This document shows, piece by piece, positions 1-64,000 of a stretch of 64,000 nucleotides of DNA; position 1 is the stretch's first letter; the number at the start of each line of letters is the position of its first letter. The position numbers and the translations under genes are program-made. The notes beneath the pieces are model-generated. The model ran no database searches and was not told the origin of the DNA. It worked only from the letters and a program-made list of their open reading frames with translations. The DNA comes from Candidatus Doudnabacteria bacterium (GTDB lineage Bacteria > Patescibacteriota > Doudnabacteria > UBA920). The DNA lies in the NCBI GenBank assembly GCA_003151625.1, contig PLYC01000007.1, positions 2,929-66,928 on the forward strand, in the 5' to 3' direction.

Positions 1-1104
1 GCTCTCTCCGGCCGCGTACCGGTTAAAGTAACCAACGAAAACGGCGACATCCATGTTGGCGATTATATTACTCTGTCCAAAGAACTCTCTGGTTATGGAA
101 TGAAGGCTACGTATTCCGGTGAAGTTATCGGCCACGCCCTGGAAAATTTTGAACCCGGCGCGACCAGTACGGGCGGCAGCATTTTGGTTTTCCTGGGGAT
201 TGGTTTCCAAAATATTAACAACACTTTTGTTTTGGGAGACAACGACGGCCAATTAACGTCCGCGACTTCATCTCTGGTTACCCAGGATAACTTCCTAATT
301 AACCAACAAGGTACAGGCAGCCTGCTCCAGCTCCAGTCCGGCGGCCAGAACCGTTTGCTCATTGCCAACAACGGTTCATTTAACCTGTTCGCCAGCACGA
401 CAATTTCCACCTCCACTATATTAAGCGTCTTTAACGGAACCACCACCGAGTTCAGCATTACGGCCGCCGGGCACATTACCGTGGGTCAGGACACGGCCGG
501 GACCGCTACAATTAAAGCGGGAAACAACCAGACCACCGTAACCTTTAACGTGCCTTACGATTCTGTGCCCAAGATTGCGGTTACTGTGCAGGGTTTGCCC
601 AATTTCTTTTACGGCGTGGCCACCAAAACGCCGGACGGCTTTGTCATCCAGACGAGCCAGCCGGTTACGGCCGATACAAGCTTTGATTGGATAGCTCTTG
701 CTCAGCCTTCCACTTCAACATCCGTATCTAGTTTAAATGCGCAAATAGTAGTGGTCAGCCGGCCGGCCGGCCAGGGACAAATTAGTTCAGTTGGTTCTAT
801 TGCCTCCGGCACTTCTACCCCGACCGGTAGCGTCGGGGCCACTCCTCCCGACGCCTCTTCTACCCCTCCGGCTTCTGGTACTGTTGCCGGAACATCCACT
901 ACCGCTTCCGTCACCCCTCCACCCGCTACTACCTCAACCCCTCCGGCCGTTGTAACTCCGCCAGCAGCTCCTCCCGCTGCCGCTACTCCGCCAGCCGATA
1001 TAACTCCAGCCGCCGCCCCTGCCGTCCTAACCCCCTTGCCAGCCCAAAATCAGCCGACCGCCGACCCAGCGCCAGCTCCCGCGGTAAATACCGCAGGATC
1101 ATAG
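1..1104 (+). CDS. Secreted/surface protein with Thr/Pro/Ala-rich C-terminal low-complexity tail. It is 5'-partial: the frame is open back to window position 1.
   Basis: Open frame from nt 1. C-terminal approx 100 aa are a TPPA-rich repeat typical of cell-surface linkers. Followed by hairpin+T-run terminator at 1152-1180. Confidence 0.55.
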   Translation, partial: ALSGRVPVKVTNENGDIHVGDYITLSKELSGYGMKATYSGEVIGHALENFEPGATSTGGSILVFLGIGFQNINNTFVLGDNDGQLTSATSSLVTQDNFLINQQGTGSLLQLQSGGQNRLLIANNGSFNLFASTTISTSTILSVFNGTTTEFSITAAGHITVGQDTAGTATIKAGNNQTTVTFNVPYDSVPKIAVTVQGLPNFFYGVATKTPDGFVIQTSQPVTADTSFDWIALAQPSTSTSVSSLNAQIVVVSRPAGQGQISSVGSIASGTSTPTGSVGATPPDASSTPPASGTVAGTSTTASVTPPPATTSTPPAVVTPPAAPPAAATPPADITPAAAPAVLTPLPAQNQPTADPAPAPAVNTAGS

Positions 1105-1151
1105 ACAGTTTAAAAAGCCAAGTTTTATAAATTATCCTGTTATGTTACAAT

Positions 1152-1180
1152 ATAGTGGTACAAGTACCACTATATTTTTT
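1152..1180 (+). terminator. Rho-independent terminator
   Basis: Hairpin atagtggtac-aa-gtaccactat followed by attttttatt. Confidence 0.6.
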
Positions 1181-1182
1181 AT

Positions 1183-1328
1183 TCGCGACGTAGGCGAGAC
1201 AAAGTAATGCCTTAAGGTATTACTTTGCGAGCCGAGGAGCTAAGAAAGGTTTAATACCTCGAGGCTTGCCGCGAATTTACAGAGAGGTCTTGCAGTAATA
1301 CCCCGTTGCTTACGGCGGGGGAACCTTT
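1183..1328 (+). promoter_or_regulatory. Conserved structured leader element, copy 1
   Basis: Layout: GCGACGTAGGCGAGA, then a hairpin, then CGAGCCGAGGAGC ... AGGTTTAATACCTC ... GCAGTAATACC ... GAACCTTTATG. It ends exactly at the start codon of 1329..2351. Same architecture as 5046-5200 (minus strand) and 12992-13257. Confidence 0.55.
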
Positions 1329-2351
1329 ATGTCCACAGAAACCAAAAATAAAATTTATCCACGAATTATTACGGGAATTATATTATTGGCCGTCGGGGTT
1401 ATTATAGGCAGATATATTCCCCAACAGTCGCCATCGCCCGATGTAAACCAAAAAAATTTATCTGCCGACGTCCGGGCTGGCGGGGGTAAATATACCAACC
1501 CTCTATTGGATTGTGACCAAAGCCAGGCAGTTTTTGTGGAATTGGCGCCCTTTAAAGATAAGGTCAACAGCCAAATAAGCGATTTAGAAAAAGACCAGGA
1601 TATTTCCAATATTTCAGTTTACTTCCGCGATATGAATAACGGCCCCTGGTTTGGTATTAGCAGTTCGGCGACTTTTTCCCCGGCAAGTCTGTTAAAGGTG
1701 CCTTTGGCCATAGCTTACTATAAGTTAAACGAGCAGTCGCCCGGAGTGCTTGCTCAAACTATAACCTACACGGGACCCGACAGCAGCTGGCCGAACATTA
1801 CCCAAACCATTCCGCCCAAAGAACTGCTTACCGTCGGACAAGCTTACTCAATGGATGATTTAATTAAGCGTATGCTGTCGTACTCCGACAACACCGCCTA
1901 CTACCTTTTATTTTCCAATATTAAACAAACGGATTTACAGTCGGTCTACAACGATTTTAACCTCCAGCTTAACGGTCCGGGTTCGGCGGACGACTCAACA
2001 GTAACTGTGCGTGGTTATTCCAGTTTTTTTAGGATTTTATTCAACGCCTCTTATTTAAATCGTTCAGATTCCGAAAAAGTATTGTCATATTTGGCTGACT
2101 CCGAATTTATGGATGGCTTGGCTGCCGGTGTTCCTAGTAATGTACCAATAGCCCATAAATTCGGCGAACGGGAAACAACCGACAAAAAGCCCGTGGAATT
2201 TCATGATTGCGGCATAGTTTATTATCCGCAGCATCCTTATTTACTTTGCGTTATGACGCAGGGCAGTGACATTGTCAAACAAACGAATGCCATCAAGCAA
2301 ATTTCTTCCACGGTCTATAATCAGGTAAACAGCCAAAACCCGGGGAATTAA
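1329..2351 (+). CDS. Class A beta-lactamase-like serine hydrolase (PBP/beta-lactamase fold), N-terminal membrane anchor
   Basis: Motifs in class-A order: FSPASLLK (SxxK), YSDNTAYY (SDN), HKFGE (KTG-like). N-terminal TM helix. Confidence 0.6.
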   Translation: MSTETKNKIYPRIITGIILLAVGVIIGRYIPQQSPSPDVNQKNLSADVRAGGGKYTNPLLDCDQSQAVFVELAPFKDKVNSQISDLEKDQDISNISVYFRDMNNGPWFGISSSATFSPASLLKVPLAIAYYKLNEQSPGVLAQTITYTGPDSSWPNITQTIPPKELLTVGQAYSMDDLIKRMLSYSDNTAYYLLFSNIKQTDLQSVYNDFNLQLNGPGSADDSTVTVRGYSSFFRILFNASYLNRSDSEKVLSYLADSEFMDGLAAGVPSNVPIAHKFGERETTDKKPVEFHDCGIVYYPQHPYLLCVMTQGSDIVKQTNAIKQISSTVYNQVNSQNPGN

Positions 2352-2457
2352 AATATGACTTAAGTCTAAGAAGTTTTAATAATATAAAAGATAGTCCGAG
2401 GGAACAAGATTTAACTACTTCGGAAAATAAATCGGAGCAGTCAATAATTTGCCCATT

Positions 2458-2636
2458 TTGCTTAAAAAAAGGGAAAAGCTTTTAATTTGGGCTTTAGTGG
2501 TCTTGGGTGTAACGGCAATTATTTTGGCAGTGTGGGGGAACTTATGAGTTTCGGGCAAGCTCTAGCGCGCGTTCGGAGCTTACAAAACTTCAACAAAATA
2601 ACGCCGCTTCAAGTGGCAACAATGCCTAGCAAATAA
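2458..2636 (+). other. Two candidate micro-ORFs: a 29-aa TM peptide with TTG start, and a 30-aa peptide whose start overlaps the first stop as ATGA
   Basis: Hydrophobic 29-aa ORF LLKKREKLLIWALVVLGVTAIILAVWGNL. ATGA overlap with MSFGQALARVRSLQNFNKITPLQVATMPSK. No clear RBS. Confidence 0.15.
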
Positions 2637-2659
2637 TTAATGAGGTTGGAAATCTAATT

Positions 2660-2872
2660 GTGTTGCCGCAAGACGAACAGCCGACAATTGCCACGGTAAC
2701 CGATTTAGCCAAGCTTCAGGGTCAGCCGTTTTTTGCCAACGCCCAAGTGGGAGACAAGGTTTTAATTTACAGCCGGGCAGGCAAAGTTATTTTATACCGG
2801 CCGGGCGAAAATAAAATAATTGAATTGGCGCCAATAAATATTTCCACTACCACCCCGCAAACAAGCCCGTAA
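2660..2872 (+). CDS. Hypothetical small protein (GTG start)
   Basis: 70-aa ORF with AT-rich host-like codon usage. No recognisable domain. Confidence 0.35.
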   Translation: MLPQDEQPTIATVTDLAKLQGQPFFANAQVGDKVLIYSRAGKVILYRPGENKIIELAPINISTTTPQTSP

Positions 2873-2964
2873 GCAAGGGGGGTAAAATAAGTCTTATATT
2901 GCCAACATGTCCTAGTCTTTTATGACCAAAATGTTTTATAAGACTCATTTTGTCCTATTTTAAT

Positions 2965-3140
2965 CCTTATAGGGTCTGTTGCCGAATGTCATTTTTGCCC
3001 AAAATTTGCTTTTTGGGCAAACCGGCCAAAAAAATTTCTCCGCTTACCTTTCAGGTAAACATCAAAATTTGTTTTTACCGCTTTGCCTCAAACATCAAAT
3101 TTTGCATCAAAAAGCCCATTCGGCAACAGACCCTTATACT
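2965..3140. repeat. MITE-like palindromic element with 17-bp perfect terminal inverted repeats
   Basis: gggtctgttgccgaatg at 2972-2988 and cattcggcaacagaccc at 3117-3133. Internal hairpins tttgcccaaaatttgctttttgggcaaa and ttacctttcaggtaa. The predicted 64-aa ORF 2950..3144 spans exactly this palindrome and is judged non-coding. Confidence 0.5.
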
Positions 3141-3375
3141 CTGACTTAACCATAACAAATTTTTCAACCGCTACTTCCTTCTGGCTATGTCGGTAATTTT
3201 GCTTATGGTTGCCATAGGTGGCTACTATATATAGAGTGGCAGTACCCGCCAAACCCGCCCCGTAAACACCCCGCTCCTTAAATCTCGCGACGGCGTAAAA
3301 TTACACTAATCCCAGATGGGCACCATCAAGGGGGACTATGAATAATTTTGAAATATTTATTGAACGATTGAATGA

Positions 3376-3415
3376 ATAATCGCCATCGGGCAGTATCCGC
3401 CCGATGGCGATTATT
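3376..3415. terminator. Bidirectional hairpin terminator between convergent genes
   Basis: aataatcgccatcggg cagtatccg cccgatggcgattatt, a perfect 16-bp stem flanked by A/T runs on both sides. Confidence 0.6.
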
Positions 3416-3425
3416 AAATTTTGAA

Positions 3426-4118
3426 CTATTTAGTCACTACCAGGGCGATTTTTCTGGTAGAGTCTATGCTTTTGGTTGCGTTATTCCAATCCGACGCAGC
3501 GTTTTGCAGCACCGAGAAAGGGTATTCGTTTCCGTCTCCGCCGTCTGTACCGGGGTCGTTGACTATAAATGTATCGCCTTTAAAACCGCGCAGGACTATC
3601 ATATGGTAAAGCGGGCCGCCGTTAACGTATTGAGTGTTGCCTAAAAGCTTGGCGTTTATGGGTAAAAGAATCGGATGGTTATTAATCAGCGCGATTTTTA
3701 AATCGTTTTCCGTAAAATTTGGAATTTGGGTAATATTTAGGCCAAACGCACCTTCGGCCATTTTGGTGGTGGCATCGGCGCCGGTATTTTGGTTATAGCC
3801 TAAATTGGCCTGTTCCCATTTTTTTAAATTGTCTATGGCATTTTGCGCCGCGGTTGCCGGCAGCCGGTCTTCTGTCGTGCCGGTTAAAAACGCGTTGGCC
3901 ATGGTAATGCTGGTTTCTTCGCAGTCTTCGTTGCGGCTCCAGTTATCGGTTGGCGCCTGCGCGCTAAAAGGCACGGCCAGCACAAAATTTATAGGAATGG
4001 TTTTTGGCGCAACCATTTTAAAAATAAACAAAGCCGCCACTGCCAGTAAAACAAAAACAATTCCGGCGTAAAGCATATCCAGTTTTGGGAATTTTATTTG
4101 CATTAAATTGAATCTCAA
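3426..4118 (-). CDS. Secreted C39-like (YvpB / Peptidase_C39_2-type) papain-fold cysteine peptidase, signal-anchored
   Basis: N-terminal TM. Motif QAPTDNWSRNEDCEETSITMANAFL (N.DCE.TS..MA catalytic Cys region) and downstream YHMIVLRGF His region. Paralog of 4188..4997. Confidence 0.5.
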   Translation of the reverse strand: MRFNLMQIKFPKLDMLYAGIVFVLLAVAALFIFKMVAPKTIPINFVLAVPFSAQAPTDNWSRNEDCEETSITMANAFLTGTTEDRLPATAAQNAIDNLKKWEQANLGYNQNTGADATTKMAEGAFGLNITQIPNFTENDLKIALINNHPILLPINAKLLGNTQYVNGGPLYHMIVLRGFKGDTFIVNDPGTDGGDGNEYPFSVLQNAASDWNNATKSIDSTRKIALVVTK

Positions 4119-4187
4119 AAAATTTTGTTAATTTTACTTTCCGCCAAAGGCGGATCCGCCTCCGGCGGAAATTTTGGTCAATAACTA

Positions 4188-4997
4188 TTATTTCCAAACC
4201 ACAATCATGACTTTTTTTGTTTGGTCAATTGTATTGGTATTGTGATCCCAGTCCGCTCCCGCGTTGTGGAGAGTTTCAAAAGTGTATGGGTAATTTTGGC
4301 CGCGCCTGGTGCCGGAATCGTTTGTAACAAGGCCGTTTGCCGTGTATCCGCGAACAACCAGCATATGATAAATCGGCCCGGGTTGCGTGTAGTTGGGATT
4401 GCCTATAATTTGACCGTTAACCGGCAAAATAACCACGTGGTTCTGGTTAAGTTGGTTTTTTATATCCTGCAAAGTATAGTCTGTAAAAACTTTTGTTTGC
4501 AAACCGTAAAATCCCTGAATCATTTGGGCTGTTTCGGCAGCCGTGGTATCTAAGTGGTATCCAAGGTGGCTGTCTTCCCAGTTATTCAAATTATTCATTT
4601 CGGTTTCGACTTGCGAAGCCGCGAGTACCACATTTGTATTACCGGTTAAATACGTATTAGCCATAAGCGCAGAGGCCTCTTCGCAGTCTTCGTTGTGGGC
4701 AAGATCCCAATTGGCGGTAGGGGCTTGGGAGGTAAAGGGGATTGGTAAGTTTAAGACACTTGGCTCTGCCGGAGTCGAGGTCGCGATTAGTGCTTGATTT
4801 TGGGAAGACAGCCTGCCGTTTCCGGTTGTGGTGGCTGACATCCCCAATTGGTCGTTATAATTTAAAACGATCGGTGTTTTACTGTTAATATAATAAAAAG
4901 CAGCCGCGACGAAAATTATTGCGGCAATAAAGAAAAAAAACATAACTCTCGAAGATTTTTTGTGGGGGGTAATTTTTGATATTTTAAAATCGTCCAT
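4188..4997 (-). CDS. Secreted C39-like cysteine peptidase, paralog of 3426..4118
   Basis: QAPTANWDLAHNEDCEEASALMANTYL and YHMLVVRGY, conserved with the neighbouring gene. N-terminal TM with lysine-rich start. Confidence 0.5.
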   Translation of the reverse strand: MDDFKISKITPHKKSSRVMFFFFIAAIIFVAAAFYYINSKTPIVLNYNDQLGMSATTTGNGRLSSQNQALIATSTPAEPSVLNLPIPFTSQAPTANWDLAHNEDCEEASALMANTYLTGNTNVVLAASQVETEMNNLNNWEDSHLGYHLDTTAAETAQMIQGFYGLQTKVFTDYTLQDIKNQLNQNHVVILPVNGQIIGNPNYTQPGPIYHMLVVRGYTANGLVTNDSGTRRGQNYPYTFETLHNAGADWDHNTNTIDQTKKVMIVVWK

Positions 4998-5045
4998 AAT
5001 TATGTGTTTAAGGACTTACCTATTAACTGTCCAGACGATAAAGAA

Positions 5046-5200
5046 ATAAAGGTTCGCTCTCTACAAAACCACGAGGTATTACTGCGCGAGTTATAGACTG
5101 CTATCGCAGTCGCCCGTTGGCTGGATGAGGTATCGAACCTGTATTGGCTCCTCGGCTCGCAAAGTAATCCTTAAGCTTACTTTGTCTCGCTCTACGTCGC
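5046..5200 (-). promoter_or_regulatory. Conserved structured leader element, copy 2 (minus strand)
   Basis: Minus-strand reading: GCGACGTAGAGCGAGA, then hairpin caaagtaagcttaaggattactttg, then CGAGCCGAGGAGC ... CAGGTTCGATACCTC ... GCAGTAATACCTCG ... GAGCGAACCTTTATT. It sits approx 45 nt upstream of the peptidase start at 4997. Confidence 0.55.
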
Positions 5201-5230
5201 TAATAAAAAGCCCTTGCTCTAGCAAGGGCT
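5201..5230 (-). terminator. Rho-independent terminator for the 5237..5344 minus-strand small ORF
   Basis: Hairpin agcccttgctagagcaagggct followed by TTTTTATT on the minus strand. Confidence 0.5.
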
Positions 5231-5236
5231 AACTAT

Positions 5237-5344
5237 TTATTTAACAACCGGAGGAGTCGCTGGCTTTTGGCCTGCGGGTGTAGGTTCGGCAGAAGTAGTA
5301 GGGGCTGTTGGTGTGGTTGTCGGAGGCTTTGTATCGTCGCTCAT
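5237..5344 (-). CDS. 35-aa Pro/Thr-rich small peptide (MSDDTKPPTTTPTAPTTSAEPTPAGQKPATPPVVK)
   Basis: Strong RBS agaaaggaaaa 7 nt upstream of ATG and its own terminator at 5201-5230. Below the 60-aa ORF-track cutoff. Confidence 0.4.
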   Translation of the reverse strand: MSDDTKPPTTTPTAPTTSAEPTPAGQKPATPPVVK

Positions 5345-5744
5345 AAATTTTCCTTTCTCTGCCATACCGTTGCTCTTTGGCCAAGCAGGTTTAAATTATT
5401 GTTGAGGTCTGTAGAGTATTTTTTTACATTGTCAGTAAAAAAATTTTGGGTCTCCAGGACCTCTTAAGTCATCGTAGTCTAAGGCGCAGATTCTGTATAC
5501 AGTAAAAAGTACGTATTACAACATTTAAGCCCGAGTTAAGCCTTAAGAAATGTTTATGGGTACGCTTAAGCAGTTAAATAGTTATTTAATTATTAATTTA
5601 TGTTCTAAATCCGGTTAAACGTTCATAACAAGTGTATAACTAATTTGACAGCTATATACATTTACTAGAATGGGGAGTAGGCTTAAGGTCTAGGGTTTAA
5701 TAATTAGATTACTAACTAACCATTTAACTAATTGTTGGACTTAC

Positions 5745-5797
5745 GCATTTTTGTTTTTTTAATTTAATGTTTTTAAAATAAAAAGGCGTAAGTCCTA
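5745..5797. repeat. Mini-copy of the GGACTTACGC-TIR MITE family
   Basis: ggacttacgc...gcgtaagtcc inverted termini flanking 33 nt of A/T. Sits immediately upstream of the arsR-like gene. Confidence 0.5.
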
Positions 5798-5820
5798 TGA
5801 TTGATTAAACAAGGAATGCC

Positions 5821-6126
5821 ATGCTTACCGATAAACAAATAACAAAAATTCGCAAGGCGTTTAACGGTACCGATCAAAGAGTAATTTTTAAAATACTCGG
5901 CGATACCAACCGTTACCGCATTTTTGAAATGTTGGGAAAACATTCCCGGCTTTCCGTAGGCGATATGGCAAAAATTTTAAGAATTTCCATACCCTTAGCC
6001 TCACAACATCTTAAAATTTTAGAGCAAGGCAATATGCTGGAAAAGGAGAAGCAGGGCCAGAAAGTTTATTACAAGCTTAGAACCGATAACACGATTGCCC
6101 ACGCGATTACCAAAGGCGTCCTCTAA
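5821..6126 (+). CDS. ArsR/SmtB-family HTH transcriptional regulator
   Basis: HTH SVGDMAKILRISIPLASQHLKILEQGNML and wing GQKVYYKL. RBS aaggaa. Confidence 0.7.
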   Translation: MLTDKQITKIRKAFNGTDQRVIFKILGDTNRYRIFEMLGKHSRLSVGDMAKILRISIPLASQHLKILEQGNMLEKEKQGQKVYYKLRTDNTIAHAITKGVL

Positions 6127-6138
6127 CCACTACTAAAT

Positions 6139-6372
6139 ATGCCAAAAGAAAATGTTATTATTCTTGCCAGAGAATTATTTAAAATCAGGCTTAGTTCTTC
6201 CCGGGAAGGCGTTGCCGAAGATGACGGCGTGCATGAAATGAAAATCAAAGGCATTAGCTCTTACAACGACGTGGTAATAGAAAAGTGGTATAAGGAGGCC
6301 ATAAGAACAGCTGAAATTATAATCGCTTTGGAAGAAGAATATTTGAAAACAGATAATTTTCCACATAATTAA
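6139..6372 (+). CDS. Hypothetical protein, co-oriented 12 nt after the arsR-like gene
   Basis: 77-aa ORF, tightly spaced operon-like arrangement. Confidence 0.4.
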   Translation: MPKENVIILARELFKIRLSSSREGVAEDDGVHEMKIKGISSYNDVVIEKWYKEAIRTAEIIIALEEEYLKTDNFPHN

Positions 6373-6386
6373 TTTTTAAAAAATAT

Positions 6387-6887
6387 ATGTCGTTTTCAAA
6401 CGGAATGAACGAAAAAAAAGAAAAGTCTGAAGGTAGAAATCAGGTTTATTTGTATACCGCCGCCGGTGTGATAGTTCTGGCGCTCGCCATTTGGGGAGTC
6501 TATGCTTATAACCATTCGGGCAGTCAGACCGGCACTCAACAGGTCTCGCTCCAGGACAACTTAAATAACACTCCGGCCGCAACCACAACCCCGACCTCCA
6601 CCCCCGCAAGCATTCCCGAGAAGCTTTCTTATGGTGCCGCTATACAAGCCTACCCAGAACGTTTTCAGTTTAAGCTATGCCAGGGAACCCCAGCCACGAT
6701 TGCCGTAAAGAAAGGCACGCCAGTTATGCTGGATAATAGAGATACAACAGCACATACCTTTAAGGCCGATACCCAAACTTTTAGAATTGCTGGTTTAGAT
6801 TACGCTGTGCTTTATCCGCAAGTTCTAGGTAACCTTGTGGTCACCTGCGACAGCAAAGACCGGGTGACGTTAAATGTTGAAAAATAA
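6387..6887 (+). CDS. Hypothetical exported protein with N-terminal TM and Thr/Pro linker
   Basis: TM helix, TTPTSTPAS linker, then a beta-rich C-terminal domain. Confidence 0.45.
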   Translation: MSFSNGMNEKKEKSEGRNQVYLYTAAGVIVLALAIWGVYAYNHSGSQTGTQQVSLQDNLNNTPAATTTPTSTPASIPEKLSYGAAIQAYPERFQFKLCQGTPATIAVKKGTPVMLDNRDTTAHTFKADTQTFRIAGLDYAVLYPQVLGNLVVTCDSKDRVTLNVEK

Positions 6888-6892
6888 ATTAA

Positions 6893-7060
6893 ACAAATTC
6901 GAAATACGAATACCTGCCTCGACTTGACTGCCGAGTCAAGGCGGGTCGAAATTCGAAACAAATTCGAAATTTAAAATTTTAATATTTAAAACAGGTTTTG
7001 AATTTACTCATTTAGAATTTAAATATTGTTTCGTATTTCGGATTTAGTGCTTCGGATTTA
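6893..7060. repeat. Large imperfect palindromic AT-rich region built from 'attcgaaat / atttcgaat' units
   Basis: aaattcgaaatacgaata ... cgaaattcgaaacaaattcgaaattt mirrored by gtttcgtatttcggattt...cttcggattt. Includes hairpin gcctcgacttgactgccgagtcaaggcgg. Related regions at 48150-48290 and 62633-62775. Confidence 0.45.
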
Positions 7061-7076
7061 TTTTGAAAGGAACTTT

Positions 7077-7433
7077 ATGGATTCATATAACTCACCCAGT
7101 ACCAAACCGCTTTACCGCGGTACGCAAATTGTTTGGTATATTGTCGGCCTTTTGGAAGCGCTCTTGGCGTTTCGGTTTGTGCTTAAACTGCTCGGTGCCA
7201 ATCCCGCCGCCGGATTTACCAGCTTCATTTACGGCATTACCTATCCTTTTGCCGCTCCGTTCTTAAGTGTGTTTAAGATAAGCGATGTTAACGGCAGTAT
7301 TTTTGAATGGACTACCTTGCTGGCCATGTTGGTTTACTGGCTGATTGCCATGGCTATTGTTAAATTGTTTTTAATGGGCAAAACCGTTTCCACTCCGGAA
7401 GCCGCGGTCAAGTTAGACAACCAGGATAAATAA
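7077..7433 (+). CDS. YggT-family membrane protein
   Basis: LLAFRFVLKLLGANPAAGFTSFIYGITYPFAAPF matches the YGGT signature. RBS gaaagga. The 7026 start in the ORF track overlaps the palindrome and is judged spurious. Confidence 0.6.
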   Translation: MDSYNSPSTKPLYRGTQIVWYIVGLLEALLAFRFVLKLLGANPAAGFTSFIYGITYPFAAPFLSVFKISDVNGSIFEWTTLLAMLVYWLIAMAIVKLFLMGKTVSTPEAAVKLDNQDK

Positions 7434-7445
7434 TAGTTTAATCTT

Positions 7446-7628
7446 GTGGTTATCAAAAAAACTAGGCGGATAATTATCATACTGATAGTCACACTGTCAT
7501 TTGTAAATGTGTTTATTAGCACATCTTTGCATGATAAGTCGACAAACGTAGCCATTTCTACGGGCGTGTTAGTTGCCACTATCGTGCTTGCTGTATTACT
7601 TATTTTGACTGAAGCACGGAAAGAATAG
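7446..7628 (+). CDS. Possible 60-aa two-TM membrane peptide (GTG start)
   Basis: Two hydrophobic helices. No clear RBS. Confidence 0.25.
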   Translation: MVIKKTRRIIIILIVTLSFVNVFISTSLHDKSTNVAISTGVLVATIVLAVLLILTEARKE

Positions 7629-7667
7629 AGATAGAAAAATAATATTACAATGGAAAGGAAAAAGTTT

Positions 7668-8036
7668 ATGACAAAAACATCTAACGCCGGAAAAGTTGCC
7701 GGAGCTGTAGGACTGGCAGCCGGAATTGCGGCAGCGGCAGCGTATTATTTTTACGGAAAAGAAGGTAAAGGCCACAGAAAGGAAGCCGAGACTTGGACAA
7801 AAAAGGCCAAAGCGGAAGTTTTGGAAAAAATTAAAGAAATGAAAAATATCAGCCAAACGGCTTATGAAAAGGTCATAGCGGAGGTTTTGGCGAAATACAA
7901 ACTGGTTAAGAATATTGATCCTAAAGAATTGCAAAGTTTTGGGCAAGAGTTAAAAGCTCATTGGACAGAAATTTCCAAACAAGCGGCCAAGCTTAGCGGA
8001 AAAGGCGTCTCAAAAAAACCTGCGACGAAAATATGA
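7668..8036 (+). CDS. YtxH-like membrane-anchored protein (N-terminal GxxxG/Ala-rich helix plus coiled coil)
   Basis: KVAGAVGLAAGIAAAAAYYFYGKEGKGHRKE pattern. RBS ggaaagg. Paralog of 10221..10604 in inverted orientation. Confidence 0.5.
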   Translation: MTKTSNAGKVAGAVGLAAGIAAAAAYYFYGKEGKGHRKEAETWTKKAKAEVLEKIKEMKNISQTAYEKVIAEVLAKYKLVKNIDPKELQSFGQELKAHWTEISKQAAKLSGKGVSKKPATKI

Positions 8037-8305
8037 TTATTTTACTTGTTTTAGTTTTTGGCGCGATTGTCGGAATTATTGCCTTTGCGGTTAAGGGTTC
8101 CGGTTATGGGTTGTGGTGGGACATAATGCTGGGGATTGTCGGGTCTATTATTGCGAGTTTCGTTATGACAGCCGCTTACATTTTAAACCGTTTTGGCAGG
8201 GCAGATGTTATAGGGTTTAATTGGTACAGTATGGTTATTGGGACAATTGGCGCTCTTACGGTAATTTACGGCGCTTGGCTTTATAATAGAGCAAATTTAA
8301 TATAA
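8033..8305 (+). CDS. GlsB/YeaQ/YmgE-family transglycosylase-associated small membrane protein
   Basis: ATGA overlap with the upstream gene. GIVGSIIASFVM ... GFNWYSMVIGTIGA pattern. Confidence 0.6.
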   Translation: MIILLVLVFGAIVGIIAFAVKGSGYGLWWDIMLGIVGSIIASFVMTAAYILNRFGRADVIGFNWYSMVIGTIGALTVIYGAWLYNRANLI

Positions 8306-8306
8306 A

Positions 8307-8396
8307 TAGGACTTACGCACTTGGTCAAGCCCTTGTGGTTTGAGGCAACAATATATAGAGTTTCTATCATTTTTGCCTCAAACGCGTAAGTCCTAA
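8307..8396. repeat. Internally deleted copy of the GGACTTACGCG-TIR MITE
   Basis: taggacttacgc ... gtttgaggcaa...ttgcctcaaacgcgtaagtccta. Retains the 3' hairpin module of the full copies. Confidence 0.6.
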
Positions 8397-8450
8397 TAAA
8401 AATAATTTTTAAACGGTTTAATTATACGATTAAACCTAAAAAGGAGATAT

Positions 8451-8615
8451 ATGGCGACAGATGAAGATGTACAAAATGCCGATGACGATGCGTCAGACGC
8501 TCAAACTAGCGCTGATGTCGCTAAAGATGATGCCAAGCAGGTGCGTAGTGATGTGATAGACGAACATCATCAAATATCCGATGATGAAGAAAATAAAGCC
8601 GAGGCTTTGGAGTAG
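8451..8615 (+). CDS. 54-aa highly acidic small protein (MATDEDVQNADDDASDAQTSADVAKDDAKQV...)
   Basis: Strong SD aaaaaggagatat upstream of ATG. Below the ORF-track size cutoff. Confidence 0.5.
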   Translation: MATDEDVQNADDDASDAQTSADVAKDDAKQVRSDVIDEHHQISDDEENKAEALE

Positions 8616-8661
8616 AAAGGTCGCAATTTTTGAAATTATTAATAACTAAACAACATTTTAT

Positions 8662-8913
8662 ATGGGAATTATACTTTGGATAATATTTGGCGCTTTGGCC
8701 GGGTGGATTGCCTCGGCAATTATGGGGAGCAGGGACGGTGTGTTAATGGATATAGTAATTGGAATAGTTGGCGCGGTTTTGGGCGGCTGGATTATGAGCC
8801 TCTTTGGCCAGGGCGGCGTATCGGGCTTTAATCTTTATAGCTTCCTGGTGGCAATACTAGGAGCAGTCGTTCTAATTTGGATTGTAAGAGCTATAAGGGG
8901 TTCTAAAGTTTAA
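8662..8913 (+). CDS. GlsB/YeaQ/YmgE-family small membrane protein
   Basis: MGIILWIIFGALAGWIASAIMGSRDG...DIVIGIVGAVLGGWIM classic signature. Confidence 0.7.
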   Translation: MGIILWIIFGALAGWIASAIMGSRDGVLMDIVIGIVGAVLGGWIMSLFGQGGVSGFNLYSFLVAILGAVVLIWIVRAIRGSKV

Positions 8914-9090
8914 AACATAATAGTAAGTCCTACATAGGCTAATATACAGGCTTTTTGACAAGGCTTTTTGACGGTTTGACTTTGTGCTTAATACCTGTCA
9001 TACTTATAAAGCAAAAAATATTTATAGAAAAGTCGTCGAATTTCACAAATATATTTTAAATTTGCAACTTTATTTTTAAACTCTAAATCC

Positions 9091-9288
9091 ATGAATGGTG
9101 TAATTAAGAAAAAGATTGACAAAGGCTTTGGTTTTATTACCGTTGCCGGTCAAGACAAAGACTTATTTTTTCACAGCAAGTCTTTGGTTGGCGTCACTTT
9201 TGACGAAATCCAAGAAGGTGATAACGTCTCTTTTGATGTAGAAGATTCTCCAAAAGGACCGAACGCTGTTAACGTACAACGCGTTTAA
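9091..9288 (+). CDS. cspA: Cold-shock protein (CspA family)
   Basis: GVIKKKIDKGFGFITVAGQDKDLFFH...GDNVSFDVE: RNP1/RNP2 motifs of the cold-shock domain. Confidence 0.85.
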   Translation: MNGVIKKKIDKGFGFITVAGQDKDLFFHSKSLVGVTFDEIQEGDNVSFDVEDSPKGPNAVNVQRV

Positions 9289-9300
9289 TTTGTCTTTAAA

Positions 9301-9337
9301 AAAGCCCCTCCGATTATCGGAGGGGCTTTTTGTTTTA
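9301..9337 (+). terminator. Rho-independent terminator
   Basis: aaagcccctccgattatcggaggggcttttt gtttt. Confidence 0.7.
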
Positions 9338-9369
9338 TTGGCTGGTAGTGTCAAAGGTGACCTTTGACA

Positions 9370-10032
9370 CTATTTAAGCAAGCTTTTTAAGTTGGCAATT
9401 TTACCGTCCGTAATATCCCATTCGTAAATGTCTGCGTTGGCAATATCTTTGTCCGTGTCCAGTCCTCTATAAATTCTGGGAATGTCGGGGAAGTGGAAAA
9501 GCAATAATCGGATAACACCATTGTGGGTAATAATGCCCACATTTTGTTTGTCGTGGTTGGAAATAATATCTAAAATCGCGCTTATGGATCTTTGCCTGAC
9601 ATCCTCCACGCTTTCCCCGCCAAAAGGGCGGTAGTCATAGCTTTGCATGGCTTCGCGTTCGCGGTTATCGGGCAAGAGCCTGTCCCATTCCTCATGGTTT
9701 TTGCCGCTCAAACTCCCAAAGTCGCGCTCGCGTAATCGAAAATCGTGAAAGACCGGTATGGGTTCCTTCAAACTTTTGTTTATTAGCGCGGCTGTTTCCT
9801 CGGCCCTAAGCAGGTAAGAAGTAAACAATACATCTAAATCTAAAACTTCAACAAATTTTGCGATTTTTTGGATCTGCAAAACTCCCTGAGTGTCCAGGTA
9901 GTCGTTAATTTGTACACCTTGCCTAATTTTTTGTTTATTACTTATGGTCTCTCCATGGCGAATAAAGTAGAGAGTGGTGGAGCTTCTAATTTTCATTGAG
10001 GGTAGTTTAGAGTCTCGGAATTTAGAACTCAT
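9370..10032 (-). CDS. Histidine phosphatase family protein (phosphoglycerate-mutase-like)
   Basis: YFIRHGET catalytic RHG motif with branch-1 histidine phosphatase architecture. Hairpin tagtgtcaaaggtgacctttgacacta abuts the stop. Confidence 0.65.
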   Translation of the reverse strand: MSSKFRDSKLPSMKIRSSTTLYFIRHGETISNKQKIRQGVQINDYLDTQGVLQIQKIAKFVEVLDLDVLFTSYLLRAEETAALINKSLKEPIPVFHDFRLRERDFGSLSGKNHEEWDRLLPDNREREAMQSYDYRPFGGESVEDVRQRSISAILDIISNHDKQNVGIITHNGVIRLLLFHFPDIPRIYRGLDTDKDIANADIYEWDITDGKIANLKSLLK

Positions 10033-10049
10033 TTTAAAAATAATTTGTA

Positions 10050-10146
10050 GACGAAATTTCAGGATTTTGAGCGGATTGGCTCTTAATAAATTTTGACGTT
10101 TAGCCAGAGCTAAGCGGAAAAATTTTTAAGGCCAAGACGCCAAAAT
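10050..10146 (+). repeat. About 90-nt intergenic repeat, copy A (possible small RNA)
   Basis: ggattttgagcggattggctcttaataaattttgacgtttagccagagctaagcggaaaaatttttaaggccaagacgccaaaat is approx 90% identical to 19628-19733 in the same orientation. Contains ttagc-caga-gctaa hairpin. Confidence 0.55.
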
Positions 10147-10188
10147 GCTGGAATTGCAGCCCGAAGGATTTTTAAAATGGGTTCTTAG

Positions 10189-10209
10189 TAGGACTTATGT
10201 GTAAGTCCT
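10189..10209. repeat. Solo fused TIR pair of the MITE family (taggacttatgtgtaagtccta)
   Basis: 21-nt perfect palindrome made of the two MITE termini with no internal sequence. Confidence 0.45.
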
Positions 10210-10220
10210 ACTTGCTTTTT

Positions 10221-10604
10221 TTAGCTCTTACGGGGCTTTTTTTTGATAGCTGGTTTTTTAGCCACCAGGTTGGTAGCTTCATTGACTATTTTTTCCCAGT
10301 GGCTTTTGAGTTCAAGGCCAAAAGCCTGCAGCTCTTTGGGGTCAATATTTTTGGCTTGTTTGTACTTGGCCAAAACTTCCTCGGCCGCCTGGTTGTAAGC
10401 TTGTTTGCTAACGGACTTCATTTTTTTTACTTTTTCCAGCAAGTCGGATTTCGCTTTTTTGCTCCAGCCGGACAATTCTTTTAGATGTTTTTTACCTTTT
10501 TTACCGGAAAAATAATATCCGGCCGCGGCCGCGGCCGCTCCGGCGGCCAAAGCCGCCATACCCAAACTTCCTGCTACTTTAGCCGCAGTTGTTTTCTTTT
10601 GCAT
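10221..10604 (-). CDS. YtxH-like membrane-anchored protein, paralog of 7668..8036
   Basis: MQKKTTAAKVAGSLGMAALAAGAAAAAAGYYFSGKKGKKHLKE. RBS gaaagga. Shared C-terminal motifs EVLAKYK.KNIDPKELQ.FG.ELK.HW. Confidence 0.5.
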   Translation of the reverse strand: MQKKTTAAKVAGSLGMAALAAGAAAAAAGYYFSGKKGKKHLKELSGWSKKAKSDLLEKVKKMKSVSKQAYNQAAEEVLAKYKQAKNIDPKELQAFGLELKSHWEKIVNEATNLVAKKPAIKKKPRKS

Positions 10605-10694
10605 AAATAGTCCTTTCAATTTTCTACTAAATACTAAATTTGGTGATTGCCACGTTTAGTATTTTTAGTCACTTTAGTATTTAGTAGAGGGTTG

Positions 10695-10985
10695 TTATTT
10701 TTTTTCTTTGCCGCTCTGGGCGGATTTCCTCAAGTTATTAAAGAAACTGGCAAAATATTTTAAGTTCGTTCCTTTTTCCCTGACGTTTTCCCTAAGATCG
10801 GACAAATCTTTGGCAATAAAATCTGCCTCATTTTTTGCTTTTCCGGAAATGTACTTTATGTCACTGGAAATTTTTATAATATAAATTGCCAGCACGGCCA
10901 AAAGCGCGGTTAAAACCACAACAGCAATGCTGGTAATAAGAAAAAAAATGTCCATTTTGGCGAATTCGGTCATAGTATTGATCAA
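10695..10985 (-). CDS. DUF948-like membrane protein (N-terminal TM plus coiled coil)
   Basis: TM helix IFFLITSIAVVVLTALLAVLAIYII followed by a charged helical region. Confidence 0.4.
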   Translation of the reverse strand: MINTMTEFAKMDIFFLITSIAVVVLTALLAVLAIYIIKISSDIKYISGKAKNEADFIAKDLSDLRENVREKGTNLKYFASFFNNLRKSAQSGKEKK

Positions 10986-11078
10986 AAGATATTTGTTGAT
11001 ATTTAGGGATATTAGTAGATATTATTTTGTCACCCAATATCTATTAATATCTCAATTTCAATTAATATCTTTTTTGAA

Positions 11079-11570
11079 CTATTTATAATATTCCCTAATC
11101 TGAAACAGGAAGTACATGGAAATTACAACATTAAAAATCAAATTAATAAAACTTCCATCAATCAACTGGCCAACCGCGCTTACTAAAACCGCGTAATAAA
11201 CCAAATGCCAGCTTTTAAGGCTTCGTTTAAAAAGTCCCGGCAAAGCCACGGCTTCCATAATAAAAGCAATTAGGCCAATTAAGGCTCCAAGCAAATAAGT
11301 TATCTGGTTGCCATAACCGCCATACATTTTAGCCACCGGGCTAAAAACCGCGCTAAGTCCAATGGCCGCCAACATTGCTAGAGCGCCAAAAATCATTAAG
11401 ACTAAGGTTATCCAGGGCCCGAATTTTACAATCCATTCTTTAGCGACTGGGGGCAGATGGAAGGGGACTTTTTTGTGGAGATAGGTATCAAAAAAGTCTT
11501 CCATTTGCTTTAAAAAACCATGGGGTTGCGGGGCGACTATAGGGTTTTGATTTGGTTGTTGTGTGTCCAT
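11079..11570 (-). CDS. Hypothetical polytopic membrane protein
   Basis: 163 aa with four predicted TM segments. No recognisable motif. Confidence 0.45.
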   Translation of the reverse strand: MDTQQPNQNPIVAPQPHGFLKQMEDFFDTYLHKKVPFHLPPVAKEWIVKFGPWITLVLMIFGALAMLAAIGLSAVFSPVAKMYGGYGNQITYLLGALIGLIAFIMEAVALPGLFKRSLKSWHLVYYAVLVSAVGQLIDGSFINLIFNVVISMYFLFQIREYYK

Positions 11571-11625
11571 ATATTTGTTTGAGTATTAGCGATATTTACA
11601 AATATCAGCCAATATCTTAATTACT

Positions 11626-11799
11626 TAGGACTTACGCGCTTGGCCGAGTATGAGGCATTTTGTGAGGATTTTTGGAGGCGTAGTTTGACTACGTCGGCAA
11701 AAACCGCAGCAAAATAACGAAGTAATCGGCCAAGCCCCTGCGGTTTGAGGCAACAAGATATAATTTTTGTTCATTTTTGCCTCAAACGCGTAAGTCCTA
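11626..11799. repeat. Full-length (approx 175 nt) MITE with TIR TAGGACTTACGCG
   Basis: Termini taggacttacgcg / cgcgtaagtccta. Internal hairpins cttggccga/tcggccaag, cgtagtttgactacg, gtttgaggcaa/ttgcctcaaac. Near-identical inverted copy at 20600-20774. Confidence 0.7.
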
Positions 11800-11834
11800 T
11801 GTCTGTTAATTTAATTTCTAATATTTATATTATA

Positions 11835-12404
11835 TCACGTTTTTCCATACTTACTAAATAATTCCTCCAAAATGTTCTGGTAGCTTTGGCGGATATTTTG
11901 GTCGCGTCCGACCTCCAAAACTTCATCGTTAATGTTGGTAGCCGCCGTTGTCCAGTTGTAAGACCCGCTGGCGTAAGCTTTTTCCGTAACCAGAGCCTTC
12001 ATGTGCATAATGCCCGAGTGATCCTGCTCATAGACAGGTATGCCGTCGTCGCGCAGAGCGTCTATTATTTGTTTTTGCCCGGGAGCTTGGTTGTATTGGT
12101 CGCGATCGGTAATGCCCACTACGGTCAGGCCGCGGTACTTGGCCGCAATTAAAGCCTGTTCTATATCCTGCCTGGTAAAAGTGTAAACCGCGAAGTAAAC
12201 AAATTTATCCGCGTCCCGGATTTGATTAATAATTTCATCGTTCAACGCGTGATCCTGATTGTAGTAAACGCTGATTTCATGCGTTGGCAAGTAGCGGTAA
12301 GAATAGTAAAATTGTCCACAAAGCGCGATGAGTGAAATAATAACAATCAAATAAACTATGTCTTTTTTGTTTTTCATATTTGTGTCAGGAAATTGTGAAA
12401 TCAA
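11835..12404 (-). CDS. Phospholipase D-family (Nuc-like) protein with N-terminal TM
   Basis: HMKALVTEKAYASGSYNWTTAA = HxK(x4)D/E(x6)GS.N PLD/Nuc signature. Confidence 0.5.
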   Translation of the reverse strand: MISQFPDTNMKNKKDIVYLIVIISLIALCGQFYYSYRYLPTHEISVYYNQDHALNDEIINQIRDADKFVYFAVYTFTRQDIEQALIAAKYRGLTVVGITDRDQYNQAPGQKQIIDALRDDGIPVYEQDHSGIMHMKALVTEKAYASGSYNWTTAATNINDEVLEVGRDQNIRQSYQNILEELFSKYGKT

Positions 12405-12439
12405 GAAATTAGGAAATTGGGGAGCGTGTCCCCAATACC

Positions 12440-12874
12440 TTAATATCCCAATTTCTTAATTTCCTTTTTAATTTCTCTTTTTTGTATATACTCTCGTTTA
12501 TCTGCCTTTTTTCTCGCTTTGCCTAAGCCTATCCTCATTTTTATCAATCCGCGATTACCCAAAAAAATATCCAGGGGAATTACTACCAACCCTTTTTCTT
12601 TTCCGAGCAATTTGTTTATTTCCGATTTGTTTAAAAGAAGTTGTCGGGTTTGGGTCGGCTGGTATTTTTCATCGGGCGCGTACTTGTAAGGCCCAATATG
12701 GCAATTAATTAAACTGGCCCCCCTGGCCGACACGGTTACATAAGCCCCGGCCAAAGAAACATTGCCGCCTTTAACGGATTTTACTTCTGCCCCGCTCAAT
12801 ACCAAACCGGCAGTAAAGTTTTCTTTAATATCGTAATCAAACCTTGCTCTCTTATTGTCCGCAAAAATTTTCAT
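12440..12874 (-). CDS. smpB: SsrA-binding protein SmpB
   Basis: NKRARFDYDIKENFTAGLVLSGAEVKS...GNVSLAGAY, with a Lys/Arg-rich C-tail typical of SmpB. Confidence 0.9.
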   Translation of the reverse strand: MKIFADNKRARFDYDIKENFTAGLVLSGAEVKSVKGGNVSLAGAYVTVSARGASLINCHIGPYKYAPDEKYQPTQTRQLLLNKSEINKLLGKEKGLVVIPLDIFLGNRGLIKMRIGLGKARKKADKREYIQKREIKKEIKKLGY

Positions 12875-12950
12875 ATCCGGTGTTTAATCTAATATATATT
12901 GTACCACCATTTATACTCTTGTCTATAAGCAAATTTTGACTTAAAATATA

Positions 12951-12988
12951 AGTGGAGAAAATTCTCGGCCGAGAAAATCATCCACTTA
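12951..12988. repeat. Palindromic hairpin of the AAGTGGA..TTC.CGGCCG.GAA..TCCACTT family
   Basis: aagtggagaaaattctcggccgagaaaatcatccactt. A near-identical hairpin at 13811-13848 brackets the leader element plus paaX-like gene. Confidence 0.5.
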
Positions 12989-12991
12989 TTA

Positions 12992-13257
12992 GCGACGTAG
13001 AGCGAGAGAAATGATATGCAGCATATCATTTCCGAGCCGACCTATTCAACTCCGCTCAAGGCCCCGAGTGCAGATCGAGGGGGAGCTTCCGCCAAAGGCG
13101 GATCCTCCTCCCTTCGAGGGTCTGAGGACCCCTCAGGGTCTCGAACGACCGGCGGAAATACAGGTTCAATACTTCGTCCCGCCGACGGCGGAACTGCGAA
13201 GTGCAGGCAGTTCATTGCACTAATACCTCGCAGCTCTGCGGATAGCGAACCTTTATT
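12992..13257 (+). promoter_or_regulatory. Conserved structured leader element, copy 3, carrying a nested approx 110-nt GC-rich multi-hairpin insertion
   Basis: GCGACGTAGAGCGAGA, then hairpin gaaatgatatgcagcatatcatttc, then CGAGCCGACC ... AATACAGGTTCAATACTTCG ... GCACTAATACCTCG ... GCGAACCTTTATT. The first 86 codons of predicted ORF 13016..13795 are translation of this element. Confidence 0.5.
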
Positions 13258-13273
13258 AAATAAGCAACATTTT

Positions 13274-13795
13274 ATGCTGGAAGATTACAATCTTGCTGAC
13301 TCCATTTTGGCCTTTTTTTCCGAGACGCTGAATTTATTGCCGAGGCCTTTGGAAATGCCTTACCAATGGGTTAAACGTAACAAAGGGATGAATTATAGGA
13401 GTTACTACGATTCCGTGCAGGGCTTAAAGCGTCGCGGGGCGGTAAAATTGACAAAAAAGCGGGATAAAACATTCATCCAGTTAACGGAAAAAGGTTTATT
13501 GGATGTTTTACTGCTGAAAGCGGGCGTGAGCAGAGAAAGGGTCTGGGATGGGAAGTGGAGAGTGTGTATTTTTGACATTCCGGAAGAAGCTCACTTACAG
13601 CGGGACTATTTTCGCCGCCTGCTTAAGCAGTACGGTTTTTATAAATTGCAGGCCAGTGTTTTTGTGCACCCGTTTACATTGAACCGAGAGGCAATAGCAT
13701 ACTTAAGTAAAACAGGTCTGAATAAATATATTCGTTTTTTAAAAGTTGAAGAAATGGACAATGATGAGGATTTAAAGAAGTTTTTTAACCTATGA
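13274..13795 (+). CDS. PaaX-like (PaaX C-terminal domain) putative transcriptional regulator
   Basis: RERVWDGKWRVCIFDIPEEAHLQRDYFRRLLKQYGFYKLQASVFVHPF matches the PaaX_C consensus. Start reassigned to in-frame ATG at 13274. Confidence 0.5.
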   Translation: MLEDYNLADSILAFFSETLNLLPRPLEMPYQWVKRNKGMNYRSYYDSVQGLKRRGAVKLTKKRDKTFIQLTEKGLLDVLLLKAGVSRERVWDGKWRVCIFDIPEEAHLQRDYFRRLLKQYGFYKLQASVFVHPFTLNREAIAYLSKTGLNKYIRFLKVEEMDNDEDLKKFFNL

Positions 13796-13810
13796 ATGAA
13801 TAGATAGAAA

Positions 13811-13848
13811 AGTGGATAAATTTCACGGCCGTGAAATTTACCCACTTC
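13811..13848. terminator. Palindromic hairpin (same family as 12951 and 37763) acting as terminator
   Basis: agtggataaatttcacggccgtgaaatttacccact. Confidence 0.5.
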
Positions 13849-13936
13849 GTAATTTTTTTAAAATCCGGTATTTTGGAATTTTTAGATTTTTGATTTTGGT
13901 GAAACAAACGATTTTGTGTTATAATGCAGGTATTAT

Positions 13937-15706
13937 ATGCCAAGTGAAACATCTAAAAATTTTATAAACCACCTTTTGTCATCGGCTTTGTCCGGGCTCA
14001 AGCTGACTTCCTATTTGGACGTTTTAGATATTACGCCCCCATCCAATCCTGATTTTGGCGATTATTCCAGCAATGCGGCTTTAATTTTGTCAAAAAAACT
14101 AAAAATTAACCCTAAAGAAATCGCCGGGAAAATTGTTGACGCCATAAATAATATAGATTTAGAAGGCAAACTGGAATCGGTTACCGAACAGGGCGGGTTT
14201 ATTAACTTTAAACTTTCACAAAAATTTTTGCTTAATAATCTTGGTACTATAATTGACCAACGGGACTTGTACGGATGTTCGGTGTTGGGTGAAGGGAAAA
14301 CTGTAGTTGTCGAGTATTTCCAAAATAACGTAGCTAAGCCGCCTCACGTAGGGCACCTGCGTTCGTCCGTAATTGGCGATTGTCTTTTAAGAGTTTTTAA
14401 ATCGCAAGGCTACAAAACTATTTCCGATACTCACATTGGTGACTGGGGCGTCCAGTTCGGCATTTTGCTTTACGCGTTTAAGACAATGAAGCCGGATATG
14501 GAAGTTTTGGAAAAAGACCCGATTAACGAGTTAAATAAACTTTATGTAGCCATGTCCGCAAAAATAGAAGCCCAAGCCGAGCTTCGGGATTTAGCCAAAG
14601 CGGAATTTAAGAAGCTGGAAGACGGAGATGAGCAGAACCGCAAACTCTGGCAGTTGTTTGTGGACGAATCCTTAAAAGATTTTGAACGCTACCGGATTTT
14701 GCTTGGAGTCTTGCCATTTGATTATAATTTGGGAGAAAGTTTTTACGAAAAACATATGCCGGAAGTTTTGGCGGAATTTCAGGAAAAGAAACTTATAACA
14801 AAAGGCGAAACAGGGGAGCTTTATATTGATTTGGAAAGCTTCGGTCTTGGCCGCTGTATTTTGGTAAAAAGCGACGGAGCGACCACTTACCATTTGCGGG
14901 ATTTTGCCACTTACCTTTACCGACGCAAACAGTTTAATTTTTTAAAAAATCTGTACATTGTAGACAATCGTCAGTCGCACCATTTTAAACAGCTATTTAA
15001 GTCGCTCGAACTTGCAGGCTATCCGGCCGAAAAAGACAGTACCCATATTGATTTGGGATTTATGAGTTTGCCCGAAGGTGCTATTTCCACGCGCAAAGGC
15101 ACAACAATTAGTCTGGAGAATTTAATTACCGAGGCCAACAAGCGCGCTTTAAAAATTATTGAAGACAAGAATCCGGATTTGGAAAATAAAGAAGCGGTCT
15201 CTAAGCAAGTCGCGCTGGCGGCCATAAAATATTTTGATTTATCACATAATCGTAAAACAGAAATAATCTTTACTTGGGACAACGCTTTGTCGTTTGAGGG
15301 CAATACAGGGCCGTATTTGCAGTACACGCACGCGAGAATTCATGGAATATTGCGTAAATCGCGGAATAATACGGAACTTAACGCGGAAAATGCGGAACGT
15401 GGTTTTCCGCGCCTTTCCGCGTCAGATTCCGCGTCTTTCCGCGACACCGAACTCTCCGTTCTTCGCAAACTCATCCAATTCCCCGAAGTCGTTACCCAAG
15501 TCTCCCAGGACTATTTCCCCAACAACCTCTGTAATTATTTATTTGAACTTTCCCAAACCGTTAACTCTTTTTATCAGGAAGTTCCCGTCCTAGCCGAAAC
15601 CGACGAAACCCTAAAATCCTTCCGCCTAAATTTAATTACCGCCACCGCGCAAGTTATAAAAAATGGGCTTTATCTGTTGGGAATAGAAGCGCCGGAGGAA
15701 ATGTGA
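13937..15706 (+). CDS. argS: Arginyl-tRNA synthetase
   Basis: PHVGHLRS (HIGH-class motif), ArgRS N-terminal domain, DALR anticodon-binding C-terminal with YTHARIHGILRK. Contains the in-frame repeat insertion at 15358-15443. Confidence 0.9.
   Translation: MPSETSKNFINHLLSSALSGLKLTSYLDVLDITPPSNPDFGDYSSNAALILSKKLKINPKEIAGKIVDAINNIDLEGKLESVTEQGGFINFKLSQKFLLNNLGTIIDQRDLYGCSVLGEGKTVVVEYFQNNVAKPPHVGHLRSSVIGDCLLRVFKSQGYKTISDTHIGDWGVQFGILLYAFKTMKPDMEVLEKDPINELNKLYVAMSAKIEAQAELRDLAKAEFKKLEDGDEQNRKLWQLFVDESLKDFERYRILLGVLPFDYNLGESFYEKHMPEVLAEFQEKKLITKGETGELYIDLESFGLGRCILVKSDGATTYHLRDFATYLYRRKQFNFLKNLYIVDNRQSHHFKQLFKSLELAGYPAEKDSTHIDLGFMSLPEGAISTRKGTTISLENLITEANKRALKIIEDKNPDLENKEAVSKQVALAAIKYFDLSHNRKTEIIFTWDNALSFEGNTGPYLQYTHARIHGILRKSRNNTELNAENAERGFPRLSASDSASFRDTELSVLRKLIQFPEVVTQVSQDYFPNNLCNYLFELSQTVNSFYQEVPVLAETDETLKSFRLNLITATAQVIKNGLYLLGIEAPEEM
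15358..15443. repeat. In-frame palindromic CGCGGA-repeat insertion inside argS
   Basis: cgcggaataatacggaacttaacgcggaaaatgcggaacg followed by four TTCCGCG units (ttttccgcgcctttccgcgtcagattccgcgtctttccgcg). The first 40 nt are approx 88% identical to a segment of ileS (17486-17527). Encodes SRNNTELNAENAERGFPRLSASDSASFRD between conserved ArgRS blocks. Confidence 0.6.
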
Positions 15707-15787
15707 AGCCGCTGATTGGTCGCTGATTAGTACGCTGAAGGTCGTAGCCCATCGATTTATCGGCCTGAAGAATTAAATGTAAGAATT

Positions 15788-16489
15788 ATGACTGGAGAAA
15801 TTCAAAAAAGGCCACAGCCTGATCGCCAAGATATTGTCGAGGCGAAAGATAATGTTGAAGTATTGAAAGCGGATTTTGTTCATCTTTGCCGTTCTTTAGA
15901 AAGTTTGGTTGCTGAATTGAAGCAGCGGGGTTCGGAAGGAGAAAAATTGGCTAGGGGATTATTTTTAGAACAGACTTTAACAGACTTGCAACGTCCAGAA
16001 AACGAAAGAGGTTTTGATGCAGATTTTAGTGCCGTAGAGAGAAATACAGATATCACAGCCCCTGATTTTATCTCACGTTGGCTATTTGGGTATTCTGGTG
16101 CAATTAATAATTTAGGTAAAGCCTACCTTCGGGTAAAAACTTTTTATAAAGAAGATTCAAGTTTTTCTGATTTTATTACAAATTTTGAGAATTTTATCAC
16201 AAGCGTCAATAAAAACAATACCAAATGCAAAATTTCACCTCTGCCCGAGTTATTGGCGCCAATGGACGAAGAGAGGTTTGAGTTAAATGATAATTCTGTA
16301 GAGCAAGCGTACGCATCGGTCCCAAAAATAAGACAAGAGGTCGGAATAAAATTGACAGAACATTCTAAAATAGAATCAGAAAATGTATATCTGATTATTG
16401 ACCTAGCGGCTATGCCATTGAATGAAACTGGATTCAAATCACAGAAAGCAAAAGTTAAAATAGCATCGCCTGCTCAATGGGAAAATTAA
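15788..16489 (+). CDS. Hypothetical protein
   Basis: 233-aa ORF between argS and ileS. No recognisable domain. Confidence 0.45.
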   Translation: MTGEIQKRPQPDRQDIVEAKDNVEVLKADFVHLCRSLESLVAELKQRGSEGEKLARGLFLEQTLTDLQRPENERGFDADFSAVERNTDITAPDFISRWLFGYSGAINNLGKAYLRVKTFYKEDSSFSDFITNFENFITSVNKNNTKCKISPLPELLAPMDEERFELNDNSVEQAYASVPKIRQEVGIKLTEHSKIESENVYLIIDLAAMPLNETGFKSQKAKVKIASPAQWEN

Positions 16490-16513
16490 TAAAGTAACGC
16501 TTAAATTTATTTT

Positions 16514-19500
16514 ATGACGGAAGAAAAACCGCAAACATCATCAACCCCCAATTTTAATAACCTGGAAAAGGGAGTTTTACAGTTTTGGGATGAGAATAAA
16601 ATTTTTGAAAAGTCTTTGGAACAGACCAAGGACAATGAGCCTTACATTTTTTATGATGGGCCGCCTTTTGCCACGGGACTGCCGCATTATGGCCATATTT
16701 TGGGGTCTACGGTTAAAGATTCCTTTGGCCGCTATTATACGATGAAAGGCCGGTTCGTCCGGCGCGTTTGGGGCTGGGATTGCCACGGTTTGCCCATAGA
16801 AAATATTGTTGAACAGCAGTTAAAAATTTCCGGAAAAAAACAAATAGAGGAACTCGGCGTGGATAAGTTTAACCAGGCTTGCCGGGAAAATGTTTTAAGG
16901 TTCGTGGATGAATGGGGAAAAATGGTCAAGCGCATGGGGCGCTGGGTGAACTTTGACAATTCCTATAAAACCATGGACACCACCTATATGGAGAGCGTGT
17001 GGTGGTCTCTCCAGCAGATTTGGAACAAGGGATTAATTTACGAAGACCGCAAAGTTTTGCTTTACTGCTCGCGCTGTGAAACTCCAATTTCCAATTTTGA
17101 AGTGGCAATGGACAACAGCTACCGTGACGTGACCGAGGAATCGGTTTACGCTAAATTCAAAATGCCCAAGGGCCAGAGAATTATTAACGACCTGACCAAC
17201 GATAAGACTTTTGTCTTAGCCTGGACAACTACGCCATGGACCTTGCCCGGCAATACATCGCTGAACGTCGGAGCGGATATAGTTTATGTAATGATCGAGA
17301 TGGAAAATGGCCCTGCCCGCCAGTCGCCTGACGGCTCCAGCCGGATGGCAGGCGGGGAAAGATATATTTTGGCCAAGGAACGATTGTCTGTAATAGATGG
17401 TTCTTACGAGACTGTCGCCGAATTTCCGGGCAGGGCAATTGCCGGGCTGGAATATGAACCGTTATATCCCGGCGTTATCCCTTCATCGCGGAATAATGCG
17501 GAATTTAACGCAGAAGGACGCGGAAGTAATCATCCTGAATTTGTGGGTGATCCCGCCAAATCGCATCACATTTATATTGCCGACTTTGTTACCACCACCG
17601 ACGGAACCGGGGTTGTTCACAATGCGGCCATGTATGGAGAAGAAGACTATCAACTGGCCAAAGAAAAAGATTTGCCTCGAATGGATATGCTTGACCACAA
17701 GGGCCGCTATTTGGAATATTTGCCGGAGAGTTTGCGCGGCGTATTTTTTAAAGACGCGGAAAAAATAGTGCTTAAGGAATTGGCGGCCAAAAATTTGGTT
17801 TATAAGACCGAACATTATACTCACAGCTACCCGCACTGCTATCGATGCGCTACTCCGCTGTTTTATAACGCGCTGCCGGCCTGGTTTATTAATATACAAA
17901 AAATAAAATCCCAACTGCGCAAACTAAACTCCGAAGAAATAAATTGGCAGCCGGAACATCTAAAAATGGGGCGTTTTGATAAAAGCATAGAGTCCGCGCC
18001 GGATTGGAATATTTCCAGAAACAGGTTTTGGGCTACGCCATTGCCGTTTTGGAAATGCGGAAACGATGAATGTAAAAATGTAATTTGTGTCGGATCAGTT
18101 GATGAATTAAAGGAAAAATCAAATAACTTTGGCCAGGTTTACCCAAATTTTAATTCGGAAAATCTGCAGATGACCGATTTGCATCGCCCTTACATAGACC
18201 AAGTGGTCGTAACCTGTCCGAAGTGCGCGGATAATATGAAGCGCGTGCCTGAAGTTGTGGACTGCTGGGTGGAAAGCGGTAGTATGCCGTTTGCCGAGTT
18301 GCATTATCCGTTTGCAAACCAGGAATTATTTAAGAAACGTTTTCCGGCCGATTTTGTGGCCGAATATATTGGCCAAGTCAGGGCTTGGTATTATGTTATG
18401 CTTGTGGTCTCCACAATTGCTTTTGAACACGCCCCGTTTAAAAATATTGTTACAACAGGAAATATTTTGGCGGAAGACGGCAGTAAAATGTCCAAGAGCA
18501 AAAATAATTATCCTGACCCGTGGATTTTAATAGAAAAATATGGAATAGACGCATTGAGGTTTTATCTTTTAACCAGCCCGGTTATGAATGCCGATGATGT
18601 AAATTTTTCCGAAAAAGGCGTGCAGGAAATCGGCCGCAAGGTAAATATGCTGGTTTACAATGTCTGGAGCTTTTTGCGCCTTTATACCAAAGATAAATTC
18701 AGCGGCGAACTTCCGGTATCGGAAAATATTTTAGACAGATGGATTATTTCCCGGCTTAGCCAAGTCCACAAACAAGTCACGGGATTTTTGGATGTTTATG
18801 ACACCGTGCGCGCCGGCAAAGCCATGACTGCTTTTATAGACGAACTTTCTACCTGGTATTTGCGCCGCAGCCGCGACCGCATAAAAAATAACGACGAGGC
18901 CGCGAAAATCGCGTTGGCTACTTTGGCCTATGTTTTAATAGAACTTTCCAAAATGTTGGCGCCGTTTATGCCATTTTTGGCGGAGTTTATTTATCGCGAT
19001 CTCACTGGCCAAGAATCTGTACATTTAACATTGTGGACAGTAGAAATTGCCGGCGATAACGAAGTCGTCCGCCAAAAAATGGCTTTTGTTAAAGATTTGG
19101 TGGAAAGCGGCCTTTCTTTGCGTAAAGAAGCCGGCTTTAAAGTTCGCCAGCCCCTGGCCGAGGTTGAATATCATATTAAGAATAAAGATCTCGTGCTGGA
19201 CGCGGATTTTGAAAAACTTTTGGCCGATGAGCTCAACGTTAAATTAATAAGCAACCGTCAGGATTTTGTGGCCAAAGGCGGCTGGGCGTACAAGGACACC
19301 CCGGGTTTTAAACTTCAAATTAACCTGGAATTAAGCGAGGATCTAAGGCAGGAAGGTTTGGCTAGGGAAATCGAGCGCCAAATTCAGGACTTAAGAAAAA
19401 AGAGCGGCCTTAGAGTGGGAGAACTGGTGGATGTTTATTACAATACCCAGGACGAGAAACTAGAGGAAGCTTTGCTGAAATTGGTAGATCGCAAAAAAAC

Positions 19501-19603
19501 TTTTGTCAGCCAAATCAGCAAAAGCCTGGAAGTGGAAGTGGATTTTGAAATTCAAAGCCAGATTGAAGGCAAAACTGTTTGGTTGGGGATGATAAAAATA
19601 TAG
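16514..19603 (+). CDS. ileS: Isoleucyl-tRNA synthetase
   Basis: HYGHILG (HIGH), GSKMSKSKNN (KMSKS), CP1 editing region, 1029 aa. Confidence 0.95.
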   Translation: MTEEKPQTSSTPNFNNLEKGVLQFWDENKIFEKSLEQTKDNEPYIFYDGPPFATGLPHYGHILGSTVKDSFGRYYTMKGRFVRRVWGWDCHGLPIENIVEQQLKISGKKQIEELGVDKFNQACRENVLRFVDEWGKMVKRMGRWVNFDNSYKTMDTTYMESVWWSLQQIWNKGLIYEDRKVLLYCSRCETPISNFEVAMDNSYRDVTEESVYAKFKMPKGQRIINDLTNDKTFVLAWTTTPWTLPGNTSLNVGADIVYVMIEMENGPARQSPDGSSRMAGGERYILAKERLSVIDGSYETVAEFPGRAIAGLEYEPLYPGVIPSSRNNAEFNAEGRGSNHPEFVGDPAKSHHIYIADFVTTTDGTGVVHNAAMYGEEDYQLAKEKDLPRMDMLDHKGRYLEYLPESLRGVFFKDAEKIVLKELAAKNLVYKTEHYTHSYPHCYRCATPLFYNALPAWFINIQKIKSQLRKLNSEEINWQPEHLKMGRFDKSIESAPDWNISRNRFWATPLPFWKCGNDECKNVICVGSVDELKEKSNNFGQVYPNFNSENLQMTDLHRPYIDQVVVTCPKCADNMKRVPEVVDCWVESGSMPFAELHYPFANQELFKKRFPADFVAEYIGQVRAWYYVMLVVSTIAFEHAPFKNIVTTGNILAEDGSKMSKSKNNYPDPWILIEKYGIDALRFYLLTSPVMNADDVNFSEKGVQEIGRKVNMLVYNVWSFLRLYTKDKFSGELPVSENILDRWIISRLSQVHKQVTGFLDVYDTVRAGKAMTAFIDELSTWYLRRSRDRIKNNDEAAKIALATLAYVLIELSKMLAPFMPFLAEFIYRDLTGQESVHLTLWTVEIAGDNEVVRQKMAFVKDLVESGLSLRKEAGFKVRQPLAEVEYHIKNKDLVLDADFEKLLADELNVKLISNRQDFVAKGGWAYKDTPGFKLQINLELSEDLRQEGLAREIERQIQDLRKKSGLRVGELVDVYYNTQDEKLEEALLKLVDRKKTFVSQISKSLEVEVDFEIQSQIEGKTVWLGMIKI
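17486..17527. repeat. In-frame copy of the argS CGCGGA-repeat segment inside ileS
   Basis: tcgcggaataatgcggaatttaacgcagaaggacgcggaag versus argS tcgcggaataatacggaacttaacgcggaaaatgcggaacg. Encodes SRNNAEFNAEGRGS. Right arm is degenerate. Confidence 0.55.
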
Positions 19604-19627
19604 AAGCTACCTCAAAATTAGCTTTTG

Positions 19628-19733
19628 AGGAGAAATTGCGGAATTTTGAGCGGATTGGTTCTTAACAAATTTTGACGTTTAGCCGGAGCTAAGCGGAAAA
19701 ATTTTTAAGACCAAGGCGCCAAAATTACGCGAT
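19628..19733 (+). repeat. About 90-nt intergenic repeat, copy B (possible small RNA)
   Basis: ggaattttgagcggattggttcttaacaaattttgacgtttagccggagctaagcggaaaaatttttaagaccaaggcgccaaaatt. Approx 90% identical to 10050-10146. Confidence 0.55.
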
Positions 19734-19840
19734 TTATACCAAAATGGAATTTTGAGATAGCTTCAAATTAATTTTACCCACTATTTCGGTTTTTAGTAAA
19801 AAGTGTTAAAATGAGAATATAATAAGCTAATCATTTTACT

Positions 19841-20593
19841 ATGGATAATGAAATCGATTCGATTATTCCCGAAGACGGCCTAAAGAACCAGCCCCAGGTT
19901 AAGCCAGCCGAGCCAAAAAAAGCTGTTGCCCCAAAGACTATAAAGCCTGTTAAACCCTTGGTTGAAGGCATAAATTCGCCAAAAAATACCCAGGACGTAA
20001 TTTTGGTAAAGAATAATTTAAGCCAAAAAGAAAAAGATCTGCTCACTGAATCACCGTCCTCAAATCAAAGCGCAAACAAGCCGGAACCCAGGCTTATGCC
20101 CGAATCGGTTTCTTTTTCAATAAATAAAAAGAGCCATCATATTGGCAGATGGCTGTTAATTTTTGTGGTGTTATTAATTTTAGTGGCCAGCGGCTATGAG
20201 TTTTATGTTTGGAAGTTGCAGAACGGACAAACTCCAATTGTGGGGCATTATCATCCCGCTGTGCAGGCAACAGAACCATTTCCGTTAGCAGGTGGAACCG
20301 TGCCAACATCTACCTTAATTACGGCAATATCCAGTTCGACACCTTTGGGGATTGCATCCACAACCCCAACATCGACTCCTCCAGCCGAGCCGGTTTTACA
20401 GGTTAAAATATCATCCACGCCCACCGGATTTTTAAACGTTAGAAGCACGCCTTCGCCCTCGGGTAAAGTTGTAACCCAGGTTCACCCCGGAGAGATTTAC
20501 ACTTACACCAAAACACAAAGCGGCTGGTATGAAATAACCTATAGCGGGCTAAATCAAGGATGGGTTAGCGGGCAGTATGTGGTTAAACAATAA
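19841..20593 (+). CDS. Membrane-anchored protein with C-terminal bacterial SH3 (SH3b) domain
   Basis: Central TM (WLLIFVVLLILVASGY), STPT linker, and C-terminal GFLNVRSTPSPSGKVVTQVHPGEIYTY...GWYEITYSGLNQGWVSGQYV = SH3_3 pattern. Confidence 0.55.
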   Translation: MDNEIDSIIPEDGLKNQPQVKPAEPKKAVAPKTIKPVKPLVEGINSPKNTQDVILVKNNLSQKEKDLLTESPSSNQSANKPEPRLMPESVSFSINKKSHHIGRWLLIFVVLLILVASGYEFYVWKLQNGQTPIVGHYHPAVQATEPFPLAGGTVPTSTLITAISSSTPLGIASTTPTSTPPAEPVLQVKISSTPTGFLNVRSTPSPSGKVVTQVHPGEIYTYTKTQSGWYEITYSGLNQGWVSGQYVVKQ

Positions 20594-20599
20594 CAAGAT

Positions 20600-20774
20600 T
20601 AGGACTTACGCGTTTGAGGCAAAAATGAACAAAAATTATATCTTGTTGCCTCAAACCACAGGGGGCTTGGCCGATTACTTCGTTATTTTGCTGCGGTTTT
20701 TGTCGACGTAGTCAAACTACGTCTCCAAAAATCCTCGCAAAATGCCTCGTACTCGGCCAATCGCGTAAGTCCTA
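20600..20774. repeat. Full-length MITE copy, inverted relative to 11626-11799
   Basis: Near-exact reverse complement of the 11626 element including all three internal hairpins. Confidence 0.7.
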
Positions 20775-20786
20775 AGATTATAAATT

Positions 20787-21749
20787 CTAACTTAATTCAG
20801 GAGAGCTTTTACTAAAAGCTTTCCTGGATTTGTTTTTAATTAGAGTTGTAATGCCGCGCCAATCTGTTAATAGGCCGTAAATAGCATAAACATAAATTGA
20901 TGCTATCACGATATCAAAAAAATAATGTTCCCCCAGGTACATAACCGCTAAAAACATTGTTAGCGGATAAATAAAAAATACCAAACCCCATTTGGGGAAT
21001 TTTTTATAAAAAAATAGGGCTGTCATTAGCGGGTAGGCCGCGTGTAGGGAAGGAACTGCCGCCACTAAATTTGCTCCTACATAATTATACACAGTGGGCA
21101 AATTAATGGGGTGGGCAAAATGCGCCAGGGTTTGGTCTAAAATGTGAGCGACAGGCGGCAAAAAATTCTGCTGGGCTGCCATCCAAGGCGGCATGGCGGG
21201 GAAAAGGTAATAGGTAATAAAAGCCAAATAGGAAACTAAAATAATTCCGGTAGTGTAGAGCTTGAAGATTTTTTTATCAATAAACCAAAAAAGCAACGCT
21301 ACAAACAGCGGAATTATAAAATGCAAAAAATAAAGTACTGCGGCGACGTTGTCGTACCAGCTTATAGTCCCATTTAAAAAGAAATGCTGTTGTAGCCAGA
21401 GTGTGGGCACATTGCCAAAAAATATTGCTTTATCAAAATAAATCATGGCTCGGATATGAGCTTTCCCCCCGGCCAGGGGAACCAGCCCCCGCAGGTAGTC
21501 ATAGCCCAGAATTAGCATTATGGGAGGAAGCCAATCCCAAAAAAATGCCCAGGCTTTGCCGGCAATGAGCATGGCAACAAAGACAAAAACAAAAAAACGA
21601 TCAGGAGAAAAAAATTCCTGATGCCAAATCATAAAAGCCGTAATTATGCCCAAGTAAATAAAAGTTGCAACAAATACGAGTTTATCGTGTCCACCGGTTT
21701 GCTGCCATTTTTGTTTTGCGATTTTCGCGGTGGAATGGACTTTTCCCAT
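20787..21749 (-). CDS. PAP2-superfamily integral membrane protein (Aur1/IPC-synthase-like phosphotransferase)
   Basis: PAMPPWMA, VPSLHAAYPL and GEHYFFDIVIA correspond to the PAP2 C2/C3 motifs (PSxH ... HxxxD). Polytopic. Confidence 0.45.
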   Translation of the reverse strand: MGKVHSTAKIAKQKWQQTGGHDKLVFVATFIYLGIITAFMIWHQEFFSPDRFFVFVFVAMLIAGKAWAFFWDWLPPIMLILGYDYLRGLVPLAGGKAHIRAMIYFDKAIFFGNVPTLWLQQHFFLNGTISWYDNVAAVLYFLHFIIPLFVALLFWFIDKKIFKLYTTGIILVSYLAFITYYLFPAMPPWMAAQQNFLPPVAHILDQTLAHFAHPINLPTVYNYVGANLVAAVPSLHAAYPLMTALFFYKKFPKWGLVFFIYPLTMFLAVMYLGEHYFFDIVIASIYVYAIYGLLTDWRGITTLIKNKSRKAFSKSSPELS

Positions 21750-21932
21750 TATCGGTGAGGGTTAATTGTGTGTCTCCGGAAAAGGCCTCTGGTAAACCGA
21801 GGCCAATGCTTAAGAATACGTATTTAATATTGATTTTGGTGCGGCTTCCGTTAATAAAAAAAGGTCTAAATACGAAACCATGAATTTTTGCGTTTAGTAC
21901 TTAGCTCTCTTTCGTATTTAGTAGAAAATCCG

Positions 21933-22631
21933 TTACTGTAAATACCCTGTCGGATTTAGCCAACCGCTTAAGTCGGTTTGTTTTTGGACGTAGCCTAAAA
22001 TATTAATGGCCGAGCCTTTATGAATGCCAAAATGCAAATGCCGTCTTTCACCATCGGTTTCACTGGAATAGCCGGTTCCTAATACTGCGATTTTTTGCCC
22101 CGATGTCAGGCTATCGCCAGTGTTTGGAATAATGGAAGAAAGCCTTAAGTGTCCGTAAATTATTGTAACATCTTGCCCGTCCAAAACACAAGACTCAACA
22201 GCCACGCCGCCGTAACCCGAAGCATATTTTTTTAGCAATAATTTTCCATTGCAGGCGGCGTAAATTGGGACGTCGCTATTTTGCTCGCTCGGATTGGTTT
22301 CAAAATCTATTCCCGTATGGAAGCCGGTAAATTTTTCGGGTGATATGGGCGAATGTCCCGGGGAAACGTAAAGGCCAAAAGTTTTTTTGGTCACTCTGGC
22401 CAAGCCGCCAGTAATCGGTTCAGAGAGTTGGGGTGTTGTTGACGCAACGGGGCTGGCTGTGGAAACCCTGGGCGTTGAAGTTGTGGTTTGGTTTAAGGAG
22501 GGTGGCTTATTCACTGGCGCAGGCGCAGAAGATTTCGCGCACGAAACCGCTAACAGCGGCAAAGCTAAAATTATTACGCTGAATTTTAATTTAAAAGAAA
22601 TATTCATAATTATGATATAATAATTATCCAC
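21933..22631 (-). CDS. M23-family (LytM-type) metallopeptidase, lipoprotein
   Basis: Signal peptide with lipobox LAVSCAKS. HTGIDF (HxxxD) and HLHFGIH (HxH) motifs. Confidence 0.7.
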   Translation of the reverse strand: MDNYYIIIMNISFKLKFSVIILALPLLAVSCAKSSAPAPVNKPPSLNQTTTSTPRVSTASPVASTTPQLSEPITGGLARVTKKTFGLYVSPGHSPISPEKFTGFHTGIDFETNPSEQNSDVPIYAACNGKLLLKKYASGYGGVAVESCVLDGQDVTIIYGHLRLSSIIPNTGDSLTSGQKIAVLGTGYSSETDGERRHLHFGIHKGSAINILGYVQKQTDLSGWLNPTGYLQ

Positions 22632-22675
22632 CTGTTGAATAATTATAATGATAAATTTTAATTAAGGATACCCAT

Positions 22676-23422
22676 ATGACAAAAAATATTGCTTTAACTT
22701 CAGAGTTCGGGGATTTTAACGCTTATCTTAGCCTGCCGGAAAAAATAGAAAAACTTCCGGGAATTATTTTAATTCACGAAGTTTGGGGATTGGGCGATCA
22801 TATTAAGGAAGTATCGGATCGTTTTGCCGCCCAGGGTTACGCGGTTTTGGCCCCGGATTTGCTTTCTCACACCGGCATTACAGAAAAAATCGACCAAACT
22901 ATTTTAAAAGAAGTTCATAATCCGGCAACCAGGGACGAGGCACAGAAAAAAATGCGCGCTGCCATGGCGCCTATTATGGTGCCGGAGTTCGGGCGGCAGA
23001 CTTTAGAAAAAATCCAAAGCTGTTTTAAATATCTGCGGTCGCAGGATTTTGCCAGCGGCAAAGCGGCGGTTTTGGGTTTTTGTTTTGGGGGAACATACGC
23101 GTTTGCTTTGGCAACTGTTCAAAGCCAGCTGTCCGCCGCGGTTGTTTTTTACGGCCAAACGCCGGAGCCAGCCGATAAACTCGAAAACATCACCTGCCCG
23201 GTTTTGGCTTTTTACGGTGAAAAGGACGAACGCTTAATCGGTCAGTTGCCGCAGACCCGCAAAGCCATGACAAAATATGGCAAAGATTTTCAAAGCAAAG
23301 TTTATCCCAACACCGGCCACGCTTTTTTTAACAATACCAATCCGGCGACTTACGTAAAATCTTCCGCGCAGGATGCCTGGGAAATGACTTTAAAGTTTTT
23401 GGCTGAAAATCTTATGGTATAA
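22676..23422 (+). CDS. Dienelactone hydrolase family protein
   Basis: IILIHEVWGLGDHIKEVSDRFAAQGYAVLAPDL, nucleophile elbow GFCFGG, and C-terminal His. Confidence 0.7.
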   Translation: MTKNIALTSEFGDFNAYLSLPEKIEKLPGIILIHEVWGLGDHIKEVSDRFAAQGYAVLAPDLLSHTGITEKIDQTILKEVHNPATRDEAQKKMRAAMAPIMVPEFGRQTLEKIQSCFKYLRSQDFASGKAAVLGFCFGGTYAFALATVQSQLSAAVVFYGQTPEPADKLENITCPVLAFYGEKDERLIGQLPQTRKAMTKYGKDFQSKVYPNTGHAFFNNTNPATYVKSSAQDAWEMTLKFLAENLMV

Positions 23423-23429
23423 TTTAAAT

Positions 23430-24305
23430 ATGCTAATTAGTGAAACAAGAAAAGGCGACCTGGCAATTTTTGGCGAGGCTATAATTTGGGCGCTGTTCCC
23501 AATAATTACAATTCTTTCTTACGCGAATATTGCCCCAATAGCATCACTGGCTTGGAGCAGTGTTTTTTTAGTTGCATTTTTTAGTTTTATTGTCGCGGCC
23601 AGAGGTAAAATCGGAGAAATTTTTATTCCCGGGGTCTGGAAATACATCCCCCTAATCACCATATTTATTAGCATTTTGTATTACAGCCTGTATTACGTTG
23701 GCTTAAAATACACAACGGCAGGGGATGCCAGCATTATAGCCTTAATGGAATTATTTTTTAGTTATTTACTTTTTAATGTTTGGAAAAAAGAATTACTTTC
23801 CGCCAGGCATACCTTTGGCGCCATGCTCATGATTTTAGGGGCGGTGATAATTTTATATCCCAAACAAGGATTGGTTTTTCATGGCGGTGATTTTTTGGTG
23901 CTTTTAGCAACAGCCTGCGCGCCTATTGGGAATTTTTACCAGCAAAAACTCCGGAAGTTGGTCAGCAGTGAGACCATAGTTTTTTTACGCAGCTTGGGCG
24001 CCATTCCTGTTTTTTTTGTTTTGGCCGCGATACTTAAAGTAAACGCGCCCTTGGTTGCCATTCAAAAATCTTTTTGGTTTTTAGCCTTAAACGGAATTTT
24101 AATTTTGGGTGTTTCTAAACTGCTGTGGATGGAAGGTATCCACCGGATTTCCGTGACCAAAGCCAATGCTCTTTCCAGCATTGCCCCATTATTCACTTTG
24201 ATTTTTGCCTATTTTATTTTGCATCAAGCGCCGACTATTTGGCAGTTAACCGCGTTTATCCCCCTTGCCGGAGGCCTGATTTTGCTTACCGACAACAAAA
24301 TCTAA
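23430..24305 (+). CDS. DMT-superfamily (EamA-like) membrane transporter
   Basis: Ten predicted TM helices with two-repeat EamA-like topology. Confidence 0.4.
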   Translation: MLISETRKGDLAIFGEAIIWALFPIITILSYANIAPIASLAWSSVFLVAFFSFIVAARGKIGEIFIPGVWKYIPLITIFISILYYSLYYVGLKYTTAGDASIIALMELFFSYLLFNVWKKELLSARHTFGAMLMILGAVIILYPKQGLVFHGGDFLVLLATACAPIGNFYQQKLRKLVSSETIVFLRSLGAIPVFFVLAAILKVNAPLVAIQKSFWFLALNGILILGVSKLLWMEGIHRISVTKANALSSIAPLFTLIFAYFILHQAPTIWQLTAFIPLAGGLILLTDNKI

Positions 24306-24424
24306 GTAGGACTTACGCGTCCTAAATTCATTAAAATCCACTTTGTTGCACTTATGCCCGGCCGAGCATAAGTGCAACAAGACAAAATTTGGATAAAAAA
24401 TCAGTTTTTTGTTATAATTTACAC

Positions 24425-24829
24425 ATGTCCAATAATTACATTGAAAATCGCCCTTGGGGTAACTACGAAATTTTAAAGGAGTTTGCCGTTAATGAGCCGG
24501 GTTTTAAAGATGTATGTGTAAAGATAATGACTATTAAGCCACGCCAAAGGGTTTCTTATCAGGTTCATAAACAGCGTAATGAGCATTGGTTTTTTGTGCA
24601 GGGCGAAGGTAAGGTTATTTTAAACGATAAAGAAATTCCGGTTAGGGTCGGAAATTTTGTGGATATTAAGATTGGTGATAAACATCGCGTAATTAACACT
24701 GGCAATCAAGTAGATTTAATTTTTATTGAATCCCAAACCGGACACTACGACGAAGACGACATAGAAAGGTTCGAAGATGATTACGGAGGCAGCCGGTCTA
24801 CTCCTTACCGTGGAAAATTTAATTCTTAA
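24425..24829 (+). CDS. Cupin-domain protein (type II mannose-6-phosphate isomerase C-terminal-like)
   Basis: NRPWGNYEIL...KIMTIKPRQRVSYQVHKQRNEHWFFVQGEG cupin motifs. tgttataat -10 box ends 7 nt before ATG, suggesting a leaderless start. The ORF-track start at 24389 is judged spurious. Confidence 0.55.
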   Translation: MSNNYIENRPWGNYEILKEFAVNEPGFKDVCVKIMTIKPRQRVSYQVHKQRNEHWFFVQGEGKVILNDKEIPVRVGNFVDIKIGDKHRVINTGNQVDLIFIESQTGHYDEDDIERFEDDYGGSRSTPYRGKFNS

Positions 24830-24894
24830 AAACCCTTCAATTGAAGGGTTTTTAATATCTCGATATCTTAGTTTTTTACAATATCTTTGAGCCG

Positions 24895-26022
24895 TTATTT
24901 CACCGGTGAAGGAACGTTAAGTCTCATTTCTTTTTGAACGCTGGGCATTTTGTCTTCGGGAAATTCAAAGTTTCCCCAGCCGTATTTGTCCGGGTCAAAA
25001 CCCTGGCCGCAGGTGGTTTCAATCAAAGCAGTGCAAATTTGGTAAGGGTCTAAGTTTGCGGCCGGGCGGCGGTCTTCAAGGTAGCCGCGGCCTTTGTTGG
25101 CGGTTTCCATTGGGATACGTATGCTGGCGCCGCGGTCGGAAACGCCGTAGCGAAAATCTTTGTAACTGCAGGTTTCGTGCTTGCCGGTTAAGCGCTTATC
25201 GTTATCGGCGCCGTAAACGCGAATATGCTGTTTGGCAAAGCGTCCAAGTTTTTCACAGGCTTGCTTAATAACTTCTAATCCTCCGTGTTCGCGCATAGCC
25301 CTTGTGGAATAGTTGGTATGTCCGCCGGCGCCGTTCCAGTCACCATTCATTGGTTTGGGGTCGAGTTTGGCGTAAGCGTTATATTCTTCACCCAGGCGGT
25401 AAAGTAACCATCGTGTAAGCCAAAGTTGGTCACCGACTTCCAAGGGACCCAAAGGGCCAACCTGGAACTCCCACTGTGCCGGCATAACCTCGGCGTTAAT
25501 GCCGGAAATCATCAATCCTGCCTCTAGGCAGGCTTTCAGGTGAGCTTCGATTAATGGGCGCCCATGGACTTCGTCGTAGCCCACGCCGCAGTAATAGCGC
25601 CCCTGCGGGGAAGGATAACCGCCGGTCGGCCAGCCAAACGGCCAGTCGTTTTTTCCGTAAAGCGTATACTCCTGTTCAATGCCAAACCATGGGTCTTGGT
25701 CTTTAAATTTTTCCGCGACTTGGCTTAAAACGCGGCGGGTGTTGGTTACGTGCGGCGTGCCATCGGCGTTAAGAACTTCGCACATTACCAAAAGGTTATC
25801 GCCTTTGCTAATTGGGTCGGGGATGTAGTAAACCGGTTTTAGCTGGCAGTCGGAAAAATGGCCTTCGGCCTGTTCGGTGGAACTGCCGTCAAATCCCCAC
25901 ATAGGAACGTCTTCCAATTTTCTTACCGGCCCGTTTATTATTTTAGTTTTGCTTCTTAGTTTAGCCGTGGGCTTTCTGCCGTCCAGCCAAATGTACTCTG
26001 CCATAACTTTGCCGTTTGTCAT
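24895..26022 (-). CDS. glnII: Glutamine synthetase, type II (eukaryote-like GSII)
   Basis: 375 aa. AEYIWLDG N-terminus. Conserved GS catalytic blocks GPYYCGVG and NGAGGHTN. Confidence 0.85.
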   Translation of the reverse strand: MTNGKVMAEYIWLDGRKPTAKLRSKTKIINGPVRKLEDVPMWGFDGSSTEQAEGHFSDCQLKPVYYIPDPISKGDNLLVMCEVLNADGTPHVTNTRRVLSQVAEKFKDQDPWFGIEQEYTLYGKNDWPFGWPTGGYPSPQGRYYCGVGYDEVHGRPLIEAHLKACLEAGLMISGINAEVMPAQWEFQVGPLGPLEVGDQLWLTRWLLYRLGEEYNAYAKLDPKPMNGDWNGAGGHTNYSTRAMREHGGLEVIKQACEKLGRFAKQHIRVYGADNDKRLTGKHETCSYKDFRYGVSDRGASIRIPMETANKGRGYLEDRRPAANLDPYQICTALIETTCGQGFDPDKYGWGNFEFPEDKMPSVQKEMRLNVPSPVK

Positions 26023-26047
26023 TTTTCTTTCCTTCCCCCTCCATTAA

Positions 26048-26141
26048 TCGCTGATATTTACGCTGATATGTCGCTGATTCTGAAGTTTAGATTCAGCGTT
26101 GTATCAGCGGTGGTGTTAAAAGCAGCGTTCGTTCAGCGTTT
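26048..26141. repeat. CGCTGA-box palindromic element, copy 1 (within glnII 5' leader)
   Basis: CGCTGAtatttaCGCTGAtatgtCGCTGA ... then TCAGCG x4 at approx 10-11-nt spacing. Second copy at 58621-58722 shares an identical 18-mer cgctgatatgtcgctgat. Confidence 0.55.
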
Positions 26142-26149
26142 GCAAATAA

Positions 26150-26260
26150 ATAAAACACCTTTTTTGACGGAATTCTCCCGTAAGAAAATTGGTGTTTTTT
26201 TTAACTCTAGTATTTAGTTTTACTTAATTATATTATCAGATTAAATTATTATGTCAAGCC
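26150..26260 (-). promoter_or_regulatory. glnII promoter plus leader hairpin/U-tract (attenuator or sRNA terminator candidate)
   Basis: Minus strand: TTGACA-17nt-TGaTAATAT-like -10. Then AAAAAACACC-[31-nt loop with ACGG/CCGU stem]-GGUGUUUU AUUUAUUUG, approx 130 nt upstream of the ATG. Confidence 0.4.
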
Positions 26261-26437
26261 TTAAAATTGGGTTATTTTGTCGAATTTTATAAGTTTTCCA
26301 CAAAGTAAGGGAAAGGGGGCGGCGCAAACCTGATGCTTGTTTGCGTGCCCCCGGGTTGCTGTTTTATTGGGTGCGGTGTGCACGGGGCACCCGTAAAACG
26401 TTGCCGTTGACGGAAGCGCGAACGCTTCGCTGTATGA

Positions 26438-26635
26438 TTAACTGAGAATTCCCGAGTCTCCGCGCGCTCTTTTCGGCGGCTCGATGTGAACGAATGAGCG
26501 AATACGATACCCGCTGATGGGAGTAACCACGTCATTGTCGGGCAGACATCCGATCGTGCGCATAAACGCAGCTAGCCCGTCTTCCGAAGGCGTGCTATCG
26601 GTATATACGCCTCCAAGGACGGGGCCATCACTCAT
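26438..26635 (-). CDS. Candidate small protein B (66 aa, MSDGPVLGGVYTDSTPSEDGLAAFMRTIGCLPDNDVV...)
   Basis: AGGAAGGA RBS 5 nt upstream of ATG. Translationally coupled to ORF A. Confidence 0.3.
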   Translation of the reverse strand: MSDGPVLGGVYTDSTPSEDGLAAFMRTIGCLPDNDVVTPISGYRIRSFVHIEPPKRARGDSGILS

Positions 26636-26816
26636 GGGTTCCTTCCTCTTGCGGGCTGAGCGCGCCAAGGTCTGGCACCGGCGCTGCCTGCACGTGGGGC
26701 GGCGGCAGGTACGGACGCATTCTGGTTCCTGCTACAAATTCGCGTTCGAGCGCGTCCGACACATCGCTTCCGGGAAGAATCCCGGAGTAATTATTCGCGG
26801 TCACGTTTTCCTCCAT
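26633..26816 (-). CDS. Candidate small protein A (62 aa) in the GC-rich island. Its stop overlaps the next start as ATGA.
   Basis: MEENVTANNYSGILPGSDVSDALEREFVAG... Coding status uncertain in a GC-rich background. Confidence 0.25.
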
Positions 26817-26983
26817 ATCTGGCTTACAGCCAGATTGTTTGAATTATGCAGCCTGGCAGCTGCTTGTGCCTATTGTACGCCAAAGCCAAACTTTTGGTCA
26901 AGTTAAAAAACTGACCCAAAGTGCCTTAGATCAGCGTTTAATCCCTGCCTGCCGCAGGCAGGAGCGTAAATATCTACGTAAAA

Positions 26984-28021
26984 TCAGCGGCTATCAAAAT
27001 GCGTCAACTTTTTGAACTCCGCAAATCGTTTGTTTATATCGCGGGCGGTTATTTCCTGCAGTCGTTTTGTACCTAGCTTTTCCACGGAAAAAGAGGCCAA
27101 AACCGAACCCGCCACGCAGGCGCGTTTGAGGTTTTCCCAGGAAATATTATCTGCCTTTGCCAAATAGCCAAACATTCCGCCGGCAAAGCTGTCGCCCGCG
27201 CCGGTTGGGTCGGTTACGTCCTCCAGGGGAAATCCCGGAAGATGGAAAATTTCAACCCCCCCAAGCCCCCTCTTTTGAAAAGAGGGAGAGCTTCTGAACA
27301 TCAATAATCCGTATTCGCCTTGCTTTATAATCAGCGTCGCATTTTTACCCATCATCCCCATTATATGCTTTGCCCCCTTTACCAAATTGTGTTCGCCGCT
27401 AAGCTGGCGCGCTTCGGAATCGTTTATAATAAAAATGTTAATCTTTTTTAAAACTTCAGCCAACTGTTTTGGCGCTTTTTTTATCCACAAATTCATAGTA
27501 TCCAGCCCGACAAATTTTGGCTTTTTAATTTGAGCCAGCACTTCCAATTGTAGGGAAGGGTGGATATTGCCCAAAAAAACATACGGCGATTGTTTATGTG
27601 CCGCCGATAACTTTGGCTTGAATTGTTCAAATACACCCAGTTTTGTAAATAAAGTGGTACGGTTGTTTAAATCAAAACTGTATTTGCCGCCCCAGGCAAA
27701 AGTTTGGCCGGCAGATTGTTCCAGATCCGATAAATCTATATTTTTGCCGGATAGAATCACCCGATACTTATTAGTAAAATCTTTTCCCACAGCCCCAACC
27801 AAGCTAGGTCTCGAAAAATTACTCGCAGCCAAACAAAAATAGCTCCCGCTACCGCCCAAAGTCTTGTTTACTTTCCCAAACGGCGTTTCTATGCTGTCAA
27901 AAGCCACACTGCCGACAATTAACAAATTTGAAGTTGACCCCGTTAAAGGTCCAGTGCTTTTAGGCACTGGCAATCGCCTTTGGCGATTGACTTTTAACGG
28001 GGTTGACGATTTTTTATTCAT
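26984..28021 (-). CDS. PfkB-family carbohydrate/nucleoside kinase (ribokinase-like)
   Basis: DPTGAGDSFAGG PfkB signature 2 and N-terminal GG region. The first approx 28 codons overlap a triple-hairpin palindrome (27940-28018), so an alternative TTG start at LLIVGS is possible. An internal palindrome cccctcttttgaaaagaggg lies at 27250-27292. Confidence 0.7.
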   Translation of the reverse strand: MNKKSSTPLKVNRQRRLPVPKSTGPLTGSTSNLLIVGSVAFDSIETPFGKVNKTLGGSGSYFCLAASNFSRPSLVGAVGKDFTNKYRVILSGKNIDLSDLEQSAGQTFAWGGKYSFDLNNRTTLFTKLGVFEQFKPKLSAAHKQSPYVFLGNIHPSLQLEVLAQIKKPKFVGLDTMNLWIKKAPKQLAEVLKKINIFIINDSEARQLSGEHNLVKGAKHIMGMMGKNATLIIKQGEYGLLMFRSSPSFQKRGLGGVEIFHLPGFPLEDVTDPTGAGDSFAGGMFGYLAKADNISWENLKRACVAGSVLASFSVEKLGTKRLQEITARDINKRFAEFKKLTHFDSR

Positions 28022-28192
28022 GGTCTAATATTAACATATAATATGAATTTACAAAATTTCCAATCAGCAAACATGTTAATGCCTCTTCCTTTGTGGAAGC
28101 GGCCTGATTGGAATTAATCAATTTTAAGTCTAATTGATTTCATCCACGCCCCTTTCACAGGGGGTGTTTTTGTTTTATCTAGAGGAGGAGAC

Positions 28193-28501
28193 ATGCAATC
28201 GAATGGAATTAAATTGCAAGCAGGTTTGGCCTGTTTGTATTGCAACTATGCCCTCCAGAAAAGGAGGGGATGGGAGCACGTCGATATTTGCCAAAAGGAA
28301 GAGTGTGATCCTCACGGCAGCGGGGATCCCAGGCGGTGCCCAAATTGCGGAAGCGGCCATTTTGTGTTTATGGCCGAGGCAAAAGGCAGCGTACAGTTGC
28401 AGTGTTCGGTTTGCGATTCGTTCTTTGAGTCGCGGCACCTTACTCGGCGGTTGGCCGTTATGATTCCGGACGCTCTTAGTTTATCCGGGGAGCCGCGCTA
28501 A
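28193..28501 (+). CDS. High-GC zinc-ribbon protein with four CxxC pairs
   Basis: CLYC, CQKEEC, CPNC, CSVC. RBS ggaggagac. Strong terminator immediately downstream. Confidence 0.45.
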   Translation: MQSNGIKLQAGLACLYCNYALQKRRGWEHVDICQKEECDPHGSGDPRRCPNCGSGHFVFMAEAKGSVQLQCSVCDSFFESRHLTRRLAVMIPDALSLSGEPR

Positions 28502-28536
28502 CATTAGCGCTCGTCTCCCCGGGCAACATTTTTTAT
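28485..28536 (+). terminator. Rho-independent terminator
   Basis: ccggggagccgcgctaacattagcgctcgtctccccgg followed by gcaacattttttat. Confidence 0.65.
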
Positions 28537-28551
28537 GATAAAATATAATCT

Positions 28552-29103
28552 ATGAACAGTTCGTCAGAAATAAATCCCCATATTAGTGAAGCAAGATTAA
28601 GGATCCCCGAAGCCTGGCCTCCAATCGAAACGGATATTGGCAAAGTGGCTGAATACGAAGCCAAATTAGAAGAAACGCTCAAACTTTTAGGCTGGCCGGA
28701 ATCGGATGTTTTGGACGCGTCCATGGTTTTCCGTGAGTGGCTGCTTAATGCGATGATCCATGGTAATATGGGATTATTCCAAAATAAGGGAGAGGATACT
28801 AAGGAGTGGGAAGAGAGAATTAAGACAGCTCAAAATTTACCAGAAGTCAAAGCCAAACGATTATACGTAAATATTAATGCAACTGGCAACCGTTTAACGG
28901 TGGAAATTCAGGATGAAGGCAAGGACAGCAGGGAATTTTGGCTGGAAAACAAGCAGCCCGACGCTCTCCAGGAACCCACAAAGTGGCATTCCGGGAGGGG
29001 AGGGATTTTGGCACAAGCTTTCACTAATGAAATGAGTTTTGAAAAAAATAATAAAGGCATTAAGGTGATTTTTGTCAGAGATTTAACAAAGCGCTTGAGA
29101 TAG
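28552..29103 (+). CDS. HATPase_c-type anti-sigma-factor-like serine kinase (RsbW/SpoIIAB-like)
   Basis: N-box EWLLNAMIHGN and G-box GRGGIL in a 183-aa protein. No STAS partner seen nearby. Confidence 0.5.
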   Translation: MNSSSEINPHISEARLRIPEAWPPIETDIGKVAEYEAKLEETLKLLGWPESDVLDASMVFREWLLNAMIHGNMGLFQNKGEDTKEWEERIKTAQNLPEVKAKRLYVNINATGNRLTVEIQDEGKDSREFWLENKQPDALQEPTKWHSGRGGILAQAFTNEMSFEKNNKGIKVIFVRDLTKRLR

Positions 29104-29391
29104 ACGAGGCTGTTGACATCGAATTATGACAAACGATTTTTCCCAAATAAAAAAATCCGCTTTTAGGCGGATTTTAGAGACTAGTAAAACATCAATTAGT
29201 ATTGGAATTTTCTTTTTTCAAATTAACCTTCTTTTTTCTGCTGACTAACGCATCCTCCGGCTTGCCCCGGCAAGGTGATCATAACTGACGGGGTCTTCCA
29301 TGACCCAGCCATACGGATGGATTAAAGGATCTTCCTCGTGCATTCTGTCCATATGCCCAGGCTGGGATTTGTGTTCGGTATTCCTCATAAT

Positions 29392-30909
29392 TTACCCCAT
29401 GCTATGCCTTAGTATTGCGGCTTGCTCAATTAGTTTGCCGGCGTTTTTGCCGTTGCGGAATTGTTTGTGCAGGCGAGCCGAGACGAGCTGGTGTTCCTGT
29501 TCGTTTAAATATTTTGGCGTAAACGGTTTGCCTAAATATTTTTCTATTTCTTCAACGTCTTTAATAATGTCTTTCCATGCCGGATATTTTTTGGCCAAGT
29601 TCACCAAACCTTGCCGGTAAAAAAATTTGCCGGCAAAATATAAATCATGCTTTAAATTTTTATAATGTTTTTCCAGCAATTCCAAATTGCCGGCTTTGCG
29701 CGCCGCGGCCAAACCCCGGCCGGTGCCAATTAGTTCTGGTGGGATGCCTAAGGAATAAAGCACGGCAGTAAAACTAATGGCCCTGGGCAGGCTGACTTTG
29801 CCCATGCCGCGACTGTATCCAAACAGGCCAATGTGCTGGACGCGTTCGCGCCTTTTAGGTATGTGTTTGGCCAGGTCGTTTACCAAAGGCGCTATACCTT
29901 CCACGGTTTGTTTGTAGGCGGCCTCAAATGGCTTAATGGCTTCAATTAGCTGTTTTTCTTCTTCAGCAGTCATAATTACAGCTTTACTTTTTGGCAGGCC
30001 TGTTTCTAAAGCTTTAATTGCTTTTATTACTGTGGCTTTGGGGTAATCATATCTAAACGCGCTTTGGATTGTCACCGTTCTAATTCCTTGGTATTCTTTT
30101 ATAAATCTTTCCGGCCGCAAAGGATATAAACCGCCGCGGAACGGCAAAGCCCCGCAACCAATAACCGGAAATAAATCTATTTTATGTTTTTTGGCGAATT
30201 TGGTGTAACGCGACAGTGCGATTTTTATGGCAATTACGGTTGGTACAATTCCGGAATTTAATGCCGGATCTGAGCGTGCGACATATGGCCTTAAATACGG
30301 CGGGTTAAAACCAAAAATCTTTTTGTGCTCATGCAAATATTTTTCCAGAATTTTATCCGAATTTATTATGGTGCTTACTTGTTCGAACAAAGGAACCATT
30401 AAAACGTGGTTTAGCAAACCTTTCTCAAAACGGTTAAGCGGATGTTTTAAATTGGCAATCTCCCTGAAAGCTTCCTGAATAGCGAGCATTTCCTCCGCGC
30501 TTTCCGTCATTGGTAAAATAACTTCAAACAGCGGGGGGGTGTGCATGCCCACTTGTTTTGCCAGGCCGGCGGAACTTGCTATCCCCATTAAGGCTCGGCT
30601 CATTCTAAATTCCGTCTCAACTTTAGGGTTTGGCAAACGGAAAGTCAAAAATTTTTCTTTGCCCAGGGGGTGCTTTTTAAAGTATTCATAGTATTGAGCC
30701 ATCAGGCGTTCTAAAATAGCTTCGTCTACCAGTTTGCCTTCCCAGTCCCATTTGTATTCGCTTATGCCCAAATCTGAAAAAGACAAAAATAATTCCTTGG
30801 CTTCTTCTATGGTTGGAATAAAATTTTCAGTATGCCAAAAAGGCCTGGCGGCGTGGTCTGGATGCTGGGTGGCCATGGTGGCCGGTATTTTTCTTGCGAC
30901 TTTCTTCAT
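29392..30909 (-). CDS. ppcA: Archaeal-type phosphoenolpyruvate carboxylase (PepcA)
   Basis: MATQHPD near the N-terminus (archaeal-type PEPC hallmark). Approx 500 aa. GRGG and C-terminal NGK motifs. Confidence 0.75.
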   Translation of the reverse strand: MKKVARKIPATMATQHPDHAARPFWHTENFIPTIEEAKELFLSFSDLGISEYKWDWEGKLVDEAILERLMAQYYEYFKKHPLGKEKFLTFRLPNPKVETEFRMSRALMGIASSAGLAKQVGMHTPPLFEVILPMTESAEEMLAIQEAFREIANLKHPLNRFEKGLLNHVLMVPLFEQVSTIINSDKILEKYLHEHKKIFGFNPPYLRPYVARSDPALNSGIVPTVIAIKIALSRYTKFAKKHKIDLFPVIGCGALPFRGGLYPLRPERFIKEYQGIRTVTIQSAFRYDYPKATVIKAIKALETGLPKSKAVIMTAEEEKQLIEAIKPFEAAYKQTVEGIAPLVNDLAKHIPKRRERVQHIGLFGYSRGMGKVSLPRAISFTAVLYSLGIPPELIGTGRGLAAARKAGNLELLEKHYKNLKHDLYFAGKFFYRQGLVNLAKKYPAWKDIIKDVEEIEKYLGKPFTPKYLNEQEHQLVSARLHKQFRNGKNAGKLIEQAAILRHSMG

Positions 30910-30939
30910 TAAGAGTATTATGATATATGAAAGGGGTGT

Positions 30940-31566
30940 TTGTCAAAAATGGGCAGCCAAACCGAACTTATCGCGCTATTAAAGGCAGAGGGCGTGCTAA
31001 ACAACCCGGCCGTGATTAAAGCCATGAAGGCGGTCGATCGTGCCGATTTTGTTTTGCCCCGATACCGAAGTTTGGCGTACGAAAACTATCCTTTGTCCAT
31101 AGGCTTTGGCCAGACCATTTTCCAGCCGTACACCGTGGCGTTTATGCTCGAGCTTTTGAAGGTTAAAAAGGGTGAGAAAATTTTGGAAATCGGCGCGGGC
31201 AGCGGCTGGCAAACGGCCATGCTGTGCCAACTGGTGGGCAAGGCAGGGCGGGTGGTGGCCGTAGAAAGGCTGTCGAAGTTAAAACGGTTGGAACATATTA
31301 ATCTCGCCAAATGCCATTTATATCAAAATACAATCACGTTAATACAAGGCGATGGTAAGTTGGGCTATTTGGCGGCAGCCCCTTATGACAAAATTATTGC
31401 CGCTGCAGCCGGATCAGGGATTCCCGAAGCCTGGAAACAGCAGCTGAAAATTGGCGGTAAAATTGTAGCGCCGGTAAAACACAGTATTTGGGAAATTAGC
31501 AAACTTTCGGCAAAATCCTTTAAAATAATCAGGCATTGGGGTTTTTCTTTTGTTCCTCTGGTATAA
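30940..31566 (+). CDS. pcm: Protein-L-isoaspartate O-methyltransferase
   Basis: LEIGAGSGWQTA SAM-binding motif. PIMT-family blocks. Confidence 0.8.
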   Translation: MSKMGSQTELIALLKAEGVLNNPAVIKAMKAVDRADFVLPRYRSLAYENYPLSIGFGQTIFQPYTVAFMLELLKVKKGEKILEIGAGSGWQTAMLCQLVGKAGRVVAVERLSKLKRLEHINLAKCHLYQNTITLIQGDGKLGYLAAAPYDKIIAAAAGSGIPEAWKQQLKIGGKIVAPVKHSIWEISKLSAKSFKIIRHWGFSFVPLV

Positions 31567-31615
31567 AGTTTAAATTTGTTATAATTACAGCAGAGAAATT
31601 TCTAACCTCTAACCT

Positions 31616-32161
31616 ATGAACCTCCATCCAGTGTTTGTCCATTTCCCCGTAGCCTTACTTACAGTTTACGCGTTAATGGAATTGGTTCGTTTTAAAAAAG
31701 TAATGTCCCAACCGTACTGGTTTTACCTCAAGGCGGTATTTTTAACGATAGGCGGCCTGGGGGCTTTACTGGCTTTGTATACCGGTGATATGGCTCGTTC
31801 CGCGGTTCGTCAGGGGGACTTTGTTGTAGCCATAAATAATTTTAAACAGGTTTTAAATGTCCATGAAAACTTTGCTCACTTGTCCGTGGCAATTTTTGGG
31901 CTCTTGGCGGCGAGCTATTTATTTTTGTGGCTCCAGCGGGAAAATTTTTCGGCTTTTGCGGAGAAGATAAATCTCGGCGCCCTGTGGAAATTGTTACTTA
32001 AATTTGCTCGTTTTTTTGTGGAAACCCGGTTTGTAATTTTTATGGCCTTAGCCGGCTTAATTTGTATAACCATAACCGGCGGTCTCGGCGGCGTTATGGT
32101 CTACGGCACCTCGGCCGATCCATTTTTTGGCATAATATATCATTTGTTGTTTCCATCCTAA
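31616..32161 (+). CDS. DUF2231-like membrane protein
   Basis: MNLHPVFVHFPVALL N-terminus and four TM helices. Confidence 0.4.
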   Translation: MNLHPVFVHFPVALLTVYALMELVRFKKVMSQPYWFYLKAVFLTIGGLGALLALYTGDMARSAVRQGDFVVAINNFKQVLNVHENFAHLSVAIFGLLAASYLFLWLQRENFSAFAEKINLGALWKLLLKFARFFVETRFVIFMALAGLICITITGGLGGVMVYGTSADPFFGIIYHLLFPS

Positions 32162-32191
32162 TTCATAATTTAAACTTCATTATTTATATCT

Positions 32192-32265
32192 GCGGGATTA
32201 GTACAATGGCAGTATGAGACCTTCCCAAGGTTTAGACACGGGTCCGATTCCCGTATCCCGCTCCA
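32192..32265 (+). tRNA. tRNA-Gly (anticodon CCC)
   Basis: Acceptor GCGGGAT/ATCCCGC. D-arm GTAC-AATGGCA-GTAT. Anticodon arm AGACC-TTCCCAA-GGTTT. T-arm ACGGG-TCCGATT-CCCGT. Discriminator T plus encoded CCA. Resembles E. coli tRNA-Gly acceptor and T regions. Confidence 0.85.
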
Positions 32266-32307
32266 GCCCTTTTTTAAAAGTATTTTAAAATTAACTAAAA
32301 AAATTAA

Positions 32308-32598
32308 ATGGCCATGAAAATAACAGATAGACAATATCTAACGCTAAGTGTTATTGGTTTGGTTTTTGTGCTGATGGGAACAGGGTGGTTATTTTTTTAT
32401 ACTAAATGGCTACTCTATTCACCTTTAATCGGGGGAATTATTTCAGTAATTGTACTTTTGAAAGCCAGTAAATCTGTTCATAAAAAAATTGCTTGGGTTA
32501 CTTTGGTCATTTTATTCTTAGAAATTGCTTTTGTTGGTTATCTTTATTATTCTTTGTTCCATGGCGGTTTTGATATGAATTGGCAACAGCCGGCGTAG
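32308..32598 (+). CDS. Cassette gene: 96-aa three-TM membrane protein
   Basis: First gene after tRNA-Gly. Hydrophobic. Confidence 0.45.
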   Translation: MAMKITDRQYLTLSVIGLVFVLMGTGWLFFYTKWLLYSPLIGGIISVIVLLKASKSVHKKIAWVTLVILFLEIAFVGYLYYSLFHGGFDMNWQQPA

Positions 32599-32625
32599 AA
32601 CTTAAGCAATACTTTTAACTATTTC

Positions 32626-32656
32626 CGTCCGAACATCATTCCATAGCCCGCTCCAG
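32626..32656 (+). repeat. R1: pseudo-tRNA-Gly 3'-end direct repeat
   Basis: atttccgtccgaacatcattccatagcccgctccag. The last 11 nt equal the tRNA-Gly acceptor 3' strand plus CCAG. Repeated at 33053 and 34199. Confidence 0.65.
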
Positions 32657-32701
32657 CATTATAAACAAAATAAATAAAATTTAATCTTAAAAAATAAAAT
32701 T

Positions 32702-33022
32702 ATGAAATATTTGGTTAGCAAGCGCTGGGTTGTATGGTTAATCGGAATTATTTTCACATTTTGGCTATTTATTGGAACTAGCTTAAACGGCATAAGCTTG
32801 ATAGGTATTTTTGTTGGCGCTATCTATCTAATACCGCCATTGTTTTTTGCTTTCATAAATAAGATTTTTGACAAGCGGCGTAAAGCTCAAAACCCCAATC
32901 AAAATATAAAAGATTATAATATAATTGATTTTTGTTTATTAGTCTTAATTATAATTTTTGAGGCTTTAACTGTTGGTGGAATAATCTATTTTTTGTATCA
33001 ATACTTTACACAAGTTAAATAA
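32702..33022 (+). CDS. Cassette gene: 106-aa membrane protein
   Basis: Three TM segments. Starts approx 45 nt after R1. Confidence 0.45.
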   Translation: MKYLVSKRWVVWLIGIIFTFWLFIGTSLNGISLIGIFVGAIYLIPPLFFAFINKIFDKRRKAQNPNQNIKDYNIIDFCLLVLIIIFEALTVGGIIYFLYQYFTQVK

Positions 33023-33052
33023 TTGTTACCGCCAGGTATTAGTAGCCATTTT

Positions 33053-33091
33053 AACTATTTCTGTCCGAACATCATTCCATAGCCCGCTCCA
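33053..33091 (+). repeat. R2: pseudo-tRNA-Gly 3'-end direct repeat
   Basis: atttctgtccgaacatcattccatagcccgctccaa. Confidence 0.65.
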
Positions 33092-33130
33092 ATTAAATTT
33101 TATATGTAAAAATGATTGAAACTTAAATAT

Positions 33131-33907
33131 ATGCCTGACAGTTTTGAACTATCACGCAACGCCGAACAATATTTAAATAAATCTGATTATAGGGATTCCG
33201 CCCAACAATTCCAATTAATAAAATTGCTTTTTGAATATGCAGAACAACAAGGACTTATGGCAAGTAAATACAGTGATTATCATGTTGACCTTTCTAATCC
33301 CGCGGCGGATACTTCTACTGATAATCCCAAAGCAATTTCATTGCCACCAAATTTTGCTCTCCTGGTAACAGATCAGCCGGGAGAATACTTTATTGTTGAT
33401 TATAAAAATGCCCCAAAAAAAATTACCCATCCCAAGTTTGCGTTTTTAAATGAAGAGGCGCGGGGAAGGGAAATATTATTATCAACAGCAAGAAAACAGG
33501 GACAGACAGACCAAAAAATTGGTGAAATTAAATTTGCGGAAACCAATAGCCCCGACAGTGGCAAAAAAATCGAAGTTTCAATTACCCAATCTGTAAATAA
33601 TAAAAGTTATAAAAGTATTAACGATGCCGAAGTCGTAAAGCCTCATGGTCAACTTTTGCGAACTTACGAACTTGATCCCAAAGGGATAAAAATACCCAAA
33701 CGTTTACACATAAGTAGGATTGATGAATCCTATTTTGAGAAAGATGGTCGACGCGTTCAAGTAAGATTGGGGAGGGAATTTGAAGTATCCAATAAAATCG
33801 TATCAGATAATGTGCTAAGCACCTACGAAGAGTTCTATTTGGTGGGCAGGCCGATTCAAAGGATAGTGGCTTCTATATCCATTGAGGGTCCTGTAAATGA
33901 GCCTTAA
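33131..33907 (+). CDS. Cassette gene: hypothetical soluble protein (258 aa from ATG 33131)
   Basis: Long ORF. No recognisable domain. Confidence 0.5.
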   Translation: MPDSFELSRNAEQYLNKSDYRDSAQQFQLIKLLFEYAEQQGLMASKYSDYHVDLSNPAADTSTDNPKAISLPPNFALLVTDQPGEYFIVDYKNAPKKITHPKFAFLNEEARGREILLSTARKQGQTDQKIGEIKFAETNSPDSGKKIEVSITQSVNNKSYKSINDAEVVKPHGQLLRTYELDPKGIKIPKRLHISRIDESYFEKDGRRVQVRLGREFEVSNKIVSDNVLSTYEEFYLVGRPIQRIVASISIEGPVNEP

Positions 33908-33970
33908 TCCGTTACTATTAGTATTGGAGATGCTTCAAAAGTTATATTTGAGGATAAAAATAAAGGGGTA

Positions 33971-34183
33971 ATGGTTAAAATTGACGGAGATGAAAAACAA
34001 TTGGAATTATTTAAACAGGATCCGGCTTATGCAGCTATTTTTAAAGACCCGCCGGATGTAAGCGAATTTATAAAAAATATAAAAGATAAAATACAGGTTT
34101 TGCGGGAAGATTGGGATAAGCCTGAAACGGTTTTTGGTCAAAATTTGGCCATAGAGAAACCCGGCAAAGAACTAGAAGCATAA
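33971..34183 (+). CDS. Cassette gene: hypothetical 70-aa protein
   Basis: RBS aaagggg upstream of ATG. Confidence 0.4.
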   Translation: MVKIDGDEKQLELFKQDPAYAAIFKDPPDVSEFIKNIKDKIQVLREDWDKPETVFGQNLAIEKPGKELEA

Positions 34184-34198
34184 AACAGCTAGTTGTTT

Positions 34199-34237
34199 AT
34201 AATTTCCGTCCGAACATCATTCCATAGCCCGCTCCAG
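34199..34237 (+). repeat. R3: pseudo-tRNA-Gly 3'-end direct repeat
   Basis: aatttccgtccgaacatcattccatagcccgctccag. Confidence 0.65.
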
Positions 34238-34294
34238 CCTCCGCCAAGGCTACGGCCGGCTTACGCCAACAGAAGATTTATCGAAACTTAGATT

Positions 34295-34486
34295 ATGGAA
34301 CACAAAGAAGCATCAATCATCTTAATAAGTTTGTTGAACAAAAATCTGTTTGACATCGAAGAGAAAGAGGCGGTTTTAACCGCCATCGGCGTTCTCGCTT
34401 GGACTTCGTTGTCTAAAAGCAAAATAAAAGCCATAAGAGATAAGCGCGAGAAATTAAAGAATGGCGACTTGAAACTTCAATTATAG
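34295..34486 (+). CDS. Cassette gene: hypothetical 63-aa protein
   Basis: Starts approx 57 nt after R3. Confidence 0.35.
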   Translation: MEHKEASIILISLLNKNLFDIEEKEAVLTAIGVLAWTSLSKSKIKAIRDKREKLKNGDLKLQL

Positions 34487-34595
34487 AATTTACCCGTCAA
34501 AATTTTGCGATGGAAATTTATAAAACTCCTTATTTTATTAAGCTACAAAAAAATTAAATTTGCCAAATAAATTTGGGCAAAATTTAGGCGGGTAA

Positions 34596-35039
34596 ATGAA
34601 AATCACCCTTTGCGGAAGTGCGGGGTTTGTGGTGGAGATGAATGCACTGGCCGGGCAGTTAAAAAAATTAGGACACGATGTTAAATCCATGCCGTTGAAA
34701 TTTACGGATGGAAATGGAAAAGTTTGGCAAACTTTGGATTATCATAAATTTAAAAAATCCAAACCATTTAACAATCCTGAATTTTTGAATAACCACCACG
34801 ACCGTATCCGCGAACATTTTAGTAAAGTCGCTTGGTCAGACGCGATTTTGGTTGCCAATTACGACAAAAACGGAATTACCAATTACGTTGGCCCGAACAC
34901 GTTAATGGAAATGGGGCTTGCTTTTTATCTAAGAAAAAAAATTTATTTACTTAACCCGGTTCCGGATACTCCTTGGGAAGAGGAAATGTTGGGAATGAAA
35001 CCGGTTGTTGTAAGCGGAGTCTTAGAAGTAATAAAATAA
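34596..35039 (+). CDS. Nucleoside 2-deoxyribosyltransferase-like (NDT-fold) protein
   Basis: MKITLCGSAGF N-terminus and SDAILVANYDKNGITNYVGPNTLMEMGLAFYLRKKIYLLNP match the NDT-family pattern. Confidence 0.45.
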   Translation: MKITLCGSAGFVVEMNALAGQLKKLGHDVKSMPLKFTDGNGKVWQTLDYHKFKKSKPFNNPEFLNNHHDRIREHFSKVAWSDAILVANYDKNGITNYVGPNTLMEMGLAFYLRKKIYLLNPVPDTPWEEEMLGMKPVVVSGVLEVIK

Positions 35040-35155
35040 AAGTCATCAAATCATTTATTACACCATAAAAGTAAACTGGAAGAAGGGAACCTTCTTCCAG
35101 TTTGTAAAAAAGTCAACTTTTAGATATAATTAAGGCATTAAAAGCCTTATTTTTT

Positions 35156-36445
35156 ATGGAAACAAAATCAAAGAAGCTTTCTTTAGAACCTTATAAAGGT
35201 ACGCGGGATTTTTATCCCGAGAATCAGTTCGTGCAAAATTATATTTTTGGCGTTTGGCGGAAAGTGGCTGAAAGTTACGGCTATTTGGAGTATGGGGCTT
35301 CCATTTTGGAAGAGACCGAACTTTATCGCGCTAAAAGCGGCGAAGAAATTGTTAACGAACAAACTTATTCTTTTACCGACCGCGGCGGGCGCGACGTAAC
35401 CATCCGTCCGGAAATGACTCCCACGGTGGCGCGAATGGTCGCGCAAAAACGCCGGGAGCTAAGTTTTCCCTTACGTTGGTATTCCATTCCCAACCTATTC
35501 CGTTACGAGCGACCCCAGCGCGGCCGCCTGCGCGAACACTGGCAGCTTAACTGCGATATTTTTGGAGTGGACAGCATTGAGGCGGATGTTGAGGTTATAT
35601 CTTTGGCGTACGATATGATGAAGGCCTTTGGCGCAAAAGACGAAAATTTTCAAATTAAGATTAATAGCCGTAAGTTTTTGAATTATCTTGCGGATGATTA
35701 TCTACAAATTTCCGAAGAACAAAAACACAAAACATTTAAGCTTATAGACCGGATGAATAAAATAAGCGTCGAGGAATTTGAGATACAGGGAATTGAAATC
35801 CTAAACGAGAAATTTGATAAATTAAAGAAAGTTATTTCCAGCAAGGATCCATCTGACATAGCGGGAGACAATAATACTACAACAGGAGTTTCAGATATTT
35901 TAAATTTAATAACTTCTTTAAAAAGAAAAGGTATTGTAAATGTAGTTTTTGATCCAACCATAATGCGCGGGTTTGACTATTACACCGGCACGGTTTTTGA
36001 AATGTATGATACCAACCCAAAAAATCCCCGTGCACTTTTTGGCGGTGGCCGGTACGACGACCTCGTGGGCATTTTTGGAGTGGAAAAAGTTTCTGGTATT
36101 GGTTTTGGCTGGGGGGATGTAACTACACGTGATTTTTTGGAGACTTATAATCTTTTGCCTCAATATCACCCTCCGGTACAGTTATACATCGCGCATCTTG
36201 AAGGGTTTATGGAAGAGGCAAATAAATTGGCAGATTACCTTCGTAAGCAGGGCGCCAATGTGGAAGTGGATTTAACCGACCGCCAAGTTTCCAAACAAAT
36301 AAAAACTTCAGACAAAGAAAAAATTCCATTTGCCTTGGTAGTGGGCGAAGATGAAGTAAAAACCGGAAAGTTTAAGGTCAAAAATTTGGCGCAATCAACT
36401 GAAACAGAAACCACTCGTGATGGTATTGCCGCTATACTTAAATAA
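35156..36445 (+). CDS. hisS: Histidyl-tRNA synthetase
   Basis: Class II motifs: RDVTIRPEMTPTVAR (motif 2 region), GGGRYDDL (motif 3 region), C-terminal anticodon-binding domain. Confidence 0.9.
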   Translation: METKSKKLSLEPYKGTRDFYPENQFVQNYIFGVWRKVAESYGYLEYGASILEETELYRAKSGEEIVNEQTYSFTDRGGRDVTIRPEMTPTVARMVAQKRRELSFPLRWYSIPNLFRYERPQRGRLREHWQLNCDIFGVDSIEADVEVISLAYDMMKAFGAKDENFQIKINSRKFLNYLADDYLQISEEQKHKTFKLIDRMNKISVEEFEIQGIEILNEKFDKLKKVISSKDPSDIAGDNNTTTGVSDILNLITSLKRKGIVNVVFDPTIMRGFDYYTGTVFEMYDTNPKNPRALFGGGRYDDLVGIFGVEKVSGIGFGWGDVTTRDFLETYNLLPQYHPPVQLYIAHLEGFMEEANKLADYLRKQGANVEVDLTDRQVSKQIKTSDKEKIPFALVVGEDEVKTGKFKVKNLAQSTETETTRDGIAAILK

Positions 36446-36466
36446 AGCGGCAAGAAAATATTCTTT

Positions 36467-37093
36467 ATGTTGTCATCAGAAGAACAAATAACTCTGGATA
36501 CATATAATAATATCGCCCCGCAATGGGTAAGCAAAAATTATGTTTTGGATTTTTGGCTTGAGGAATATCAAATATTCCATAGTTATTTATCGGCTGGTAA
36601 AATTATTGATCTTGGCTGTGGTGGGGGGAGGGACAGTGTTTGGTTTAAAAAAAATGGTTACGATTATGTTGGTGTGGATATATCAGAGGGTATGCTGGCT
36701 GAAGCCCATAAGCGTCATCCCGACACTCGCTTTATGCAACAGAGCTTGTATGACCTAGATTTTCCTAAGAACAGTTTCGATGGTTTTTGGTCAGCGTGCT
36801 CGTTTTTGCATATCCCAAAAGAACGGATAAATGTGGTTTTGGGTAATATCAAAAATATTTTGAAGCCCGGGGCTGTTGGTTTTATTTCTATTAAGCAAGG
36901 GACAAAGTTTGTAAAAAAAGCATGGCACGAAAGCGGAAGAGAAAGATTCTTTGCCTATTATGAACAGGATGAGTTTGCAAAAATATTAAAAGACCAGGGT
37001 TTTGATATTTTGCAAACAGCTATAAGGTCACCGGAAAATTCTGATCAAGACGAAACGTTTTTAATTTTTTACGTAAAGTTAGTCACAAAATAA
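36467..37093 (+). CDS. Class I SAM-dependent methyltransferase
   Basis: IIDLGCGGGRDSVWF (motif I) and VGVDISEGM. Confidence 0.65.
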   Translation: MLSSEEQITLDTYNNIAPQWVSKNYVLDFWLEEYQIFHSYLSAGKIIDLGCGGGRDSVWFKKNGYDYVGVDISEGMLAEAHKRHPDTRFMQQSLYDLDFPKNSFDGFWSACSFLHIPKERINVVLGNIKNILKPGAVGFISIKQGTKFVKKAWHESGRERFFAYYEQDEFAKILKDQGFDILQTAIRSPENSDQDETFLIFYVKLVTK

Positions 37094-37506
37094 TGGAACT
37101 CCAGGTCGGCGTTAAGGCGCTGTTAAAAAATAAAGAAGGGAAGTATTTACTGCTTAGGCGGAACCCAAAAAAGTATCCGGAAGTCGGGCCGAACTGGGAT
37201 ATTATAGGCGGCAGGATAAATCCGGGTTTGCCGCTTTTAGACAATCTGAAAAGGGAAATAATGGAAGAAGCGAGATTGGATTATCATGGAACGCCAAAAT
37301 TAGTGGCCGCGCAGGATATTTTAAAAATTCCCGACCGCCACGTGGTTCGTTTAACTTTTACTGGAGATATGGAAGGGGAACCAAAAGTTGACGAAGAACA
37401 TTTGGAAGCCAAATGGTTTACGGCCGCCGAAATAAAAGCAATGAGTGTAACCGAACTTGATAGTTTTTTTAAGGAACTAATTGATAAAGAAAATATTAAT
37501 TTATAA
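37093..37506 (+). CDS. NUDIX hydrolase
   Basis: Nudix box GGRINPGLPLLDNLKREIMEEARL. ATGA-type overlap with the upstream stop. Confidence 0.7.
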   Translation: MELQVGVKALLKNKEGKYLLLRRNPKKYPEVGPNWDIIGGRINPGLPLLDNLKREIMEEARLDYHGTPKLVAAQDILKIPDRHVVRLTFTGDMEGEPKVDEEHLEAKWFTAAEIKAMSVTELDSFFKELIDKENINL

Positions 37507-37511
37507 AATTT

Positions 37512-37730
37512 ATGGAAATGCGGGGCGATGTCAGGGTTTATTCCGGAATTTTTCTTATTATTTTGGCCGCTTTGGCCGTGATTATTTTTTTAAAGCCAAA
37601 GGCAAAAACTACCAAACCAATAACGACTTTTGAGGAATGCCAGGCCGCAGGCTATCCGGTAATGCAAAGCTATCCGCCGCAGTGTACATTGCCCAACGGA
37701 AGATTTTTTGTTCAGCAGGTTGTTGAATAA
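37512..37730 (+). CDS. Small exported hypothetical protein
   Basis: TM/signal followed by Cys-containing short domain. Confidence 0.3.
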   Translation: MEMRGDVRVYSGIFLIILAALAVIIFLKPKAKTTKPITTFEECQAAGYPVMQSYPPQCTLPNGRFFVQQVVE

Positions 37731-37762
37731 AAGTAAGTTTAGAATTAAGTTGATATAATCAT

Positions 37763-37800
37763 CGACCTGTAAAATTCACGGCCGTGAATTTTACAGGTCG
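37763..37800. terminator. Palindromic hairpin of the TTCACGGCCGTGAA family
   Basis: cgacctgtaaaattcacggccgtgaattttacaggtcg. Centre identical to 13811 hairpin, outer stem different (covariation). Confidence 0.5.
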
Positions 37801-37914
37801 TGTAATATTTATAAACCCTGTTAGAAACTATTTGGCTAAAGGACAGGCCAGAAATTTTTAAGAAATAAGCGCGTAAATCCTAAGAAGAATAAAAAAATAG
37901 TCATTCCTAACTGG

Positions 37915-38772
37915 ATGAAGAAAATTCTCGGGGTAATTATTATATTAATTTTGGCTGTAGCCACCTGGCACTACCGTTTTTTCGAGCAGAAATTTATCCA
38001 AAAACTACCGGAGCTAGCCAAGGCGCCTTCTGTGGCTAATATTGTCCAGGATATTTCCACGCCGCCGCCTTTGGTTGGACAAAGGAATAATCCAAACTCC
38101 AGCTTAACTAGAGCCGGCGTAATTACATGGACGAATACTAACCGTGAACAAAACGGCGACCTTTTGCCGCTCACGGAAAATTCACAACTGGACAAGGCGG
38201 CGCAATTAAAGCTGGCTGATATGTTTAAACAACAGTATTTTGAACATATAAATCCGCAGGGAGTTGGGCCGGCCGATTTGGCCAAACAGGCCGGATATAA
38301 TTTTATTTCTGAAGGAGAAAATTTAGCGTTGGGAAATTTTACCGACGACCAAGATCTTCTCACAGCCTGGATGAACAGCCCCGGCCACAGAGCCAACATT
38401 TTAAACGTTAAATACCAGGAAATTGGCGTGGCCGTTGGTCAGGGTCTGTATGAAGGGCATAAAACTTGGCTGGCGGTTCAGGAATTCGGCAAACCGGCCA
38501 GCAGTTGCCCAACCATAGATTTAAATTTAAAAGCGCAGGTCAATAGCTTGCAGGCGGATGTGAATAAATTAAGCCCCCAACTGGCTTCGTTAAAAAGTCA
38601 GATAGATTCCGCTTCCCCCAGAACCCAAAGCGATTATAACTCTTATAACCAAATTGTCGCTCAGTACAACAGTATGGTGGGAATTTACAACAATAAAGTG
38701 GATATTCTAAAATTAGTCACCGGCCAATATAACAGCGAGGTTAAGGCGTACAATGCGTGCCTGGGTAGTTAG
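37915..38772 (+). CDS. CAP/SCP/PR-1 domain secreted protein with C-terminal coiled coil
   Basis: Signal/TM. CAP motifs GHYTQ-like GHRANILN and HFEHINPQG region. C-terminal Q/N-rich heptad repeats. Confidence 0.6.
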   Translation: MKKILGVIIILILAVATWHYRFFEQKFIQKLPELAKAPSVANIVQDISTPPPLVGQRNNPNSSLTRAGVITWTNTNREQNGDLLPLTENSQLDKAAQLKLADMFKQQYFEHINPQGVGPADLAKQAGYNFISEGENLALGNFTDDQDLLTAWMNSPGHRANILNVKYQEIGVAVGQGLYEGHKTWLAVQEFGKPASSCPTIDLNLKAQVNSLQADVNKLSPQLASLKSQIDSASPRTQSDYNSYNQIVAQYNSMVGIYNNKVDILKLVTGQYNSEVKAYNACLGS

Positions 38773-38918
38773 CTTCGCGTGTAACCATTCCAAAATTTAG
38801 TCTGAAATAAATAATCAGCGTAAAAATTTACTCCATACTTAATACGAGATTCTGGGATGGTATTTGTCTTTGGAATAGGTTATAATTAATTAGCTTGAAT
38901 TACAATTAAATTAAATTT

Positions 38919-39200
38919 ATGGGATTAATGGATAAGTTAAAAGACATAAACGAAATGCGCAAGCAGGCCAAACATATGGAAAGCCTGCTGGCCACAGAAA
39001 TAGTAAGCGGAAAATCTTCCGGTGGGAAAATTATTTTAACTATGGACGGCAACCAAAACATAAAGAGCGTGGAAGTTTCCCCGGATATTGTGGGTGATAA
39101 AAGTGAAATAGGCAGACACATTCGTTCGGCCATGGAAGATTTATTTAAACATCATAAAAAGATGCTGCAGGGAAAATTTGGGAACATGCTTCAGGGATAG
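38919..39200 (+). CDS. ybaB: YbaB/EbfC nucleoid-associated protein
   Basis: MGLMDKLKDINEMRKQAKHMESLL...SGGKIILTMDGNQNIKSVEVSPD typical YbaB. Confidence 0.75.
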   Translation: MGLMDKLKDINEMRKQAKHMESLLATEIVSGKSSGGKIILTMDGNQNIKSVEVSPDIVGDKSEIGRHIRSAMEDLFKHHKKMLQGKFGNMLQG

Positions 39201-39267
39201 GAATTAGGAAGTATGAATTAGGAAGTAAGACTAAAATCATAATTCTTGATTCATAATTTAAACACAA

Positions 39268-40194
39268 ATGTTAAATAAATACGTAGCTACAATTATTATC
39301 AGCGGCTTGCTAATAGCGCCTAGTTTCGCTATGGCTCTTAACATGCCCACCAGCGGCAACGATTTGGCCAATATGCAAGGTGTAAGCGCGCAGGCATATA
39401 TAGTGCAGGACGCGACTACCGGGCAGGTGCTCATAGATAAAAATGCCGATATGCCCTGGACGCCAGCATCGCTAACTAAATTAGTTACGGCTTTGGTGGT
39501 GCTAGACACCAAACCCAAACTCACTAAAACGGTTGCCATAACAAACCAGGATCAAACGCTTGGCGCCTGCACTTCCGGCGGCGCCTGCATAAAGGCCAAG
39601 GTCGGCGTAAAATTTACTGTAGACGGGCTGTTCCATGCCGCCCTGCTACCTTCGGCCAATAACGCAGCCAGCGCACTGGCCAGAAGCACCGGACTTTCTA
39701 TGGATCAATTCGTCGCCAAAATGAATCAAAAAGCCGCCTCATTAGGTGCTGTCGGGACTCATTTTAACGAACCCACTGGCATGGATCCGGACAATAAAAT
39801 CACCGCGGCCGATTACGCTAAAATTGTTACTGCGGCCTTTTCTAACGCTTATTTAAGGGCAATTGCAGGACTAAACAATTACTCGTTGCGTTCCACTAAT
39901 AATTCAAGGTATAATCAAACTATTAAAAATACAGACAAACTGTTAACCGATGCCGATGTGGAAATTTTAGGAGCCAAAACCGGCTATTTAACGGAATCCA
40001 AATATAATTTTGCCTCGCTTATAAAATACAACGGCCAGGAATTAGCGGTGGTGGTTTTGGGGGAAGACCATTTATACACAGCCTTCGGTGAAACCAAACT
40101 GTTAACAGATTTGGCCGGACAAGCACAATTGCTGGCTTTGGTTAATTGGGGACCAATGGTTTTGGGAACGAGTACGGTGGCGAGCGCAAATTAA
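39268..40194 (+). CDS. D-alanyl-D-alanine carboxypeptidase (PBP5-like, S11)
   Basis: ASLTK (SxxK), LPSANN (SxN), KTGY (KTG), plus signal peptide. Confidence 0.75.
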   Translation: MLNKYVATIIISGLLIAPSFAMALNMPTSGNDLANMQGVSAQAYIVQDATTGQVLIDKNADMPWTPASLTKLVTALVVLDTKPKLTKTVAITNQDQTLGACTSGGACIKAKVGVKFTVDGLFHAALLPSANNAASALARSTGLSMDQFVAKMNQKAASLGAVGTHFNEPTGMDPDNKITAADYAKIVTAAFSNAYLRAIAGLNNYSLRSTNNSRYNQTIKNTDKLLTDADVEILGAKTGYLTESKYNFASLIKYNGQELAVVVLGEDHLYTAFGETKLLTDLAGQAQLLALVNWGPMVLGTSTVASAN

Positions 40195-40253
40195 ATTAGG
40201 TTAATAAGAATAATTAGATTTTTTTCGCCAAAATAATTAATAATAATTTCAAA

Positions 40254-40937
40254 ATGAAGAAAATTATCACCATCATAATAGTTGTACTAGTAGTCTTGGG
40301 CTTGGGTTATTATTTGTTTAAAATCTCCCCGGATCAGACCCAGCAATCCACATCCACAGCGTACAACGCCGCAATTAACACCTCATCTATTAAAGCAATC
40401 TCTTCCCCCCCGGATTTTGACCCAAGTATAGATAACTACCAAGGCGACGCCAAAGCCAAGAATGTATTTATTGAATACGCCGACTACGAATGTCCAGCCT
40501 GCGCTTCTTACAGCGATATGCTTAAACAAGTACCCACCACGTTTAAAAATACGGTTTTTGTGTTTCGCTATTTTCCTTTAACCCAAATTCACCCAAACTC
40601 CGTGGAATCCGCGCTGGCCGCCGAGGCCGCCGGAGCGCAGGGCAAGTATTGGGAAATGCACGACCTGTTGTTTAAAAATCAGGTTGATTGGCAAAGCTTG
40701 GGCGACCCAATCGATGTTTTTGTGCAGTATGCACAAACAGTCGGCGTCTCCAACATAAACCAATTTAAAAGCGACATAACTAGCAAAAAATATCTATCGA
40801 AAATTCAAACCGACAGCGATCAGGCTCTGGGTCTCAATTTGTCCGGCACACCAAGTTTTCTTTTTAACGGACACACTTTACAAAATGCCGACATAGCCGG
40901 AATGGAAAAGCAGTCACAGGCGTTTTATATAAAATAA
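40254..40937 (+). CDS. DsbA-family thiol:disulfide oxidoreductase
   Basis: CPAC active site within thioredoxin fold and GTPSFLFNG. Confidence 0.7.
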   Translation: MKKIITIIIVVLVVLGLGYYLFKISPDQTQQSTSTAYNAAINTSSIKAISSPPDFDPSIDNYQGDAKAKNVFIEYADYECPACASYSDMLKQVPTTFKNTVFVFRYFPLTQIHPNSVESALAAEAAGAQGKYWEMHDLLFKNQVDWQSLGDPIDVFVQYAQTVGVSNINQFKSDITSKKYLSKIQTDSDQALGLNLSGTPSFLFNGHTLQNADIAGMEKQSQAFYIK

Positions 40938-40954
40938 ATCTCTATGTGTCATCC

Positions 40955-41075
40955 CGGAATTTTTTACAGTTTAGTATATCATTAGTCATAAAAAATATCC
41001 GGGATCCAGGAATGAGCTTGTCACTGAACCCCGGATATTTTTCAGCCGATAATAATCTAGTAACTGAAAAATTCC
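40955..41075. repeat. Intergenic palindromic cluster of CCGGAAT/ATTCCGG and ATCCGGG/CCCGGAT units
   Basis: tcatcccggaatttttt ... aaaaatatccgggatcc ... gaaccccggatattttt ... gaaaaattccggggtgg in mirrored order. Confidence 0.4.
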
Positions 41076-41078
41076 GGG

Positions 41079-41894
41079 GTGGCAAGAAATCAATTAATTT
41101 TAATGACTTATAAAAAATTCGCGACAGATTTAGCCAAGCAAGCCGGAGCAATAATCCGCAAAAACTTTAAGCACGGGATGCAGAAAGACTGGAAAAGCAA
41201 CGATACGCCGGTTACCGTTACCGACACCAAAATTAACAGCCTGGTAATTGCCGCGGTAAAAAAGAGGTTCCCGACCCACGATGTTTTGGGCGAGGAAGAA
41301 AGCAGCCGTACTAACAACAGCAAATATTTATGGGTTTGCGATCCGGTGGACGGTACTATCCCATTTTCGCACGGCATCCCGACTTGCGTGTTTTCCTTGG
41401 CTTTGGTTATTGACGGCCTGCCGATGCTTGGCGTAATTTTTGATCCGTTTATGAATCGTTTGATTTTTGCGGAAAAAGGCAAAGGCGCGTTTTTAAACGG
41501 CAAAAAAATCCATGTCAGCAACCATGGGATTAAAAATTCGGTGCTGGATTGGGAATCGCCGAGCCTAATGACGAAGCTTGTCGAAACATACAAAAATTGC
41601 CTGCCTGTGAAATTAAATAGTTATATTTACGGCGGCATGCTGGTGGCCATGGGAGAGCTGGTTGCTTCAATGTACAGTTGGCATTTTGCCCACGACTGCG
41701 CTTCCCTGAAAATTATTATAGAAGAGGCCGGCGGCAAGGCAACAGACCTGCAAGGCAATGACCAAAGGTACGACGGTAAAGTCAAAGGCATGCTGATAAG
41801 TAACGGCGTTGTCCATAATCAGCTAATTAAAATTGCAAAGACGCATAGGAGTCTTTTTTTCGGCAAAACGGGAAACGGCGAGTTTCAATTTTAA
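41079..41894 (+). CDS. Inositol monophosphatase family protein
   Basis: HDVLGEEES and WVCDPVDGT metal-binding motifs. Confidence 0.7.
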   Translation: MARNQLILMTYKKFATDLAKQAGAIIRKNFKHGMQKDWKSNDTPVTVTDTKINSLVIAAVKKRFPTHDVLGEEESSRTNNSKYLWVCDPVDGTIPFSHGIPTCVFSLALVIDGLPMLGVIFDPFMNRLIFAEKGKGAFLNGKKIHVSNHGIKNSVLDWESPSLMTKLVETYKNCLPVKLNSYIYGGMLVAMGELVASMYSWHFAHDCASLKIIIEEAGGKATDLQGNDQRYDGKVKGMLISNGVVHNQLIKIAKTHRSLFFGKTGNGEFQF

Positions 41895-41945
41895 ATTAAA
41901 AATAATTTTAAAGGGATTTACCGCAGTTTGTAAATAAAAAAATGC

Positions 41946-41993
41946 ACCCCACGCCTCAACTCTCTCCTATAGAGCGATGGCGTGGGGTTTTTG
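41946..41993 (+). terminator. Rho-independent terminator
   Basis: ccccacgcc...ggcgtgggg ttttt. Confidence 0.65.
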
Positions 41994-42020
41994 GTTGGAC
42001 GGGGAGGGTCGGGAAGCGTC

Positions 42021-42515
42021 CTACTTCTTGATAGAGTAAGCGGGCGGAGAGGTGTAAGCAACCCCTTTTTTTCGCAGCAGCTTTTTGTATTCTTCAAAGA
42101 GCTGCTTTCCGTTCTTGTCTTCGATTGAGAGAAATTTCGTTTTGGAGAACTCCCTCCGAAGAGCCGCCGCCTGTTCCTTGTTTTCGGTCCAGCCGAAGGT
42201 TTCGACGCTGCCGTCGTCCTTCAAGCCGAACCGTGAAATGGCGGACAGATGCTCGCCGCCATCACGAGAGTAATACTCGTTTCGAGGCAAGCCGGTAGAT
42301 GTTAGAACGACCAGGAATTCCTGGGCGGCATAATCCGCCGGATTTTTCGTGATAGGAACGCCAGTATCAAGCCCGTCCCCACCTTTAGGGAGAGGGATGT
42401 CCTTGGTTACTCCAATAGGAACCTTGTCTCCGGGTACCGGCTGGACTTCCCCTTGGGCGAAGCCTGTTCCGATGAACGACAACGCGCCCACCGCGATGAG
42501 TACCGTCAATTTCAT
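42021..42515 (-). CDS. High-GC secreted hypothetical protein
   Basis: Signal peptide MKLTVLIAVGALSFIGTGFAQGE. AGGAGG RBS. GC content clearly above neighbours. Confidence 0.5.
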   Translation of the reverse strand: MKLTVLIAVGALSFIGTGFAQGEVQPVPGDKVPIGVTKDIPLPKGGDGLDTGVPITKNPADYAAQEFLVVLTSTGLPRNEYYSRDGGEHLSAISRFGLKDDGSVETFGWTENKEQAAALRREFSKTKFLSIEDKNGKQLFEEYKKLLRKKGVAYTSPPAYSIKK

Positions 42516-42565
42516 AGTGACCTCCTGCGTTACATACTTTACATCTATAACGTTTTTATGTCAAA

Positions 42566-43849
42566 ATGTGTGGTATGGCAATAAAAGGAAAAAAAGTTTT
42601 AATAGCGCAAAACCCTCTCTCCCGCTCGGCAACCTCGCGGCACTCTCCCCCAACCGCCTTCGCCAAGGCTCCGGCGGTCAAGAAGGGGGAGAGGGAAAAG
42701 GTTCTAATCGCTCTATCCGGCGGAATAGATTCCGCGGTTTCGGCTTATCTGCTGGTAAAAAAAGGCTACCAAGTAGAAGCGGCTTTTATGAAGAATTGGT
42801 CTTCAACCGAAGGCCTTTTGAAAAACGAATGCCCGTGGCTGGTGGACAGGCAGGACGCTTTGCGTGTGGCCCCGTTTTTGCGCATTCCGCTGCACACTTT
42901 GGATTTTGAAAAGCAATACCAAAAAAACGTAATGGAATATTTTTTTAACGAATACAAAAAAGGCCGTACGCCCAACCCGGACGTAATGTGCAACAAGGAA
43001 ATTAAATTTAAACTATTGTATAACTGGGCAATGAAAAACGGGTTTGATTATTTAGCGACCGGACACTACGCACGAATAAAGTTTCAGACTAGCCAAAATC
43101 ACGGCCGTGATTTAAGCAAGTATACACTTTCGCGAAGTGCGGATGAATTTAAGGATCAGACTTACTTTATCTACAATATACAAACCGAGCAGCTCCCGCA
43201 TATTTTGTTTCCTATTGGCGGAATGAAAAAGACCGCGGTAAGAACGCTTGCCAGAGAGCTAAAACTGCCCAACGCGGAAAAAAAGGAAAGTATGGGCTTG
43301 TGCTTTGTAGGGAAGATAAGATTGAAGGATTTTTTGGAGCAGAGGTTAAAGCCAAAAGCGGGGCCGATTGTGTTTATGCAATCATCGATACCCTCATCTG
43401 TCGTTCAGATGCATTCACGACATCTTCCCCCAAAGGGGGAAGGGGGAGACACTGTCCTCGGTCAACATCAAGGCCTCTATAACTATACCATTGGCCAGCG
43501 ACAGGGGATAAAAGTCGGCGGGGGCGGCCCTTATTACGTGGTGAAAAAAGATTTAAAGACCAACACGTTGTATGTGACCAATAATCCCGATGATGAAAAT
43601 TTGCTGACCAGGGAAATCCAAATCCACAGCATAAATTGGATTAGCCCGGGCTACCAACTAAAAACCATAAACTATAAACTAACGGGCCGTTACCGCCACC
43701 AGGGCGAACTTGTACCGCTGACCATAAAGCAAATAAAAAAAGATCTCTACAGTGTTACGTTTGTCAAACCCCAAAAAGCTGTTGCCTCGGGACAAAGTTT
43801 GGTATTATATAAAGGTAAGGAATGCTTAGGCGGCGGAGTAATAGTATAA
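42566..43849 (+). CDS. mnmA: tRNA-specific 2-thiouridylase MnmA
   Basis: PP-loop SGGIDS. MnmA C-terminal blocks YTIGQRQG. Carries two GC-rich palindromic in-frame insertions (approx 42609-42700 and 43380-43455). Alternative start at 42575. Confidence 0.8.
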   Translation: MCGMAIKGKKVLIAQNPLSRSATSRHSPPTAFAKAPAVKKGEREKVLIALSGGIDSAVSAYLLVKKGYQVEAAFMKNWSSTEGLLKNECPWLVDRQDALRVAPFLRIPLHTLDFEKQYQKNVMEYFFNEYKKGRTPNPDVMCNKEIKFKLLYNWAMKNGFDYLATGHYARIKFQTSQNHGRDLSKYTLSRSADEFKDQTYFIYNIQTEQLPHILFPIGGMKKTAVRTLARELKLPNAEKKESMGLCFVGKIRLKDFLEQRLKPKAGPIVFMQSSIPSSVVQMHSRHLPPKGEGGDTVLGQHQGLYNYTIGQRQGIKVGGGGPYYVVKKDLKTNTLYVTNNPDDENLLTREIQIHSINWISPGYQLKTINYKLTGRYRHQGELVPLTIKQIKKDLYSVTFVKPQKAVASGQSLVLYKGKECLGGGVIV

Positions 43850-44313
43850 TGACAAAAATGAGCAAAATTAATAAAATTGACAAAATTAACTTGGATAAAA
43901 TTCCATTCGGAAGTTTGGAAGCTTTTAATGTGCTTGTGGAAATTCCGGAGGGGAGCAATTTAAAGTATGAATTCGATGAAGCCTCGGGTGAAATGAAAGT
44001 GGATTTTGTATTTGAAAATTTCTCCTTCCCCTTTAGCTACGGTTTTATACCCGGAACTTTGGGAGGGGATGGTGACCATTTGGATGCGATTGTTTTATCT
44101 TCCGAGCCAATATCATCGGGGAGCGTAATTAAGTGCCGCGCGGTTGGCGTAATGGAAACAATAGATACCGGCGAGGTGGACAATAAACTTATTGTGGTTC
44201 CGGTGGCCGATGATCTGGCCAAGAAATATCAGGACATTTCTGATCTACCCGAAGACAGCTTAAAAAAATGGACAGATTTATATATATATGGAAATTGCCA
44301 GGCAGAAAAATAA
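43848..44313 (+). CDS. ppa: Inorganic pyrophosphatase (family I)
   Basis: EIPEGSNLKYEFD and DGDHLDAIVLS family-I PPase motifs. ATG overlaps the mnmA stop (TAATG). Confidence 0.8.
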
Positions 44314-44525
44314 AGTAAAGAAAAAATTTATCGAAGTCAAAGGCCTGAAAAACAAACAAGCAGCGTTGGAAGAAATAAAAAAATCTTTAATTACACCATA
44401 AATTTAATCTGGAAGAAGGGAACCTTCTCCCATCTTCGATAACGCAAAACGCTTATAGAGCGCATAGATTGACAAGGAAAACAGTTAGGATTATATTTAA
44501 GGGAGAAAATTAATTTTTATTTTTT

Positions 44526-44786
44526 ATGCCAACACCAATAGAGTTTAGTAAAGGCAGGGGAGATATGAAAGTGACCAAAGATATTTGGTTAAAAAAAATC
44601 GCTGATGGAAAAGACTTTGTTAGGACTGCAAATACCGCCGCCCAATTAAAATCTGAGAAAGATGCGTTGCTTGAGATTTATAGACAATATTACGATTTTT
44701 TGATGGAAACTAGTCAAAAACAAATTGCGGATGAATTGCTGCAGGAACATCCTGAAATAGAACAACACGAAACAGCTAATGCATAA
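44526..44786 (+). CDS. Hypothetical 86-aa protein
   Basis: Followed by terminator 44797-44828. Confidence 0.4.
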   Translation: MPTPIEFSKGRGDMKVTKDIWLKKIADGKDFVRTANTAAQLKSEKDALLEIYRQYYDFLMETSQKQIADELLQEHPEIEQHETANA

Positions 44787-44796
44787 CGATTTTATA

Positions 44797-44828
44797 AAAA
44801 AGACCCTTGACAAAAGGGTCTTTTTTAT
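44797..44828 (+). terminator. Rho-independent terminator
   Basis: aaaaaagacccttgacaaaagggtctttttt. Confidence 0.7.
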
Positions 44829-44935
44829 GTTAATTTTTAGAGTCATCCTTACGCCAGTGAGGTGACTTTTGCCCAATGCATCGGACAAATGAAATAGACG
44901 ACTGGCAAACAAACCCACTTATAAGGAGGGGGTTT

Positions 44936-45736
44936 ATGCAACAACATAAGTTTTCTACGCTCACCATCGGTGCGATGGTGATTTTGGCCATGCTCTTGAC
45001 CGGTTGCGGTAAGGGCACGGATGTTGTCACCGGTCATCTGCCGGTGTCAGCTGCGCTTGCTCAAGTTCGGGAGGCAATCGTACCCCTACCGCCGGCCAAA
45101 CGGGCGGCGTACATGCAGCAGCATTTCCCTGATTTGGGTCAGCAGCTAGTCTGGTTCCTGCGGGAACACAACACGCTGCCGAACGGCGCCACCGTGCAGA
45201 ACGTTGAGTTCTTTGCCGGTTCCTTGGAGAAGGTGAAAGCCGAGGACGGCAACGGCGTGACCAACGAGGGGTTCTTCGAGAACCAACTCGTGGCGCGCGT
45301 CCACATCGTGGGGCAGCAAAAGCCGGTGGATGTCATCGTTTCTTGTCTTAATGGCGCGTTTAATCTGCCGGGTAATCTCGTACAGGCTGGCATGACACCG
45401 CTCGGAACCCAGACCCCGGTCGAAAGGTTCACCATTGCCAACGGCGAGGGAATTGTTCCCCATGTGGGGTACATCACCGCAGTAGAGCTTGCCCGAAAGC
45501 ACCACATTATGCTGTATCGTGGCAAGAAGCAGGATCCCGTCCATATCATCTCCTACGACGAGGCGCTGAAGGCGGACACCGACCAGACGCAGATTACTGC
45601 CGGGGTGAAGCCGGGCGACAAGTTTGACCTCATCGCTGGCGCGTATACTCCGGCGCCTAAGGCGGCGCCTCGCAAGCACCTGCGCGCTCCTGTTGGGAAG
45701 CGGGCGAAGGTGAAGCGGATCTCGTTTCGCCGCTAG
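44936..45736 (+). CDS. High-GC lipoprotein, hypothetical
   Basis: Lipobox LLTGC. Strong RBS aaggagggg. Approx 60% GC versus AT-rich flanks. Terminator follows. Confidence 0.55.
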   Translation: MQQHKFSTLTIGAMVILAMLLTGCGKGTDVVTGHLPVSAALAQVREAIVPLPPAKRAAYMQQHFPDLGQQLVWFLREHNTLPNGATVQNVEFFAGSLEKVKAEDGNGVTNEGFFENQLVARVHIVGQQKPVDVIVSCLNGAFNLPGNLVQAGMTPLGTQTPVERFTIANGEGIVPHVGYITAVELARKHHIMLYRGKKQDPVHIISYDEALKADTDQTQITAGVKPGDKFDLIAGAYTPAPKAAPRKHLRAPVGKRAKVKRISFRR

Positions 45737-45767
45737 TAGTGACCGAATACTATTGGGAGGCCACCCC

Positions 45768-45809
45768 CGGGCGATCACACAACACGTTGTGATCGCCTGA
45801 TTTTTTTTG
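45768..45809 (+). terminator. Rho-independent terminator
   Basis: gggcgatcacacaacacgttgtgatcgcc plus T8. Confidence 0.7.
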
Positions 45810-45916
45810 CCAAAGAAAAATTTCGAGATGGTACAAAATAGAACCAGCCGATAAACCCGTCTCGACCGGCTCATCGAGCCGAGGTGGATCGGCGCGCTAC
45901 ATTTAATTAAATTAAA

Positions 45917-45957
45917 ACAATGGGCACCATTGCGCAGCGCAATGGTGCCCATTGTTG
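45917..45957. repeat. CAATGGGCACCATTG hairpin repeat, copy 1 (terminator of hppA on the minus strand)
   Basis: aacaatgggcaccattgcgcagcgcaatggtgcccattgtt. Second copy at 56635-56675 differs only in loop. Confidence 0.55.
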
Positions 45958-45970
45958 GGTTTGCAGACCG

Positions 45971-48040
45971 TTACGGTTTCAGGAATTTTACTAGCAACAG
46001 CGCCACAATATTTATTATTTTTATCATCGGATTTATTGCCGGGCCCGCGGTGTCTTTGTACGGGTCGCCGACGGTGTCGCCGGTAACAGCGGCTTTGTGG
46101 GCATCGCTGCCTTTGCCCCCGTAGTTGCCTTCCTCAATATATTTTTTGGCATTGTCCCAGGCCGCGCCGCCCGTGGTCATGGAAATTCCCACAAATAATC
46201 CGGTCACTATACAACCAACTAAAAGTCCGGCTAAAGCCGCGGCTCCCAAAAACAATCCAACTAAAATCGGCACCACAACCGGAATTAAAGCCGGAATAAT
46301 CATTTCCTTAATGGCGGCTTTGGTGACAATATCTACAGCGCGCGAATAATCCGGTTTGGCCGTACCTTCCATAATCCCTTTAATTTCCCGGAACTGGCGG
46401 CGCACTTCTTCCACAACGGCTTTAGCCGCATTGCCGACTGCGGACATCGCGATTGATGCGAACAGGTAAGGCAAAAGTCCGCCAATAAGCAAGCCCACTA
46501 AAACTCTGCTGTTGGAAAGATCAAACACAGTGGAAATTCCGTTCTTAGCAAGTTCCTGGGTGTAAGCGGCAAACAAAACCATAGCGGCTAAACCGGCCGA
46601 GGCAATGGCGTATCCTTTGGTAACGGCCTTAGTGGTGTTTCCAACCGCGTCCAGCGGGTCGGTAACGTCGCGCACGCTCTGGTCGAGTCCGGCCATTTCG
46701 GCAATGCCGCCGGCGTTATCGGTAATCGGGCCAAAAGCGTCTATGGCCACCACAATTCCGGTTAACGACAACATGCTCATTACGGTCAGCGCGATTCCAT
46801 ACAAACCGGCCAAATGGAACGACAGCAAGATTGCGCAAACAATTACCAAAACCGGAGCGGCCGTGGACTGCATGCCAACCGCAATGCCCTTAATAATGTT
46901 GGTGCCGTGTCCGGTGGTTGAAGCCGCGGCAATATCCTTAACCGGGGAAAAAGATTTGGAAGTATAGTATTCGGTAATTATGGTTATAAGTCCGGTGACT
47001 GCCAATCCAATTAGCGCGCAGTAAAAAAGATTACTAACCGTATATGTGCCGTTGTCCGCCATAACTTTTTGCGTTATCGGCCAAAAAGCTATGGCGCTTA
47101 AAATTCCGGTAACCGCGAAACCTTTATACATCGCGCCTATAATATTTTTGGACTTGCCAAGCTTAACAAACCAGGTTCCGACAATAGTGGTAACAATGGA
47201 AACGGCGCCAATCATTAACGGATAAATTATGGCGTTTGTGTAGCCCGGAAAAAGCGCTGACCCCAGTAGAATTACCGCCACGGCGGAAACCACGTAAGTT
47301 TCAAATAAATCCGCGGCCATACCGGCGCAGTCTCCAACATTGTCGCCCACGTTGTCGGCAATAACGCCGGGGTTGCGCGGATCATCTTCCGGAATACCGG
47401 CCTCAACTTTGCCAACCATATCGGTTCCAACGTCTGCCCCTTTGGTAAATATCCCTCCGCCCAAACGGGCAAATACGGAAATTAAGGAAGCGCCAAAAGC
47501 CAGACCCGCCAAAGCGGAAAGATCAAAGTCTCCGCCGGCCGTGCATTGGTTGACGTCGCCAAGATTAATGCAGGGACCGCCGGCAGTTTTGGTAGCCATT
47601 AAAAACCCGGTCACAGCCAACAGACCGAGCCCGACTACAAATAAACCGGTTACTGAACCGCCTTCAAAAGCTAAAGACAATGCCGAACCCAGCCCTTTTT
47701 TAGCGGCTTCGGCTGTGCGCACGTTTGCCCTAACCGAAACATTCATCCCGACAAATCCGGCCACCGCGGAAAGTACCGCGCCTAAAACAAAACTTTCCAT
47801 AGTGTGCGCAGAAAAATGCGCCAACCACATTAAAATTAAAATTATCACGGCCACCAGCCCTACGGTTTTATATTGTCTGGACAAGTACGCTTTGGCGCCG
47901 TCCTGTATGGCGGCGGCAATTTCCAGCATTTTTCCGTGGCCGGCGGGCTGTTTGAGTATCTTAAAAATTAAAAACACGCCGTAAAGGAGGGCTAAAACCG
48001 CGGCTCCCAAGGCGTAAAACAAATACGTGGTCTCATTCAT
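45971..48040 (-). CDS. hppA: Membrane-bound H+/Na+-translocating pyrophosphatase
   Basis: [40 protein letters not shown], 689 aa, about 15 TM helices. Confidence 0.9.
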
Positions 48041-48149
48041 ATGGGGTGGTAAAAGTTAATAATATCTTGTATAATTATAGGGCAATTTTTTAAAAAGTCA
48101 AAGGGTGTAAAAAATCGAATTCGCCAATTAGACGGTATAGTCATCCGAC

Positions 48150-48290
48150 GTGCCGTCCCGTCGAATGACAGGGGAGAATCAACGCGGGATAACGAATGTC
48201 GATATCCGGAGATTCGTAGTCATTCGCAGATTCGCCCGCCTCGCGTCGACGCGAGTCGAGGCGGGTTTCATTCGTAAATTCGATATATTT
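48150..48290. repeat. GC-clamped palindromic region related to the 'cgaaat' family
   Basis: gcccgcctcgcgtcgacgcgagtcgaggcggg hairpin flanked by attcgcagattcg / ttcattcgtaaattcgat. Confidence 0.35.
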
Positions 48291-48292
48291 TT

Positions 48293-48466
48293 ATGTTCAA
48301 ATTCAACAACCCCAGAACTTACAGCCTGCTAACCGGAATTATTTTGTTCCTGGTCGGTTTTTGCGGTTTTGCGTTTCCAAATATTTTCAACCTTCCCGGC
48401 GGTTATTTATTTGCCAATCTTGTTTTGGGCTTTTGGGGGATTGTAGTGGGTATAAATAAAAAGTAA
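48293..48466 (+). CDS. 57-aa two-TM small membrane protein
   Basis: MFKFNNPRTYSLLTGIILFLVGFCGFAF...LVLGFWGIVVGINKK. Below the ORF-track cutoff. Confidence 0.35.
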   Translation: MFKFNNPRTYSLLTGIILFLVGFCGFAFPNIFNLPGGYLFANLVLGFWGIVVGINKK

Positions 48467-48538
48467 TAAATAATAGATAAAAAATAAGACACCATTTGCA
48501 TGATGGTATCTTATTTTAAATTAGAACTAATATTAACT

Positions 48539-49090
48539 CTAAAACTTTACCGTGTGAACCAAAGCGCTAAAATCCGGAACCAGACTCATGGACATACCAA
48601 CATCAAAAGTATAGTAATTGTTGTTTGCTTCAATGCCGTAAAGAGCATCGTTTACATTTAAGGCTGTTTGTCCGTTTATAGTTTCGGTTTTGGTGGGTAG
48701 GCCATCCATTACATAAAATTCTTTGGGGTTTATGTAAATTTTAATATTATAATATTTTGACCCCGGGTCAATTTGTAAAACAATATAGCCGTTTTTGTTT
48801 ACAGCCGGTAAAACTTTCCAACCGGGCTTATATAAAAAACTCAAACCGTCTTTAGAATCGTTATAGGTTTTCCAACCCGAGGTGTCTACTGCCGGCGTAG
48901 TTGGGACAGGAGTTGGCGTCGGCGCGGTGTCGACATTTGTGATTTTTGTCTGGGTGTGTGTAACGCTGTTTGGTTTGACGGAAATATTTCCTGCTGAATT
49001 TGCCCAAAGTAACAAACACAGGTAAGTGCCCACAACTGCAAAGCAAAAAAGGGCAATAAAAGTTTTTGATTGTGCGGAAATTTTTGGCAT
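48539..49090 (-). CDS. Hypothetical exported protein (signal anchor, TPTPVPTTP linker)
   Basis: N-terminal TM, Thr/Pro linker, and beta-rich domain. Confidence 0.5.
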   Translation of the reverse strand: MPKISAQSKTFIALFCFAVVGTYLCLLLWANSAGNISVKPNSVTHTQTKITNVDTAPTPTPVPTTPAVDTSGWKTYNDSKDGLSFLYKPGWKVLPAVNKNGYIVLQIDPGSKYYNIKIYINPKEFYVMDGLPTKTETINGQTALNVNDALYGIEANNNYYTFDVGMSMSLVPDFSALVHTVKF

Positions 49091-49160
49091 TTTAGCTTTT
49101 GTTTCGCGGTTGATTGTTAACTGATTTTATTATAAATCTTTGTTAAACTGCAGTCAAATG

Positions 49161-49367
49161 TTATTTTGACGTACCAAAAAGCTTGTCCAACCCGGCGTTA
49201 TTTCCACAGTAATAAATATGTGAAGTTAAATTTACGCAGTATCCTGGATTTTTACTGACATAAGAATACTTGGGCAAAAACCAATAAAGAAAAAGAATAA
49301 CTATCGCAATAGCTATATAAATAACAATTTTCAGGACTTTGAGCATTTTTGGTGTCTTAGCATTCAA
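49161..49367 (-). CDS. Small membrane protein
   Basis: 68 aa with one TM (VLKIVIYIAIAIVILFLYWFL). Confidence 0.3.
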   Translation of the reverse strand: MNAKTPKMLKVLKIVIYIAIAIVILFLYWFLPKYSYVSKNPGYCVNLTSHIYYCGNNAGLDKLFGTSK

Positions 49368-49479
49368 TTCTACGTCTAAAGTCTACCATAGCTTGAAAAA
49401 AGCCTCAAGAATTGCTAAACTACTCCAAGTACTGTCTGGGTTGTCCTATTTTGATCCGGATAAGACCTAAGTAAGTTAT

Positions 49480-49553
49480 TGCCCGGTAGCCAAGCGGTAA
49501 GGCAGAGGACTCTGAATCCTCCATCGTAGGTTCGAATCCTACCCGGGCAGCCA
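49480..49553 (+). tRNA. tRNA-Gln (anticodon CTG)
   Basis: TGCCCGG...CCGGGCA acceptor. AGCCAAGCGGTAAGGCA D-arm, identical to the E. coli tRNA-Gln pattern. Anticodon loop CTCTGAA. T-arm GTAGG-TTCGAAT-CCTAC. Discriminator G plus CCA. Confidence 0.9.
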
Positions 49554-49559
49554 ACGTTT

Positions 49560-49597
49560 TTCACCAATGTTTATTGGTGATTTTTTGTTTAAGATAA
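49560..49597 (+). terminator. Rho-independent terminator after tRNA-Gln
   Basis: caccaatgtttattggtg attttttg. The same hairpin is duplicated inside repeats Q1 and Q2. Confidence 0.7.
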
Positions 49598-49684
49598 TAT
49601 TATTTTTGTCTTGACTTTGTCAGATTGTTATCGTACTATGGCGGTACAGCGTAAGCTGTAATTCTCAAATATGCAAGAGGAAAT

Positions 49685-49873
49685 ATGAACGGATACGTTG
49701 CGTTTTTGATTTCGTGTTTGATTTGCGGGGTTGTGGCAGCCTGGATTGCCAAGCTCAAAGGCAGGGACCCGCTGACATGGTTTTTGATCGGTGTGGTCAT
49801 TAACATCGTGGCCGTCGGAATAATCCTCGGCTGCAAGAAGGCCATGCAAAAAACAGGTGCATACCATGGCTGA
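49685..49873 (+). CDS. Cassette gene: 62-aa small membrane protein (weak GlsB-like pattern)
   Basis: GVVAAWIAKLKGRDPLTWFLIGVVINIVAVGII. Confidence 0.4.
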   Translation: MNGYVAFLISCLICGVVAAWIAKLKGRDPLTWFLIGVVINIVAVGIILGCKKAMQKTGAYHG

Positions 49874-50876
49874 CACAATCGACAAGCTGGAAGGGCTATT
49901 TGGCCCTATCGCAGACAGCATACGCCGGCTGCCGGCAGGGCTGAAATTCCTGGTTTACGGGGTTATCGTCCTGTACGTATTCATGCTCCTCTCAGAGATT
50001 CTGGGTGCGCATTGGATATACGGCGGCATCCTCACAGCGGTGCAGAATACCGCCGGCGTCACAAACACCTATTTGGCCAAAGCCTTAAGCTTTGCGCTAA
50101 CCATGATAACCTACTGGGTCGGACCGAAGGTTCTGAAGTACTGGCTTTTGTTCGACCGCAAGGGAGCGGCGATTTTTACCACCATGCTGTACTGCGGCTG
50201 GCTGGTGATTCTCTACTTCCTTTCTACCTCTGGGTCTAACTTCGTTCCCGCTACGGGGGAAGCTCGCAAGAACTACTACCGCGATGCCAATGGCAGAATT
50301 GAGTTGTTCCCTCGCGACTTCAAGTTTCACCCGACTCTGGGGGTTGAACTGCAGACGGTGACGCCTGAAGTAATGGCGGAATACGCGAAGGCTAACGGCC
50401 AGCTTCCGAACCAAAGTCCTGAAAAATTAGAGGTCTCCAGCCCACGGGAACGACAATACCAGTTCACGCCTTCTGTCCAATTTGTGAAGAGCAAATCTGG
50501 CTACTCAGATCACCTCTCTTTTTGGGTTGAAAGCATACGGGACAATGGCGAAGAATTTTTGGTCGGATTGGCTGTCAAATGTCCCGAAGGTGACAGTAGC
50601 TCTTCATGTTTGCTTTTCGATGGAACAGGATTCTCTTCCAATATAAAAAGCTACCTCACCACTCAAGATGGACGGGCTCTAGAAATTGAAAAGAATGCTG
50701 CCCACTTTAATCACTACAACCCACAAATGTCTAACAGCCTTTTTCGAACCATCTTGCCTGGTGAAACTTTCAGGTTTGATGCGATGTTCAAACCGTACCA
50801 GGACAACACCCAAACGCTTACCCTGCACTACCCAAGCTATGAGCCCATAACTCTGCAGTTAACCGGAGTGATGTAA
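49866..50876 (+). CDS. Cassette gene: membrane-anchored hypothetical protein (approx 336 aa)
   Basis: Overlaps the previous stop by 8 nt. Four TM segments then soluble Cys-containing domain. Elevated GC. Confidence 0.5.
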   Translation: MADTIDKLEGLFGPIADSIRRLPAGLKFLVYGVIVLYVFMLLSEILGAHWIYGGILTAVQNTAGVTNTYLAKALSFALTMITYWVGPKVLKYWLLFDRKGAAIFTTMLYCGWLVILYFLSTSGSNFVPATGEARKNYYRDANGRIELFPRDFKFHPTLGVELQTVTPEVMAEYAKANGQLPNQSPEKLEVSSPRERQYQFTPSVQFVKSKSGYSDHLSFWVESIRDNGEEFLVGLAVKCPEGDSSSSCLLFDGTGFSSNIKSYLTTQDGRALEIEKNAAHFNHYNPQMSNSLFRTILPGETFRFDAMFKPYQDNTQTLTLHYPSYEPITLQLTGVM

Positions 50877-50933
50877 GGTGTGACGGCTCAACATCTTTGG
50901 TTTAATCGTCTGGCTGTTAATCCGCTGATACGC

Positions 50934-51003
50934 CTAAAGGTTCCGCACGTGGCCGATACCAAACGTGCACCGCCCCCGATACGGTATATTGTCGGGATTT
51001 TCT
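50934..51003 (+). repeat. 65-nt double-hairpin repeat, copy 1
   Basis: aaggttccgcacgtggccgataccaaacgtgcaccgcccccgatacggtatattgtcgggatttt has gcacgt/acgtgc and cccga/tcggg hairpins plus a U-tract. Second copy at 52608-52680. Confidence 0.55.
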
Positions 51004-51029
51004 ATTTTAAAATAAATTCAGGGTGCTTT

Positions 51030-51100
51030 ATTATTTCCGTTCGAACATCGTCCCACAAGGCCAGCCAACGATTTTCACCAATGTCTATTGGTGTTTTTTG
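51030..51100 (+). repeat. Q1: pseudo-tRNA-Gln 3'-end repeat plus duplicated terminator
   Basis: tatttccgttcgaacatcgtcccacaaggccagccaacg plus caccaatgtctattggtgtttttt. Compare tRNA-Gln 3' ggttcgaatcctacccgggcagccaacg plus the same terminator. Confidence 0.65.
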
Positions 51101-51233
51101 TTAGCCAAAAATTACTTTTGAACAAATTTATCATTGTTTTTTTATTAAGCCTGAACTATGGACAAGCGTTGACTTTTTTGATACAATATTTGGTCTCTTA
51201 GTTTCAAGCTAAGAGCAAGGAGGAAGTGCAGAA

Positions 51234-51665
51234 ATGCGCCTAACAGCACAAATCACAACGGAAAGCCTGGCTCGCTTCGTCGGTGGCGAAGCTGAAATTC
51301 AGAATCAGTTTGAGGATTATCTATTTCGCGCCGAAATCGCCGACATCAAGGTCGATCACGGCAGCTTGGTTATCAAGTTTGCCTGGTGCGCCAAGAATCG
51401 GGGCGGTCCATTCGGAGGAGAGAAAGGCCCGAGCCCCGACTGGGACAACGAGACCAACACGGATTACTCGGCCAGCCTGGAAATCTACAACCCTTCCGAC
51501 CTCGGGGATGGACGGATGACGTTCCAATCGCCCATCACGCACGAAACGGTCGTTCTGTTCCCGGCGGATGACAGCAAGATGAACCCGGAACGGATTCACG
51601 ATTTCCCCGAACACCTCAAGGATAAGCAGACGCAGAAGTGGCGCGAATGGGAAGCCAGCCGTTAG
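51234..51665 (+). CDS. Cassette gene: hypothetical 143-aa protein, high GC
   Basis: Strong SD gcaaggagga. No recognisable domain. Confidence 0.5.
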   Translation: MRLTAQITTESLARFVGGEAEIQNQFEDYLFRAEIADIKVDHGSLVIKFAWCAKNRGGPFGGEKGPSPDWDNETNTDYSASLEIYNPSDLGDGRMTFQSPITHETVVLFPADDSKMNPERIHDFPEHLKDKQTQKWREWEASR

Positions 51666-51744
51666 CCCGCGTTCATTTCGGCAGCATCACTTGGAGCGTT
51701 TGCCTCACCGGAGTATCGGTGGGGCAAACGCTTCTTCATTTTGT

Positions 51745-51818
51745 TTCATTATTGTTCGAACATCGTCCCACAAGGCCAGCCAACGTTTTTCACCAATGTT
51801 TATTGGTGTTTTTTTGTA
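51745..51818 (+). repeat. Q2: pseudo-tRNA-Gln 3'-end repeat plus duplicated terminator
   Basis: attattgttcgaacatcgtcccacaaggccagccaacg plus caccaatgtttattggtgttttttt. Confidence 0.65.
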
Positions 51819-51952
51819 AGGCCATAAGTTATTTTTGAACAAATTTTTATTAAAAGTACCATGGACATAAGACAATATTTTTATTATACTAAAGGGTCTT
51901 TTAGGCAGGAATGGTTTGAAGCCTAGCCGAAGAGGACAGAGGAGAAACGACC

Positions 51953-52321
51953 ATGAAGAGGGTTGTTATCGTAAATGCCGGCGGCCGGATGAGCTCGTCT
52001 GCTGAAAAGAGTGATTACCAGCCTATGGTAGATTACCTGGTGCGGCACATCAGCGGGCTTACAAGTCCGAGCTGTGCAGGTGAGAAGGCCGCCACCGTCC
52101 AGGTTGTTACCTCCGTGGCGGAAGCCCGGGAGCTCATTTATCGGGCGGACGTGATGTTCTTCATGACTTTGGGATTGGTACAGGACGCCCGCAGGATGAA
52201 GGCGGCCAACCCAAACGTTAAGGTGATAGTCTTAACCGGACTGTTGCCGGAAAAAGAGGTTGTACTCGTCGACAAGGGCTGGCTATGCCCCGAGGTGGTG
52301 GAAAACTTGGTAACCGATTAG
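51953..52321 (+). CDS. Cassette gene: hypothetical 122-aa protein, high GC
   Basis: SD gaggagaaacgacc upstream of ATG. Confidence 0.5.
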   Translation: MKRVVIVNAGGRMSSSAEKSDYQPMVDYLVRHISGLTSPSCAGEKAATVQVVTSVAEARELIYRADVMFFMTLGLVQDARRMKAANPNVKVIVLTGLLPEKEVVLVDKGWLCPEVVENLVTD

Positions 52322-52372
52322 GCCGAAGGAGGAAAAAGAAAAGCGCCAATCAAGCAAGTGAGGAGGTGAGCT

Positions 52373-52606
52373 ATGGTGTATTGCGACAGAAATTTCGAAG
52401 AACTGATTACGGAGATGGTAACGCACCCGGGTCGTTGTATGCGTATTACTGAGAACGAGATGAAAACGCTTTTGGGACACGGCGGACAGATTTTGTCAGT
52501 ACAAGAATCCAGAAACTCCTGCCCGGAGTCTTTCTGGGTGGAAGTCTGGATTCAGGACGGTTATTTTTTCGCGGATTGCAAAACCGATCCTCGCCCCAAG
52601 CCCTAA
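52373..52606 (+). CDS. Cassette gene: hypothetical 77-aa protein
   Basis: SD gaggaggtgagct upstream of ATG. Confidence 0.45.
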   Translation: MVYCDRNFEELITEMVTHPGRCMRITENEMKTLLGHGGQILSVQESRNSCPESFWVEVWIQDGYFFADCKTDPRPKP

Positions 52607-52607
52607 C

Positions 52608-52680
52608 GCTCAAGGTTCCGCACGTGGCCGATACCCGAACGTGCACCGCCCCCGATACGGTATATTGTCGGGATTTTGTT
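52608..52680 (+). repeat. 65-nt double-hairpin repeat, copy 2
   Basis: Near-identical to 50934-51003 (one indel). Confidence 0.55.
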
Positions 52681-52714
52681 TTGTTTCAATTTCAAATATA
52701 AACCCTATTTTTGC

Positions 52715-52752
52715 CAATTCCGTTCCCACTTGGTAAAATAAGGCCAGCCAAG
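52715..52752 (+). repeat. Q3: pseudo-tRNA-Gln 3'-end repeat (ttggtaaaat subfamily)
   Basis: caattccgttcccacttggtaaaataaggccagccaag. Confidence 0.55.
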
Positions 52753-52784
52753 TATTTAAACCACCACAATCAAAAAACACAAAA

Positions 52785-54209
52785 ATGCCAGAAAAATTCC
52801 TGAACTCAAAATTTATATTTTCAAGTTTAGCTATATTACTAATTGCGGGCTACGGATTTTTATTATTTTACAAACTTGGCAGTCATCCCATTGTTGATTG
52901 GGACGAGGGAATATATGCCCAAGTAGCCAGACAGTCGTTTGAAAATCACACCATAGCAGATTTGTATTACTATGGCGCCATTAGTCCACAAAATCCAACC
53001 GGATTATGGTTTGAAAAGCCGCCTTTGATGATTTGGCTAATTGAGTTTTCCTACTTGATATTCGGGGTTACGGAATTCGCGGCTCGATTCTGGAGCGCAT
53101 TTTTTGCCCTGGGGATTGTGATATTAAGCTACTATTTTGCCGTTCGTCTGTTTAAATCGCGGGTAGTAGGGCTAATGACTTTGGCAACTTTTTATTTAGC
53201 CCACTTTTTTATTACGCAATCATGGTATTTAAAATTTGATATCCCTGTAACCTTTTTTATTTTATTGTCTTTTTTCGGCTTTGAGCGGGCTCGAAATAAT
53301 AAAAAGTTTTTTTTGCTGTTTTGGACAGCCGTTGGCTTGGGCGTTCTAACCAAAAGTGTTATTGGCCTGTTACCTTTGCCGATTATTGCTATATACGCCC
53401 TTATTCGCAAGGATAGCGGTTTTTTAAAGGAGCACTATTTTTATTACGGGGCTTTGCTTTGTTTAGCGATTATTTTGCCTTGGCACTTAATAGAAACTTT
53501 CCGTTACGGAACAAATTTTTGGAAAACATACTTTGGTTATCATATTTTGGAAAGATACGCAAAACCCTTAGAAGCACATAGCGGGTCTTTTTGGTATTAT
53601 GCTTTGCAAATGAAAGATAATTTGATTTTAGCCGGTTTGTCAGTAGTTGGTCTGGCTAATTTTTTATGGAGGGCAGTTTCAGATAAAAATAACGAAAGAG
53701 GTCATTTGCTTATTGCAATACAGGTAATTTTTATATTCTTATTTTTTAGCGTCGCGGGCACCAAGTTGGCGGGTTATATGTCGGTAATTTATCCATTTTT
53801 AATAATTATGGTTGCCAAGACAATTTATGATATTTTTTTCTTGAGCAAAAATAATTTATTTAGGGTAATAGGGCTATCTACCATTTCCTTATTATTCATC
53901 GTTTCCGCTTTTATATTTAACGCCAGCAAAATAAACGATAACGGCTATTTCAGTCATTATTACTATGAGAACAAAGCATTTATGCAGTTTGCTTTACAAA
54001 ATTACCCTAACTTAAATATTTTAGTTTATCATCGGGATTTGCCGGCTCTAATATTTTACGCTGACAAACGGGTCTATATTTGGTCGCCCGCGACAAAAAT
54101 ATCTCCCGGGGCGCTAATTTTTATTTCTCCGGAACAACCTCCATACTCAGACGCTAAACTAATAGCAAAAGGCCAGACCGCAAGTTTATATTTGGTTACA
54201 GTTCAATAA
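52785..54209 (+). CDS. GT-C fold glycosyltransferase, family 39/83 (ArnT/PMT-like)
   Basis: IVDWDEGIYAQVAR...WFEKPPLMIWLIEFSYLIFGVTEFAARFWSAFFAL matches the ArnT/PMT N-terminal loop signature. Approx 12 TM helices. Confidence 0.7.
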   Translation: MPEKFLNSKFIFSSLAILLIAGYGFLLFYKLGSHPIVDWDEGIYAQVARQSFENHTIADLYYYGAISPQNPTGLWFEKPPLMIWLIEFSYLIFGVTEFAARFWSAFFALGIVILSYYFAVRLFKSRVVGLMTLATFYLAHFFITQSWYLKFDIPVTFFILLSFFGFERARNNKKFFLLFWTAVGLGVLTKSVIGLLPLPIIAIYALIRKDSGFLKEHYFYYGALLCLAIILPWHLIETFRYGTNFWKTYFGYHILERYAKPLEAHSGSFWYYALQMKDNLILAGLSVVGLANFLWRAVSDKNNERGHLLIAIQVIFIFLFFSVAGTKLAGYMSVIYPFLIIMVAKTIYDIFFLSKNNLFRVIGLSTISLLFIVSAFIFNASKINDNGYFSHYYYENKAFMQFALQNYPNLNILVYHRDLPALIFYADKRVYIWSPATKISPGALIFISPEQPPYSDAKLIAKGQTASLYLVTVQ

Positions 54210-54242
54210 CGACTAAACAATAAATTGTTAGTATTCTTGGTT

Positions 54243-54281
54243 AATTTCTGTTCCAACTTGGTCAAACAAGGCCAGCCAACT
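54243..54281 (+). repeat. Q4: pseudo-tRNA-Gln 3'-end repeat
   Basis: aatttctgttccaacttggtcaaacaaggccagccaac. Confidence 0.55.
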
Positions 54282-54506
54282 CAAATTTCGCTTTTAATTG
54301 AGCGATTTTTTGTATATCCACTTTCTCCCTTTTTGTTTGGTGCTTTTTGTTTGATAGCTAAATCTCAATTGACAATACCACGAAAAGCCGGTATTCTGTA
54401 TTGTTAATGTCAGCAACAAATTGAGCAGAAAAATTCCGTTCAACTTGCTGCCGAGATGGCACGCCACTTGAGTCTAGGCTCAGTGAACCCGAGATGGGAG
54501 GAATGT

Positions 54507-54986
54507 ATGTTTAGAAAAAGGAACAAAGGCATGGAGCATGAAAGCTCCCAAATGCTGGCGATAGATTTAACGAGAGAGGCGCTAAGGAACTACCTCGGAC
54601 TGTCATTGGATTGGTTACCTCATTGGCTCAGTTTCAACCTCAAGCTTGAACCCATTACCGAGGTAAGTTTGAGCGATGAAGAACAAAGGCATTTAGGCGT
54701 ACACACGTACCCAGAGTGCAAATACGTCTATGATGCGGAACGCACGATTCGCATTAAAGGCTGGATACTTGAGCCTCATATCGGCATAGGGGAGAATGAG
54801 GTCGCCTGCACCTGGGTCTTCCGCAGATACCCCCGGCTCATGCGCACTTGGTTGCCCTACAGCGCCGAATTGCGTATTGAGGGGAACTCATCCACGCCGG
54901 TAATTTGCAGCTTTACACTTAGGACTAAGACAGACAGAGGGATTAATTTCACGATCCCGGTCATGGGCCCGTTCACCCGAGTGTAA
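54507..54986 (+). CDS. Cassette gene: hypothetical 159-aa protein, high GC
   Basis: RBS gggagg 7 nt upstream of in-frame ATG 54507. Confidence 0.45.
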   Translation: MFRKRNKGMEHESSQMLAIDLTREALRNYLGLSLDWLPHWLSFNLKLEPITEVSLSDEEQRHLGVHTYPECKYVYDAERTIRIKGWILEPHIGIGENEVACTWVFRRYPRLMRTWLPYSAELRIEGNSSTPVICSFTLRTKTDRGINFTIPVMGPFTRV

Positions 54987-55080
54987 GGCAAACCAAAAAA
55001 GTCCTTAGGTAACAAAAGTCCCCCGTCTAGCCGAAGCTGTGACGGGGGCACTTTTATTTTAATTTAAACGGCTATTTTTG

Positions 55081-55119
55081 CTATTTCAGTTCCAACTTGG
55101 TAAAATAAGGCCAGCCAAT
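55081..55119 (+). repeat. Q5: pseudo-tRNA-Gln 3'-end repeat
   Basis: ctatttcagttccaacttggtaaaataaggccagccaatc. Confidence 0.55.
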
Positions 55120-55264
55120 CACTTAAAACAAAATTTTTCGGGCTTTGATCCATTAAAGAATATTGCGAATTGAATTGATAGCATTGAACATTTTGATTTT
55201 CCCCGAGGCCAATGTTTCAACGAGTTAATAAATGGATGTATTAGTTAACAAAGTGAATCAAAAC

Positions 55265-55295
55265 AAAAACCACCGTAAAGGTGGTTTTTTTTATT
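55265..55295. terminator. Hairpin terminator (serves minus-strand gene 55306..55713)
   Basis: aaaaaccaccgtaaaggtggttttttttattt. Confidence 0.6.
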
Positions 55296-55305
55296 TATGT
55301 AAATA

Positions 55306-55713
55306 TTATGAACTAGCAACTTCTTCTCTCGCTGATTTGAGGTCTCTAAGTGCTTCTAGTTGCCTTATTTTTTCTCTAGACACCCCTATTTTAGTTTGCC
55401 AAAATTCAGAGTTCATGGTTTTAACTTGTACTTCCCACATTGTTGTAGCAGGCTCGCTTAACATTTTTTGATAACCCGCTTCCGCCTCTTGTAATTCCTG
55501 TTGTGCTTGTGTTAGTTCTTCGGGAGTATACTCTTTTACTTTTACAGCTTTAACTGCATTTTCCATACGTCTTTCCCTTATCCCGTCCGGGCTGTTTTTC
55601 CACTCCTGATGACTTCTTTCTTTGTCTCGAGTTTCTTTTGCCGTTGCTTTATCATCAAGTTTTTTTATCTCGCCTCCGATTGAGGGCATTTCTTCACGTT
55701 TAAATAAGCCCAT
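55306..55713 (-). CDS. Cassette gene: coiled-coil hypothetical protein
   Basis: 135 aa, charged and helical. Confidence 0.45.
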   Translation of the reverse strand: MGLFKREEMPSIGGEIKKLDDKATAKETRDKERSHQEWKNSPDGIRERRMENAVKAVKVKEYTPEELTQAQQELQEAEAGYQKMLSEPATTMWEVQVKTMNSEFWQTKIGVSREKIRQLEALRDLKSAREEVASS

Positions 55714-55800
55714 ATATTTATGTTATTTTCTAATTAATTTTTCTATGCTAATATATTATAGCATAACTATGGGTAATAATCAAATTTGAGTAATTTTTTC

Positions 55801-55870
55801 AATTATTTCCGTTCCAACTTGGTAAAATAAGGCTAGCTAAAGAAAAATCGCCAGAAGGGCGGTTTTTTTA
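55801..55870 (+). repeat. Q6: last pseudo-tRNA-Gln 3'-end repeat, degenerate, with small terminator
   Basis: aattatttccgttccaacttggtaaaataaggctagctaaag ... cgccagaagggcggttttttt. Lies 50 nt upstream of recO. Confidence 0.5.
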
Positions 55871-55915
55871 TATAATGAATAAGTTGAGGTAATTTAACGG
55901 AAGTAATAACAGTTT

Positions 55916-56632
55916 ATGCCCAGAGAAACTAAATGCCAGGCTATCGTTTTAAAAAAGCAGCCTTTTAACGAGGGTGATGAAATTATTACTTTTTATTCCA
56001 GGGAGCTGGGGAAAATTCGCTGTTTGGCAAAATCCGTTAAATCGTCCAAATCCAAGCTTCAGCAAAAATTGCAGGGATTATTTTTGGTGAATTTAAGTTT
56101 TACCCAGGGGCGTTTGCCAAAAATTATTTCCGTTGAGCCGGTGAAGGTTTTTTCCGGAATGCGGGAAAATTTGGAAAATTTAAAGCGGGCTTTTTACGCG
56201 CAGGAGCTGGTGCTAAAATTTACCCCCGATGAGCAAAAAAACGAACCGCTGTTTGTTTTGCTGGAAAATTTTTTGGAATTTTTAAACGCGCAAACCACGG
56301 AAGAAATTTTAAATTTTGCCTTGGCAAAATTTAAGCTGGAGATTTTACAAACTTTGGGTTTGGGCGTGCATAATAACGCCAAAGCAGGGGACGGCAAAGA
56401 AATATTTTTTAGCCCAACGTTGGGTGGGTTTGGGAATGCGGTATCGTTCGATGGATTAAAAGTCAGCCCGGCGGTTTATGGGCTGTTTTTGGAATTGCCG
56501 CTGATTGAATTCGGAGAACTAAAAGAAGTTAAAAATATTGGTGGGGAAAAAGATTTGCAAAACCTTTTGTCCCAGTTTATTGAATATCAACTGGAAAGAA
56601 AGGTTAGGTCGGAAAAGTTTTTAAGACAATGA
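55916..56632 (+). CDS. recO: DNA repair protein RecO
   Basis: N-terminal OB-fold pattern KCQAIVLKKQPFNEGDEIITFYSRELGKIRCLAKSVKSSKSKL. Overall RecO length and helical C-terminus. Confidence 0.65.
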   Translation: MPRETKCQAIVLKKQPFNEGDEIITFYSRELGKIRCLAKSVKSSKSKLQQKLQGLFLVNLSFTQGRLPKIISVEPVKVFSGMRENLENLKRAFYAQELVLKFTPDEQKNEPLFVLLENFLEFLNAQTTEEILNFALAKFKLEILQTLGLGVHNNAKAGDGKEIFFSPTLGGFGNAVSFDGLKVSPAVYGLFLELPLIEFGELKEVKNIGGEKDLQNLLSQFIEYQLERKVRSEKFLRQ

Positions 56633-56634
56633 GC

Positions 56635-56675
56635 AAACAATGGGCACCATTGTGCCGCACAATGGTGCCCATTGT
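56635..56675. repeat. CAATGGGCACCATTG hairpin repeat, copy 2
   Basis: aacaatgggcaccattgtgccgcacaatggtgcccattgtt. Confidence 0.55.
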
Positions 56676-56722
56676 TGAACCTCGGTTTGTGGTATAATTA
56701 TAGATAACTAACTAACATCAAT

Positions 56723-58567
56723 ATGGACGAGACAAAACCAGTTGTTCCCGAGCAACCAAGCCCGCAGTTTATAAAAAAAACCGTGGAAACGCCAATTTTG
56801 GATTCCGATGTGCGCCGGCAAATTACCGTTTCCGACGGCCAAAGCAGTGAAAGCGGCGGCTTTGGAGCCTTTTATCGCGACAACAAGTATTATTTTTTGG
56901 CCATTTTGGTGGGTGTAATTGTTATTTTCCTTTTGGCTTATTTTGCTTTTAAAAAATCTCCTGTAACGGCGCCCAAAGATGCCAATGTAAGTATTTCAGT
57001 GGATGTGCCAGGTTCGGTGCCCAGCGGGGGCGAAGCGGTTTACAAAATTACGGCGCAAAATAACGATACCCAAAAATTGGTCAGCATACAGTTGGAATTA
57101 ACCTATCCCGACGGCGAAACTTATGAAAACAGCAGCCCGTCCGCGCAAAATATTTCGGGTACTTTATATACTGTGCCCGACTTAATCCCAGGTCAAAACG
57201 CCACGGTAATGGTTAAAGCCAAAGTCACCGGAAACGTTAATGACCAAAAAAGTTTGGGCATAAAATTGCATTATCAATATTCAAATTTTAGTTCCCAATT
57301 TGAAAAAGACCAGACTTCCACAATTACCCTCTTGGCTTCCAACGTTTCGGTGGAGTTGGACGGTCCGTCTTCAACCAACAATGCCCAGCTGGTGCTTTAT
57401 ACCGTAAAATACCAAAATAATTCCGGAGCCGACATTGCAAATACTCAAATAAAAATGATTTATCCCGACGGGTTTTCTTTTGCCCAGGCAACCCCGCCGC
57501 CGGATTTAGGTTCCGACACCTGGAATATTGGTACGCTGGCAAACAGCGGGCAGGGGACAATTCAAATTCAGGGAACTTTTAATTCCGCCAATCCCGGGGA
57601 AAGCAAAACCGCCCAGGCTGAATTTTTAATTCTTGGGCAGGACGGCCAGTATTCAATTCAAAATTCTTCCTCGTTCGTTACCGCGATTTCCAGTTTGCCG
57701 CTTTTGGTTACCCAAAGTTTGGAACAAGCTAACTCTAACGGAGTTATTAAGCCCGGCGATACTTTAAATTTTACCGTTCATTATCAAAATAATGCCAGCA
57801 CCGTAGCCACTGGCGTAAATATTCAGGTCACTTTAAATTCCAAGGCCGTGGACTTAAGTTCCATAAAAACCCAGGGCGGCCAGGTTAACAATAATACAAT
57901 TTTATGGAATGCTTCGGGAGTGCCCCAGCTCCAGAGCCTGACGCCTAGCCAGTCCGGAGATGTCTCGTTCAGCGTAAAAATAAACAACCCGGCGGTAAAA
58001 GATTCTTCTAAGAATTTATCCTTGGTCTCCAGTATTCAAATTCAGTCGAGCGAGTATACTTCCGCTTTTCCCGGAGCGCAGTTGACTTTAAAAATTTCCA
58101 GCCCATCGGCCATTAGCACCGTTTTAAGTTCCGTTTCCGGGCCATTGCCGCCGCAGGTTGGCAGTCCCAGTGTTTACAAAGTTCATATTGCGCTGTCAAA
58201 TTCCAGTAATGATTTTTCCAATGGCCAGCTTTTCGCTTTTGTTCCCACCGGCTTTATTGCCGGCAGTGTAACGGCAGCGGAATCGGGCAATGTTCAGTTT
58301 GATCCCACTACAAATAAACTAACGTGGAACGTCGGGAGTTTTCCGGCCAACACCGGCCGGTTTAGCCAGCCCCGAGTACTGGAATTTCAAGTCAGTCTAA
58401 GCCCATCGTCTTCGCAGGTTAACCAATCGCCGACTTTGGTTAAAACCATAAATTTCACGGCTAACGATTTATACACTAGCCAGGCTATAAATATTTCTGC
58501 GGACGACATAACAACTTCCGACATCTCCGGCACTAACGGCTTCGGTAACGGGCAGGTAATACCGTAG
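56723..58567 (+). CDS. Large (614 aa) exported repeat-domain protein, N-terminal TM
   Basis: TM then multiple beta-rich approx 100-aa segments with recurring GT..I.G.F, N..G and LTYPDG motifs. Confidence 0.55.
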   Translation: MDETKPVVPEQPSPQFIKKTVETPILDSDVRRQITVSDGQSSESGGFGAFYRDNKYYFLAILVGVIVIFLLAYFAFKKSPVTAPKDANVSISVDVPGSVPSGGEAVYKITAQNNDTQKLVSIQLELTYPDGETYENSSPSAQNISGTLYTVPDLIPGQNATVMVKAKVTGNVNDQKSLGIKLHYQYSNFSSQFEKDQTSTITLLASNVSVELDGPSSTNNAQLVLYTVKYQNNSGADIANTQIKMIYPDGFSFAQATPPPDLGSDTWNIGTLANSGQGTIQIQGTFNSANPGESKTAQAEFLILGQDGQYSIQNSSSFVTAISSLPLLVTQSLEQANSNGVIKPGDTLNFTVHYQNNASTVATGVNIQVTLNSKAVDLSSIKTQGGQVNNNTILWNASGVPQLQSLTPSQSGDVSFSVKINNPAVKDSSKNLSLVSSIQIQSSEYTSAFPGAQLTLKISSPSAISTVLSSVSGPLPPQVGSPSVYKVHIALSNSSNDFSNGQLFAFVPTGFIAGSVTAAESGNVQFDPTTNKLTWNVGSFPANTGRFSQPRVLEFQVSLSPSSSQVNQSPTLVKTINFTANDLYTSQAINISADDITTSDISGTNGFGNGQVIP

Positions 58568-58620
58568 AAAGTTGAAAGTTGAAAAACCCCGGTCGATTCC
58601 GGGGTTTTGCTTATAAAACC

Positions 58621-58722
58621 GCTGATATGTCGCTGATGGGCACGCTAATAAAACGCTGAGCGGTTAATGACAGCTTCAGCGTTTATTCAGCGGTTGCAGT
58701 TATTCAGCGTTATTTCAGCGGT
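58621..58722. repeat. CGCTGA-box palindromic element, copy 2
   Basis: CGCTGAtatgtCGCTGAtgggcaCGCTaataaaaCGCTGA ... TTCAGCG x4. Lies between convergent genes. Confidence 0.55.
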
Positions 58723-58723
58723 C

Positions 58724-59884
58724 TTACGGATAAATATATCCGCGGATGCTGGAGTCGTTAGCAGAGATGGTTCGGGTGTCAATACGGTTAAAGTGATCGT
58801 AGTTCATTTCGGAAATGGTTATTGTACCGTCGTCGTTGATCGAGTTTACGTAAGCGACGTGTCCATAACGCCTCATAGCGCCCGTGGGGCCGGTCATGAC
58901 CACAGCCGAACGTACAGCCGGTTCTTTGCCTGTTACATAGCCGGAAGCTTTGGCGTTAGCCAGCCAGCTTTTGGCATTGCCGCCAAAAGTGATTTTCATT
59001 TGTGAGGCCACATAATAAGTGCAGTAACCCCTTGGGAAAATATGGTTAACGCCGTCGTAGCCGTCACCCAGGCTGGTAACATCGTCTATGCTGGTGTCGG
59101 GTGTATTTGTTTTGGGTTTAGCTTTTGGCTTGGGCGTAACTTTGGGCGCGGGCGGTAAAACCACCTGGCCGCCGGGTATTATAATTAAATCGCCGGGGTT
59201 TATGTCTTCGGCTCCATCAAGCGCGTTATAAGAAATAATACTTTGTAACAGGGCATCGGCGGAATTTTCACGTACGGTGGCGTTGGTATTGTATTTTTCC
59301 GGGTTGTAAGCGTGCGCAATGTCCGGCAGGGTGTCATTTTCCGTTGCCTTGACCAACACGCCGTCAGTGGGCAAAATAATAAGCTCCCAGCCCGGCTTAA
59401 CACTCGGGGTGGTGAGCTTATTGGCCCACATAATAGTTTGTTCTGTTATGCCAAATTGCTGGCTAATAGACGCCAGTGTGTCGCCGCTTTGGGTTTGGTA
59501 AATTTTAATTTGCTTTTGAATCAGGCTTTGTACGCTGTCAGGATTGGGAGCCAAAATTGTATCTTCGTTGCCGATAACTATATCGCTGTTGTCATTAATA
59601 GCGTCTCCGGAGGCAGCGGTTTGACTGTCTAAGCCGGTAAAATCGTCGGCTTGTGCCTGGGGGATAATGCCACTCTGGGCGGAGACCACTGTTACTATAC
59701 TGTTATTTTTTGCGTACAAAAGAGGGTTAATGCCTTGGTGATGGCTAATAAAATTTCCGGCCAGACTTTGATCCTGAAAACTGCCCGCGTAAAAATAAAA
59801 TAAATTTAACCCGCCAACCATCAAACTTAAAATTACCACGAAAAGTTCGCTGGAAAACTTAAGCAAAAAATCCATCCAATCCAT
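58724..59884 (-). CDS. LysM- and CHAP-domain peptidoglycan hydrolase
   Basis: LysM (YQTQSGDTLASISQQFGITEQTIMWANKL). C-terminal CHAP (GYCTYYVA Cys, GHVAYV His). N-terminal TM. Confidence 0.7.
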   Translation of the reverse strand: MDWMDFLLKFSSELFVVILSLMVGGLNLFYFYAGSFQDQSLAGNFISHHQGINPLLYAKNNSIVTVVSAQSGIIPQAQADDFTGLDSQTAASGDAINDNSDIVIGNEDTILAPNPDSVQSLIQKQIKIYQTQSGDTLASISQQFGITEQTIMWANKLTTPSVKPGWELIILPTDGVLVKATENDTLPDIAHAYNPEKYNTNATVRENSADALLQSIISYNALDGAEDINPGDLIIIPGGQVVLPPAPKVTPKPKAKPKTNTPDTSIDDVTSLGDGYDGVNHIFPRGYCTYYVASQMKITFGGNAKSWLANAKASGYVTGKEPAVRSAVVMTGPTGAMRRYGHVAYVNSINDDGTITISEMNYDHFNRIDTRTISANDSSIRGYIYP

Positions 59885-60466
59885 TCGCTTTATGTGGACA
59901 GCAGGAAAACTCTCAAGGTGAAGTTTTTTGAGAGAGGGAGCCCTTTTCTTTATTTGGTAAAAGAGCCTTTTGCTATAATATTGTAAGAAAAAAGCTGTCC
60001 TTGTAAGCGTTCGTTTTACTTTAGACAGCCAAGATTTTAACTCTGGAATATTTTTCCCTTTCCCGCACTTTTTAATCTTTTTCAGATAGCCAGTAAATAA
60101 CCGCGTGTATCTGGAAAGTTCGGTACAAAACAGAATCTAAAAAAGTGGGGGATAAATATTTAAGCGATTTGTCTTTCAAAGAAGATCGATAGGATGATTT
60201 TGGCCGGATTTTTTAGTGGCCAATATTACTACAAATAGCGCTTAAATATTTTTAATGTTTTTAATATTAAATATTCAAAATTAAGTCTAGCAGTACCTAA
60301 GGCTTACGGCAAGGTTTTAATCCACAAGTTATCCTTTTTTGTTTTATTTAAGATAAAAATTAGGTTTTTAGGCTTAGCAAAAGTTAATTTTAACATCTTA
60401 TCATCTTAACATCAGGAAAGCTTTCGGGGCTAATATGTTTAATTGAATATATGTTAAAATGATGAA

Positions 60467-62626
60467 ATGGATCTCTCCTCACTTAACGACAAACAAAAAC
60501 AGGCTGTAACCGCGCCGTTCGGGCCGGTGTTGGTTTTGGCCGGGCCCGGCAGCGGCAAGACCAAGACTTTGACCCACCGCATTGCCTATATTATAGAGAA
60601 GCGGCTGGTCAAACCCGAGAACATTTTGGCCTTGACCTTTACCAACAAGGCGGCCAAGGAAATGAGGAGCCGGGTTGCAAACCTTTTGGCCAGGCATGTA
60701 GGCGCGTCGGAAAGCCTGACTATGGGCACCTTCCATTCGGTTTGCGCCAAAATTTTGCGCCATGAAATTACCGCTTTGGGCTATGCTTCGGATTTTGTGA
60801 TTTTTGATAAAGACGACCAGCAAAAAGTCTTGCGGGAAATTTTGGAAGATTTAAGGATAGACAGTAAAAAAATGCCGCCGGCTTTGTTTGGCGCTTTAAT
60901 TTCGCGCGGCAAAAATTTGTTACAGTTGCCGGCTGATTTAAATTTGGGACTGGAGTCGCCCATGCGCGAAAAATTGGCCGAGGTCTACACCCGTTATCAG
61001 GATGCGCTGTATAGGCAAAACGCCCTGGATTTTGACGACCTGCTTTTGCTGACCGTTAAAATTTTTGAGAATTTCTCCAAAGTTTTGGCAAAGTATCAAA
61101 AAAAATTTAGTTACGTGCTGGTGGATGAATACCAGGATACAAACCAGGTGCAATACCGATTGCTATCTTTACTGGCCACGCATCATAATATTTTTGTCGT
61201 GGGCGACGACGCCCAGAGCATTTATAAGTTCCGCGGCAGTGACATTACCAACATTTTGAATTTTGAAAAAGATTACCCGGAAGGCCTGGCGATTAAGCTG
61301 GAACAAAATTATCGGAGTACCAAAAATATTTTGGAAGCCGCCCAGAAAGTTATTGAAATGAATCCCGAGCAAAAGCCAAAAGTCCTGTGGACGGAAAATG
61401 TCCAGGGAGAGAAAATTATTTTAACCTGCGAGGAGGACGAGCGAGCCGAGGCCGAGTTTGTGGCGCGAAATATTGTGAAATTGGCCGTTGTAGGGGCGGG
61501 TTTGAAACCCGCCCGTACCGAGGACTTGGAATATGCCGATGACGATTCTCAAGCCGAACCCAAACCGTTTTCTATACTTGATAGGTTTATTAAGGCAAAA
61601 ATGATGCAGGCCCAATATTCCCAATCTTTTGGCCGGACTTTGGTGCCACAGCTTCCCAAGAAGCACGAAAGCCTCAAGGAGTTCTGCATTTTGTACCGCA
61701 CCCACGCGCAGTCCCGCGCGCTTGAAGAAGTTATGATAGAAGCGTCCATACCGTATCAGATTGTCGGCGGATTAAAATTTTACGAACGCAAAGAAATCAA
61801 GGACATTTTGGCTTACTTGAGATTAACTTTAAATTATCGCGATTTAGTATCGCTTCGGAGGGTCATCAATGAACCGCCGCGCGGTATTGGCGACAAGTCG
61901 TATGCCGAAATCCGTGACTTTATTTTAAATTTGGGTGGCAGGGACAAGGAATTGCTTTTTAAAGATTTCCGGATTGCCTTTGCCGAAATTAAAATCCAGC
62001 CAAAAGCCTGGGCATCTTCCCAGGAGTTTTTTAGGATGATCGAGGAGTTTTCCGATTTTAACGAAAAATTTTCCTTGCCGGAGCTGGTCAAGTTAATTCT
62101 GCGAAAGACCGGTTACGAAAAGTATTTGCGCGACGGCTCGGAGGCGGGGGAATCCCGTTGGGAAAATGCCGAGGAGCTTATTAACGTGGCTCATAAGTTT
62201 GGAAATTTGGGATGGCGCGAGGCTTTGCAGGAGTTTTTGGAAGAAGTCGCGCTGATTTCGGAAATAGACCAAAAAGACGAAAGCAAAGACGCGGTAACTT
62301 TAATGACTCTGCATTCGGCTAAAGGTTTGGAGTTTGATAACGTATTCTTTGTCGGTTTGGAAGAAGGAATTTTGCCTCACTCCAGAAGCTTAATAGACCC
62401 GGCGGAGCTTAGCGAGGAAGTCCGCCTGGCTTATGTCGGGCTGACCCGCGCGCGCAAACGGCTGTTTTTAGTATATACCCACAACCGCCGCGGGTTCGGC
62501 AATGTGCAAATTAACCAACCCTCGCGAATTTTAAAAGTTTTGCCCAAAGGAGTGGTGGAATACCGCGGCATGGCTAAGGAACATTTTAAAAACGTTGACG
62601 AAGAAGTGACTTATGAATTAACTTAA
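60467..62626 (+). CDS. uvrD: ATP-dependent DNA helicase UvrD/PcrA
   Basis: Walker A AGPGSGKT. TFTNKAAKEM. DEYQDTN. All SF1 motifs through VGLTRAR. An extra approx 60-aa insertion with hairpin sits at 61486-61690. Confidence 0.9.
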   Translation: MDLSSLNDKQKQAVTAPFGPVLVLAGPGSGKTKTLTHRIAYIIEKRLVKPENILALTFTNKAAKEMRSRVANLLARHVGASESLTMGTFHSVCAKILRHEITALGYASDFVIFDKDDQQKVLREILEDLRIDSKKMPPALFGALISRGKNLLQLPADLNLGLESPMREKLAEVYTRYQDALYRQNALDFDDLLLLTVKIFENFSKVLAKYQKKFSYVLVDEYQDTNQVQYRLLSLLATHHNIFVVGDDAQSIYKFRGSDITNILNFEKDYPEGLAIKLEQNYRSTKNILEAAQKVIEMNPEQKPKVLWTENVQGEKIILTCEEDERAEAEFVARNIVKLAVVGAGLKPARTEDLEYADDDSQAEPKPFSILDRFIKAKMMQAQYSQSFGRTLVPQLPKKHESLKEFCILYRTHAQSRALEEVMIEASIPYQIVGGLKFYERKEIKDILAYLRLTLNYRDLVSLRRVINEPPRGIGDKSYAEIRDFILNLGGRDKELLFKDFRIAFAEIKIQPKAWASSQEFFRMIEEFSDFNEKFSLPELVKLILRKTGYEKYLRDGSEAGESRWENAEELINVAHKFGNLGWREALQEFLEEVALISEIDQKDESKDAVTLMTLHSAKGLEFDNVFFVGLEEGILPHSRSLIDPAELSEEVRLAYVGLTRARKRLFLVYTHNRRGFGNVQINQPSRILKVLPKGVVEYRGMAKEHFKNVDEEVTYELT

Positions 62627-62632
62627 TAAAAA

Positions 62633-62775
62633 ATTCGAAATCCGAATATCGAAACCCGAAACAATATCTAAATTCTAATACTTAATATTTAAACGGGGAC
62701 ATTTAGGGTTTTGGATTTACAATTTAGATATTTGAATTTGTTTCGAATTTCGATATTTGGATTTCGGATTTAACA
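62633..62775. repeat. Large imperfect palindromic 'cgaaat/atttcg' intergenic region
   Basis: aaattcgaaatccgaatatcgaaacccgaaac ... gtttcgaatttcgatatttggatttcggattt. Confidence 0.45.
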
Positions 62776-62778
62776 CAT

Positions 62779-63684
62779 ATGGACATTGACCAGCTAAAAA
62801 AACTTTTAAGAAGCTTCAACCTAAAACCCAACTTCACTTATGGGCAGAATTTTTTGATTGATGATTTTGTTTTGCAGGACATTGTGGACGCGGCGGAAGT
62901 CAGTAAAGATGATGCTGTTTTGGAAATCGGGCCGGGGATTGGTAGTTTAACCAGATTACTTTGCGAGCAAGCCGGTTTTGTGCTAAGTGTTGAAAAAGAT
63001 CCTAAATTTTTCCCTATTTTAAAAAGCGTTAAAAAAGACTTTCCGGAAAATTTTCGGTTTGAAATCGCCGATGCCTTAGAGTATGACTTCCAAAAAACGC
63101 TGATCTCACGCGGATCTAAAACTGCAACCGCGGATATAAACGCGGATCCGCGTTCCGATCTGCGTAGCGGATCCGCGACCAAATCCGCGGGATACAAGGT
63201 TGTTGCCAACATCCCGTACTTTATTACCGGCAAGATTCTTAAAATGCTGATGACGGCAAAAAACAAACCGACGTCCATAACAATCTTAACGCAAAAAGAA
63301 GTAGCAAGGAATATTTCCGCCAAAGCGGGGGACTTAAGCATTTTGGCAATTTCCGTTCAGCTGTTTGGGAAACCGAAAATTATTCAAACGGTTTTAGCCA
63401 AAAATTTTTACCCGGCGCCAAAAGTTGACAGCGCGATTGTAAAGATTGATTTGTTTAAGAAACCAAAATATATTTTGGCTGATGAAAAAATTTTTTTTAA
63501 AATTGTTAAAGCATGCTTTTCGGGCAAGCGGAAACAAATTCATAATACCCTGGTAAATAATTTGGGATTGGAAAAAAATTCGGTTTTGGAAATTTTATCC
63601 TCGCTAAAAATAAAACCCGAGGCACGACCCCAGGAGTTATCGATTCAGGAATGGATTGAGCTAACAGATAAAATTTTCAATTAA
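62779..63684 (+). CDS. rsmA: 16S rRNA (adenine1518/1519-N6)-dimethyltransferase
   Basis: GQNFLID, LEIGPGIGSLT, VVANIPYFIT. Has an in-frame repeat insertion at 63108-63192. Confidence 0.85.
   Translation: MDIDQLKKLLRSFNLKPNFTYGQNFLIDDFVLQDIVDAAEVSKDDAVLEIGPGIGSLTRLLCEQAGFVLSVEKDPKFFPILKSVKKDFPENFRFEIADALEYDFQKTLISRGSKTATADINADPRSDLRSGSATKSAGYKVVANIPYFITGKILKMLMTAKNKPTSITILTQKEVARNISAKAGDLSILAISVQLFGKPKIIQTVLAKNFYPAPKVDSAIVKIDLFKKPKYILADEKIFFKIVKACFSGKRKQIHNTLVNNLGLEKNSVLEILSSLKIKPEARPQELSIQEWIELTDKIFN
63108..63192. repeat. In-frame CGCGGAT-repeat palindromic insertion inside rsmA/ksgA
   Basis: cgcggatctaaaactgcaaccgcggatataaacgcggatccgcgttccgatctgcgtagcggatccgcgaccaaatccgcggg. Encodes SKTATADINADPRSDLRSGSATKSAG ahead of the conserved NIPY motif. 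Confidence 0.5.
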
Positions 63685-63749
63685 CAATTTTCAATTTCCA
63701 ATGAACAGCAGTCGTACGTGTTTGAAAATTGATAAATGAAAATTGAAAA

Positions 63750-64000
63750 TTATTTTAACCGGACTTCATCTCCGGTTTTTATTTTGTTTCTGTCCGCCCA
63801 CCCAGCGCTAACTTCCAGGACCTGATTTACGGGTGCCGGCGGCCTGTATGTCGGCAGGGGATCGTTCGGGGTGTTTGGGTGGCTTACGTTGGGAGTAATA
63901 CCAATAATTTCTCCGCCGGCTATCCAAATAAAATCCAAATCAAATTTCATGTCTTTCATCCAAAAGTTCGGTATTGCGGCATTGCCTCCGCCGGAGGCGG
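63750..64000 (-). CDS. DUF192 (COG1430) family protein, 5'-truncated by window end
   Basis: FWMKDMKFDLDFIWIAGGEIIGI ... YRPPAPVNQVLEVSAGWADRNKIKTGDEV matches DUF192. Frame stays open to nt 64000. Confidence 0.5.
   Translation of the reverse strand, partial: ASGGGNAAIPNFWMKDMKFDLDFIWIAGGEIIGITPNVSHPNTPNDPLPTYRPPAPVNQVLEVSAGWADRNKIKTGDEVRLK

Follow-up and report, generated by a model that had tools for sequence, protein, structure and literature searches.

Three copies of a small structured repeat in Candidatus Doudnabacteria, probable members of a non-autonomous mobile family of Patescibacteria

Elements at the locus

The window (the whole 64 kb stretch of DNA that was analysed) carries three copies of a structured non-coding element, oriented +, -, + inside 13 kb. 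Copy 1 runs into a gene of the beta-lactamase family, and its end TTTAT provides the AT of the start codon (ATG 1329). Copy 2 has a resident terminator hairpin on one side and a C39-peptidase gene (ATG 4997) on the other, and copy 3 is flanked by the divergent smpB and PaaX-like gene (ATG 13274).

All three copies had been claimed in a preliminary description and all are present, with the shared blocks in the order given there. Copies 2 and 3 match block 1 exactly, and copy 1 is short of one base (GCGACGTAG-GCGAGA). Blocks 2-5 were found in order in every copy, block 5 being GGGGGAACCTTTAT in copy 1 and ATAGCGAACCTTTAT in copy 3. The limits first proposed (1183-1328, 5046-5200 and 12992-13257) were slightly too narrow, because the six bases 5' of GCGACG (TTATTC/TTATTA) form part of the closing stem, and they were revised to 1179-1330, 5206-5045 and 12986-13258. 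A covariance model with 81 homologues as input detected no further element in the 64 kb window. The three copies scored 44.6-74.6 bits and the best other match only 10 bits, thus the copies are far beyond chance. The features are as follows.

1149-1176, +: terminator-like hairpin of the gene upstream of copy 1; its T-tail runs into copy 1; flank, not element
1179-1330, +: copy 1, whole element, 152 nt; 74.6 bits, E 1.4e-21; MFE fold z = -4.75
1179-1186, +: copy 1, closing stem P1, 5' strand TTATTCGC; partner GCTAAGAA at 1239-1246, one C.T mismatch
1185-1199, +: copy 1, 5' core strand GCGACGTAG-GCGAGA; the consensus bulged A is deleted
1200-1227, +: copy 1, variable stem P2, CAAAGTAATGCC / GGTATTACTTTG
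1228-1240, +: copy 1, 3' core strand CGAGCCGAGGAGC
1247-1330, +: copy 1, hairpin 2 (P3), outer stem AGGTTT/GAACCT, 3' tail TTTAT
5045-5206, -: copy 2, whole element, 162 nt; 71.4 bits, E 1.5e-20
5185-5200, -: copy 2, 5' core strand GCGACGTAGAGCGAGA
5160-5184, -: copy 2, variable stem P2, CAAAGTAA / TTACTTTG
5147-5159, -: copy 2, 3' core strand CGAGCCGAGGAGC
5045-5140, -: copy 2, hairpin 2 (AGGTTCG ... CGAACC) and 3' tail TTTATT
5209-5230, -: terminator-like hairpin of the small gene upstream of copy 2; flank
12986-13258, +: copy 3, whole element, 273 nt; 44.6 bits, E 8.4e-12; MFE fold z = -4.87
12992-13007, +: copy 3, 5' core strand
13008-13032, +: copy 3, variable stem P2, GAAATGATAT/ATATCATTTC
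13033-13040, +: copy 3, start of the 3' core strand, CGAGCCGA
13041-13157, +: copy 3, expansion segments in the 3' core/P1 strand
13162-13258, +: copy 3, hairpin 2 (AGGTTC ... GAACCT) and 3' tail TTTATTA

Hairpin 2 of copy 1 contains two inner hairpins with AATAC before each. Copy 3 has about 115 additional bases after CGAGCCGA (13041-13157). They include a broken form of a 32-nt palindrome (TTCCGCC..GGCGGAA), and this palindrome is likewise inserted here at the loci L085 and L104. The tail TTTATTA of copy 3 is an exact repeat of its 5' TTATTA.

Folded structure of the element

The unit consists of two adjoining hairpins folded from one strand, and eight independent MFE folds agree on this arrangement (z = -3.7 to -6.5). 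In hairpin 1, a covarying closing stem of 8 bp (P1, TTAYNNGC/GCN'N'R.., with TTAYNN+GC as 5' strand) is followed by an invariant purine-rich rod and then by a covarying 12-bp stem (P2). In the modelled fold the rod reads GC, G.A/A.G, C-G, a bulged-G GUA/GA module, G-C, a bulged A, GC/CG, G.A/A.G and G-C, and would thus hold two tandem G.A pairs and one bulged-G module. Hairpin 2 is a variable stem-loop with the closing pairs AUAGG../..CCUAU. The 3' tail (T/A)TAY(NN) repeats the 5' TTAY(NN), and the internal strand GC-N'N'R-WAWAGG could pair with either the 5' motif or the tail. Expansion segments are hairpin-shaped and stand at fixed points of the element; the minimal unit is 76 nt, and the family ranges from about 75 to 270 nt.

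The hairpin sequence had been described as different in every copy. This is right for copy 3, but copies 1 and 2 have a near-identical stem (CAAAGTAA/TTACTTTG), so that the three copies amount to one independent stem comparison. The compensatory changes themselves are real and were borne out across the 81 homologues. P2 showed double-sided changes in 12/12 pairs with 94.9% of helix cells paired, and the covariation score was matched by 0/500 shuffles. For P1 and P2 together, 90.2% of cells were paired versus 76.3% in shuffles, 240 cells were changed on both sides versus 52, and the covariation score was 0.374 versus at most 0.10 with the partners slid. G.T exceeded A.C in both stems (55:22 in P2, 20:10 in P1), therefore one strand is the folded one.

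The core strands of 16 nt and 13 nt are conserved across CPR classes. Their invariance is partly due to the search pattern. Four off-pattern copies depart from it at 1-3 core positions and keep the remainder.

At the 5' end, conservation is 92% for T at -6, 91% for T at -5, 98% for A at -4 and 100% for Y at -3, and nothing farther 5' is conserved among the homologues. Terminal inverted repeats were not found, the end-anchored identity being 7.4/25 versus 6.5 in shuffles (maximum 13). There is an AT-rich terminal direct repeat of 3-8 nt. Its mean of 4.8 nt is barely above the 4.2 nt obtained with ends of unrelated elements, so a true target duplication is not established; nested copies would fit a duplication of TATA or TA.

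Gene neighbourhood

The preliminary description placed the start of each copy right after a terminator hairpin and its end 0-40 nt before a start codon. The former is correct for all three copies (1149-1176, 5230-5209 and 12950-12987) and the latter roughly so, with ATG 1329 overlapped, 47 nt to ATG 4997 and 15 nt to ATG 13274. Neither is general among homologues. A strong upstream hairpin occurs in 20% of 92 homologues versus 13.5% of controls. For the 59 homologues with ORFs on both sides, the neighbour orientation was ++ in 23, -- in 18 (antisense to both neighbours), convergent in 13 and divergent in 5, with more convergent than divergent spacers and no bias in orientation; a co-oriented gene lies upstream of 36/59 copies. 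No recurrent neighbour gene was found, the largest cluster (8/91 loci) being a generic ABC ATPase, and no sigma-70-like promoter match facing the downstream gene was found inside any window copy.

These data bear on the reading as a cis-regulatory 5' leader (riboswitch or attenuator), of which a riboswitch-like element had been suggested earlier. In such a leader the internal strand would switch between the 5' flank and the 3' tail. Each of the three window copies is followed within 0-47 nt by a co-oriented gene, one strand with two alternative partners is riboswitch-like, and hairpin 2 of copy 1 holds the start codon of the beta-lactamase-family gene and a G-rich Shine-Dalgarno-like run. However, 31/59 homologues have no co-oriented gene downstream, and about 10 elements extend at their 3' end into the stop codon of a convergent gene. 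The neighbouring genes do not form a coherent set, the same genes in relatives have no element upstream, and tandem and nested copies exist. The leader reading is largely refuted, and we regard it as very improbable.

Distribution and evidence for mobility

An exact 22-base pattern scan of species genomes listed more than 115 loci, with about 95 true elements among the matches listed. Homologues among these matches belonged nearly all to Patescibacteria: Saccharibacteria and MAGs of Yonath-, Kaiser-, Taylor-, Nomura-, Azam-, Vogel-, Komeili-, Magasanik-, Buchanan-, Doudna- and Shapirobacteria. Several elements per genome were often found. Rfam 15 gave no family on the elements, even at E<=10 with single elements, and at threshold its only hits in the window were two tRNAs. 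No plasmid, phage or literature match was found for the element. Of the alternative named in the preliminary description, a fragment of a known IS or MITE end with no association to gene starts, one half was found: the association is absent elsewhere, but no known IS or MITE end was identified.

The preliminary description had also mentioned a mobile module, and this option fits. The element is in none of 13 ArgRS-anchored loci (133 kb; 12 at 70-81% ArgRS identity), most of which are syntenic with the window. At locus L122 the orthologous site of copy 2 is empty and the hairpin corresponding to 5209-5230 is conserved, which assigns this hairpin to the flank, and the smpB-paaX spacer is 106 nt in L123 versus 400 nt in the window. 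No syntenic copy common to two species was seen among the loci compared. A missing element in relatives could in principle be a loss.

Pairs in the same genome at unrelated loci have 97% (L039/L046), 90% (L049/L105) and 93% (L017/L058) identity, which begins at -7 to -10 and ends at ..TTTATT. Copies of different lineages have 88-94% identity, also with sharp ends. In both L031 and L103 the same TATA of the host element holds a nested member of a variant family in opposite orientation, and tandem units share one common junction motif (L081, L010, L086). Neither a circle junction nor an excision was seen. Transposase, integrase and reverse transcriptase were absent from the 64 kb window, and a search of the window and of about 1 Mb of loci gave no Y1/HUH (including RAYT) match.

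Possible explanations

On the sequence evidence, the best reading is that the element behaves as a mobile insert rather than a gene-control leader. The copies are probably members of a large family of small, non-coding, non-autonomous mobile repeats of Patescibacteria (CPR), which fold as a single strand. Because one internal strand could pair with either end, a head-to-tail junction or circle would become one continuous duplex (rod). The unit may be copied or excised while folded as single-stranded DNA or RNA, and an enzyme acting in trans from a gene elsewhere would join it at short AT-rich TTAY/TATA sites, selected at least partly by internal-strand pairing. The window copies would then be lineage-specific insertions in AT-rich spacers, two of them in terminator T-tails. 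Their position upstream of genes would be chance and any effect on those genes incidental. In copy 1 the start region of the beta-lactamase-family gene is buried in hairpin 2. Conservation of the core across classes is unusual for a purely selfish repeat and counts against the mobile reading; it points to a role at the RNA level or in protein binding, which could be of benefit to the host.

An alternative is a host-serving structured RNA module duplicated around the genome, as a protein-binding small RNA, an RNP scaffold or a 3'-UTR/processing/stability element. Its rod would bind a conserved CPR protein, and its patchiness would be gain and loss. The very strong core conservation over CPR classes, the consistently predicted RNA-like non-Watson-Crick modules, the excess of G.U over A.C, the fixed positions of expansion hairpins and boundaries as sharp as in tRNA-type genes agree with it, as do the 36/59 copies downstream of a co-oriented gene. 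But a shared promoter is missing, because conservation begins only 6-10 nt upstream, 18/59 copies are antisense to both neighbours, and among the loci compared no copy is found at matching syntenic sites of two species. A copying mechanism is needed anyway for the nested insertions and for the identical copies at unrelated loci, and we consider this explanation unlikely.

The pairing of both termini with one internal strand also allows a putative catalytic or self-processing RNA, in the form of a small ribozyme, self-cleaving/ligating or intron-like. Here the internal strand would act as a splint for the 5' flank and the 3' end, like IGS/EBS in group I/II introns, with excision and reinsertion independent of protein. 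The loop-E-like module and tandem G.A pairs, which are also in viroid and hairpin-ribozyme cores, the invariant core and the head-to-tail tandem units (L081) are in line with this. Against it, no Rfam ribozyme or intron model scores at E<=10 with single elements, the minimal unit has just 76 nt and two hairpins, and the orientation is independent of host transcription; a ribozyme is therefore improbable. A further reading, itself unlikely, is a new kind of mini-replicon that bears its own guide and exists as a rod-shaped circle of single-stranded RNA or DNA, 76-270 nt in size. Its internal strand, pairing the TTAY(NN) target and its own 3' end, would direct integration, and its rod would be catalytic or a handle for a universal CPR enzyme. 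If true, it would be a gene-less mobile element that targets by base-pairing and spreads horizontally over a whole bacterial superphylum.

Comparison with known systems

Like a classical MITE, the element is short, non-coding, multi-copy and intergenic, with insertion polymorphism; the absence of terminal inverted repeats does not agree with one. Group II (class C) introns have six domains and at least about 400 nt and stand after terminators. The element has 75-270 nt, matches no intron model and is only weakly enriched for an upstream hairpin (20% vs 13.5%).

BOX of pneumococcus, Correia/NEMIS of Neisseria and ERIC are modular structured repeats, confined to species or genus and mostly with inverted-repeat ends and TA duplications. 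They resemble the element in their constant and variable modules, strong predicted RNA folds, intergenic position, incidental neighbour effects, and a mobilising enzyme that is borrowed or not established. The present family, in contrast, extends over a superphylum and lacks inverted ends. Integron attC is a recombination site defined less by sequence than by its single-strand fold, which includes a variable terminal hairpin, and is alike in having a core motif at both cassette ends complementary to an internal inverse core. However, the element has no RYYYAAC/GTTRRRY cores (its ends are TTAYNN and (T/A)TAY), occurs in mixed orientations and has no integrase in the window. It does not form arrays beside an integrase or carry ORF cassettes, and its conserved part is the "content", not the site.

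REP are imperfect palindromes of 20-40 nt with GTAG at the hairpin 5' foot (PMC3479197). REP/BIME (REPIN) are likewise intergenic, multi-copy, non-coding, imperfect hairpins with functionally important mismatches, in both orientations and commoner near gene 3' ends (PMC3479197). The GTAG tetranucleotide 5' of a hairpin is also shared, but here it is 7 nt 5' of P2, within the conserved rod and not at the foot, which does not fit a REP/REPIN palindrome. REP are usually inverted pairs of species- or genus-specific sequence tied to a single-copy RAYT (TnpA-REP nuclease) gene that the repeats flank, whereas the element has 75-270 nt, two different hairpins, a core common to CPR classes and no RAYT seen.

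The ends of IS200/IS605 and of the miniature derivatives of this family, the PATEs, which move as folded ssDNA, share with the element the lack of terminal inverted repeats, a strand-specific fold and a subterminal hairpin at each end (P2, P3); TTAY stands at -6..-3 in 91-100% of copies. IS608 has TTAC at its left end, 19 nt from the hairpin foot, and a right-end motif 10 nt 3' of the inner hairpin (PMC3201880). The TTAY of the element, outside or at the left end, is about 18 nt from the hairpin foot, and its inner hairpin is followed after 8-11 nt by the right-end motif. The IS200/IS605 ends are recognised through pairing with internal sequence and through non-canonical interactions (PMC3201880), and the ends of the element may be recognised likewise. 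Unlike the element, IS608 has as guide the 4 nt directly 5' of each hairpin, and its two hairpins are alike. In the element the four bases at this position of P2 read GAGA and have no complementarity to TTAY; the matching strand is found 3' of hairpin 1, where it lies between the hairpins and would serve both ends. The hairpins are dissimilar, P2 and P3 having unrelated sequences, and they vary with compensation. No catalogued RNA family was matched, and the best reading is that the element represents a new family of non-autonomous mobile elements.

Copies in the window

The preliminary description of three copies was borne out both by reading the sequence directly and by alignment, and the five blocks stand in identical order in all of them.

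1179-1330, forward strand: copy 1, with one base of block 1 absent; 74.6 bits
5206-5045, reverse strand: copy 2; 71.4 bits
12986-13258, forward strand: copy 3, with about 115 additional bases placed after CGAGCCGA; 44.6 bits

The scores are those of R1, a covariance model built from 81 homologues. With filters off, R1 found nothing else above 10 bits in the window, so there are exactly three copies, all in the first 13.3 kb. The 16-mer of block 1 has two exact matches in the 64 kb, with 0.31 expected when up to three mismatches are allowed. Neither block 3 nor block 5 is significant individually in the 64-kb window, and the significance therefore rests on the ordered combination.

Secondary structure and conserved core

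Hairpin 1 consists of a closing stem (P1), a purine-rich core (the rod) and a variable 12-bp stem (P2); hairpin 2 is P3. In A3, where 81 units were aligned by sequence alone with MAFFT, the bases that follow GGA (GC-N'N'R..) are the pairing partners of GC plus the six bases 5' of GCGACG. Double-sided changes were found in 11, 23 and 13 sequences at the three variable pairs of P1, and in 12 of the 12 pairs of P2. Overall, 90.2% of cells are paired, versus 76.3% in shuffles. The covariation score was 0.374, a value reached by 0 of 500 shuffles, and slid partners gave at most 0.101. G.T mismatches outnumber A.C mismatches in P2 (55:22) and in P1 (20:10), so the fold is selected on the given strand, as RNA or single-stranded DNA, and not as a symmetric duplex feature.

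Pairings in P1 (examples) and predicted pairings in the rod
P1: TTATTA-GC with GC-TAATA
P1: TTATAA-GC with GC-TTATA
P1: TTACGA-GC with GC-TCGAA
P1: TTATTG-GC with GC-CAA..
P1: TCACTG-GC with GT-CAG
P1: TGACGG-GC with GC-CCG
Rod, canonical pairs: G10-C79, C11-G78, C14-G75, G18-C72, G20-C71, C21-G70, G24-C67
Rod, tandem G.A: G12.A77 / A13.G76; G22.A69 / A23.G68
Rod, bulged-G module: bulged G15 with U16.A74 and A17.G73
Rod, bulged A: A19 (A, G or absent); A25

Both conserved strands of the rod can be fitted to an irregular helix between P1 and P2 in which every base is placed. When eight elements of different lineages were folded with ViennaRNA, its Watson-Crick pairs were predicted independently (z = -3.7 to -6.5). 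The non-canonical pairs are predicted from known motif rules, namely tandem sheared G.A in a C-GA-G context and the bulged-G/loop-E module; being invariant, they are beyond the reach of covariation. The invariance of the core is imposed in part by the search pattern, and copies found only with the model (L037, L008, L083, L047) each have 1-3 core positions off the pattern and keep the remaining core.

P3 starts 0-3 nt after P1. The simplest form has a YAAUA loop on a stem that is closed by AUAGG/CCUAU, and larger forms have one or two added GC-rich hairpins with AAUA before each. The window copies share a two-branch P3 with L008, L054 and L066; consensus folding of seven sequences supported only the outer stem of this two-branch 3' domain, a stem that shows no covariation. 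The 3' strand has two fixed points at which hairpin-shaped expansion segments are found (L088, L111, L085, L104 and window copy 3). At one and the same point of the closing stem, 3' of GGAGC, two Doudnabacteria MAGs (L085, L104) carry the perfect 32-nt palindrome TTCCGCCAGAGGCGGATCCGCCTCTGGCGGAA, and an interrupted version lies in window copy 3 at 13087-13157. The palindrome may be a separate tiny insert.

Occurrence in other genomes

A scan with the pattern GCGACGTAG(N0-1)GCGAGA-N15-45-GAGCCGA, in which each prokaryotic species was represented by one genome, gave more than 115 loci among the matches listed. About 19 of these listed matches were set aside as chance, lying within coding regions of GC-rich genomes with neither hairpin nor context, and about 95 are AT-rich intergenic elements. 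Hosts among the matches listed are Saccharibacteria and MAGs of Yonath-, Kaiser-, Taylor-, Nomura-, Azam-, Vogel-, Komeili-, Magasanik-, Buchanan- and Doudnabacteria, with a Shapirobacteria MAG on one short contig; many MAGs contributed 2-5 loci apiece to this list. Five loci (L015, L010, L039, L046, L111) belong to MAGs whose label is 'uncultured Gammaproteobacteria'. For the L015 MAG at least, this public label is probably wrong, since 600 nt of L015 match a Patescibacteria MAG contig (L099) at 100% identity.

Viral contigs gave no true match to three patterns (three chance matches were inspected), and blastn against plasmids and phages gave no match to the element. We place the element among structured intergenic repeats; it is absent from Rfam 15, where the window and single elements gave nothing on it at the gathering threshold or at E<=10, and from the literature as searched by literal sequence strings and by topic. 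Likeness to k-turn, C/D-box, retron, T-box, 5S and SRP was judged by eye and rejected, the defining motifs being absent. Since smpB adjoins copy 3, tRNA and tmRNA genes were searched for in the window; only two tRNAs were found, away from the element, and the smpB-argS spacers of relatives hold no tmRNA. The window SmpB had no exact-sequence match on record.

Genomic context

The preliminary description had read the copies as a functional RNA or a mobile promoter-leader module in front of genes, possibly riboswitch-like. The structure stands and mobility is probable, while the leader reading falls away. The flanking ORFs of 59 elements were ++ in 23, -- in 18, convergent in 13 and divergent in 5 cases. 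In about ten cases the 3' TTAT gives the stop codon of a convergent gene on the opposite strand (e.g. L034). In search of a partner gene, the 960 ORFs surrounding 91 loci were clustered all against all, and no neighbour family recurred beyond a generic ABC ATPase (8/91 loci). No sigma-70-like match facing the downstream gene was found inside any window copy. Insertion after terminators was considered as a general rule and dropped, the enrichment being weak.

Thirteen ArgRS-anchored metagenome loci were compared, 12 at 70-81% ArgRS identity and one distant (27%). The order HisPhos-..-PLD-SmpB-(PaaX)-ArgRS is mostly kept in seven of them (L120-L123, L125, L127, L129); in the others, either the sequence is too short for the order to be judged or ArgRS alone matches. 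The element was found in none of the 13 (133 kb in total, E<=1). In L122 the C39-peptidase ATG lies 17 nt past the terminator hairpin that precedes copy 2 in the window, and the spacer has TTTAT, so this is an empty site for copy 2. The smpB-paaX spacer is 106 nt in L123 versus 400 nt in the window. A leader function is the least credible of the readings considered, and we regard it as very unlikely.

Copies of the element also occur at unrelated loci of one genome: L039/L046 share 97% identity over 148 nt, and also past an internal indel, L017/L058 93% and L049/L105 90%. Whole-unit copies 88-94% identical are found between species and even classes, as in L035/L082 (Yonathbacteria) versus L040 (Shapirobacteria; the contig is short and possibly mis-binned), and further in L049, L097, L113 and L096. 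In two unrelated genomes (L031, L103), a variant family with the same architecture and a different G.A-rich core is nested in a host element, in opposite orientation and at the same TATA of the internal strand. Among the matches listed, no copy fills a syntenic position in two species.

Sister families of the same plan lie at L040:627-695, L102:6621-6687, L031:1529-1594 (-) and L103:4792-4864. They have an AT-rich closing stem from T(T/A)AT, then a purine-rich rod, two successive hairpins and a repeated end. It is in the core that they are different; one example, GAGCGAGCGA on both strands, could form repeated GC and tandem G.A blocks. These families point to a wider superfamily.

Ends and junctions

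At the left end, 92% of copies have T at -6, 91% have T at -5, 98% have A at -4 and 100% have Y at -3, and upstream of -7 there is no conservation among them. The identity of near-identical pairs breaks off at -5 to -10 at the left end; at the right end it stops directly past ..CCTATATT or ..CCTTTAT(T). The 5' motif recurs in the 3' tail (TTATTA ... TTTATTA in copy 3); the tail is TTTATT in copy 2, TTTAT in copy 1 and GGTTTAC in TTAC-type elements. No terminal inverted repeats are present in the element. The terminal repeat, at 4.8 nt, only slightly exceeds the 4.2 nt seen between unrelated elements; an exact target duplication is indistinguishable from shared consensus, and we do not claim one as proven.

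In copy 1 the terminal TTTAT-G overlaps the neighbour's start codon (1329-1331). There and in L034, L025, L029, L032, L033, L083 and L109, the terminal TTAT doubles as part of a neighbour's start or as an opposite-strand stop (..GAATAA), so insertions abut coding regions at zero spacing and leave the coding unbroken.

The 5' and 3' ends are both complementary to one internal strand, and their pairings with it therefore have 3-4 nt in common. Where units stand in tandem (L010, L086, and L081 with a unit of 76 nt), a single motif closes one unit at its 3' end and supplies the P1 strand of the unit that follows. From the shared strand and this junction motif we infer that circles or concatemers would be rod-shaped, with an unbroken single duplex at the centre, and would show the junction ..CCTWTAT-TAGCGACG...

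L022/L037 was rejected as a boundary-defining pair, since the element sits there within a larger repeat. The larger repeat measures about 260 nt and has two copies in a single MAG, at L022:4880-5140 and, on the reverse strand, in L037. It is bounded by terminal inverted repeats of its own, 17-18 bp long (CTTTGAATTACRAAACTC), and its inner inverted arms are long. It is a classical MITE-like unit that captured the element.

Other features of the window

A 38-nt palindromic hairpin at 12950-12987 (AAGTGGAGAAAATTCTCGGCCGAGAAAATCATCCACTT) recurs with compensatory differences at 13810-13847 (AAGTGGATAAATTTCACGGCCGTGAAATTTACCCACTT), and the two bracket copy 3 and the PaaX-like gene. Seven ArgRS-anchored loci (L120, L121, L122, L124, L125, L127, L129) lack this gene in the smpB-argS interval; it is present in L119, L123 and L126. 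Either the gene alone or all of the bracketed segment may have been inserted. About 1.1 kb of sequence (2352-3425), flanked by the beta-lactamase-family gene and the second C39 peptidase, holds no ORF above 70 aa and only far sub-threshold Rfam matches (EFASI 2519-2631, RAGATH-19 2984-3109). A very strong bidirectional terminator-like hairpin of 15 bp (AAAAAGCCCCTCCGATTATCGGAGGGGCTTTTT), with many weak Rfam leader/terminator matches, lies at 9299-9331, and a (CGGCCG)3 run at 10520-10537.

Interpretation and comparison with known systems

CPR bacteria (Patescibacteria), whose genomes are tiny and whose spacers are short, are considered poor in repeats. The 29-nt core is common to Saccharibacteria, many Parcubacteria lineages and Doudnabacteria, and represents either an unrecognised mobile element with unusual base-pairing end recognition or a conserved RNA-protein module. 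The covariance model could be used to annotate CPR genomes, and the element could mark horizontal exchange among their lineages. As a compact fold of about 80-110 nt of RNA or single-stranded DNA, it is open to direct in vitro testing. It also warns that a conserved structure upstream of genes in a single window should not be taken as a riboswitch.

On balance, we favour as probable a non-autonomous element that would be mobilised as a folded single strand at TTAY sites. The window genes are housekeeping only (aminoacyl-tRNA synthetases, H+-PPase, PEP carboxylase, RecO, UvrD and others), and tblastn with approximate Y1 transposase queries, a weak test, gave no match in the window and about 1 Mb of loci. 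An RNA module serving the host, which the strand bias of the mismatches would also allow, appears unlikely. It is less likely still that the element is something categorically new, a base-pairing-guided mini-circle or a ribozyme, and a self-processing RNA is very unlikely.

Two known systems offer a comparison. The features of REP/RAYT (PMC3479197) are matched only in part. In IS608, the target and cleavage tetranucleotide TTAC is external to the left end, at a distance of 19 nt from the foot of the hairpin, and the right site lies 10 nt 3' of the hairpin; the ends are recognised via pairing with internal DNA, with non-canonical interactions and a single-stranded DNA circle (PMC3201880). Our element departs from the guide rule and the hairpin-similarity rule of IS608, whereas its spacing is loosely alike, with TTAY 18 nt from P2 and the 3' motif 8-11 nt after the P3 inner hairpin.

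Follow-up and report, generated by a model that had tools for sequence, protein, structure and literature searches.

Described bacterial MITEs include the Correia elements of Neisseria, RUP of S. pneumoniae and Nezha of cyanobacteria, and the Patescibacteria, with genomes of ~1 Mb, are usually called poor in mobile DNA. Two Acinetobacter systems were used as reference points for the repeats analysed here. The first is ISAba11, an insertion sequence (IS) of the IS701 family from Acinetobacter baumannii with relatives such as ISMesi2, which in A. baumannii pRBH2-4 is 1101 bp long, has the ends TAGGACTTACGCA and TGCGTAAGTCCTA and is flanked by the target-site duplication AAAGA. The second is MITEAba12, which was assigned to ISAba12 by shared ends and duplication length (PMC6382973). 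Our literature search returned no paper describing MITEs of the ISAba11/IS701 group, nor MITEs in Patescibacteria.

In the window, i.e. the whole 64-kb stretch of DNA that was analysed, about 8-9 copies or remnants of one repeat family were found (Table 1), comprising two intact elements of 174 and 175 nt, an 89-nt deletion derivative, a 63-nt mini element and four short remnants. These repeats are very probably short, non-coding and non-autonomous MITEs of the ISAba11 group in the IS701 family. The family itself is real: a scan for GGACTTACGCG with at most one mismatch gave 10 occurrences in the window versus 0.5 expected, and none of 100 shuffles reached 10. The two full copies are near-exact reverse complements of each other, as had been noticed in the original prediction (global identity 96.0%); both are bounded by a perfect 13-nt repeat, and their arms are 96% and 93% complementary. 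As single-stranded DNA, the copy at 11626 folds into a Y shape (-46.8 kcal/mol, z = -8.35), and its module B overlaps the right terminal repeat by one base (11787). The copy at 20600 lies 6 nt past the stop of an SH3-domain gene and 12 nt past the stop of a PAP2 gene. The deleted and fragmentary copies also exist as predicted, but their boundaries had to be moved: the deletion derivative ends at 8395 instead of 8396 (89 rather than 90 nt), the mini-copy starts at 5735, the previous start at 5745 falling inside its left repeat (63 rather than 53 nt), the palindrome extends to 10210 instead of 10209 (22 rather than 21 nt), and the fragments placed at 24304 and 37866 lie at 24307-24324 and 37870-37882. 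The remnant at 8921-8932 had been overlooked. We confirmed against the long ORFs that every window copy is intergenic, and no ORF of at least 50 aa with a start codon was found inside the window elements of 63-175 nt. Coding of a peptide was considered for the window copy, whose module A contains an ATG...TGA frame of 12 codons, and dropped, since most other subfamilies have no ATG there. A consensus scan for outward promoters and terminators found nothing beyond chance in the intact copies; only two remnants were terminator-like (the 22-nt palindrome scores as such a hairpin).

Table 1 Copies, parts and remnants of the repeat family in the window.
Feature	Position	Strand	Details
Intact 174-nt MITE	11626..11799	+	Order: left repeat, module A, module B, right repeat
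Left terminal inverted repeat TAGGACTTACGCG of the 11626 copy	11626..11638	+	12/13 bases as in the ISAba11 end; identical to the L072 and L134 ends
Module A, 96-nt irregular hairpin	11639..11734	+	Tandem G-A internal loops; conserved motifs GAGGCA and TAACGAAG.AAT
Module B, 45-nt hairpin GTTTGAGGCAA...TTGCCTCAAAC	11743..11787	+	Repeat family D9
Right terminal inverted repeat of the 11626 copy	11787..11799	+	CGCGTAAGTCCTA
Intact 175-nt MITE	20600..20774	-	Reverse orientation
89-nt derivative without module A	8307..8395	+	Perfect 5-bp duplication ATAAA on either side
63-nt mini element, ends TTGGACTTACGCA and GGCGTAAGTCCTA	5735..5797	.	Slightly degenerate repeats, AT-rich spacer, without modules A and B
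12-nt remnant TAGTAAGTCCTA	8921..8932	+	Between duplication copies CATAA and CATAG
22-nt palindrome TAGGACTTATGTGTAAGTCCTA	10189..10210	.	Two repeat ends fused
18-nt remnant TAGGACTTACGCGTCCTA	24307..24324	+	Directly past the stop codon of an EamA-like gene
Solo right end CGCGTAAATCCTA, 1 mismatch	37870..37882	+	Intergenic

The inverted repeat at the ends of the elements is 13 nt long, TAGGACTTACGCG, and the ISAba11 end TAGGACTTACGCA agrees with it at 12/13 bases. A perfect 5-mer stands immediately outside TAGGAC...GTCCTA on both sides in 44 of 81 elements (54%), whereas permuted flanks gave 0.9 on average and never more than 6, and a perfect 5-bp duplication was likewise seen in 22/46 elements from the metagenome scan. 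Target-site duplications are thus statistically clear, but they are not the TA or TAG that had been suggested for each copy: none of the other boundaries and lengths tried over the 81 elements worked besides the outer 5-mer, which is variable and AT-rich, and TA is part of the terminal repeat. Among the window copies, only the one at 8307 has a perfect 5-bp duplication. The copy at 11626 is flanked by TTACT and TGTCT, which match at 3/5 bases, the copy at 20600 has a 4-nt AGAT match instead, and the left duplication copy of the 24307 remnant (CTAAG) occupies 24302-24306.

An autonomous IS with the same ends, for which a search had been recommended, does exist. Autonomous ISs of 1.07–1.15 kb with these ends, the duplication and an IS701-family transposase were found in Patescibacteria, Methanosarcina and other taxa. 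Exact TAGGACTTACGCG ends are carried by L072 (1074 bp, 322-aa transposase), L050 (from a Parcubacteria-group MAG), L134 (1075 bp, adjoining DUF4012 and glycosyltransferase genes), L033, L092, L009 and L027, and ends of the same kind by ISAba11, a M. barkeri plasmid IS, ISMesi2 and a Gloeocapsa IS. The duplications read ATGGT for the M. barkeri IS, ATGCT for the Gloeocapsa IS, ATATA for L134, TCATA for L027 and TGATA for L033. Partner transposases scored 369 bits (L072) and 361 bits on NCBIfam NF049921 (IS701 family; cutoff 250) and also matched Pfam DDE_Tnp_1 and DDE_5. Those of the exact-end partners are 36-47% identical to plasmid-borne members of the ISAba11 group (36% for ISAba11 itself). 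Within the 64-kb window, tblastn with the cognate transposase found no IS701-type transposase, as had been predicted. The best IleRS hit to the window organism in the protein collection has 86% identity. Homologous transposases lie mostly on contigs of 1.0-1.6 kb, which fits repeated ISs that break assemblies and probably escape binning; this may be the reason why binned genomes show the MITEs and rarely the transposase.

Overall, the family has the ends of the group, its typical 5-bp duplication and IS701-family autonomous partners in the same phylum, and its assignment to the ISAba11 group follows the logic of shared ends and duplication length applied to MITEAba12. Similar to ISAba11, the window elements combine a 13-nt repeat with an AT-rich 5-bp duplication; they differ in their length (63-175 nt, excluding short remnants), in having no transposase gene, in modules A and B, which are unrelated to the IS interior, and in their host, a Doudnabacteria-like Patescibacterium rather than a Gammaproteobacterium. 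Similar to MITEAba12, they are small and non-coding and have inverted repeats in common with an IS, and roughly every second copy retains the duplication (40% for MITEAba12 and 54% for the window family), whereas its length is 9 bp for MITEAba12 and ISAba12 and 5 bp for the window family and the ISAba11 group (PMC6382973 for the Acinetobacter values). Like described bacterial MITEs such as MITEAba12, they favour AT-rich intergenic DNA and can form a hairpin; in contrast to these, a long hairpin rich in compensatory changes makes up their interior and recurs between other kinds of termini. MITEs with the same ends were also found in Methanosarcina (117-118 nt) and in Chloroflexota, Cyanobacteria, Poribacteria, Planctomycetota and others (72-230 nt). 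They have the same terminal repeat, the 5-bp duplication and presumably the same transposase group, but their interiors are unrelated and have no module A, and judged by their sequences they look like independent families that arose around the same ends.

We infer that the MITEs are mobilised in trans by an autonomous IS. A DDE transposase from an ISAba11-like IS elsewhere, present in the same genome now or formerly, would bind both 13-17-nt ends (TAGGACTTACGCG.TTG), excise the element with its body of a conserved 96-nt module A hairpin and a variable second hairpin, module B, and join it into an AT-rich intergenic target by staggered cuts 5 bp apart, often only a few bases from a stop codon. 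Once resident, the copies, which are long imperfect palindromes, are shortened from within by deletions between short repeats, and this gives rise to the 89-nt, 22-nt, 18-nt and 12-nt forms.

In a comparison with two contigs from a close relative (L120 and L128, 91–97% identical to the window), five sites differed, and insertions have been gained and lost between the window genome and its close relative. At the 24307 site, L120 has a clean empty site (...AAAAT CTAAA TTCATT...), and the window has 20 nt more, corresponding to the remnant plus one extra 5-mer. Near 24860, L120 has a full copy with an imperfect duplication (CCAAT vs TTAAT) and the window is empty, while the segment from ~20594 to 21892, which comprises the MITE at 20600 and the PAP2 gene, is absent from L120. 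The site orthologous to 8307 holds a full 175-nt copy in L128. In this copy, the base of module A is formed by two direct repeats, TTGGYCAAG, and the window copy differs by a deletion between them. At the 8921 site, L128 has a 274-nt copy with a nested insertion of roughly 100 nt at exactly the same position. Other copies are shared: the MITE at 11626 has an ortholog at 1254-1428 of L128 (96.6% identity), the mini element occupies the same site there, and the palindrome at 10189-10210 is common to both. Sibling copies in the relative have derived changes in common. Shared IS ends, duplications and this site polymorphism agree with the original prediction of a recently mobile, non-autonomous MITE family in full, deleted and remnant states. 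The excised state and solo-repeat footprint that it also described did not hold up: the short remnants are products of internal deletion of resident copies, because they retain parts of the repeats together with both duplication copies, and the 89-nt form is a direct-repeat deletion of an element that is full-length in the relative.

The more distant relatives L121 and L122 have copies in two of the same intergenic regions and in the same orientation, but the insertion points differ (6 vs 69 nt after the stop of the SH3 gene, and 35 vs about 9 nt from the stop of a PLD gene). Simple orthology of these copies was rejected on the basis of the insertion points and of genome-specific module B and end variants. 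Their location would also fit an old resident element, though the positions differ.

The most conserved part of the interior is module A. The covariance model R1 scored 98.4 bits at 11639..11734 and 104 bits at 20666-20761, and 94% of cells pair in module A, compared to 72% after shuffling and 31-46% with slid partners, with double changes in 18/26 pairs; among 70 distinct sequences, these values were 93% and 21/26. The compensatory change extends across classes of Patescibacteria. Selection acts on the fold of module A, whose conservation the MITE model leaves unexplained. An alternative explanation is that selection holds the repeats in place as genes for small structured RNAs or as cis-regulatory RNAs, with the inverted ends being only the closing stem of the RNA. 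The strong covariation of the 96-nt core would suit such a gene, as would its purine-rich conserved unpaired positions, a position that alternates between G-C and G-U in 31 sequences and the copies in the same regions of L121 and L122. The raw count of 72 G-U versus 19 A-C pairs, made to infer the strand of the fold, is, however, biased since the sequences were collected with an 18-mer that determines the 3' arms of two helices; without the search-word pairs it falls to 45 versus 17, of which 31/45 G-U pairs come from that one position, and elsewhere the count is 14 versus 17. At gathering thresholds, Rfam 15 recognised only two tRNAs in the window, a permissive scan of the element (E up to 10) gave nothing meaningful, and on 13 loci with module A no match fell on the module itself. 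Orientation to the neighbouring genes is inconsistent, neither a set of 27 nor one of 78 elements showing a significant bias (same vs opposite, 28 vs 40 on the 5' side and 26 vs 40 on the 3' side). An RNA gene family kept in conserved synteny, which had been named as the finding that would overturn a mobile origin, is not what the relatives contain: several sites differ in presence or absence at 91-97% identity, copies in a common intergenic region have different insertion points, and copies cluster by genome and not by locus. Together with the perfect 5-bp duplications beside ends that are those of transposase-encoding ISs, this makes an RNA gene family very unlikely.

For MITEs of the ISAba11 group, the question raised by module A is why a selfish element of 175 nt should retain a structure of 96 nt while dozens of compensatory changes accumulate. 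Module A was found neither in the autonomous ISs nor in the same-end MITE families of other phyla, which indicates that the transposase does not need it. Other subfamilies have a different hairpin in place of module B, and module A also occurs between at least three other kinds of termini (GAGATGGTTACAAAAC, AATAATTTCTGTG and ATGAGTTTCGCG) as well as inside 161-nt elements on contigs of Bacteroidota-like gene content, where the outer stem covaries too. Candidate roles of the fold are end synapsis aiding transposition, a hairpin at 3' ends that renders insertions harmless, or an RNA. Rather speculatively, module A (with GAGGCA and TAACGAAGAAAT invariant) may be a functional RNA or strand-specific single-stranded DNA and a portable cargo of different mobile elements, which, if true, would make it an undescribed class of mobile structured element across phyla and not a passive palindrome.

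REP/BIME-like palindromes spread by a RAYT (Y1, IS200/IS605-like), or multiplied terminator hairpins, are scarcely credible as an explanation. The window elements resemble REP/BIME sequences as abundant intergenic palindromes near gene ends, often right after stop codons, and two remnants score as terminator-like, but REPs are units of ~20-40 nt, much shorter than the elements, have no target duplication and depend on a different transposase class, whereas the window family duplicates 5 bp and has the ends of a DDE-type IS. Pfam scans of ORFs near the copies found no RAYT-like gene, and in the intact copies the hairpin is not followed by a T-run. IS630/Tc1-mariner-type MITEs that end in GGACTTACGCG and duplicate TA, a target first suggested as an example, can be given practically no credence: a boundary at GGAC...GTCC does place TA before 76/98 and after 80/98 candidate end pairs, but this TA belongs to the element and also ends autonomous ISs including ISAba11, whose duplications are 5 bp long, the variable outer 5-mer is what is duplicated, the partner transposase is of the IS701 and not the IS630 family, and the empty site in L120 has no TA-GGAC junction.

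The assignment to the ISAba11 group ties a clinically known IS to a very widespread group of elements, with 13-nt ends whose conservation spans Acinetobacter, Methanosarcina and candidate phyla. In the Patescibacteria, repeat turnover can be seen between populations of 91-97% identity, and insertions near stop codons that subsequently erode can reshape the 3' ends and intergenic spacers of compact genomes.

At least two further small repeat families in the window also have inverted ends, and one of them likewise varies by presence or absence compared to the relative.

The window contains ten occurrences of GGACTTACGCG, counted with at most one mismatch, against 0.5 expected by chance, and the MITE family with full, deleted and remnant forms put forward in the original prediction was borne out. 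The elements listed there all exist, although small corrections to their coordinates were needed: the mini copy had been placed at 5745, which falls within its left repeat, and a 12-nt remnant had been overlooked. The two intact copies are 96.0% identical. As predicted, every copy or remnant lies between long ORFs. In the element-by-element table, a stop codon is often found within about 35 nt of the insertion. Genes near the copies include those for SmpB, ArgRS, IleRS and PLD-like, SH3-domain, PAP2 and PaaX/Cas2-like proteins; the top homologues of IleRS and the PLD-like protein come from Doudnabacteria and other Patescibacteria, the best IleRS match being 86% identical, which assigns the window to an uncultured Patescibacterium.

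Repeats and associated features of the window, with the state of each site in the close-relative contigs L120 and L128
Feature	Position in window	Length (nt)	Remarks	L120/L128
MITE, mini element	5735-5797	63		same
MITE, shortened copy	8307-8395	89		full, 175 nt
MITE, remnant	8921-8932	12		274-nt copy with nested ~100-nt insertion
MITE, palindrome	10189-10210	22		same
MITE, intact	11626-11799	174	opposite orientation to copy 20600	full copy, 96.6% identical
MITE, intact	20600-20774	175	opposite orientation to copy 11626; with PAP2 gene	neither present
MITE, short piece (remnant)	24307-24324	18	with duplication	clean empty site
MITE, empty site	~24860			full copy
MITE, solo right end	37870-37882			
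PAP2-family membrane protein gene	20787-21749		adjoins copy 20600	
Second repeat family (D4)	10025-10184; 19602-19765	~160		both cleanly missing
Third MITE-like element	2971-3134	164		
D1-D3 repeats	49525-49585; 51039-51099; 51754-51814; 54250-54310; 55089-55149; also 32613-34236			
tRNA	49480-49550		3' end overlapped by first D1 copy	
tRNA	32192-32262		D2 members shortly after	
Palindrome AACAATGGGCACCATTG.GC.C..CAATGGTGCCCATTGTT	45916-45956; 56636-56676			
Palindrome TAAATTTCACGGCCGTGAAATTTA	13817-13841; 37770-37794; 57834-57858		terminator-like score	

The genome-wide search for the terminal repeat and for an autonomous IS with the same ends that had been proposed was performed with TAGGACTTACGCGNTTG over one genome per species (~600 Gb) and returned at least 119 loci. 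By our own arithmetic, a collection of this size should contain about 280 chance matches to any one 16-base word. Most loci, however, carry two inverted copies of the repeat 72-230 bp apart, an arrangement that cannot arise by chance. Their hosts include many Patescibacteria, Methanosarcina, Methanoregula, Chloroflexota, Cyanobacteria, Poribacteria, Planctomycetota and others. The MITE end (TAGGACTTACGCG) was also found on autonomous ISs, with a transposase gene enclosed by two ends 1057-1148 bp apart in seven loci. The IS at locus L072 (1074 bp) encodes a 322-aa protein with matches to Pfam DDE_Tnp_1 and DDE_5 and to NCBIfam NF049921, “IS701 family transposase” (369 bits, cutoff 250). Its relatives on annotated plasmids include ISMesi2 and an “IS701-like element ISAba11 family transposase”. 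ISAba11 itself, as read from the sequence of A. baumannii pRBH2-4, is 1101 bp long with ends TAGGACTTACGCA and TGCGTAAGTCCTA and the duplication AAAGA, and the same kind of ends was seen in ISs of a Methanosarcina barkeri plasmid, Allomeiothermus (ISMesi2) and Gloeocapsa. The ends shared with ISAba11 and with the transposase-bearing loci thus identify those of the window elements as ISAba11-group ends. In locus L027, a group IS (5411-6467) lies at one 522-aa frame with a Uma2-family domain followed by transposase domains in the mechanical ORF list; the IS may have inserted into a Uma2-like gene, or the ORF listing may have produced an artefact.

Our search agreed with the original prediction that the 64-kb window holds no cognate transposase. 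Within Patescibacteria, autonomous copies were found in L050 (a Parcubacteria-group MAG), in L084 (an Uhrbacteria MAG, where the locus ends within the element) and in L134, where the IS neighbours DUF4012, glycosyltransferase and MreB genes. The L072 transposase has 4392 homologues in the protein collection (E <= 1e-40), the best of them mostly on contigs of 1.0-1.6 kb, which is the typical look of a repeated IS in short-read assemblies and would explain binned genomes that carry MITEs without their partner.

The length of the target-site duplication points to the same group. When TAGGAC...GTCCTA is taken as the boundary, the left and right 5-mers were identical in 44 of 81 elements, compared to 0.9 matches on average, and never more than 6, when left flanks were permuted with the right flanks of other elements; no other duplication length or boundary gave a signal in these 81 elements. 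The duplicated 5-mers are varied and AT-rich, and autonomous ISs also duplicate 5 bp (TCATA, TGATA, ATATA, AAAGA, ATGGT, ATGCT). The suggested TA or TAG duplication did not hold, since the TA next to GGAC...GTCC is part of the repeat and the duplication is the 5-mer outside it. In the window, copy 8307 is flanked by a perfect ATAAA duplication and remnant 24307 sits between CTAAG and CTAAA where a relative has a single CTAAA, while the flanks of copies 11626 and 20600 are degraded or atypical. The CTAAA target at 24302-24306 (near 6550 in L120) contains the stop codon of an EamA-like gene, and this stop was preserved by the duplication.

A REP/RAYT element is rejected, as the window element lacks the properties of that class. 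An IS630-type MITE is likewise rejected, as the window element does not make the TA duplication of that type. The window element shows every sequence-level property of a generic MITE and of an ISAba11-group derivative, and MITEAba12 was assigned to ISAba12 by the same reasoning from common ends and duplication length (PMC6382973). We conclude that Patescibacteria carry a MITE family of the ISAba11 group, to which these repeats belong. The finding is genuine, and the original prediction was right in its main reading. A broad survey of prokaryotic MITEs mentions neither IS701 nor Patescibacteria (PMC11602168), and our literature search found no paper dealing with MITEs of the ISAba11 group or with those of Patescibacteria.

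Recent mobility, which had been proposed from the range of forms, was seen directly as gain, loss and erosion in comparison to L120 and L128, two contigs of one metagenome sample (JGI 3300076763) that are collinear with the window and share genes at 91-97% identity. Derived changes are common to two copies in the relative, as expected of a recent copy of a copy. The more distant relatives L121, L122 and L129 either lack copies or carry them at different positions of certain shared intergenic regions, with variants of the ends and of module B that are particular to them. The short pieces had been read as excised states, including a solo-TIR footprint; transposase excision scars are ruled out, however, because both copies of the duplication and portions of the repeats are retained in the short forms, which identifies them as internal deletions of long palindromes. 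Module A is the 96-nt internal hairpin of the element, and the difference at site 8307 is a deletion between the two TTGGYCAAG repeats at its base; such deletions would arise at a hairpin base when short repeats slip or recombine. The PAP2 gene and the adjoining MITE are both missing from L120, L121 and L129, and together they make up a single insertion or deletion of ~1.3 kb (~20594 to 21892). The ~100-nt piece nested within module A of the L128 copy at 3920-4193 is bounded by CCTGCC...GGCAGG, and further small inverted-repeat pieces are nested in module A of copies in L047, L100, L112 and L079.

The less ordinary aspect of the family is its conserved, portable internal fold. The whole element folds as a Y, with the two ends as stem plus two internal hairpins (-46.8 kcal/mol as single-stranded DNA, z = -8.35). 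Clustering the MITEs on their interior separated several families: one of 27 members that includes the window copies and spans Doudna-, Saccharibacteria, Yanofsky- and Moranii-type Patescibacteria as well as two MAGs labelled Bdellovibrionales, a Methanosarcina family of 16 members, and many small families. Interiors in families other than the 27-member cluster are unrelated, indicating that the transposase needs the ends only. Within that cluster, module A is conserved in fold rather than in sequence; RNAalifold gave 26 pairs with compensatory double changes in 18 of them. For the named structure, 94.4% of cells pair (shuffles, 72.4%; slid partners, 31-46%), and double-change cells number 81 versus 26. 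The values for 70 distinct metagenome sequences were 93.2% versus 78.5% pairing and 258 versus 75 double-change cells, in an alignment that was fitted to the model and so leans towards it. As a pointer to the functional strand, G-U was counted against A-C; the fixed search word inflates the raw ratio of 72 to 19, and the excess apart from this effect rests on one G-C/G-U position. Conserved unpaired positions are mostly purines (GAGGCA, tandem G-A pairs, TAACGAAG.AAT). Module B, the second hairpin (45 nt in copy 11626), differs among subfamilies and is absent in some. Module A is therefore a fold under selection; possible roles are bringing the two ends together, functioning as an RNA, or keeping insertions at 3' ends from doing harm. 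No Rfam family matches module A, and orientation relative to neighbouring genes, also examined for a functional strand, showed no bias.

A covariance model of module A found it outside ISAba11-type ends only once among the first 130 loci, in L002, where it is flanked by another inverted repeat, perfect and 21 nt long (GAGATGGTTACAAAACTATTT). Further occurrences, in the metagenome sample, are between AATAATTTCTGTG-type, ATGAGTTTCGCG-type and diverged TAGAAC-type termini. A shortened module A lies inside 161-nt elements whose outer stem (ATACTATTTAAG... or ATACCATTTAAA...) covaries and for which neither a target duplication nor an Rfam match was found; these occur on nine metagenome contigs (L136, L141, L148, L154, L157, L179, L181, L219, L227), on which Bacteroidota-like genes were seen, e.g. 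a TonB-receptor-like N-terminus and ribosomal protein S12. Weak matches to the model in the window fall on two other small repeat families.

The cores of the two D4 copies are 88% identical; the inverted ends, particular to each copy, are GAACYCATTTTAAAAAT and GAAGCTAYCTCAAAATT, there is no target duplication, and the interior matches the module A model weakly (23 bits). The third MITE-like element has 18-27-nt inverted ends (AGGGTCTGTTGCCGAATG...), an interior with a weak match to the same model, and TTGCCTCAAAC, the module B 3' arm. Families D1-D3 have in common GTTCGAACATCGTCCCA..GGCCAGCCA followed by a terminator-like hairpin, and could be repeats of gene ends or of integration sites. Two kinds of short, perfect palindrome also recur in the window.

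Follow-up and report, generated by a model that had tools for sequence, protein, structure and literature searches.

Here we show that a gene enclosed by two matched copies of one palindrome is a real unit and that this palindrome–gene–palindrome arrangement recurs at most of the related genes examined from the ultra-small CPR bacteria. The analysis started from a stretch of 64,000 nt (the window) of an AT-rich Patescibacteria (CPR) genome with Doudnabacteria as nearest relatives (42.9 % GC), in which the palindromes H1 and H2 enclose a gene for a 173-aa protein that we call mini-PaaX. From the sequence data we predict that H1 and H2 are, on balance, probably matched operators bound by a dimer of the very protein encoded between them.

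The gene order at this locus runs from a PLD-like gene and smpB on the minus strand through H1, a 275-nt leader, the mini-PaaX gene and H2 to argS and ileS (Table 1). A database entry (P0001) holds a 259-aa version of the mini-PaaX protein that is 100 % identical to it; exact-sequence look-ups of the window's proteins gave no match despite this entry. The first 86 residues of the longer version are translated leader, and position 13274 is therefore the likelier start codon. A tmRNA beside smpB was considered and ruled out, as ARAGORN and Rfam give only two tRNAs in the window.

Table 1. Positions of the features discussed in the text, in window coordinates
Feature	Position	Strand	Description
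Leader copy 1	1176-1330	+	No insertion; ends at the ATG of a beta-lactamase-family gene; covariance model 72.7 bits
Stand-alone twin-hairpin module	4138-4171	none	TTTCCGCCAAAGGCGGATCCGCCTCCGGCGGAAA, centre GGATCC
Leader copy 2	5045-5209	-	No insertion; upstream of a Peptidase_C39_2 gene; covariance model 72.0 bits
PLD-like gene		-	Upstream end of the gene order
smpB	12440-12874	-	Divergent from the mini-PaaX gene
Putative sigma-70-like promoter	12919-12947	+	-35 TTGTCT, 17-nt spacer, -10 TAAAAT; consensus scan, pattern match only
H1	12950-12987	none	AAGTGGAGAAAATTCTCGGCCGAGAAAATCATCCACTT; upstream, more degenerate 38-bp dyad-symmetric copy; proposed operator O1
Leader copy 3	12983-13257	+	5' module with stems P1 and P2, then long-range stem AATACAGGTTC / GAACCTTTATT
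Nested GC-rich insertion	13041-13156	+	116 nt, 64.7 % GC (whole window 42.9 %); lacking in copies 1 and 2
Insert A	13041-13079	+	First part of the insertion, followed by the joining segment GGGGAGCT
Twin-hairpin module	13088-13156	+	TCCGCCAAAGGCGGA-TCCTCCTC...CGGCGGA, within the 3' strand of P1
Insert C	13111-13149	+	39-nt hairpin-forming stretch; interrupts the second hairpin of the module
mini-PaaX gene	13274-13795	+	173 aa; N-terminal winged helix and Cas2-like PaaX_M domain, without the PaaX C-terminal domain
H2	13810-13847	none	AAGTGGATAAATTTCACGGCCGTGAAATTTACCCACTT; downstream near-perfect copy; proposed operator O2
Putative sigma-70-like argS promoter	13837-13864	+	-35 TTTACC, -10 TAAAAT; consensus scan, pattern match only
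argS	13937-15706	+	Downstream of H2; ileS next
H4	24343-24380	none	Second orphan 38-bp palindrome, centre CGGCCG, unrelated arms
H3	37763-37800	none	Orphan perfect 38-bp palindrome

The mini-PaaX protein matches Pfam PF20803 (PaaX_M, the Cas2-like central domain of PaaX) with an E value of 1.4e-19 and 70.4 bits against a cut-off of 24. It also marginally matches the NCBIfam Cas2 model TIGR01573, over residues 96-136 only (27.1 bits, cut-off 24.5), has a PADLOC Cas2 match (E 9.8e-7) with the FDIP...QxSVF motifs present, and scores 34.9 bits with the NCBIfam PaaX model TIGR02277, far under the cut-off of 264.55. An AlphaFold2 model (pLDDT 80.6) consists of a winged helix followed by a ferredoxin-like domain, with three helices and a beta wing in residues 7-82 as in the winged helix of the PaaX family. 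When this model was searched with Foldseek, the top PDB hit was E. coli PaaX (8a39, E 8e-6), and behind it came a PaaX-like protein, repressors of the winged-helix type (F-93 winged helix, MarR) and Cas2; profile matches to winged-helix proteins were weak. Pfam gave no PaaX_C match in the 173-aa protein, whose chain ends at residue 173, and the name mini-PaaX reflects this missing C-terminal effector domain.

An earlier note on this DNA had placed two near-identical hairpins at 12951-12988 and 13811-13848. Both hairpins exist, but each starts one base earlier, and ‘near-identical’ overstates a likeness of 31 of 38 positions (81.6 %; BLAST E 1.7e-4 within the window). The identical parts comprise the outer 6-7 nt (AAGTGGA / CCACTT) and the CGGCCG core, and the two copies differ symmetrically at +/-4 (T..A versus A..T). 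H2, which reads AAGTGG-N26-CCACTT, begins 14 nt past the stop codon of the mini-PaaX gene. The similarity of H1 and H2 is beyond chance: the window has exactly three occurrences of the core 14-mer TTCNCGGCCGNGAA (in H1, in H2 and, at 37775, in H3) and 100 shuffles have none, while the six long zero-loop palindromes of the window compare with none in 20 shuffles. Single-stranded, the palindromes would fold at -16 to -26 kcal/mol (z -5.4 to -7.8).

The orphan H3, which had been described as a third family member at 37763 with a different outer stem, does differ from H2 in its outer arms; its inner 25 nt are 92 % identical to those of H2, and 115 nt separate it from a CAP-domain gene downstream (37915-38772). 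That H3 is a perfect palindrome despite these different outer arms hints at selection on structure. The other orphan, H4, has an EamA transporter gene on one side and a cupin gene on the other. A 14-mer at 43098 that was considered as a further site falls within a coding region and was taken as chance.

The earlier note had proposed a search for the same unit elsewhere, and the palindrome–gene–palindrome arrangement does recur. We sampled 80 metagenomic loci encoding homologues, 74 of which were used for a comparison of upstream with downstream flanks. The mean local-alignment score was 29.2 within a locus as against 13.8 +/- 3.3 between loci, and 47 of the 74 loci reached the 99th percentile of the between-locus scores. 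The matched segment of the flanks is the palindrome, with arms that differ between loci and agree within a locus around a nearly invariant centre (CGGCCG 38, CGATCG 21). The unit measures 34-36 bp, made up of 13-nt arms and an 8-bp core; at positions 14-17, the edge of the unit, the two copies have an identity of 0.84 or more, which drops to 0.4-0.6 from position 18 outward, and positions 9-10 are A/T in more than 90 %. Palindromes centred on CGGCCG or CGATCG number 52 in 268 kb of mini-PaaX loci versus 5 in 666 kb of other CPR DNA, a density that is about 26-fold higher in the mini-PaaX loci. In the family median, the upstream site is centred 43 nt ahead of the ATG and the downstream site 25 nt past the stop codon. 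The centre of H1, at 305 nt before the ATG, is the most distant upstream site in the set, and the centre-to-centre distance from H1 to H2 is 860 bp compared with a family median of 606 bp. The similarity of the arms was correlated about equally with that of the DNA-binding domain (partial correlation 0.108) and that of the Cas2-like domain (0.102).

The neighbours of these genes provide a further indication of what the palindromes belong to. At about 50 homologous loci the downstream neighbours are housekeeping genes, encoding ArgRS (four loci), CysRS (four), TsaD (three), ComEC (three) as well as Trp/TyrRS, MetRS, Leu/Ile/ValRS, ribosomal protein S6, HPF, FtsZ, SecA and LigA; roughly one-third of mini-PaaX genes lie directly upstream of class I aminoacyl-tRNA synthetase (aaRS) genes. 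In about one-third of cases (approximately 10 of 31 loci) the next gene converges on the mini-PaaX gene and the palindrome pair is still there. This indicates that the pair belongs to the mini-PaaX gene itself, and we therefore rejected the idea that the downstream palindrome is only an operator of the neighbouring gene.

The evidence is more consistent with a two-fold symmetric site in double-stranded DNA than with an RNA hairpin or a terminator. That the palindromes are ordinary terminators and resemble each other by coincidence, an alternative that the earlier note had itself raised, is hardly credible here. H2 does sit just past a stop codon, and 5 nt beyond its stem a T run begins; AT-rich intergenic DNA commonly holds hairpins; no plus-strand terminator was called at H2. 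But the exact core is found three times where none is expected, nearly two-thirds of the homologous loci have a within-locus match, T-rich tails were seen at only 5 of the 47 downstream copies, and H1 is at no gene's 3' end, lying instead upstream of its gene and facing the divergent smpB.

The palindromes could alternatively operate at the RNA level, as 5' and 3' hairpins of the regulator mRNA with roles in its stability, termination or processing, and the Cas2-like domain might bind or cleave these hairpins in a form of post-transcriptional autoregulation. Some Cas2-family proteins are ribonucleases, every copy would fold into a very stable hairpin if transcribed, the downstream copy occupies the position of a terminator and is usually the more perfect of the pair, and the stem of H3 is perfect in spite of its divergent outer arms. 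We nevertheless regard this explanation as rather unlikely. Of the strong palindromes, 67 of 80 (84 %) are symmetric through their centre, which an RNA loop does not need and a free 4-nt loop would give in about 1 in 16, and mismatches compatible with G-U wobble lack strand bias (13 on the sense strand, 13 on the antisense strand). The scarcity of T-rich tails also counts against it, as does the fact that the copies within a locus share sequence and not merely structure. Finally, a promoter lies inside many upstream copies, which would consequently be only partly transcribed.

These promoters were detected as a -35/-10 pair on the gene strand in 15 of 47 upstream copies, as compared with 5.0 +/- 1.9 in shuffles, 4 on the reverse strand and 5 in downstream copies. 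A clear embedded promoter is thus present in only about one-third of upstream copies, and the apparent degeneracy of these copies coincides with embedded TTGACA and TATAAT boxes (e.g. L127, L135 and L147). In the window, the promoter-like pattern match upstream of the mini-PaaX gene ends 3 nt before H1, at whose 5' edge transcription would then begin, while the -35 box of the putative argS promoter falls within the right arm of H2.

The embedded boxes also bear on whether the palindromes are sites of site-specific recombination, comparable to lox/FRT or to Xer-bounded modules, between which the gene could be excised or inverted. A 34-36 bp unit with 13-nt arms and an 8-bp core has the 13-8-13 geometry of such sites, a single gene lies between two matched copies, and the orphan single copies could be excision scars. 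Such a function is quite improbable, because the core is symmetric and so gives the site no direction, the neighbours examined include no recombinase gene, gene order is conserved, and a recombination site would not tolerate the degeneration of upstream copies into promoter boxes. We consider it very improbable that the palindromes are substrates of the Cas2-like domain, with repeat, cas2-like gene and repeat forming a self-contained nuclease or recombination module; if true, this would connect Cas2, PaaX regulators and palindromic repeats in a way not seen before, with the orphans as scars or targets.

The earlier note had interpreted the whole 0.9-kb segment, leader included, as a transposed cassette, so that the palindromes would be the ends of a transposable or hairpin-bounded element carrying a regulator, as in IS200/IS605 or REP-RAYT systems. 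The palindrome–gene–palindrome unit withstands this scrutiny; its transposition does not, and we judge mobility of this kind to be decidedly unlikely. The gene family does occupy many different contexts that only partly track the protein phylogeny, similarity of the flanks extends 50-140 nt past the palindrome at some loci (L122, L125, L171 and L184), and orphan palindromes exist both in the window (H3, H4) and outside it (sites in L046, L052, L102 and L110). Against this, the order smpB (minus strand), gene, argS is kept in two other genomes (L116 and L118) whose mini-PaaX proteins are only 55-57 % identical to that of the window, the window holds a single copy of the gene in 64 kb, and the units of these relatives lack the leader. 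In the Doudnabacteria relative L116 (55 % protein identity), the palindromes on either side of the gene, 38 nt each, resemble one another but have a sequence wholly unlike that of H1 and H2 (ATACATTAAT...). A target duplication, for which the earlier note had proposed a test at the hairpin ends, was sought at the outer edges of H1 and H2 and none was found there; runs of TTAAAAT lie at unequal distances from these edges and coincide with the predicted -10 boxes, and hence do not represent a target-site duplication. The only protein encoded in the unit is the winged-helix and Cas2-like one, in which Pfam, NCBIfam and the fold search found no transposase or recombinase domain, and neither type of gene was seen among the neighbours examined at homologous loci. 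Since context tracks the protein phylogeny only in part, rare relocation of the mini-PaaX gene is possible.

The leader is a CPR-wide structured RNA element that is separate from the palindrome unit. All three copies that had been reported for the window were confirmed, copy 3 by a match to covariance model R1 at 12983-13050 (50.8 bits, E 4.6e-14). The conserved-block pattern of the leader was found in at least 115 stretches of genome DNA, with about 90 of the matches listed falling in many lineages of Patescibacteria. An alignment of 83 sequences defined an invariant core, GCGACGUAG(A)GCGAGA ... GAGCCGAGGA, together with the stem P1 (UUAUUAGC / GCUAAUA), a long hairpin (P2) and a long-range stem P3 (AAUAUAGGU / ACCUAUAUU). 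The stems covary strongly: P1 and P2 are 93.6 % paired, whereas shuffles give 71.3 % and slid controls 36-54 %, and double-change cells number 245 as opposed to 52. The leader does not form part of the supposed cassette: it is missing from L116 and L118, and it occurs near only 2 of 82 mini-PaaX loci, in other positions, which indicates independence from the palindrome–gene–palindrome unit.

Rfam gave no relevant match at E <= 10 for the three window copies or for a canonical copy in L008. What we took to be resemblances of the leader to a T-box, a glycine riboswitch, domain V of a group II intron or the T-arm of a tRNA are not supported by a match to any Rfam model. Our literature searches for the leader, for the exact core sequence and for riboswitches, ribozymes or structured RNAs of Patescibacteria found nothing relevant. 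Across the family, 38 % of the elements are followed by a gene on the other strand; a strict 5' untranslated region is therefore doubtful and the term ‘leader’ may be a misnomer.

Copy 3 of the leader had been described as carrying an insertion of about 110 nt and 65 % GC that is missing from copies 1 and 2, and this description is accurate (Table 1). Its parts were defined against the leader family consensus ...GAGCCGA-GGAGC-UAAU-ACAGG.... The GC-rich twin-hairpin module within it is free-standing elsewhere in the window and in other loci, and two Doudnabacteria (L082 and L101) have it uninterrupted at the corresponding point of their leaders. By comparison with these uninterrupted versions, insert C is a third level of nesting. 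Unrelated insertions occupy the same leader junction in L045, L053, L085, L100, L108 and L153. This region can therefore rightly be described as one repeat placed within another, and the junction is a site that tolerates expansions.

Our preferred explanation, with paired operators, would combine these observations as follows. H1 and H2 are two copies of a single DNA site with dyad symmetry, in which arms of 13 nt enclose the 8-bp core RCG[G/A][C/T]CGY; mini-PaaX would bind to this site through its winged helix while dimerizing through its Cas2-like domain. With the upstream site overlapping or abutting the gene's own promoter, the bound protein would repress its own gene, much as E. coli PaaX autorepresses Px by blocking RNA polymerase (PMC9493321). 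The downstream site, right after the stop codon, would bound the unit and in the window would also overlap the -35 box of the putative argS promoter; it may be a second, cooperative site, act as a roadblock or control the next gene. We infer the binding, the repression and the role of the downstream copy from the pairing, symmetry and positions of the sites, the protein fold and the gene order. Several observations speak against this explanation: the symmetry that extends into the inner arms, the perfect palindrome kept by H3, the presence of the downstream copy where the next gene converges on it, the low share of upstream copies with a clear promoter, the lack of helical phasing between paired sites, and arms that track the DNA-binding domain and the Cas2-like domain equally. 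The layout would be ancestral and vertically inherited at the smpB, mini-PaaX and argS locus. In the window genome, the structured RNA element would have been placed later between O1 and the start codon, thereby shifting O1 from about -40 to -305, and would then have gained the dispersed GC-rich twin-hairpin module and two further inserts.

These findings point to a widespread and simple regulatory module, consisting of a 170-180-aa winged-helix/Cas2-like protein and a matched pair of 34-36-bp sites, that is recognizable from sequence. If the predicted binding is true, the operator arms could be read directly from genomes such that the targets of each paralogue could be predicted through its orphan sites, and the sites would be ready-made parts for inducible expression in bacteria that are hard to engineer. 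The enrichment of class I aaRS genes downstream of mini-PaaX genes is worth testing; other mini-PaaX genes are upstream of tsaD, comEC or the genes for ribosomal protein S6 or HPF. A 2024 review described regulation of the unusual Patescibacteria cell cycle as virtually unknown (PMC11665869). The leader in turn is well suited to experimental work, being a multi-copy structured RNA that is deeply conserved, has an invariant core and matches no Rfam family.

Several known systems share elements of this arrangement. REP-RAYT and IS200/IS605 elements likewise have a gene between two similar hairpin-forming repeats and a few extra copies elsewhere, but the mini-PaaX unit lacks an HUH/Y1 transposase, has very few genomic copies in a conserved gene order, and has repeats that are perfect palindromes through the centre. 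Sites of the lox/FRT type share the 13-8-13 geometry and have an asymmetric spacer with a cognate tyrosine recombinase, whereas the core of the mini-PaaX palindrome is symmetric. The C-terminal domain of mini-PaaX matches Cas2 models and the flanking repeats have the length of CRISPR repeats; unlike Cas2, however, this domain is fused to a winged helix, and the two repeats enclose a gene and not spacers. No cas genes were present among the flanking genes examined at about 50 homologous loci, and of the direct-repeat families in the window, at least 60 in number, the 20 largest include none that resembles an array.

The repressor gene of phage lambda, cI, lies between its own operator sets, OL and OR, one of which overlaps its promoter, an arrangement that permits autoregulation and possibly looping. 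The mini-PaaX layout would be analogous in that the gene is bracketed by two predicted sites for its own product. The two differ in that mini-PaaX is from an unrelated family and has one site per side at a spacing of about 600 bp versus 2.3 kb in lambda; no helical phasing was found in the distance between paired mini-PaaX sites (Rayleigh p 0.2-0.8).

The closest parallels in protein architecture are with PaaX of E. coli and Pseudomonas, which shares the winged helix and Cas2-like middle domain of mini-PaaX, as reflected in the PF20803 match and in 8a39 as top fold match. Mini-PaaX is distinguished from these regulators by the lack of a C-terminal effector-binding domain and by its neighbours, which are housekeeping genes with no phenylacetate pathway genes nearby, while the second matched site directly past the stop codon is a mini-PaaX feature that is not described for PaaX. 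Both proteins are associated with long inverted-repeat sites: the E. coli PaaX site, TGATTC(N27)GAATCA, spans 39 bp overall (PMC9493321), and the sites at mini-PaaX loci span 34-38 bp. The mini-PaaX site, however, is palindromic over its full length with a conserved CG-rich core, and this extension of symmetry into the inner arms, where E. coli has an N27 spacer, indicates selection beyond two outer half-sites. By analogy with PaaX, the geometry of the mini-PaaX palindromes and their overlap with promoters would fit sites of this regulator type.

Among the matches listed (loci L001-L115), many Patescibacteria lineages carry the leader, a structured RNA element present in multiple copies. Its core, GCGACGUAGAGCGAGA...GAGCCGAGGA, is invariant, and three stems show covariation. 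No corresponding Rfam family was found, nor any report of the element in the literature. A terminator-like hairpin followed by a U run often adjoins its 5' side, and in 38% of cases, among the matches listed, the next gene lies on the opposite strand. Because of this proportion of opposite-strand neighbours, the element may not be a 5' leader but a gene for a small RNA, or else an intergenic element. The 5' module also occurs in tandem, with copies at most about 80 nt apart (L078:133-280 (-) and L007:1091-1250).

A second dispersed element is a 34-nt GC-rich twin-hairpin palindrome, TTCCGCCARAGGCGGATCCGCCTCYGGCGGAA, with GGATCC at its centre. It occurs both alone and, in Doudnabacteria, inserted in P1, a stem of the leader 5' module.

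Coordinates of the repeated elements (window positions unless a locus is named)
Feature	Position	Remark
Leader copies	1176-1330 (+); 5045-5209 (-); 12983-13257 (+)	further members in loci L001-L115
Twin-hairpin palindrome	4138-4171; L082:6512-6550; L101:7935-7976; L086:1479-1511	
H3, orphan 38-bp palindrome, CGGCCG centre	37763-37800	upstream of CAP-domain gene
H4, orphan 38-bp palindrome, CGGCCG centre	24343-24380	upstream of cupin / mannose-6-phosphate isomerase-like gene
Composite motif, several intergenic regions	8298-8407; 11617-11811; 20591-20786; 37866-37894	
103-nt repeat pair	10044-10146; 19623-19725	one copy after divergent gene start at 10032, other after ileS end
GTTCSAAC...AAGGCCAGCCAA repeats	49525-55852	begin at 3' end of tRNA-Gln (49480-49553)

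The window contains further repeats. The members of a 103-nt pair are 88% identical and have no relation to the leader. A recurring composite motif comprises TAGGACTTACGCG, a hairpin (GTTTGAGGCAA...TTGCCTCAAAC) and CGCGTAAGTCCTA. Repeat families with a common GTTCSAAC...AAGGCCAGCCAA have five or six occurrences in a 6-kb stretch, and may represent repeated gene ends or tRNA-derived fragments.

A public entry for the mini-PaaX protein (P0001; 259 aa, region 13016-13795) is 100% identical to the window protein and has its start within the leader RNA. Its first 86 residues probably arose through an error in gene calling, the true start probably being at 13274. Among the downstream neighbours of mini-PaaX homologues (loci L116-L197), a class I aminoacyl-tRNA synthetase gene follows directly in about one-third of co-directional cases; all the synthetases observed are of class I (Arg, Cys, Trp/Tyr, Met and Leu/Ile/Val), and tsaD and comEC are also repeatedly found in this position.

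Two palindromes, H3 and H4, have no mini-PaaX gene near them. The inner 25 nt of H3 are common to H2, the palindrome downstream of the window mini-PaaX gene; the arms of H4 are unrelated. These orphans could belong to a regulon, serve other paralogues or be scars left where genes were lost. A further 38-bp palindrome with a CGGCCG centre was observed in a Saccharibacteria MAG (L052:1264-1301), at a locus where no mini-PaaX gene was detected. It precedes a leader (1176-1251 (-)) by 13 nt, and this order of palindrome then leader matches that of H1, the upstream palindrome, and the leader in the window.
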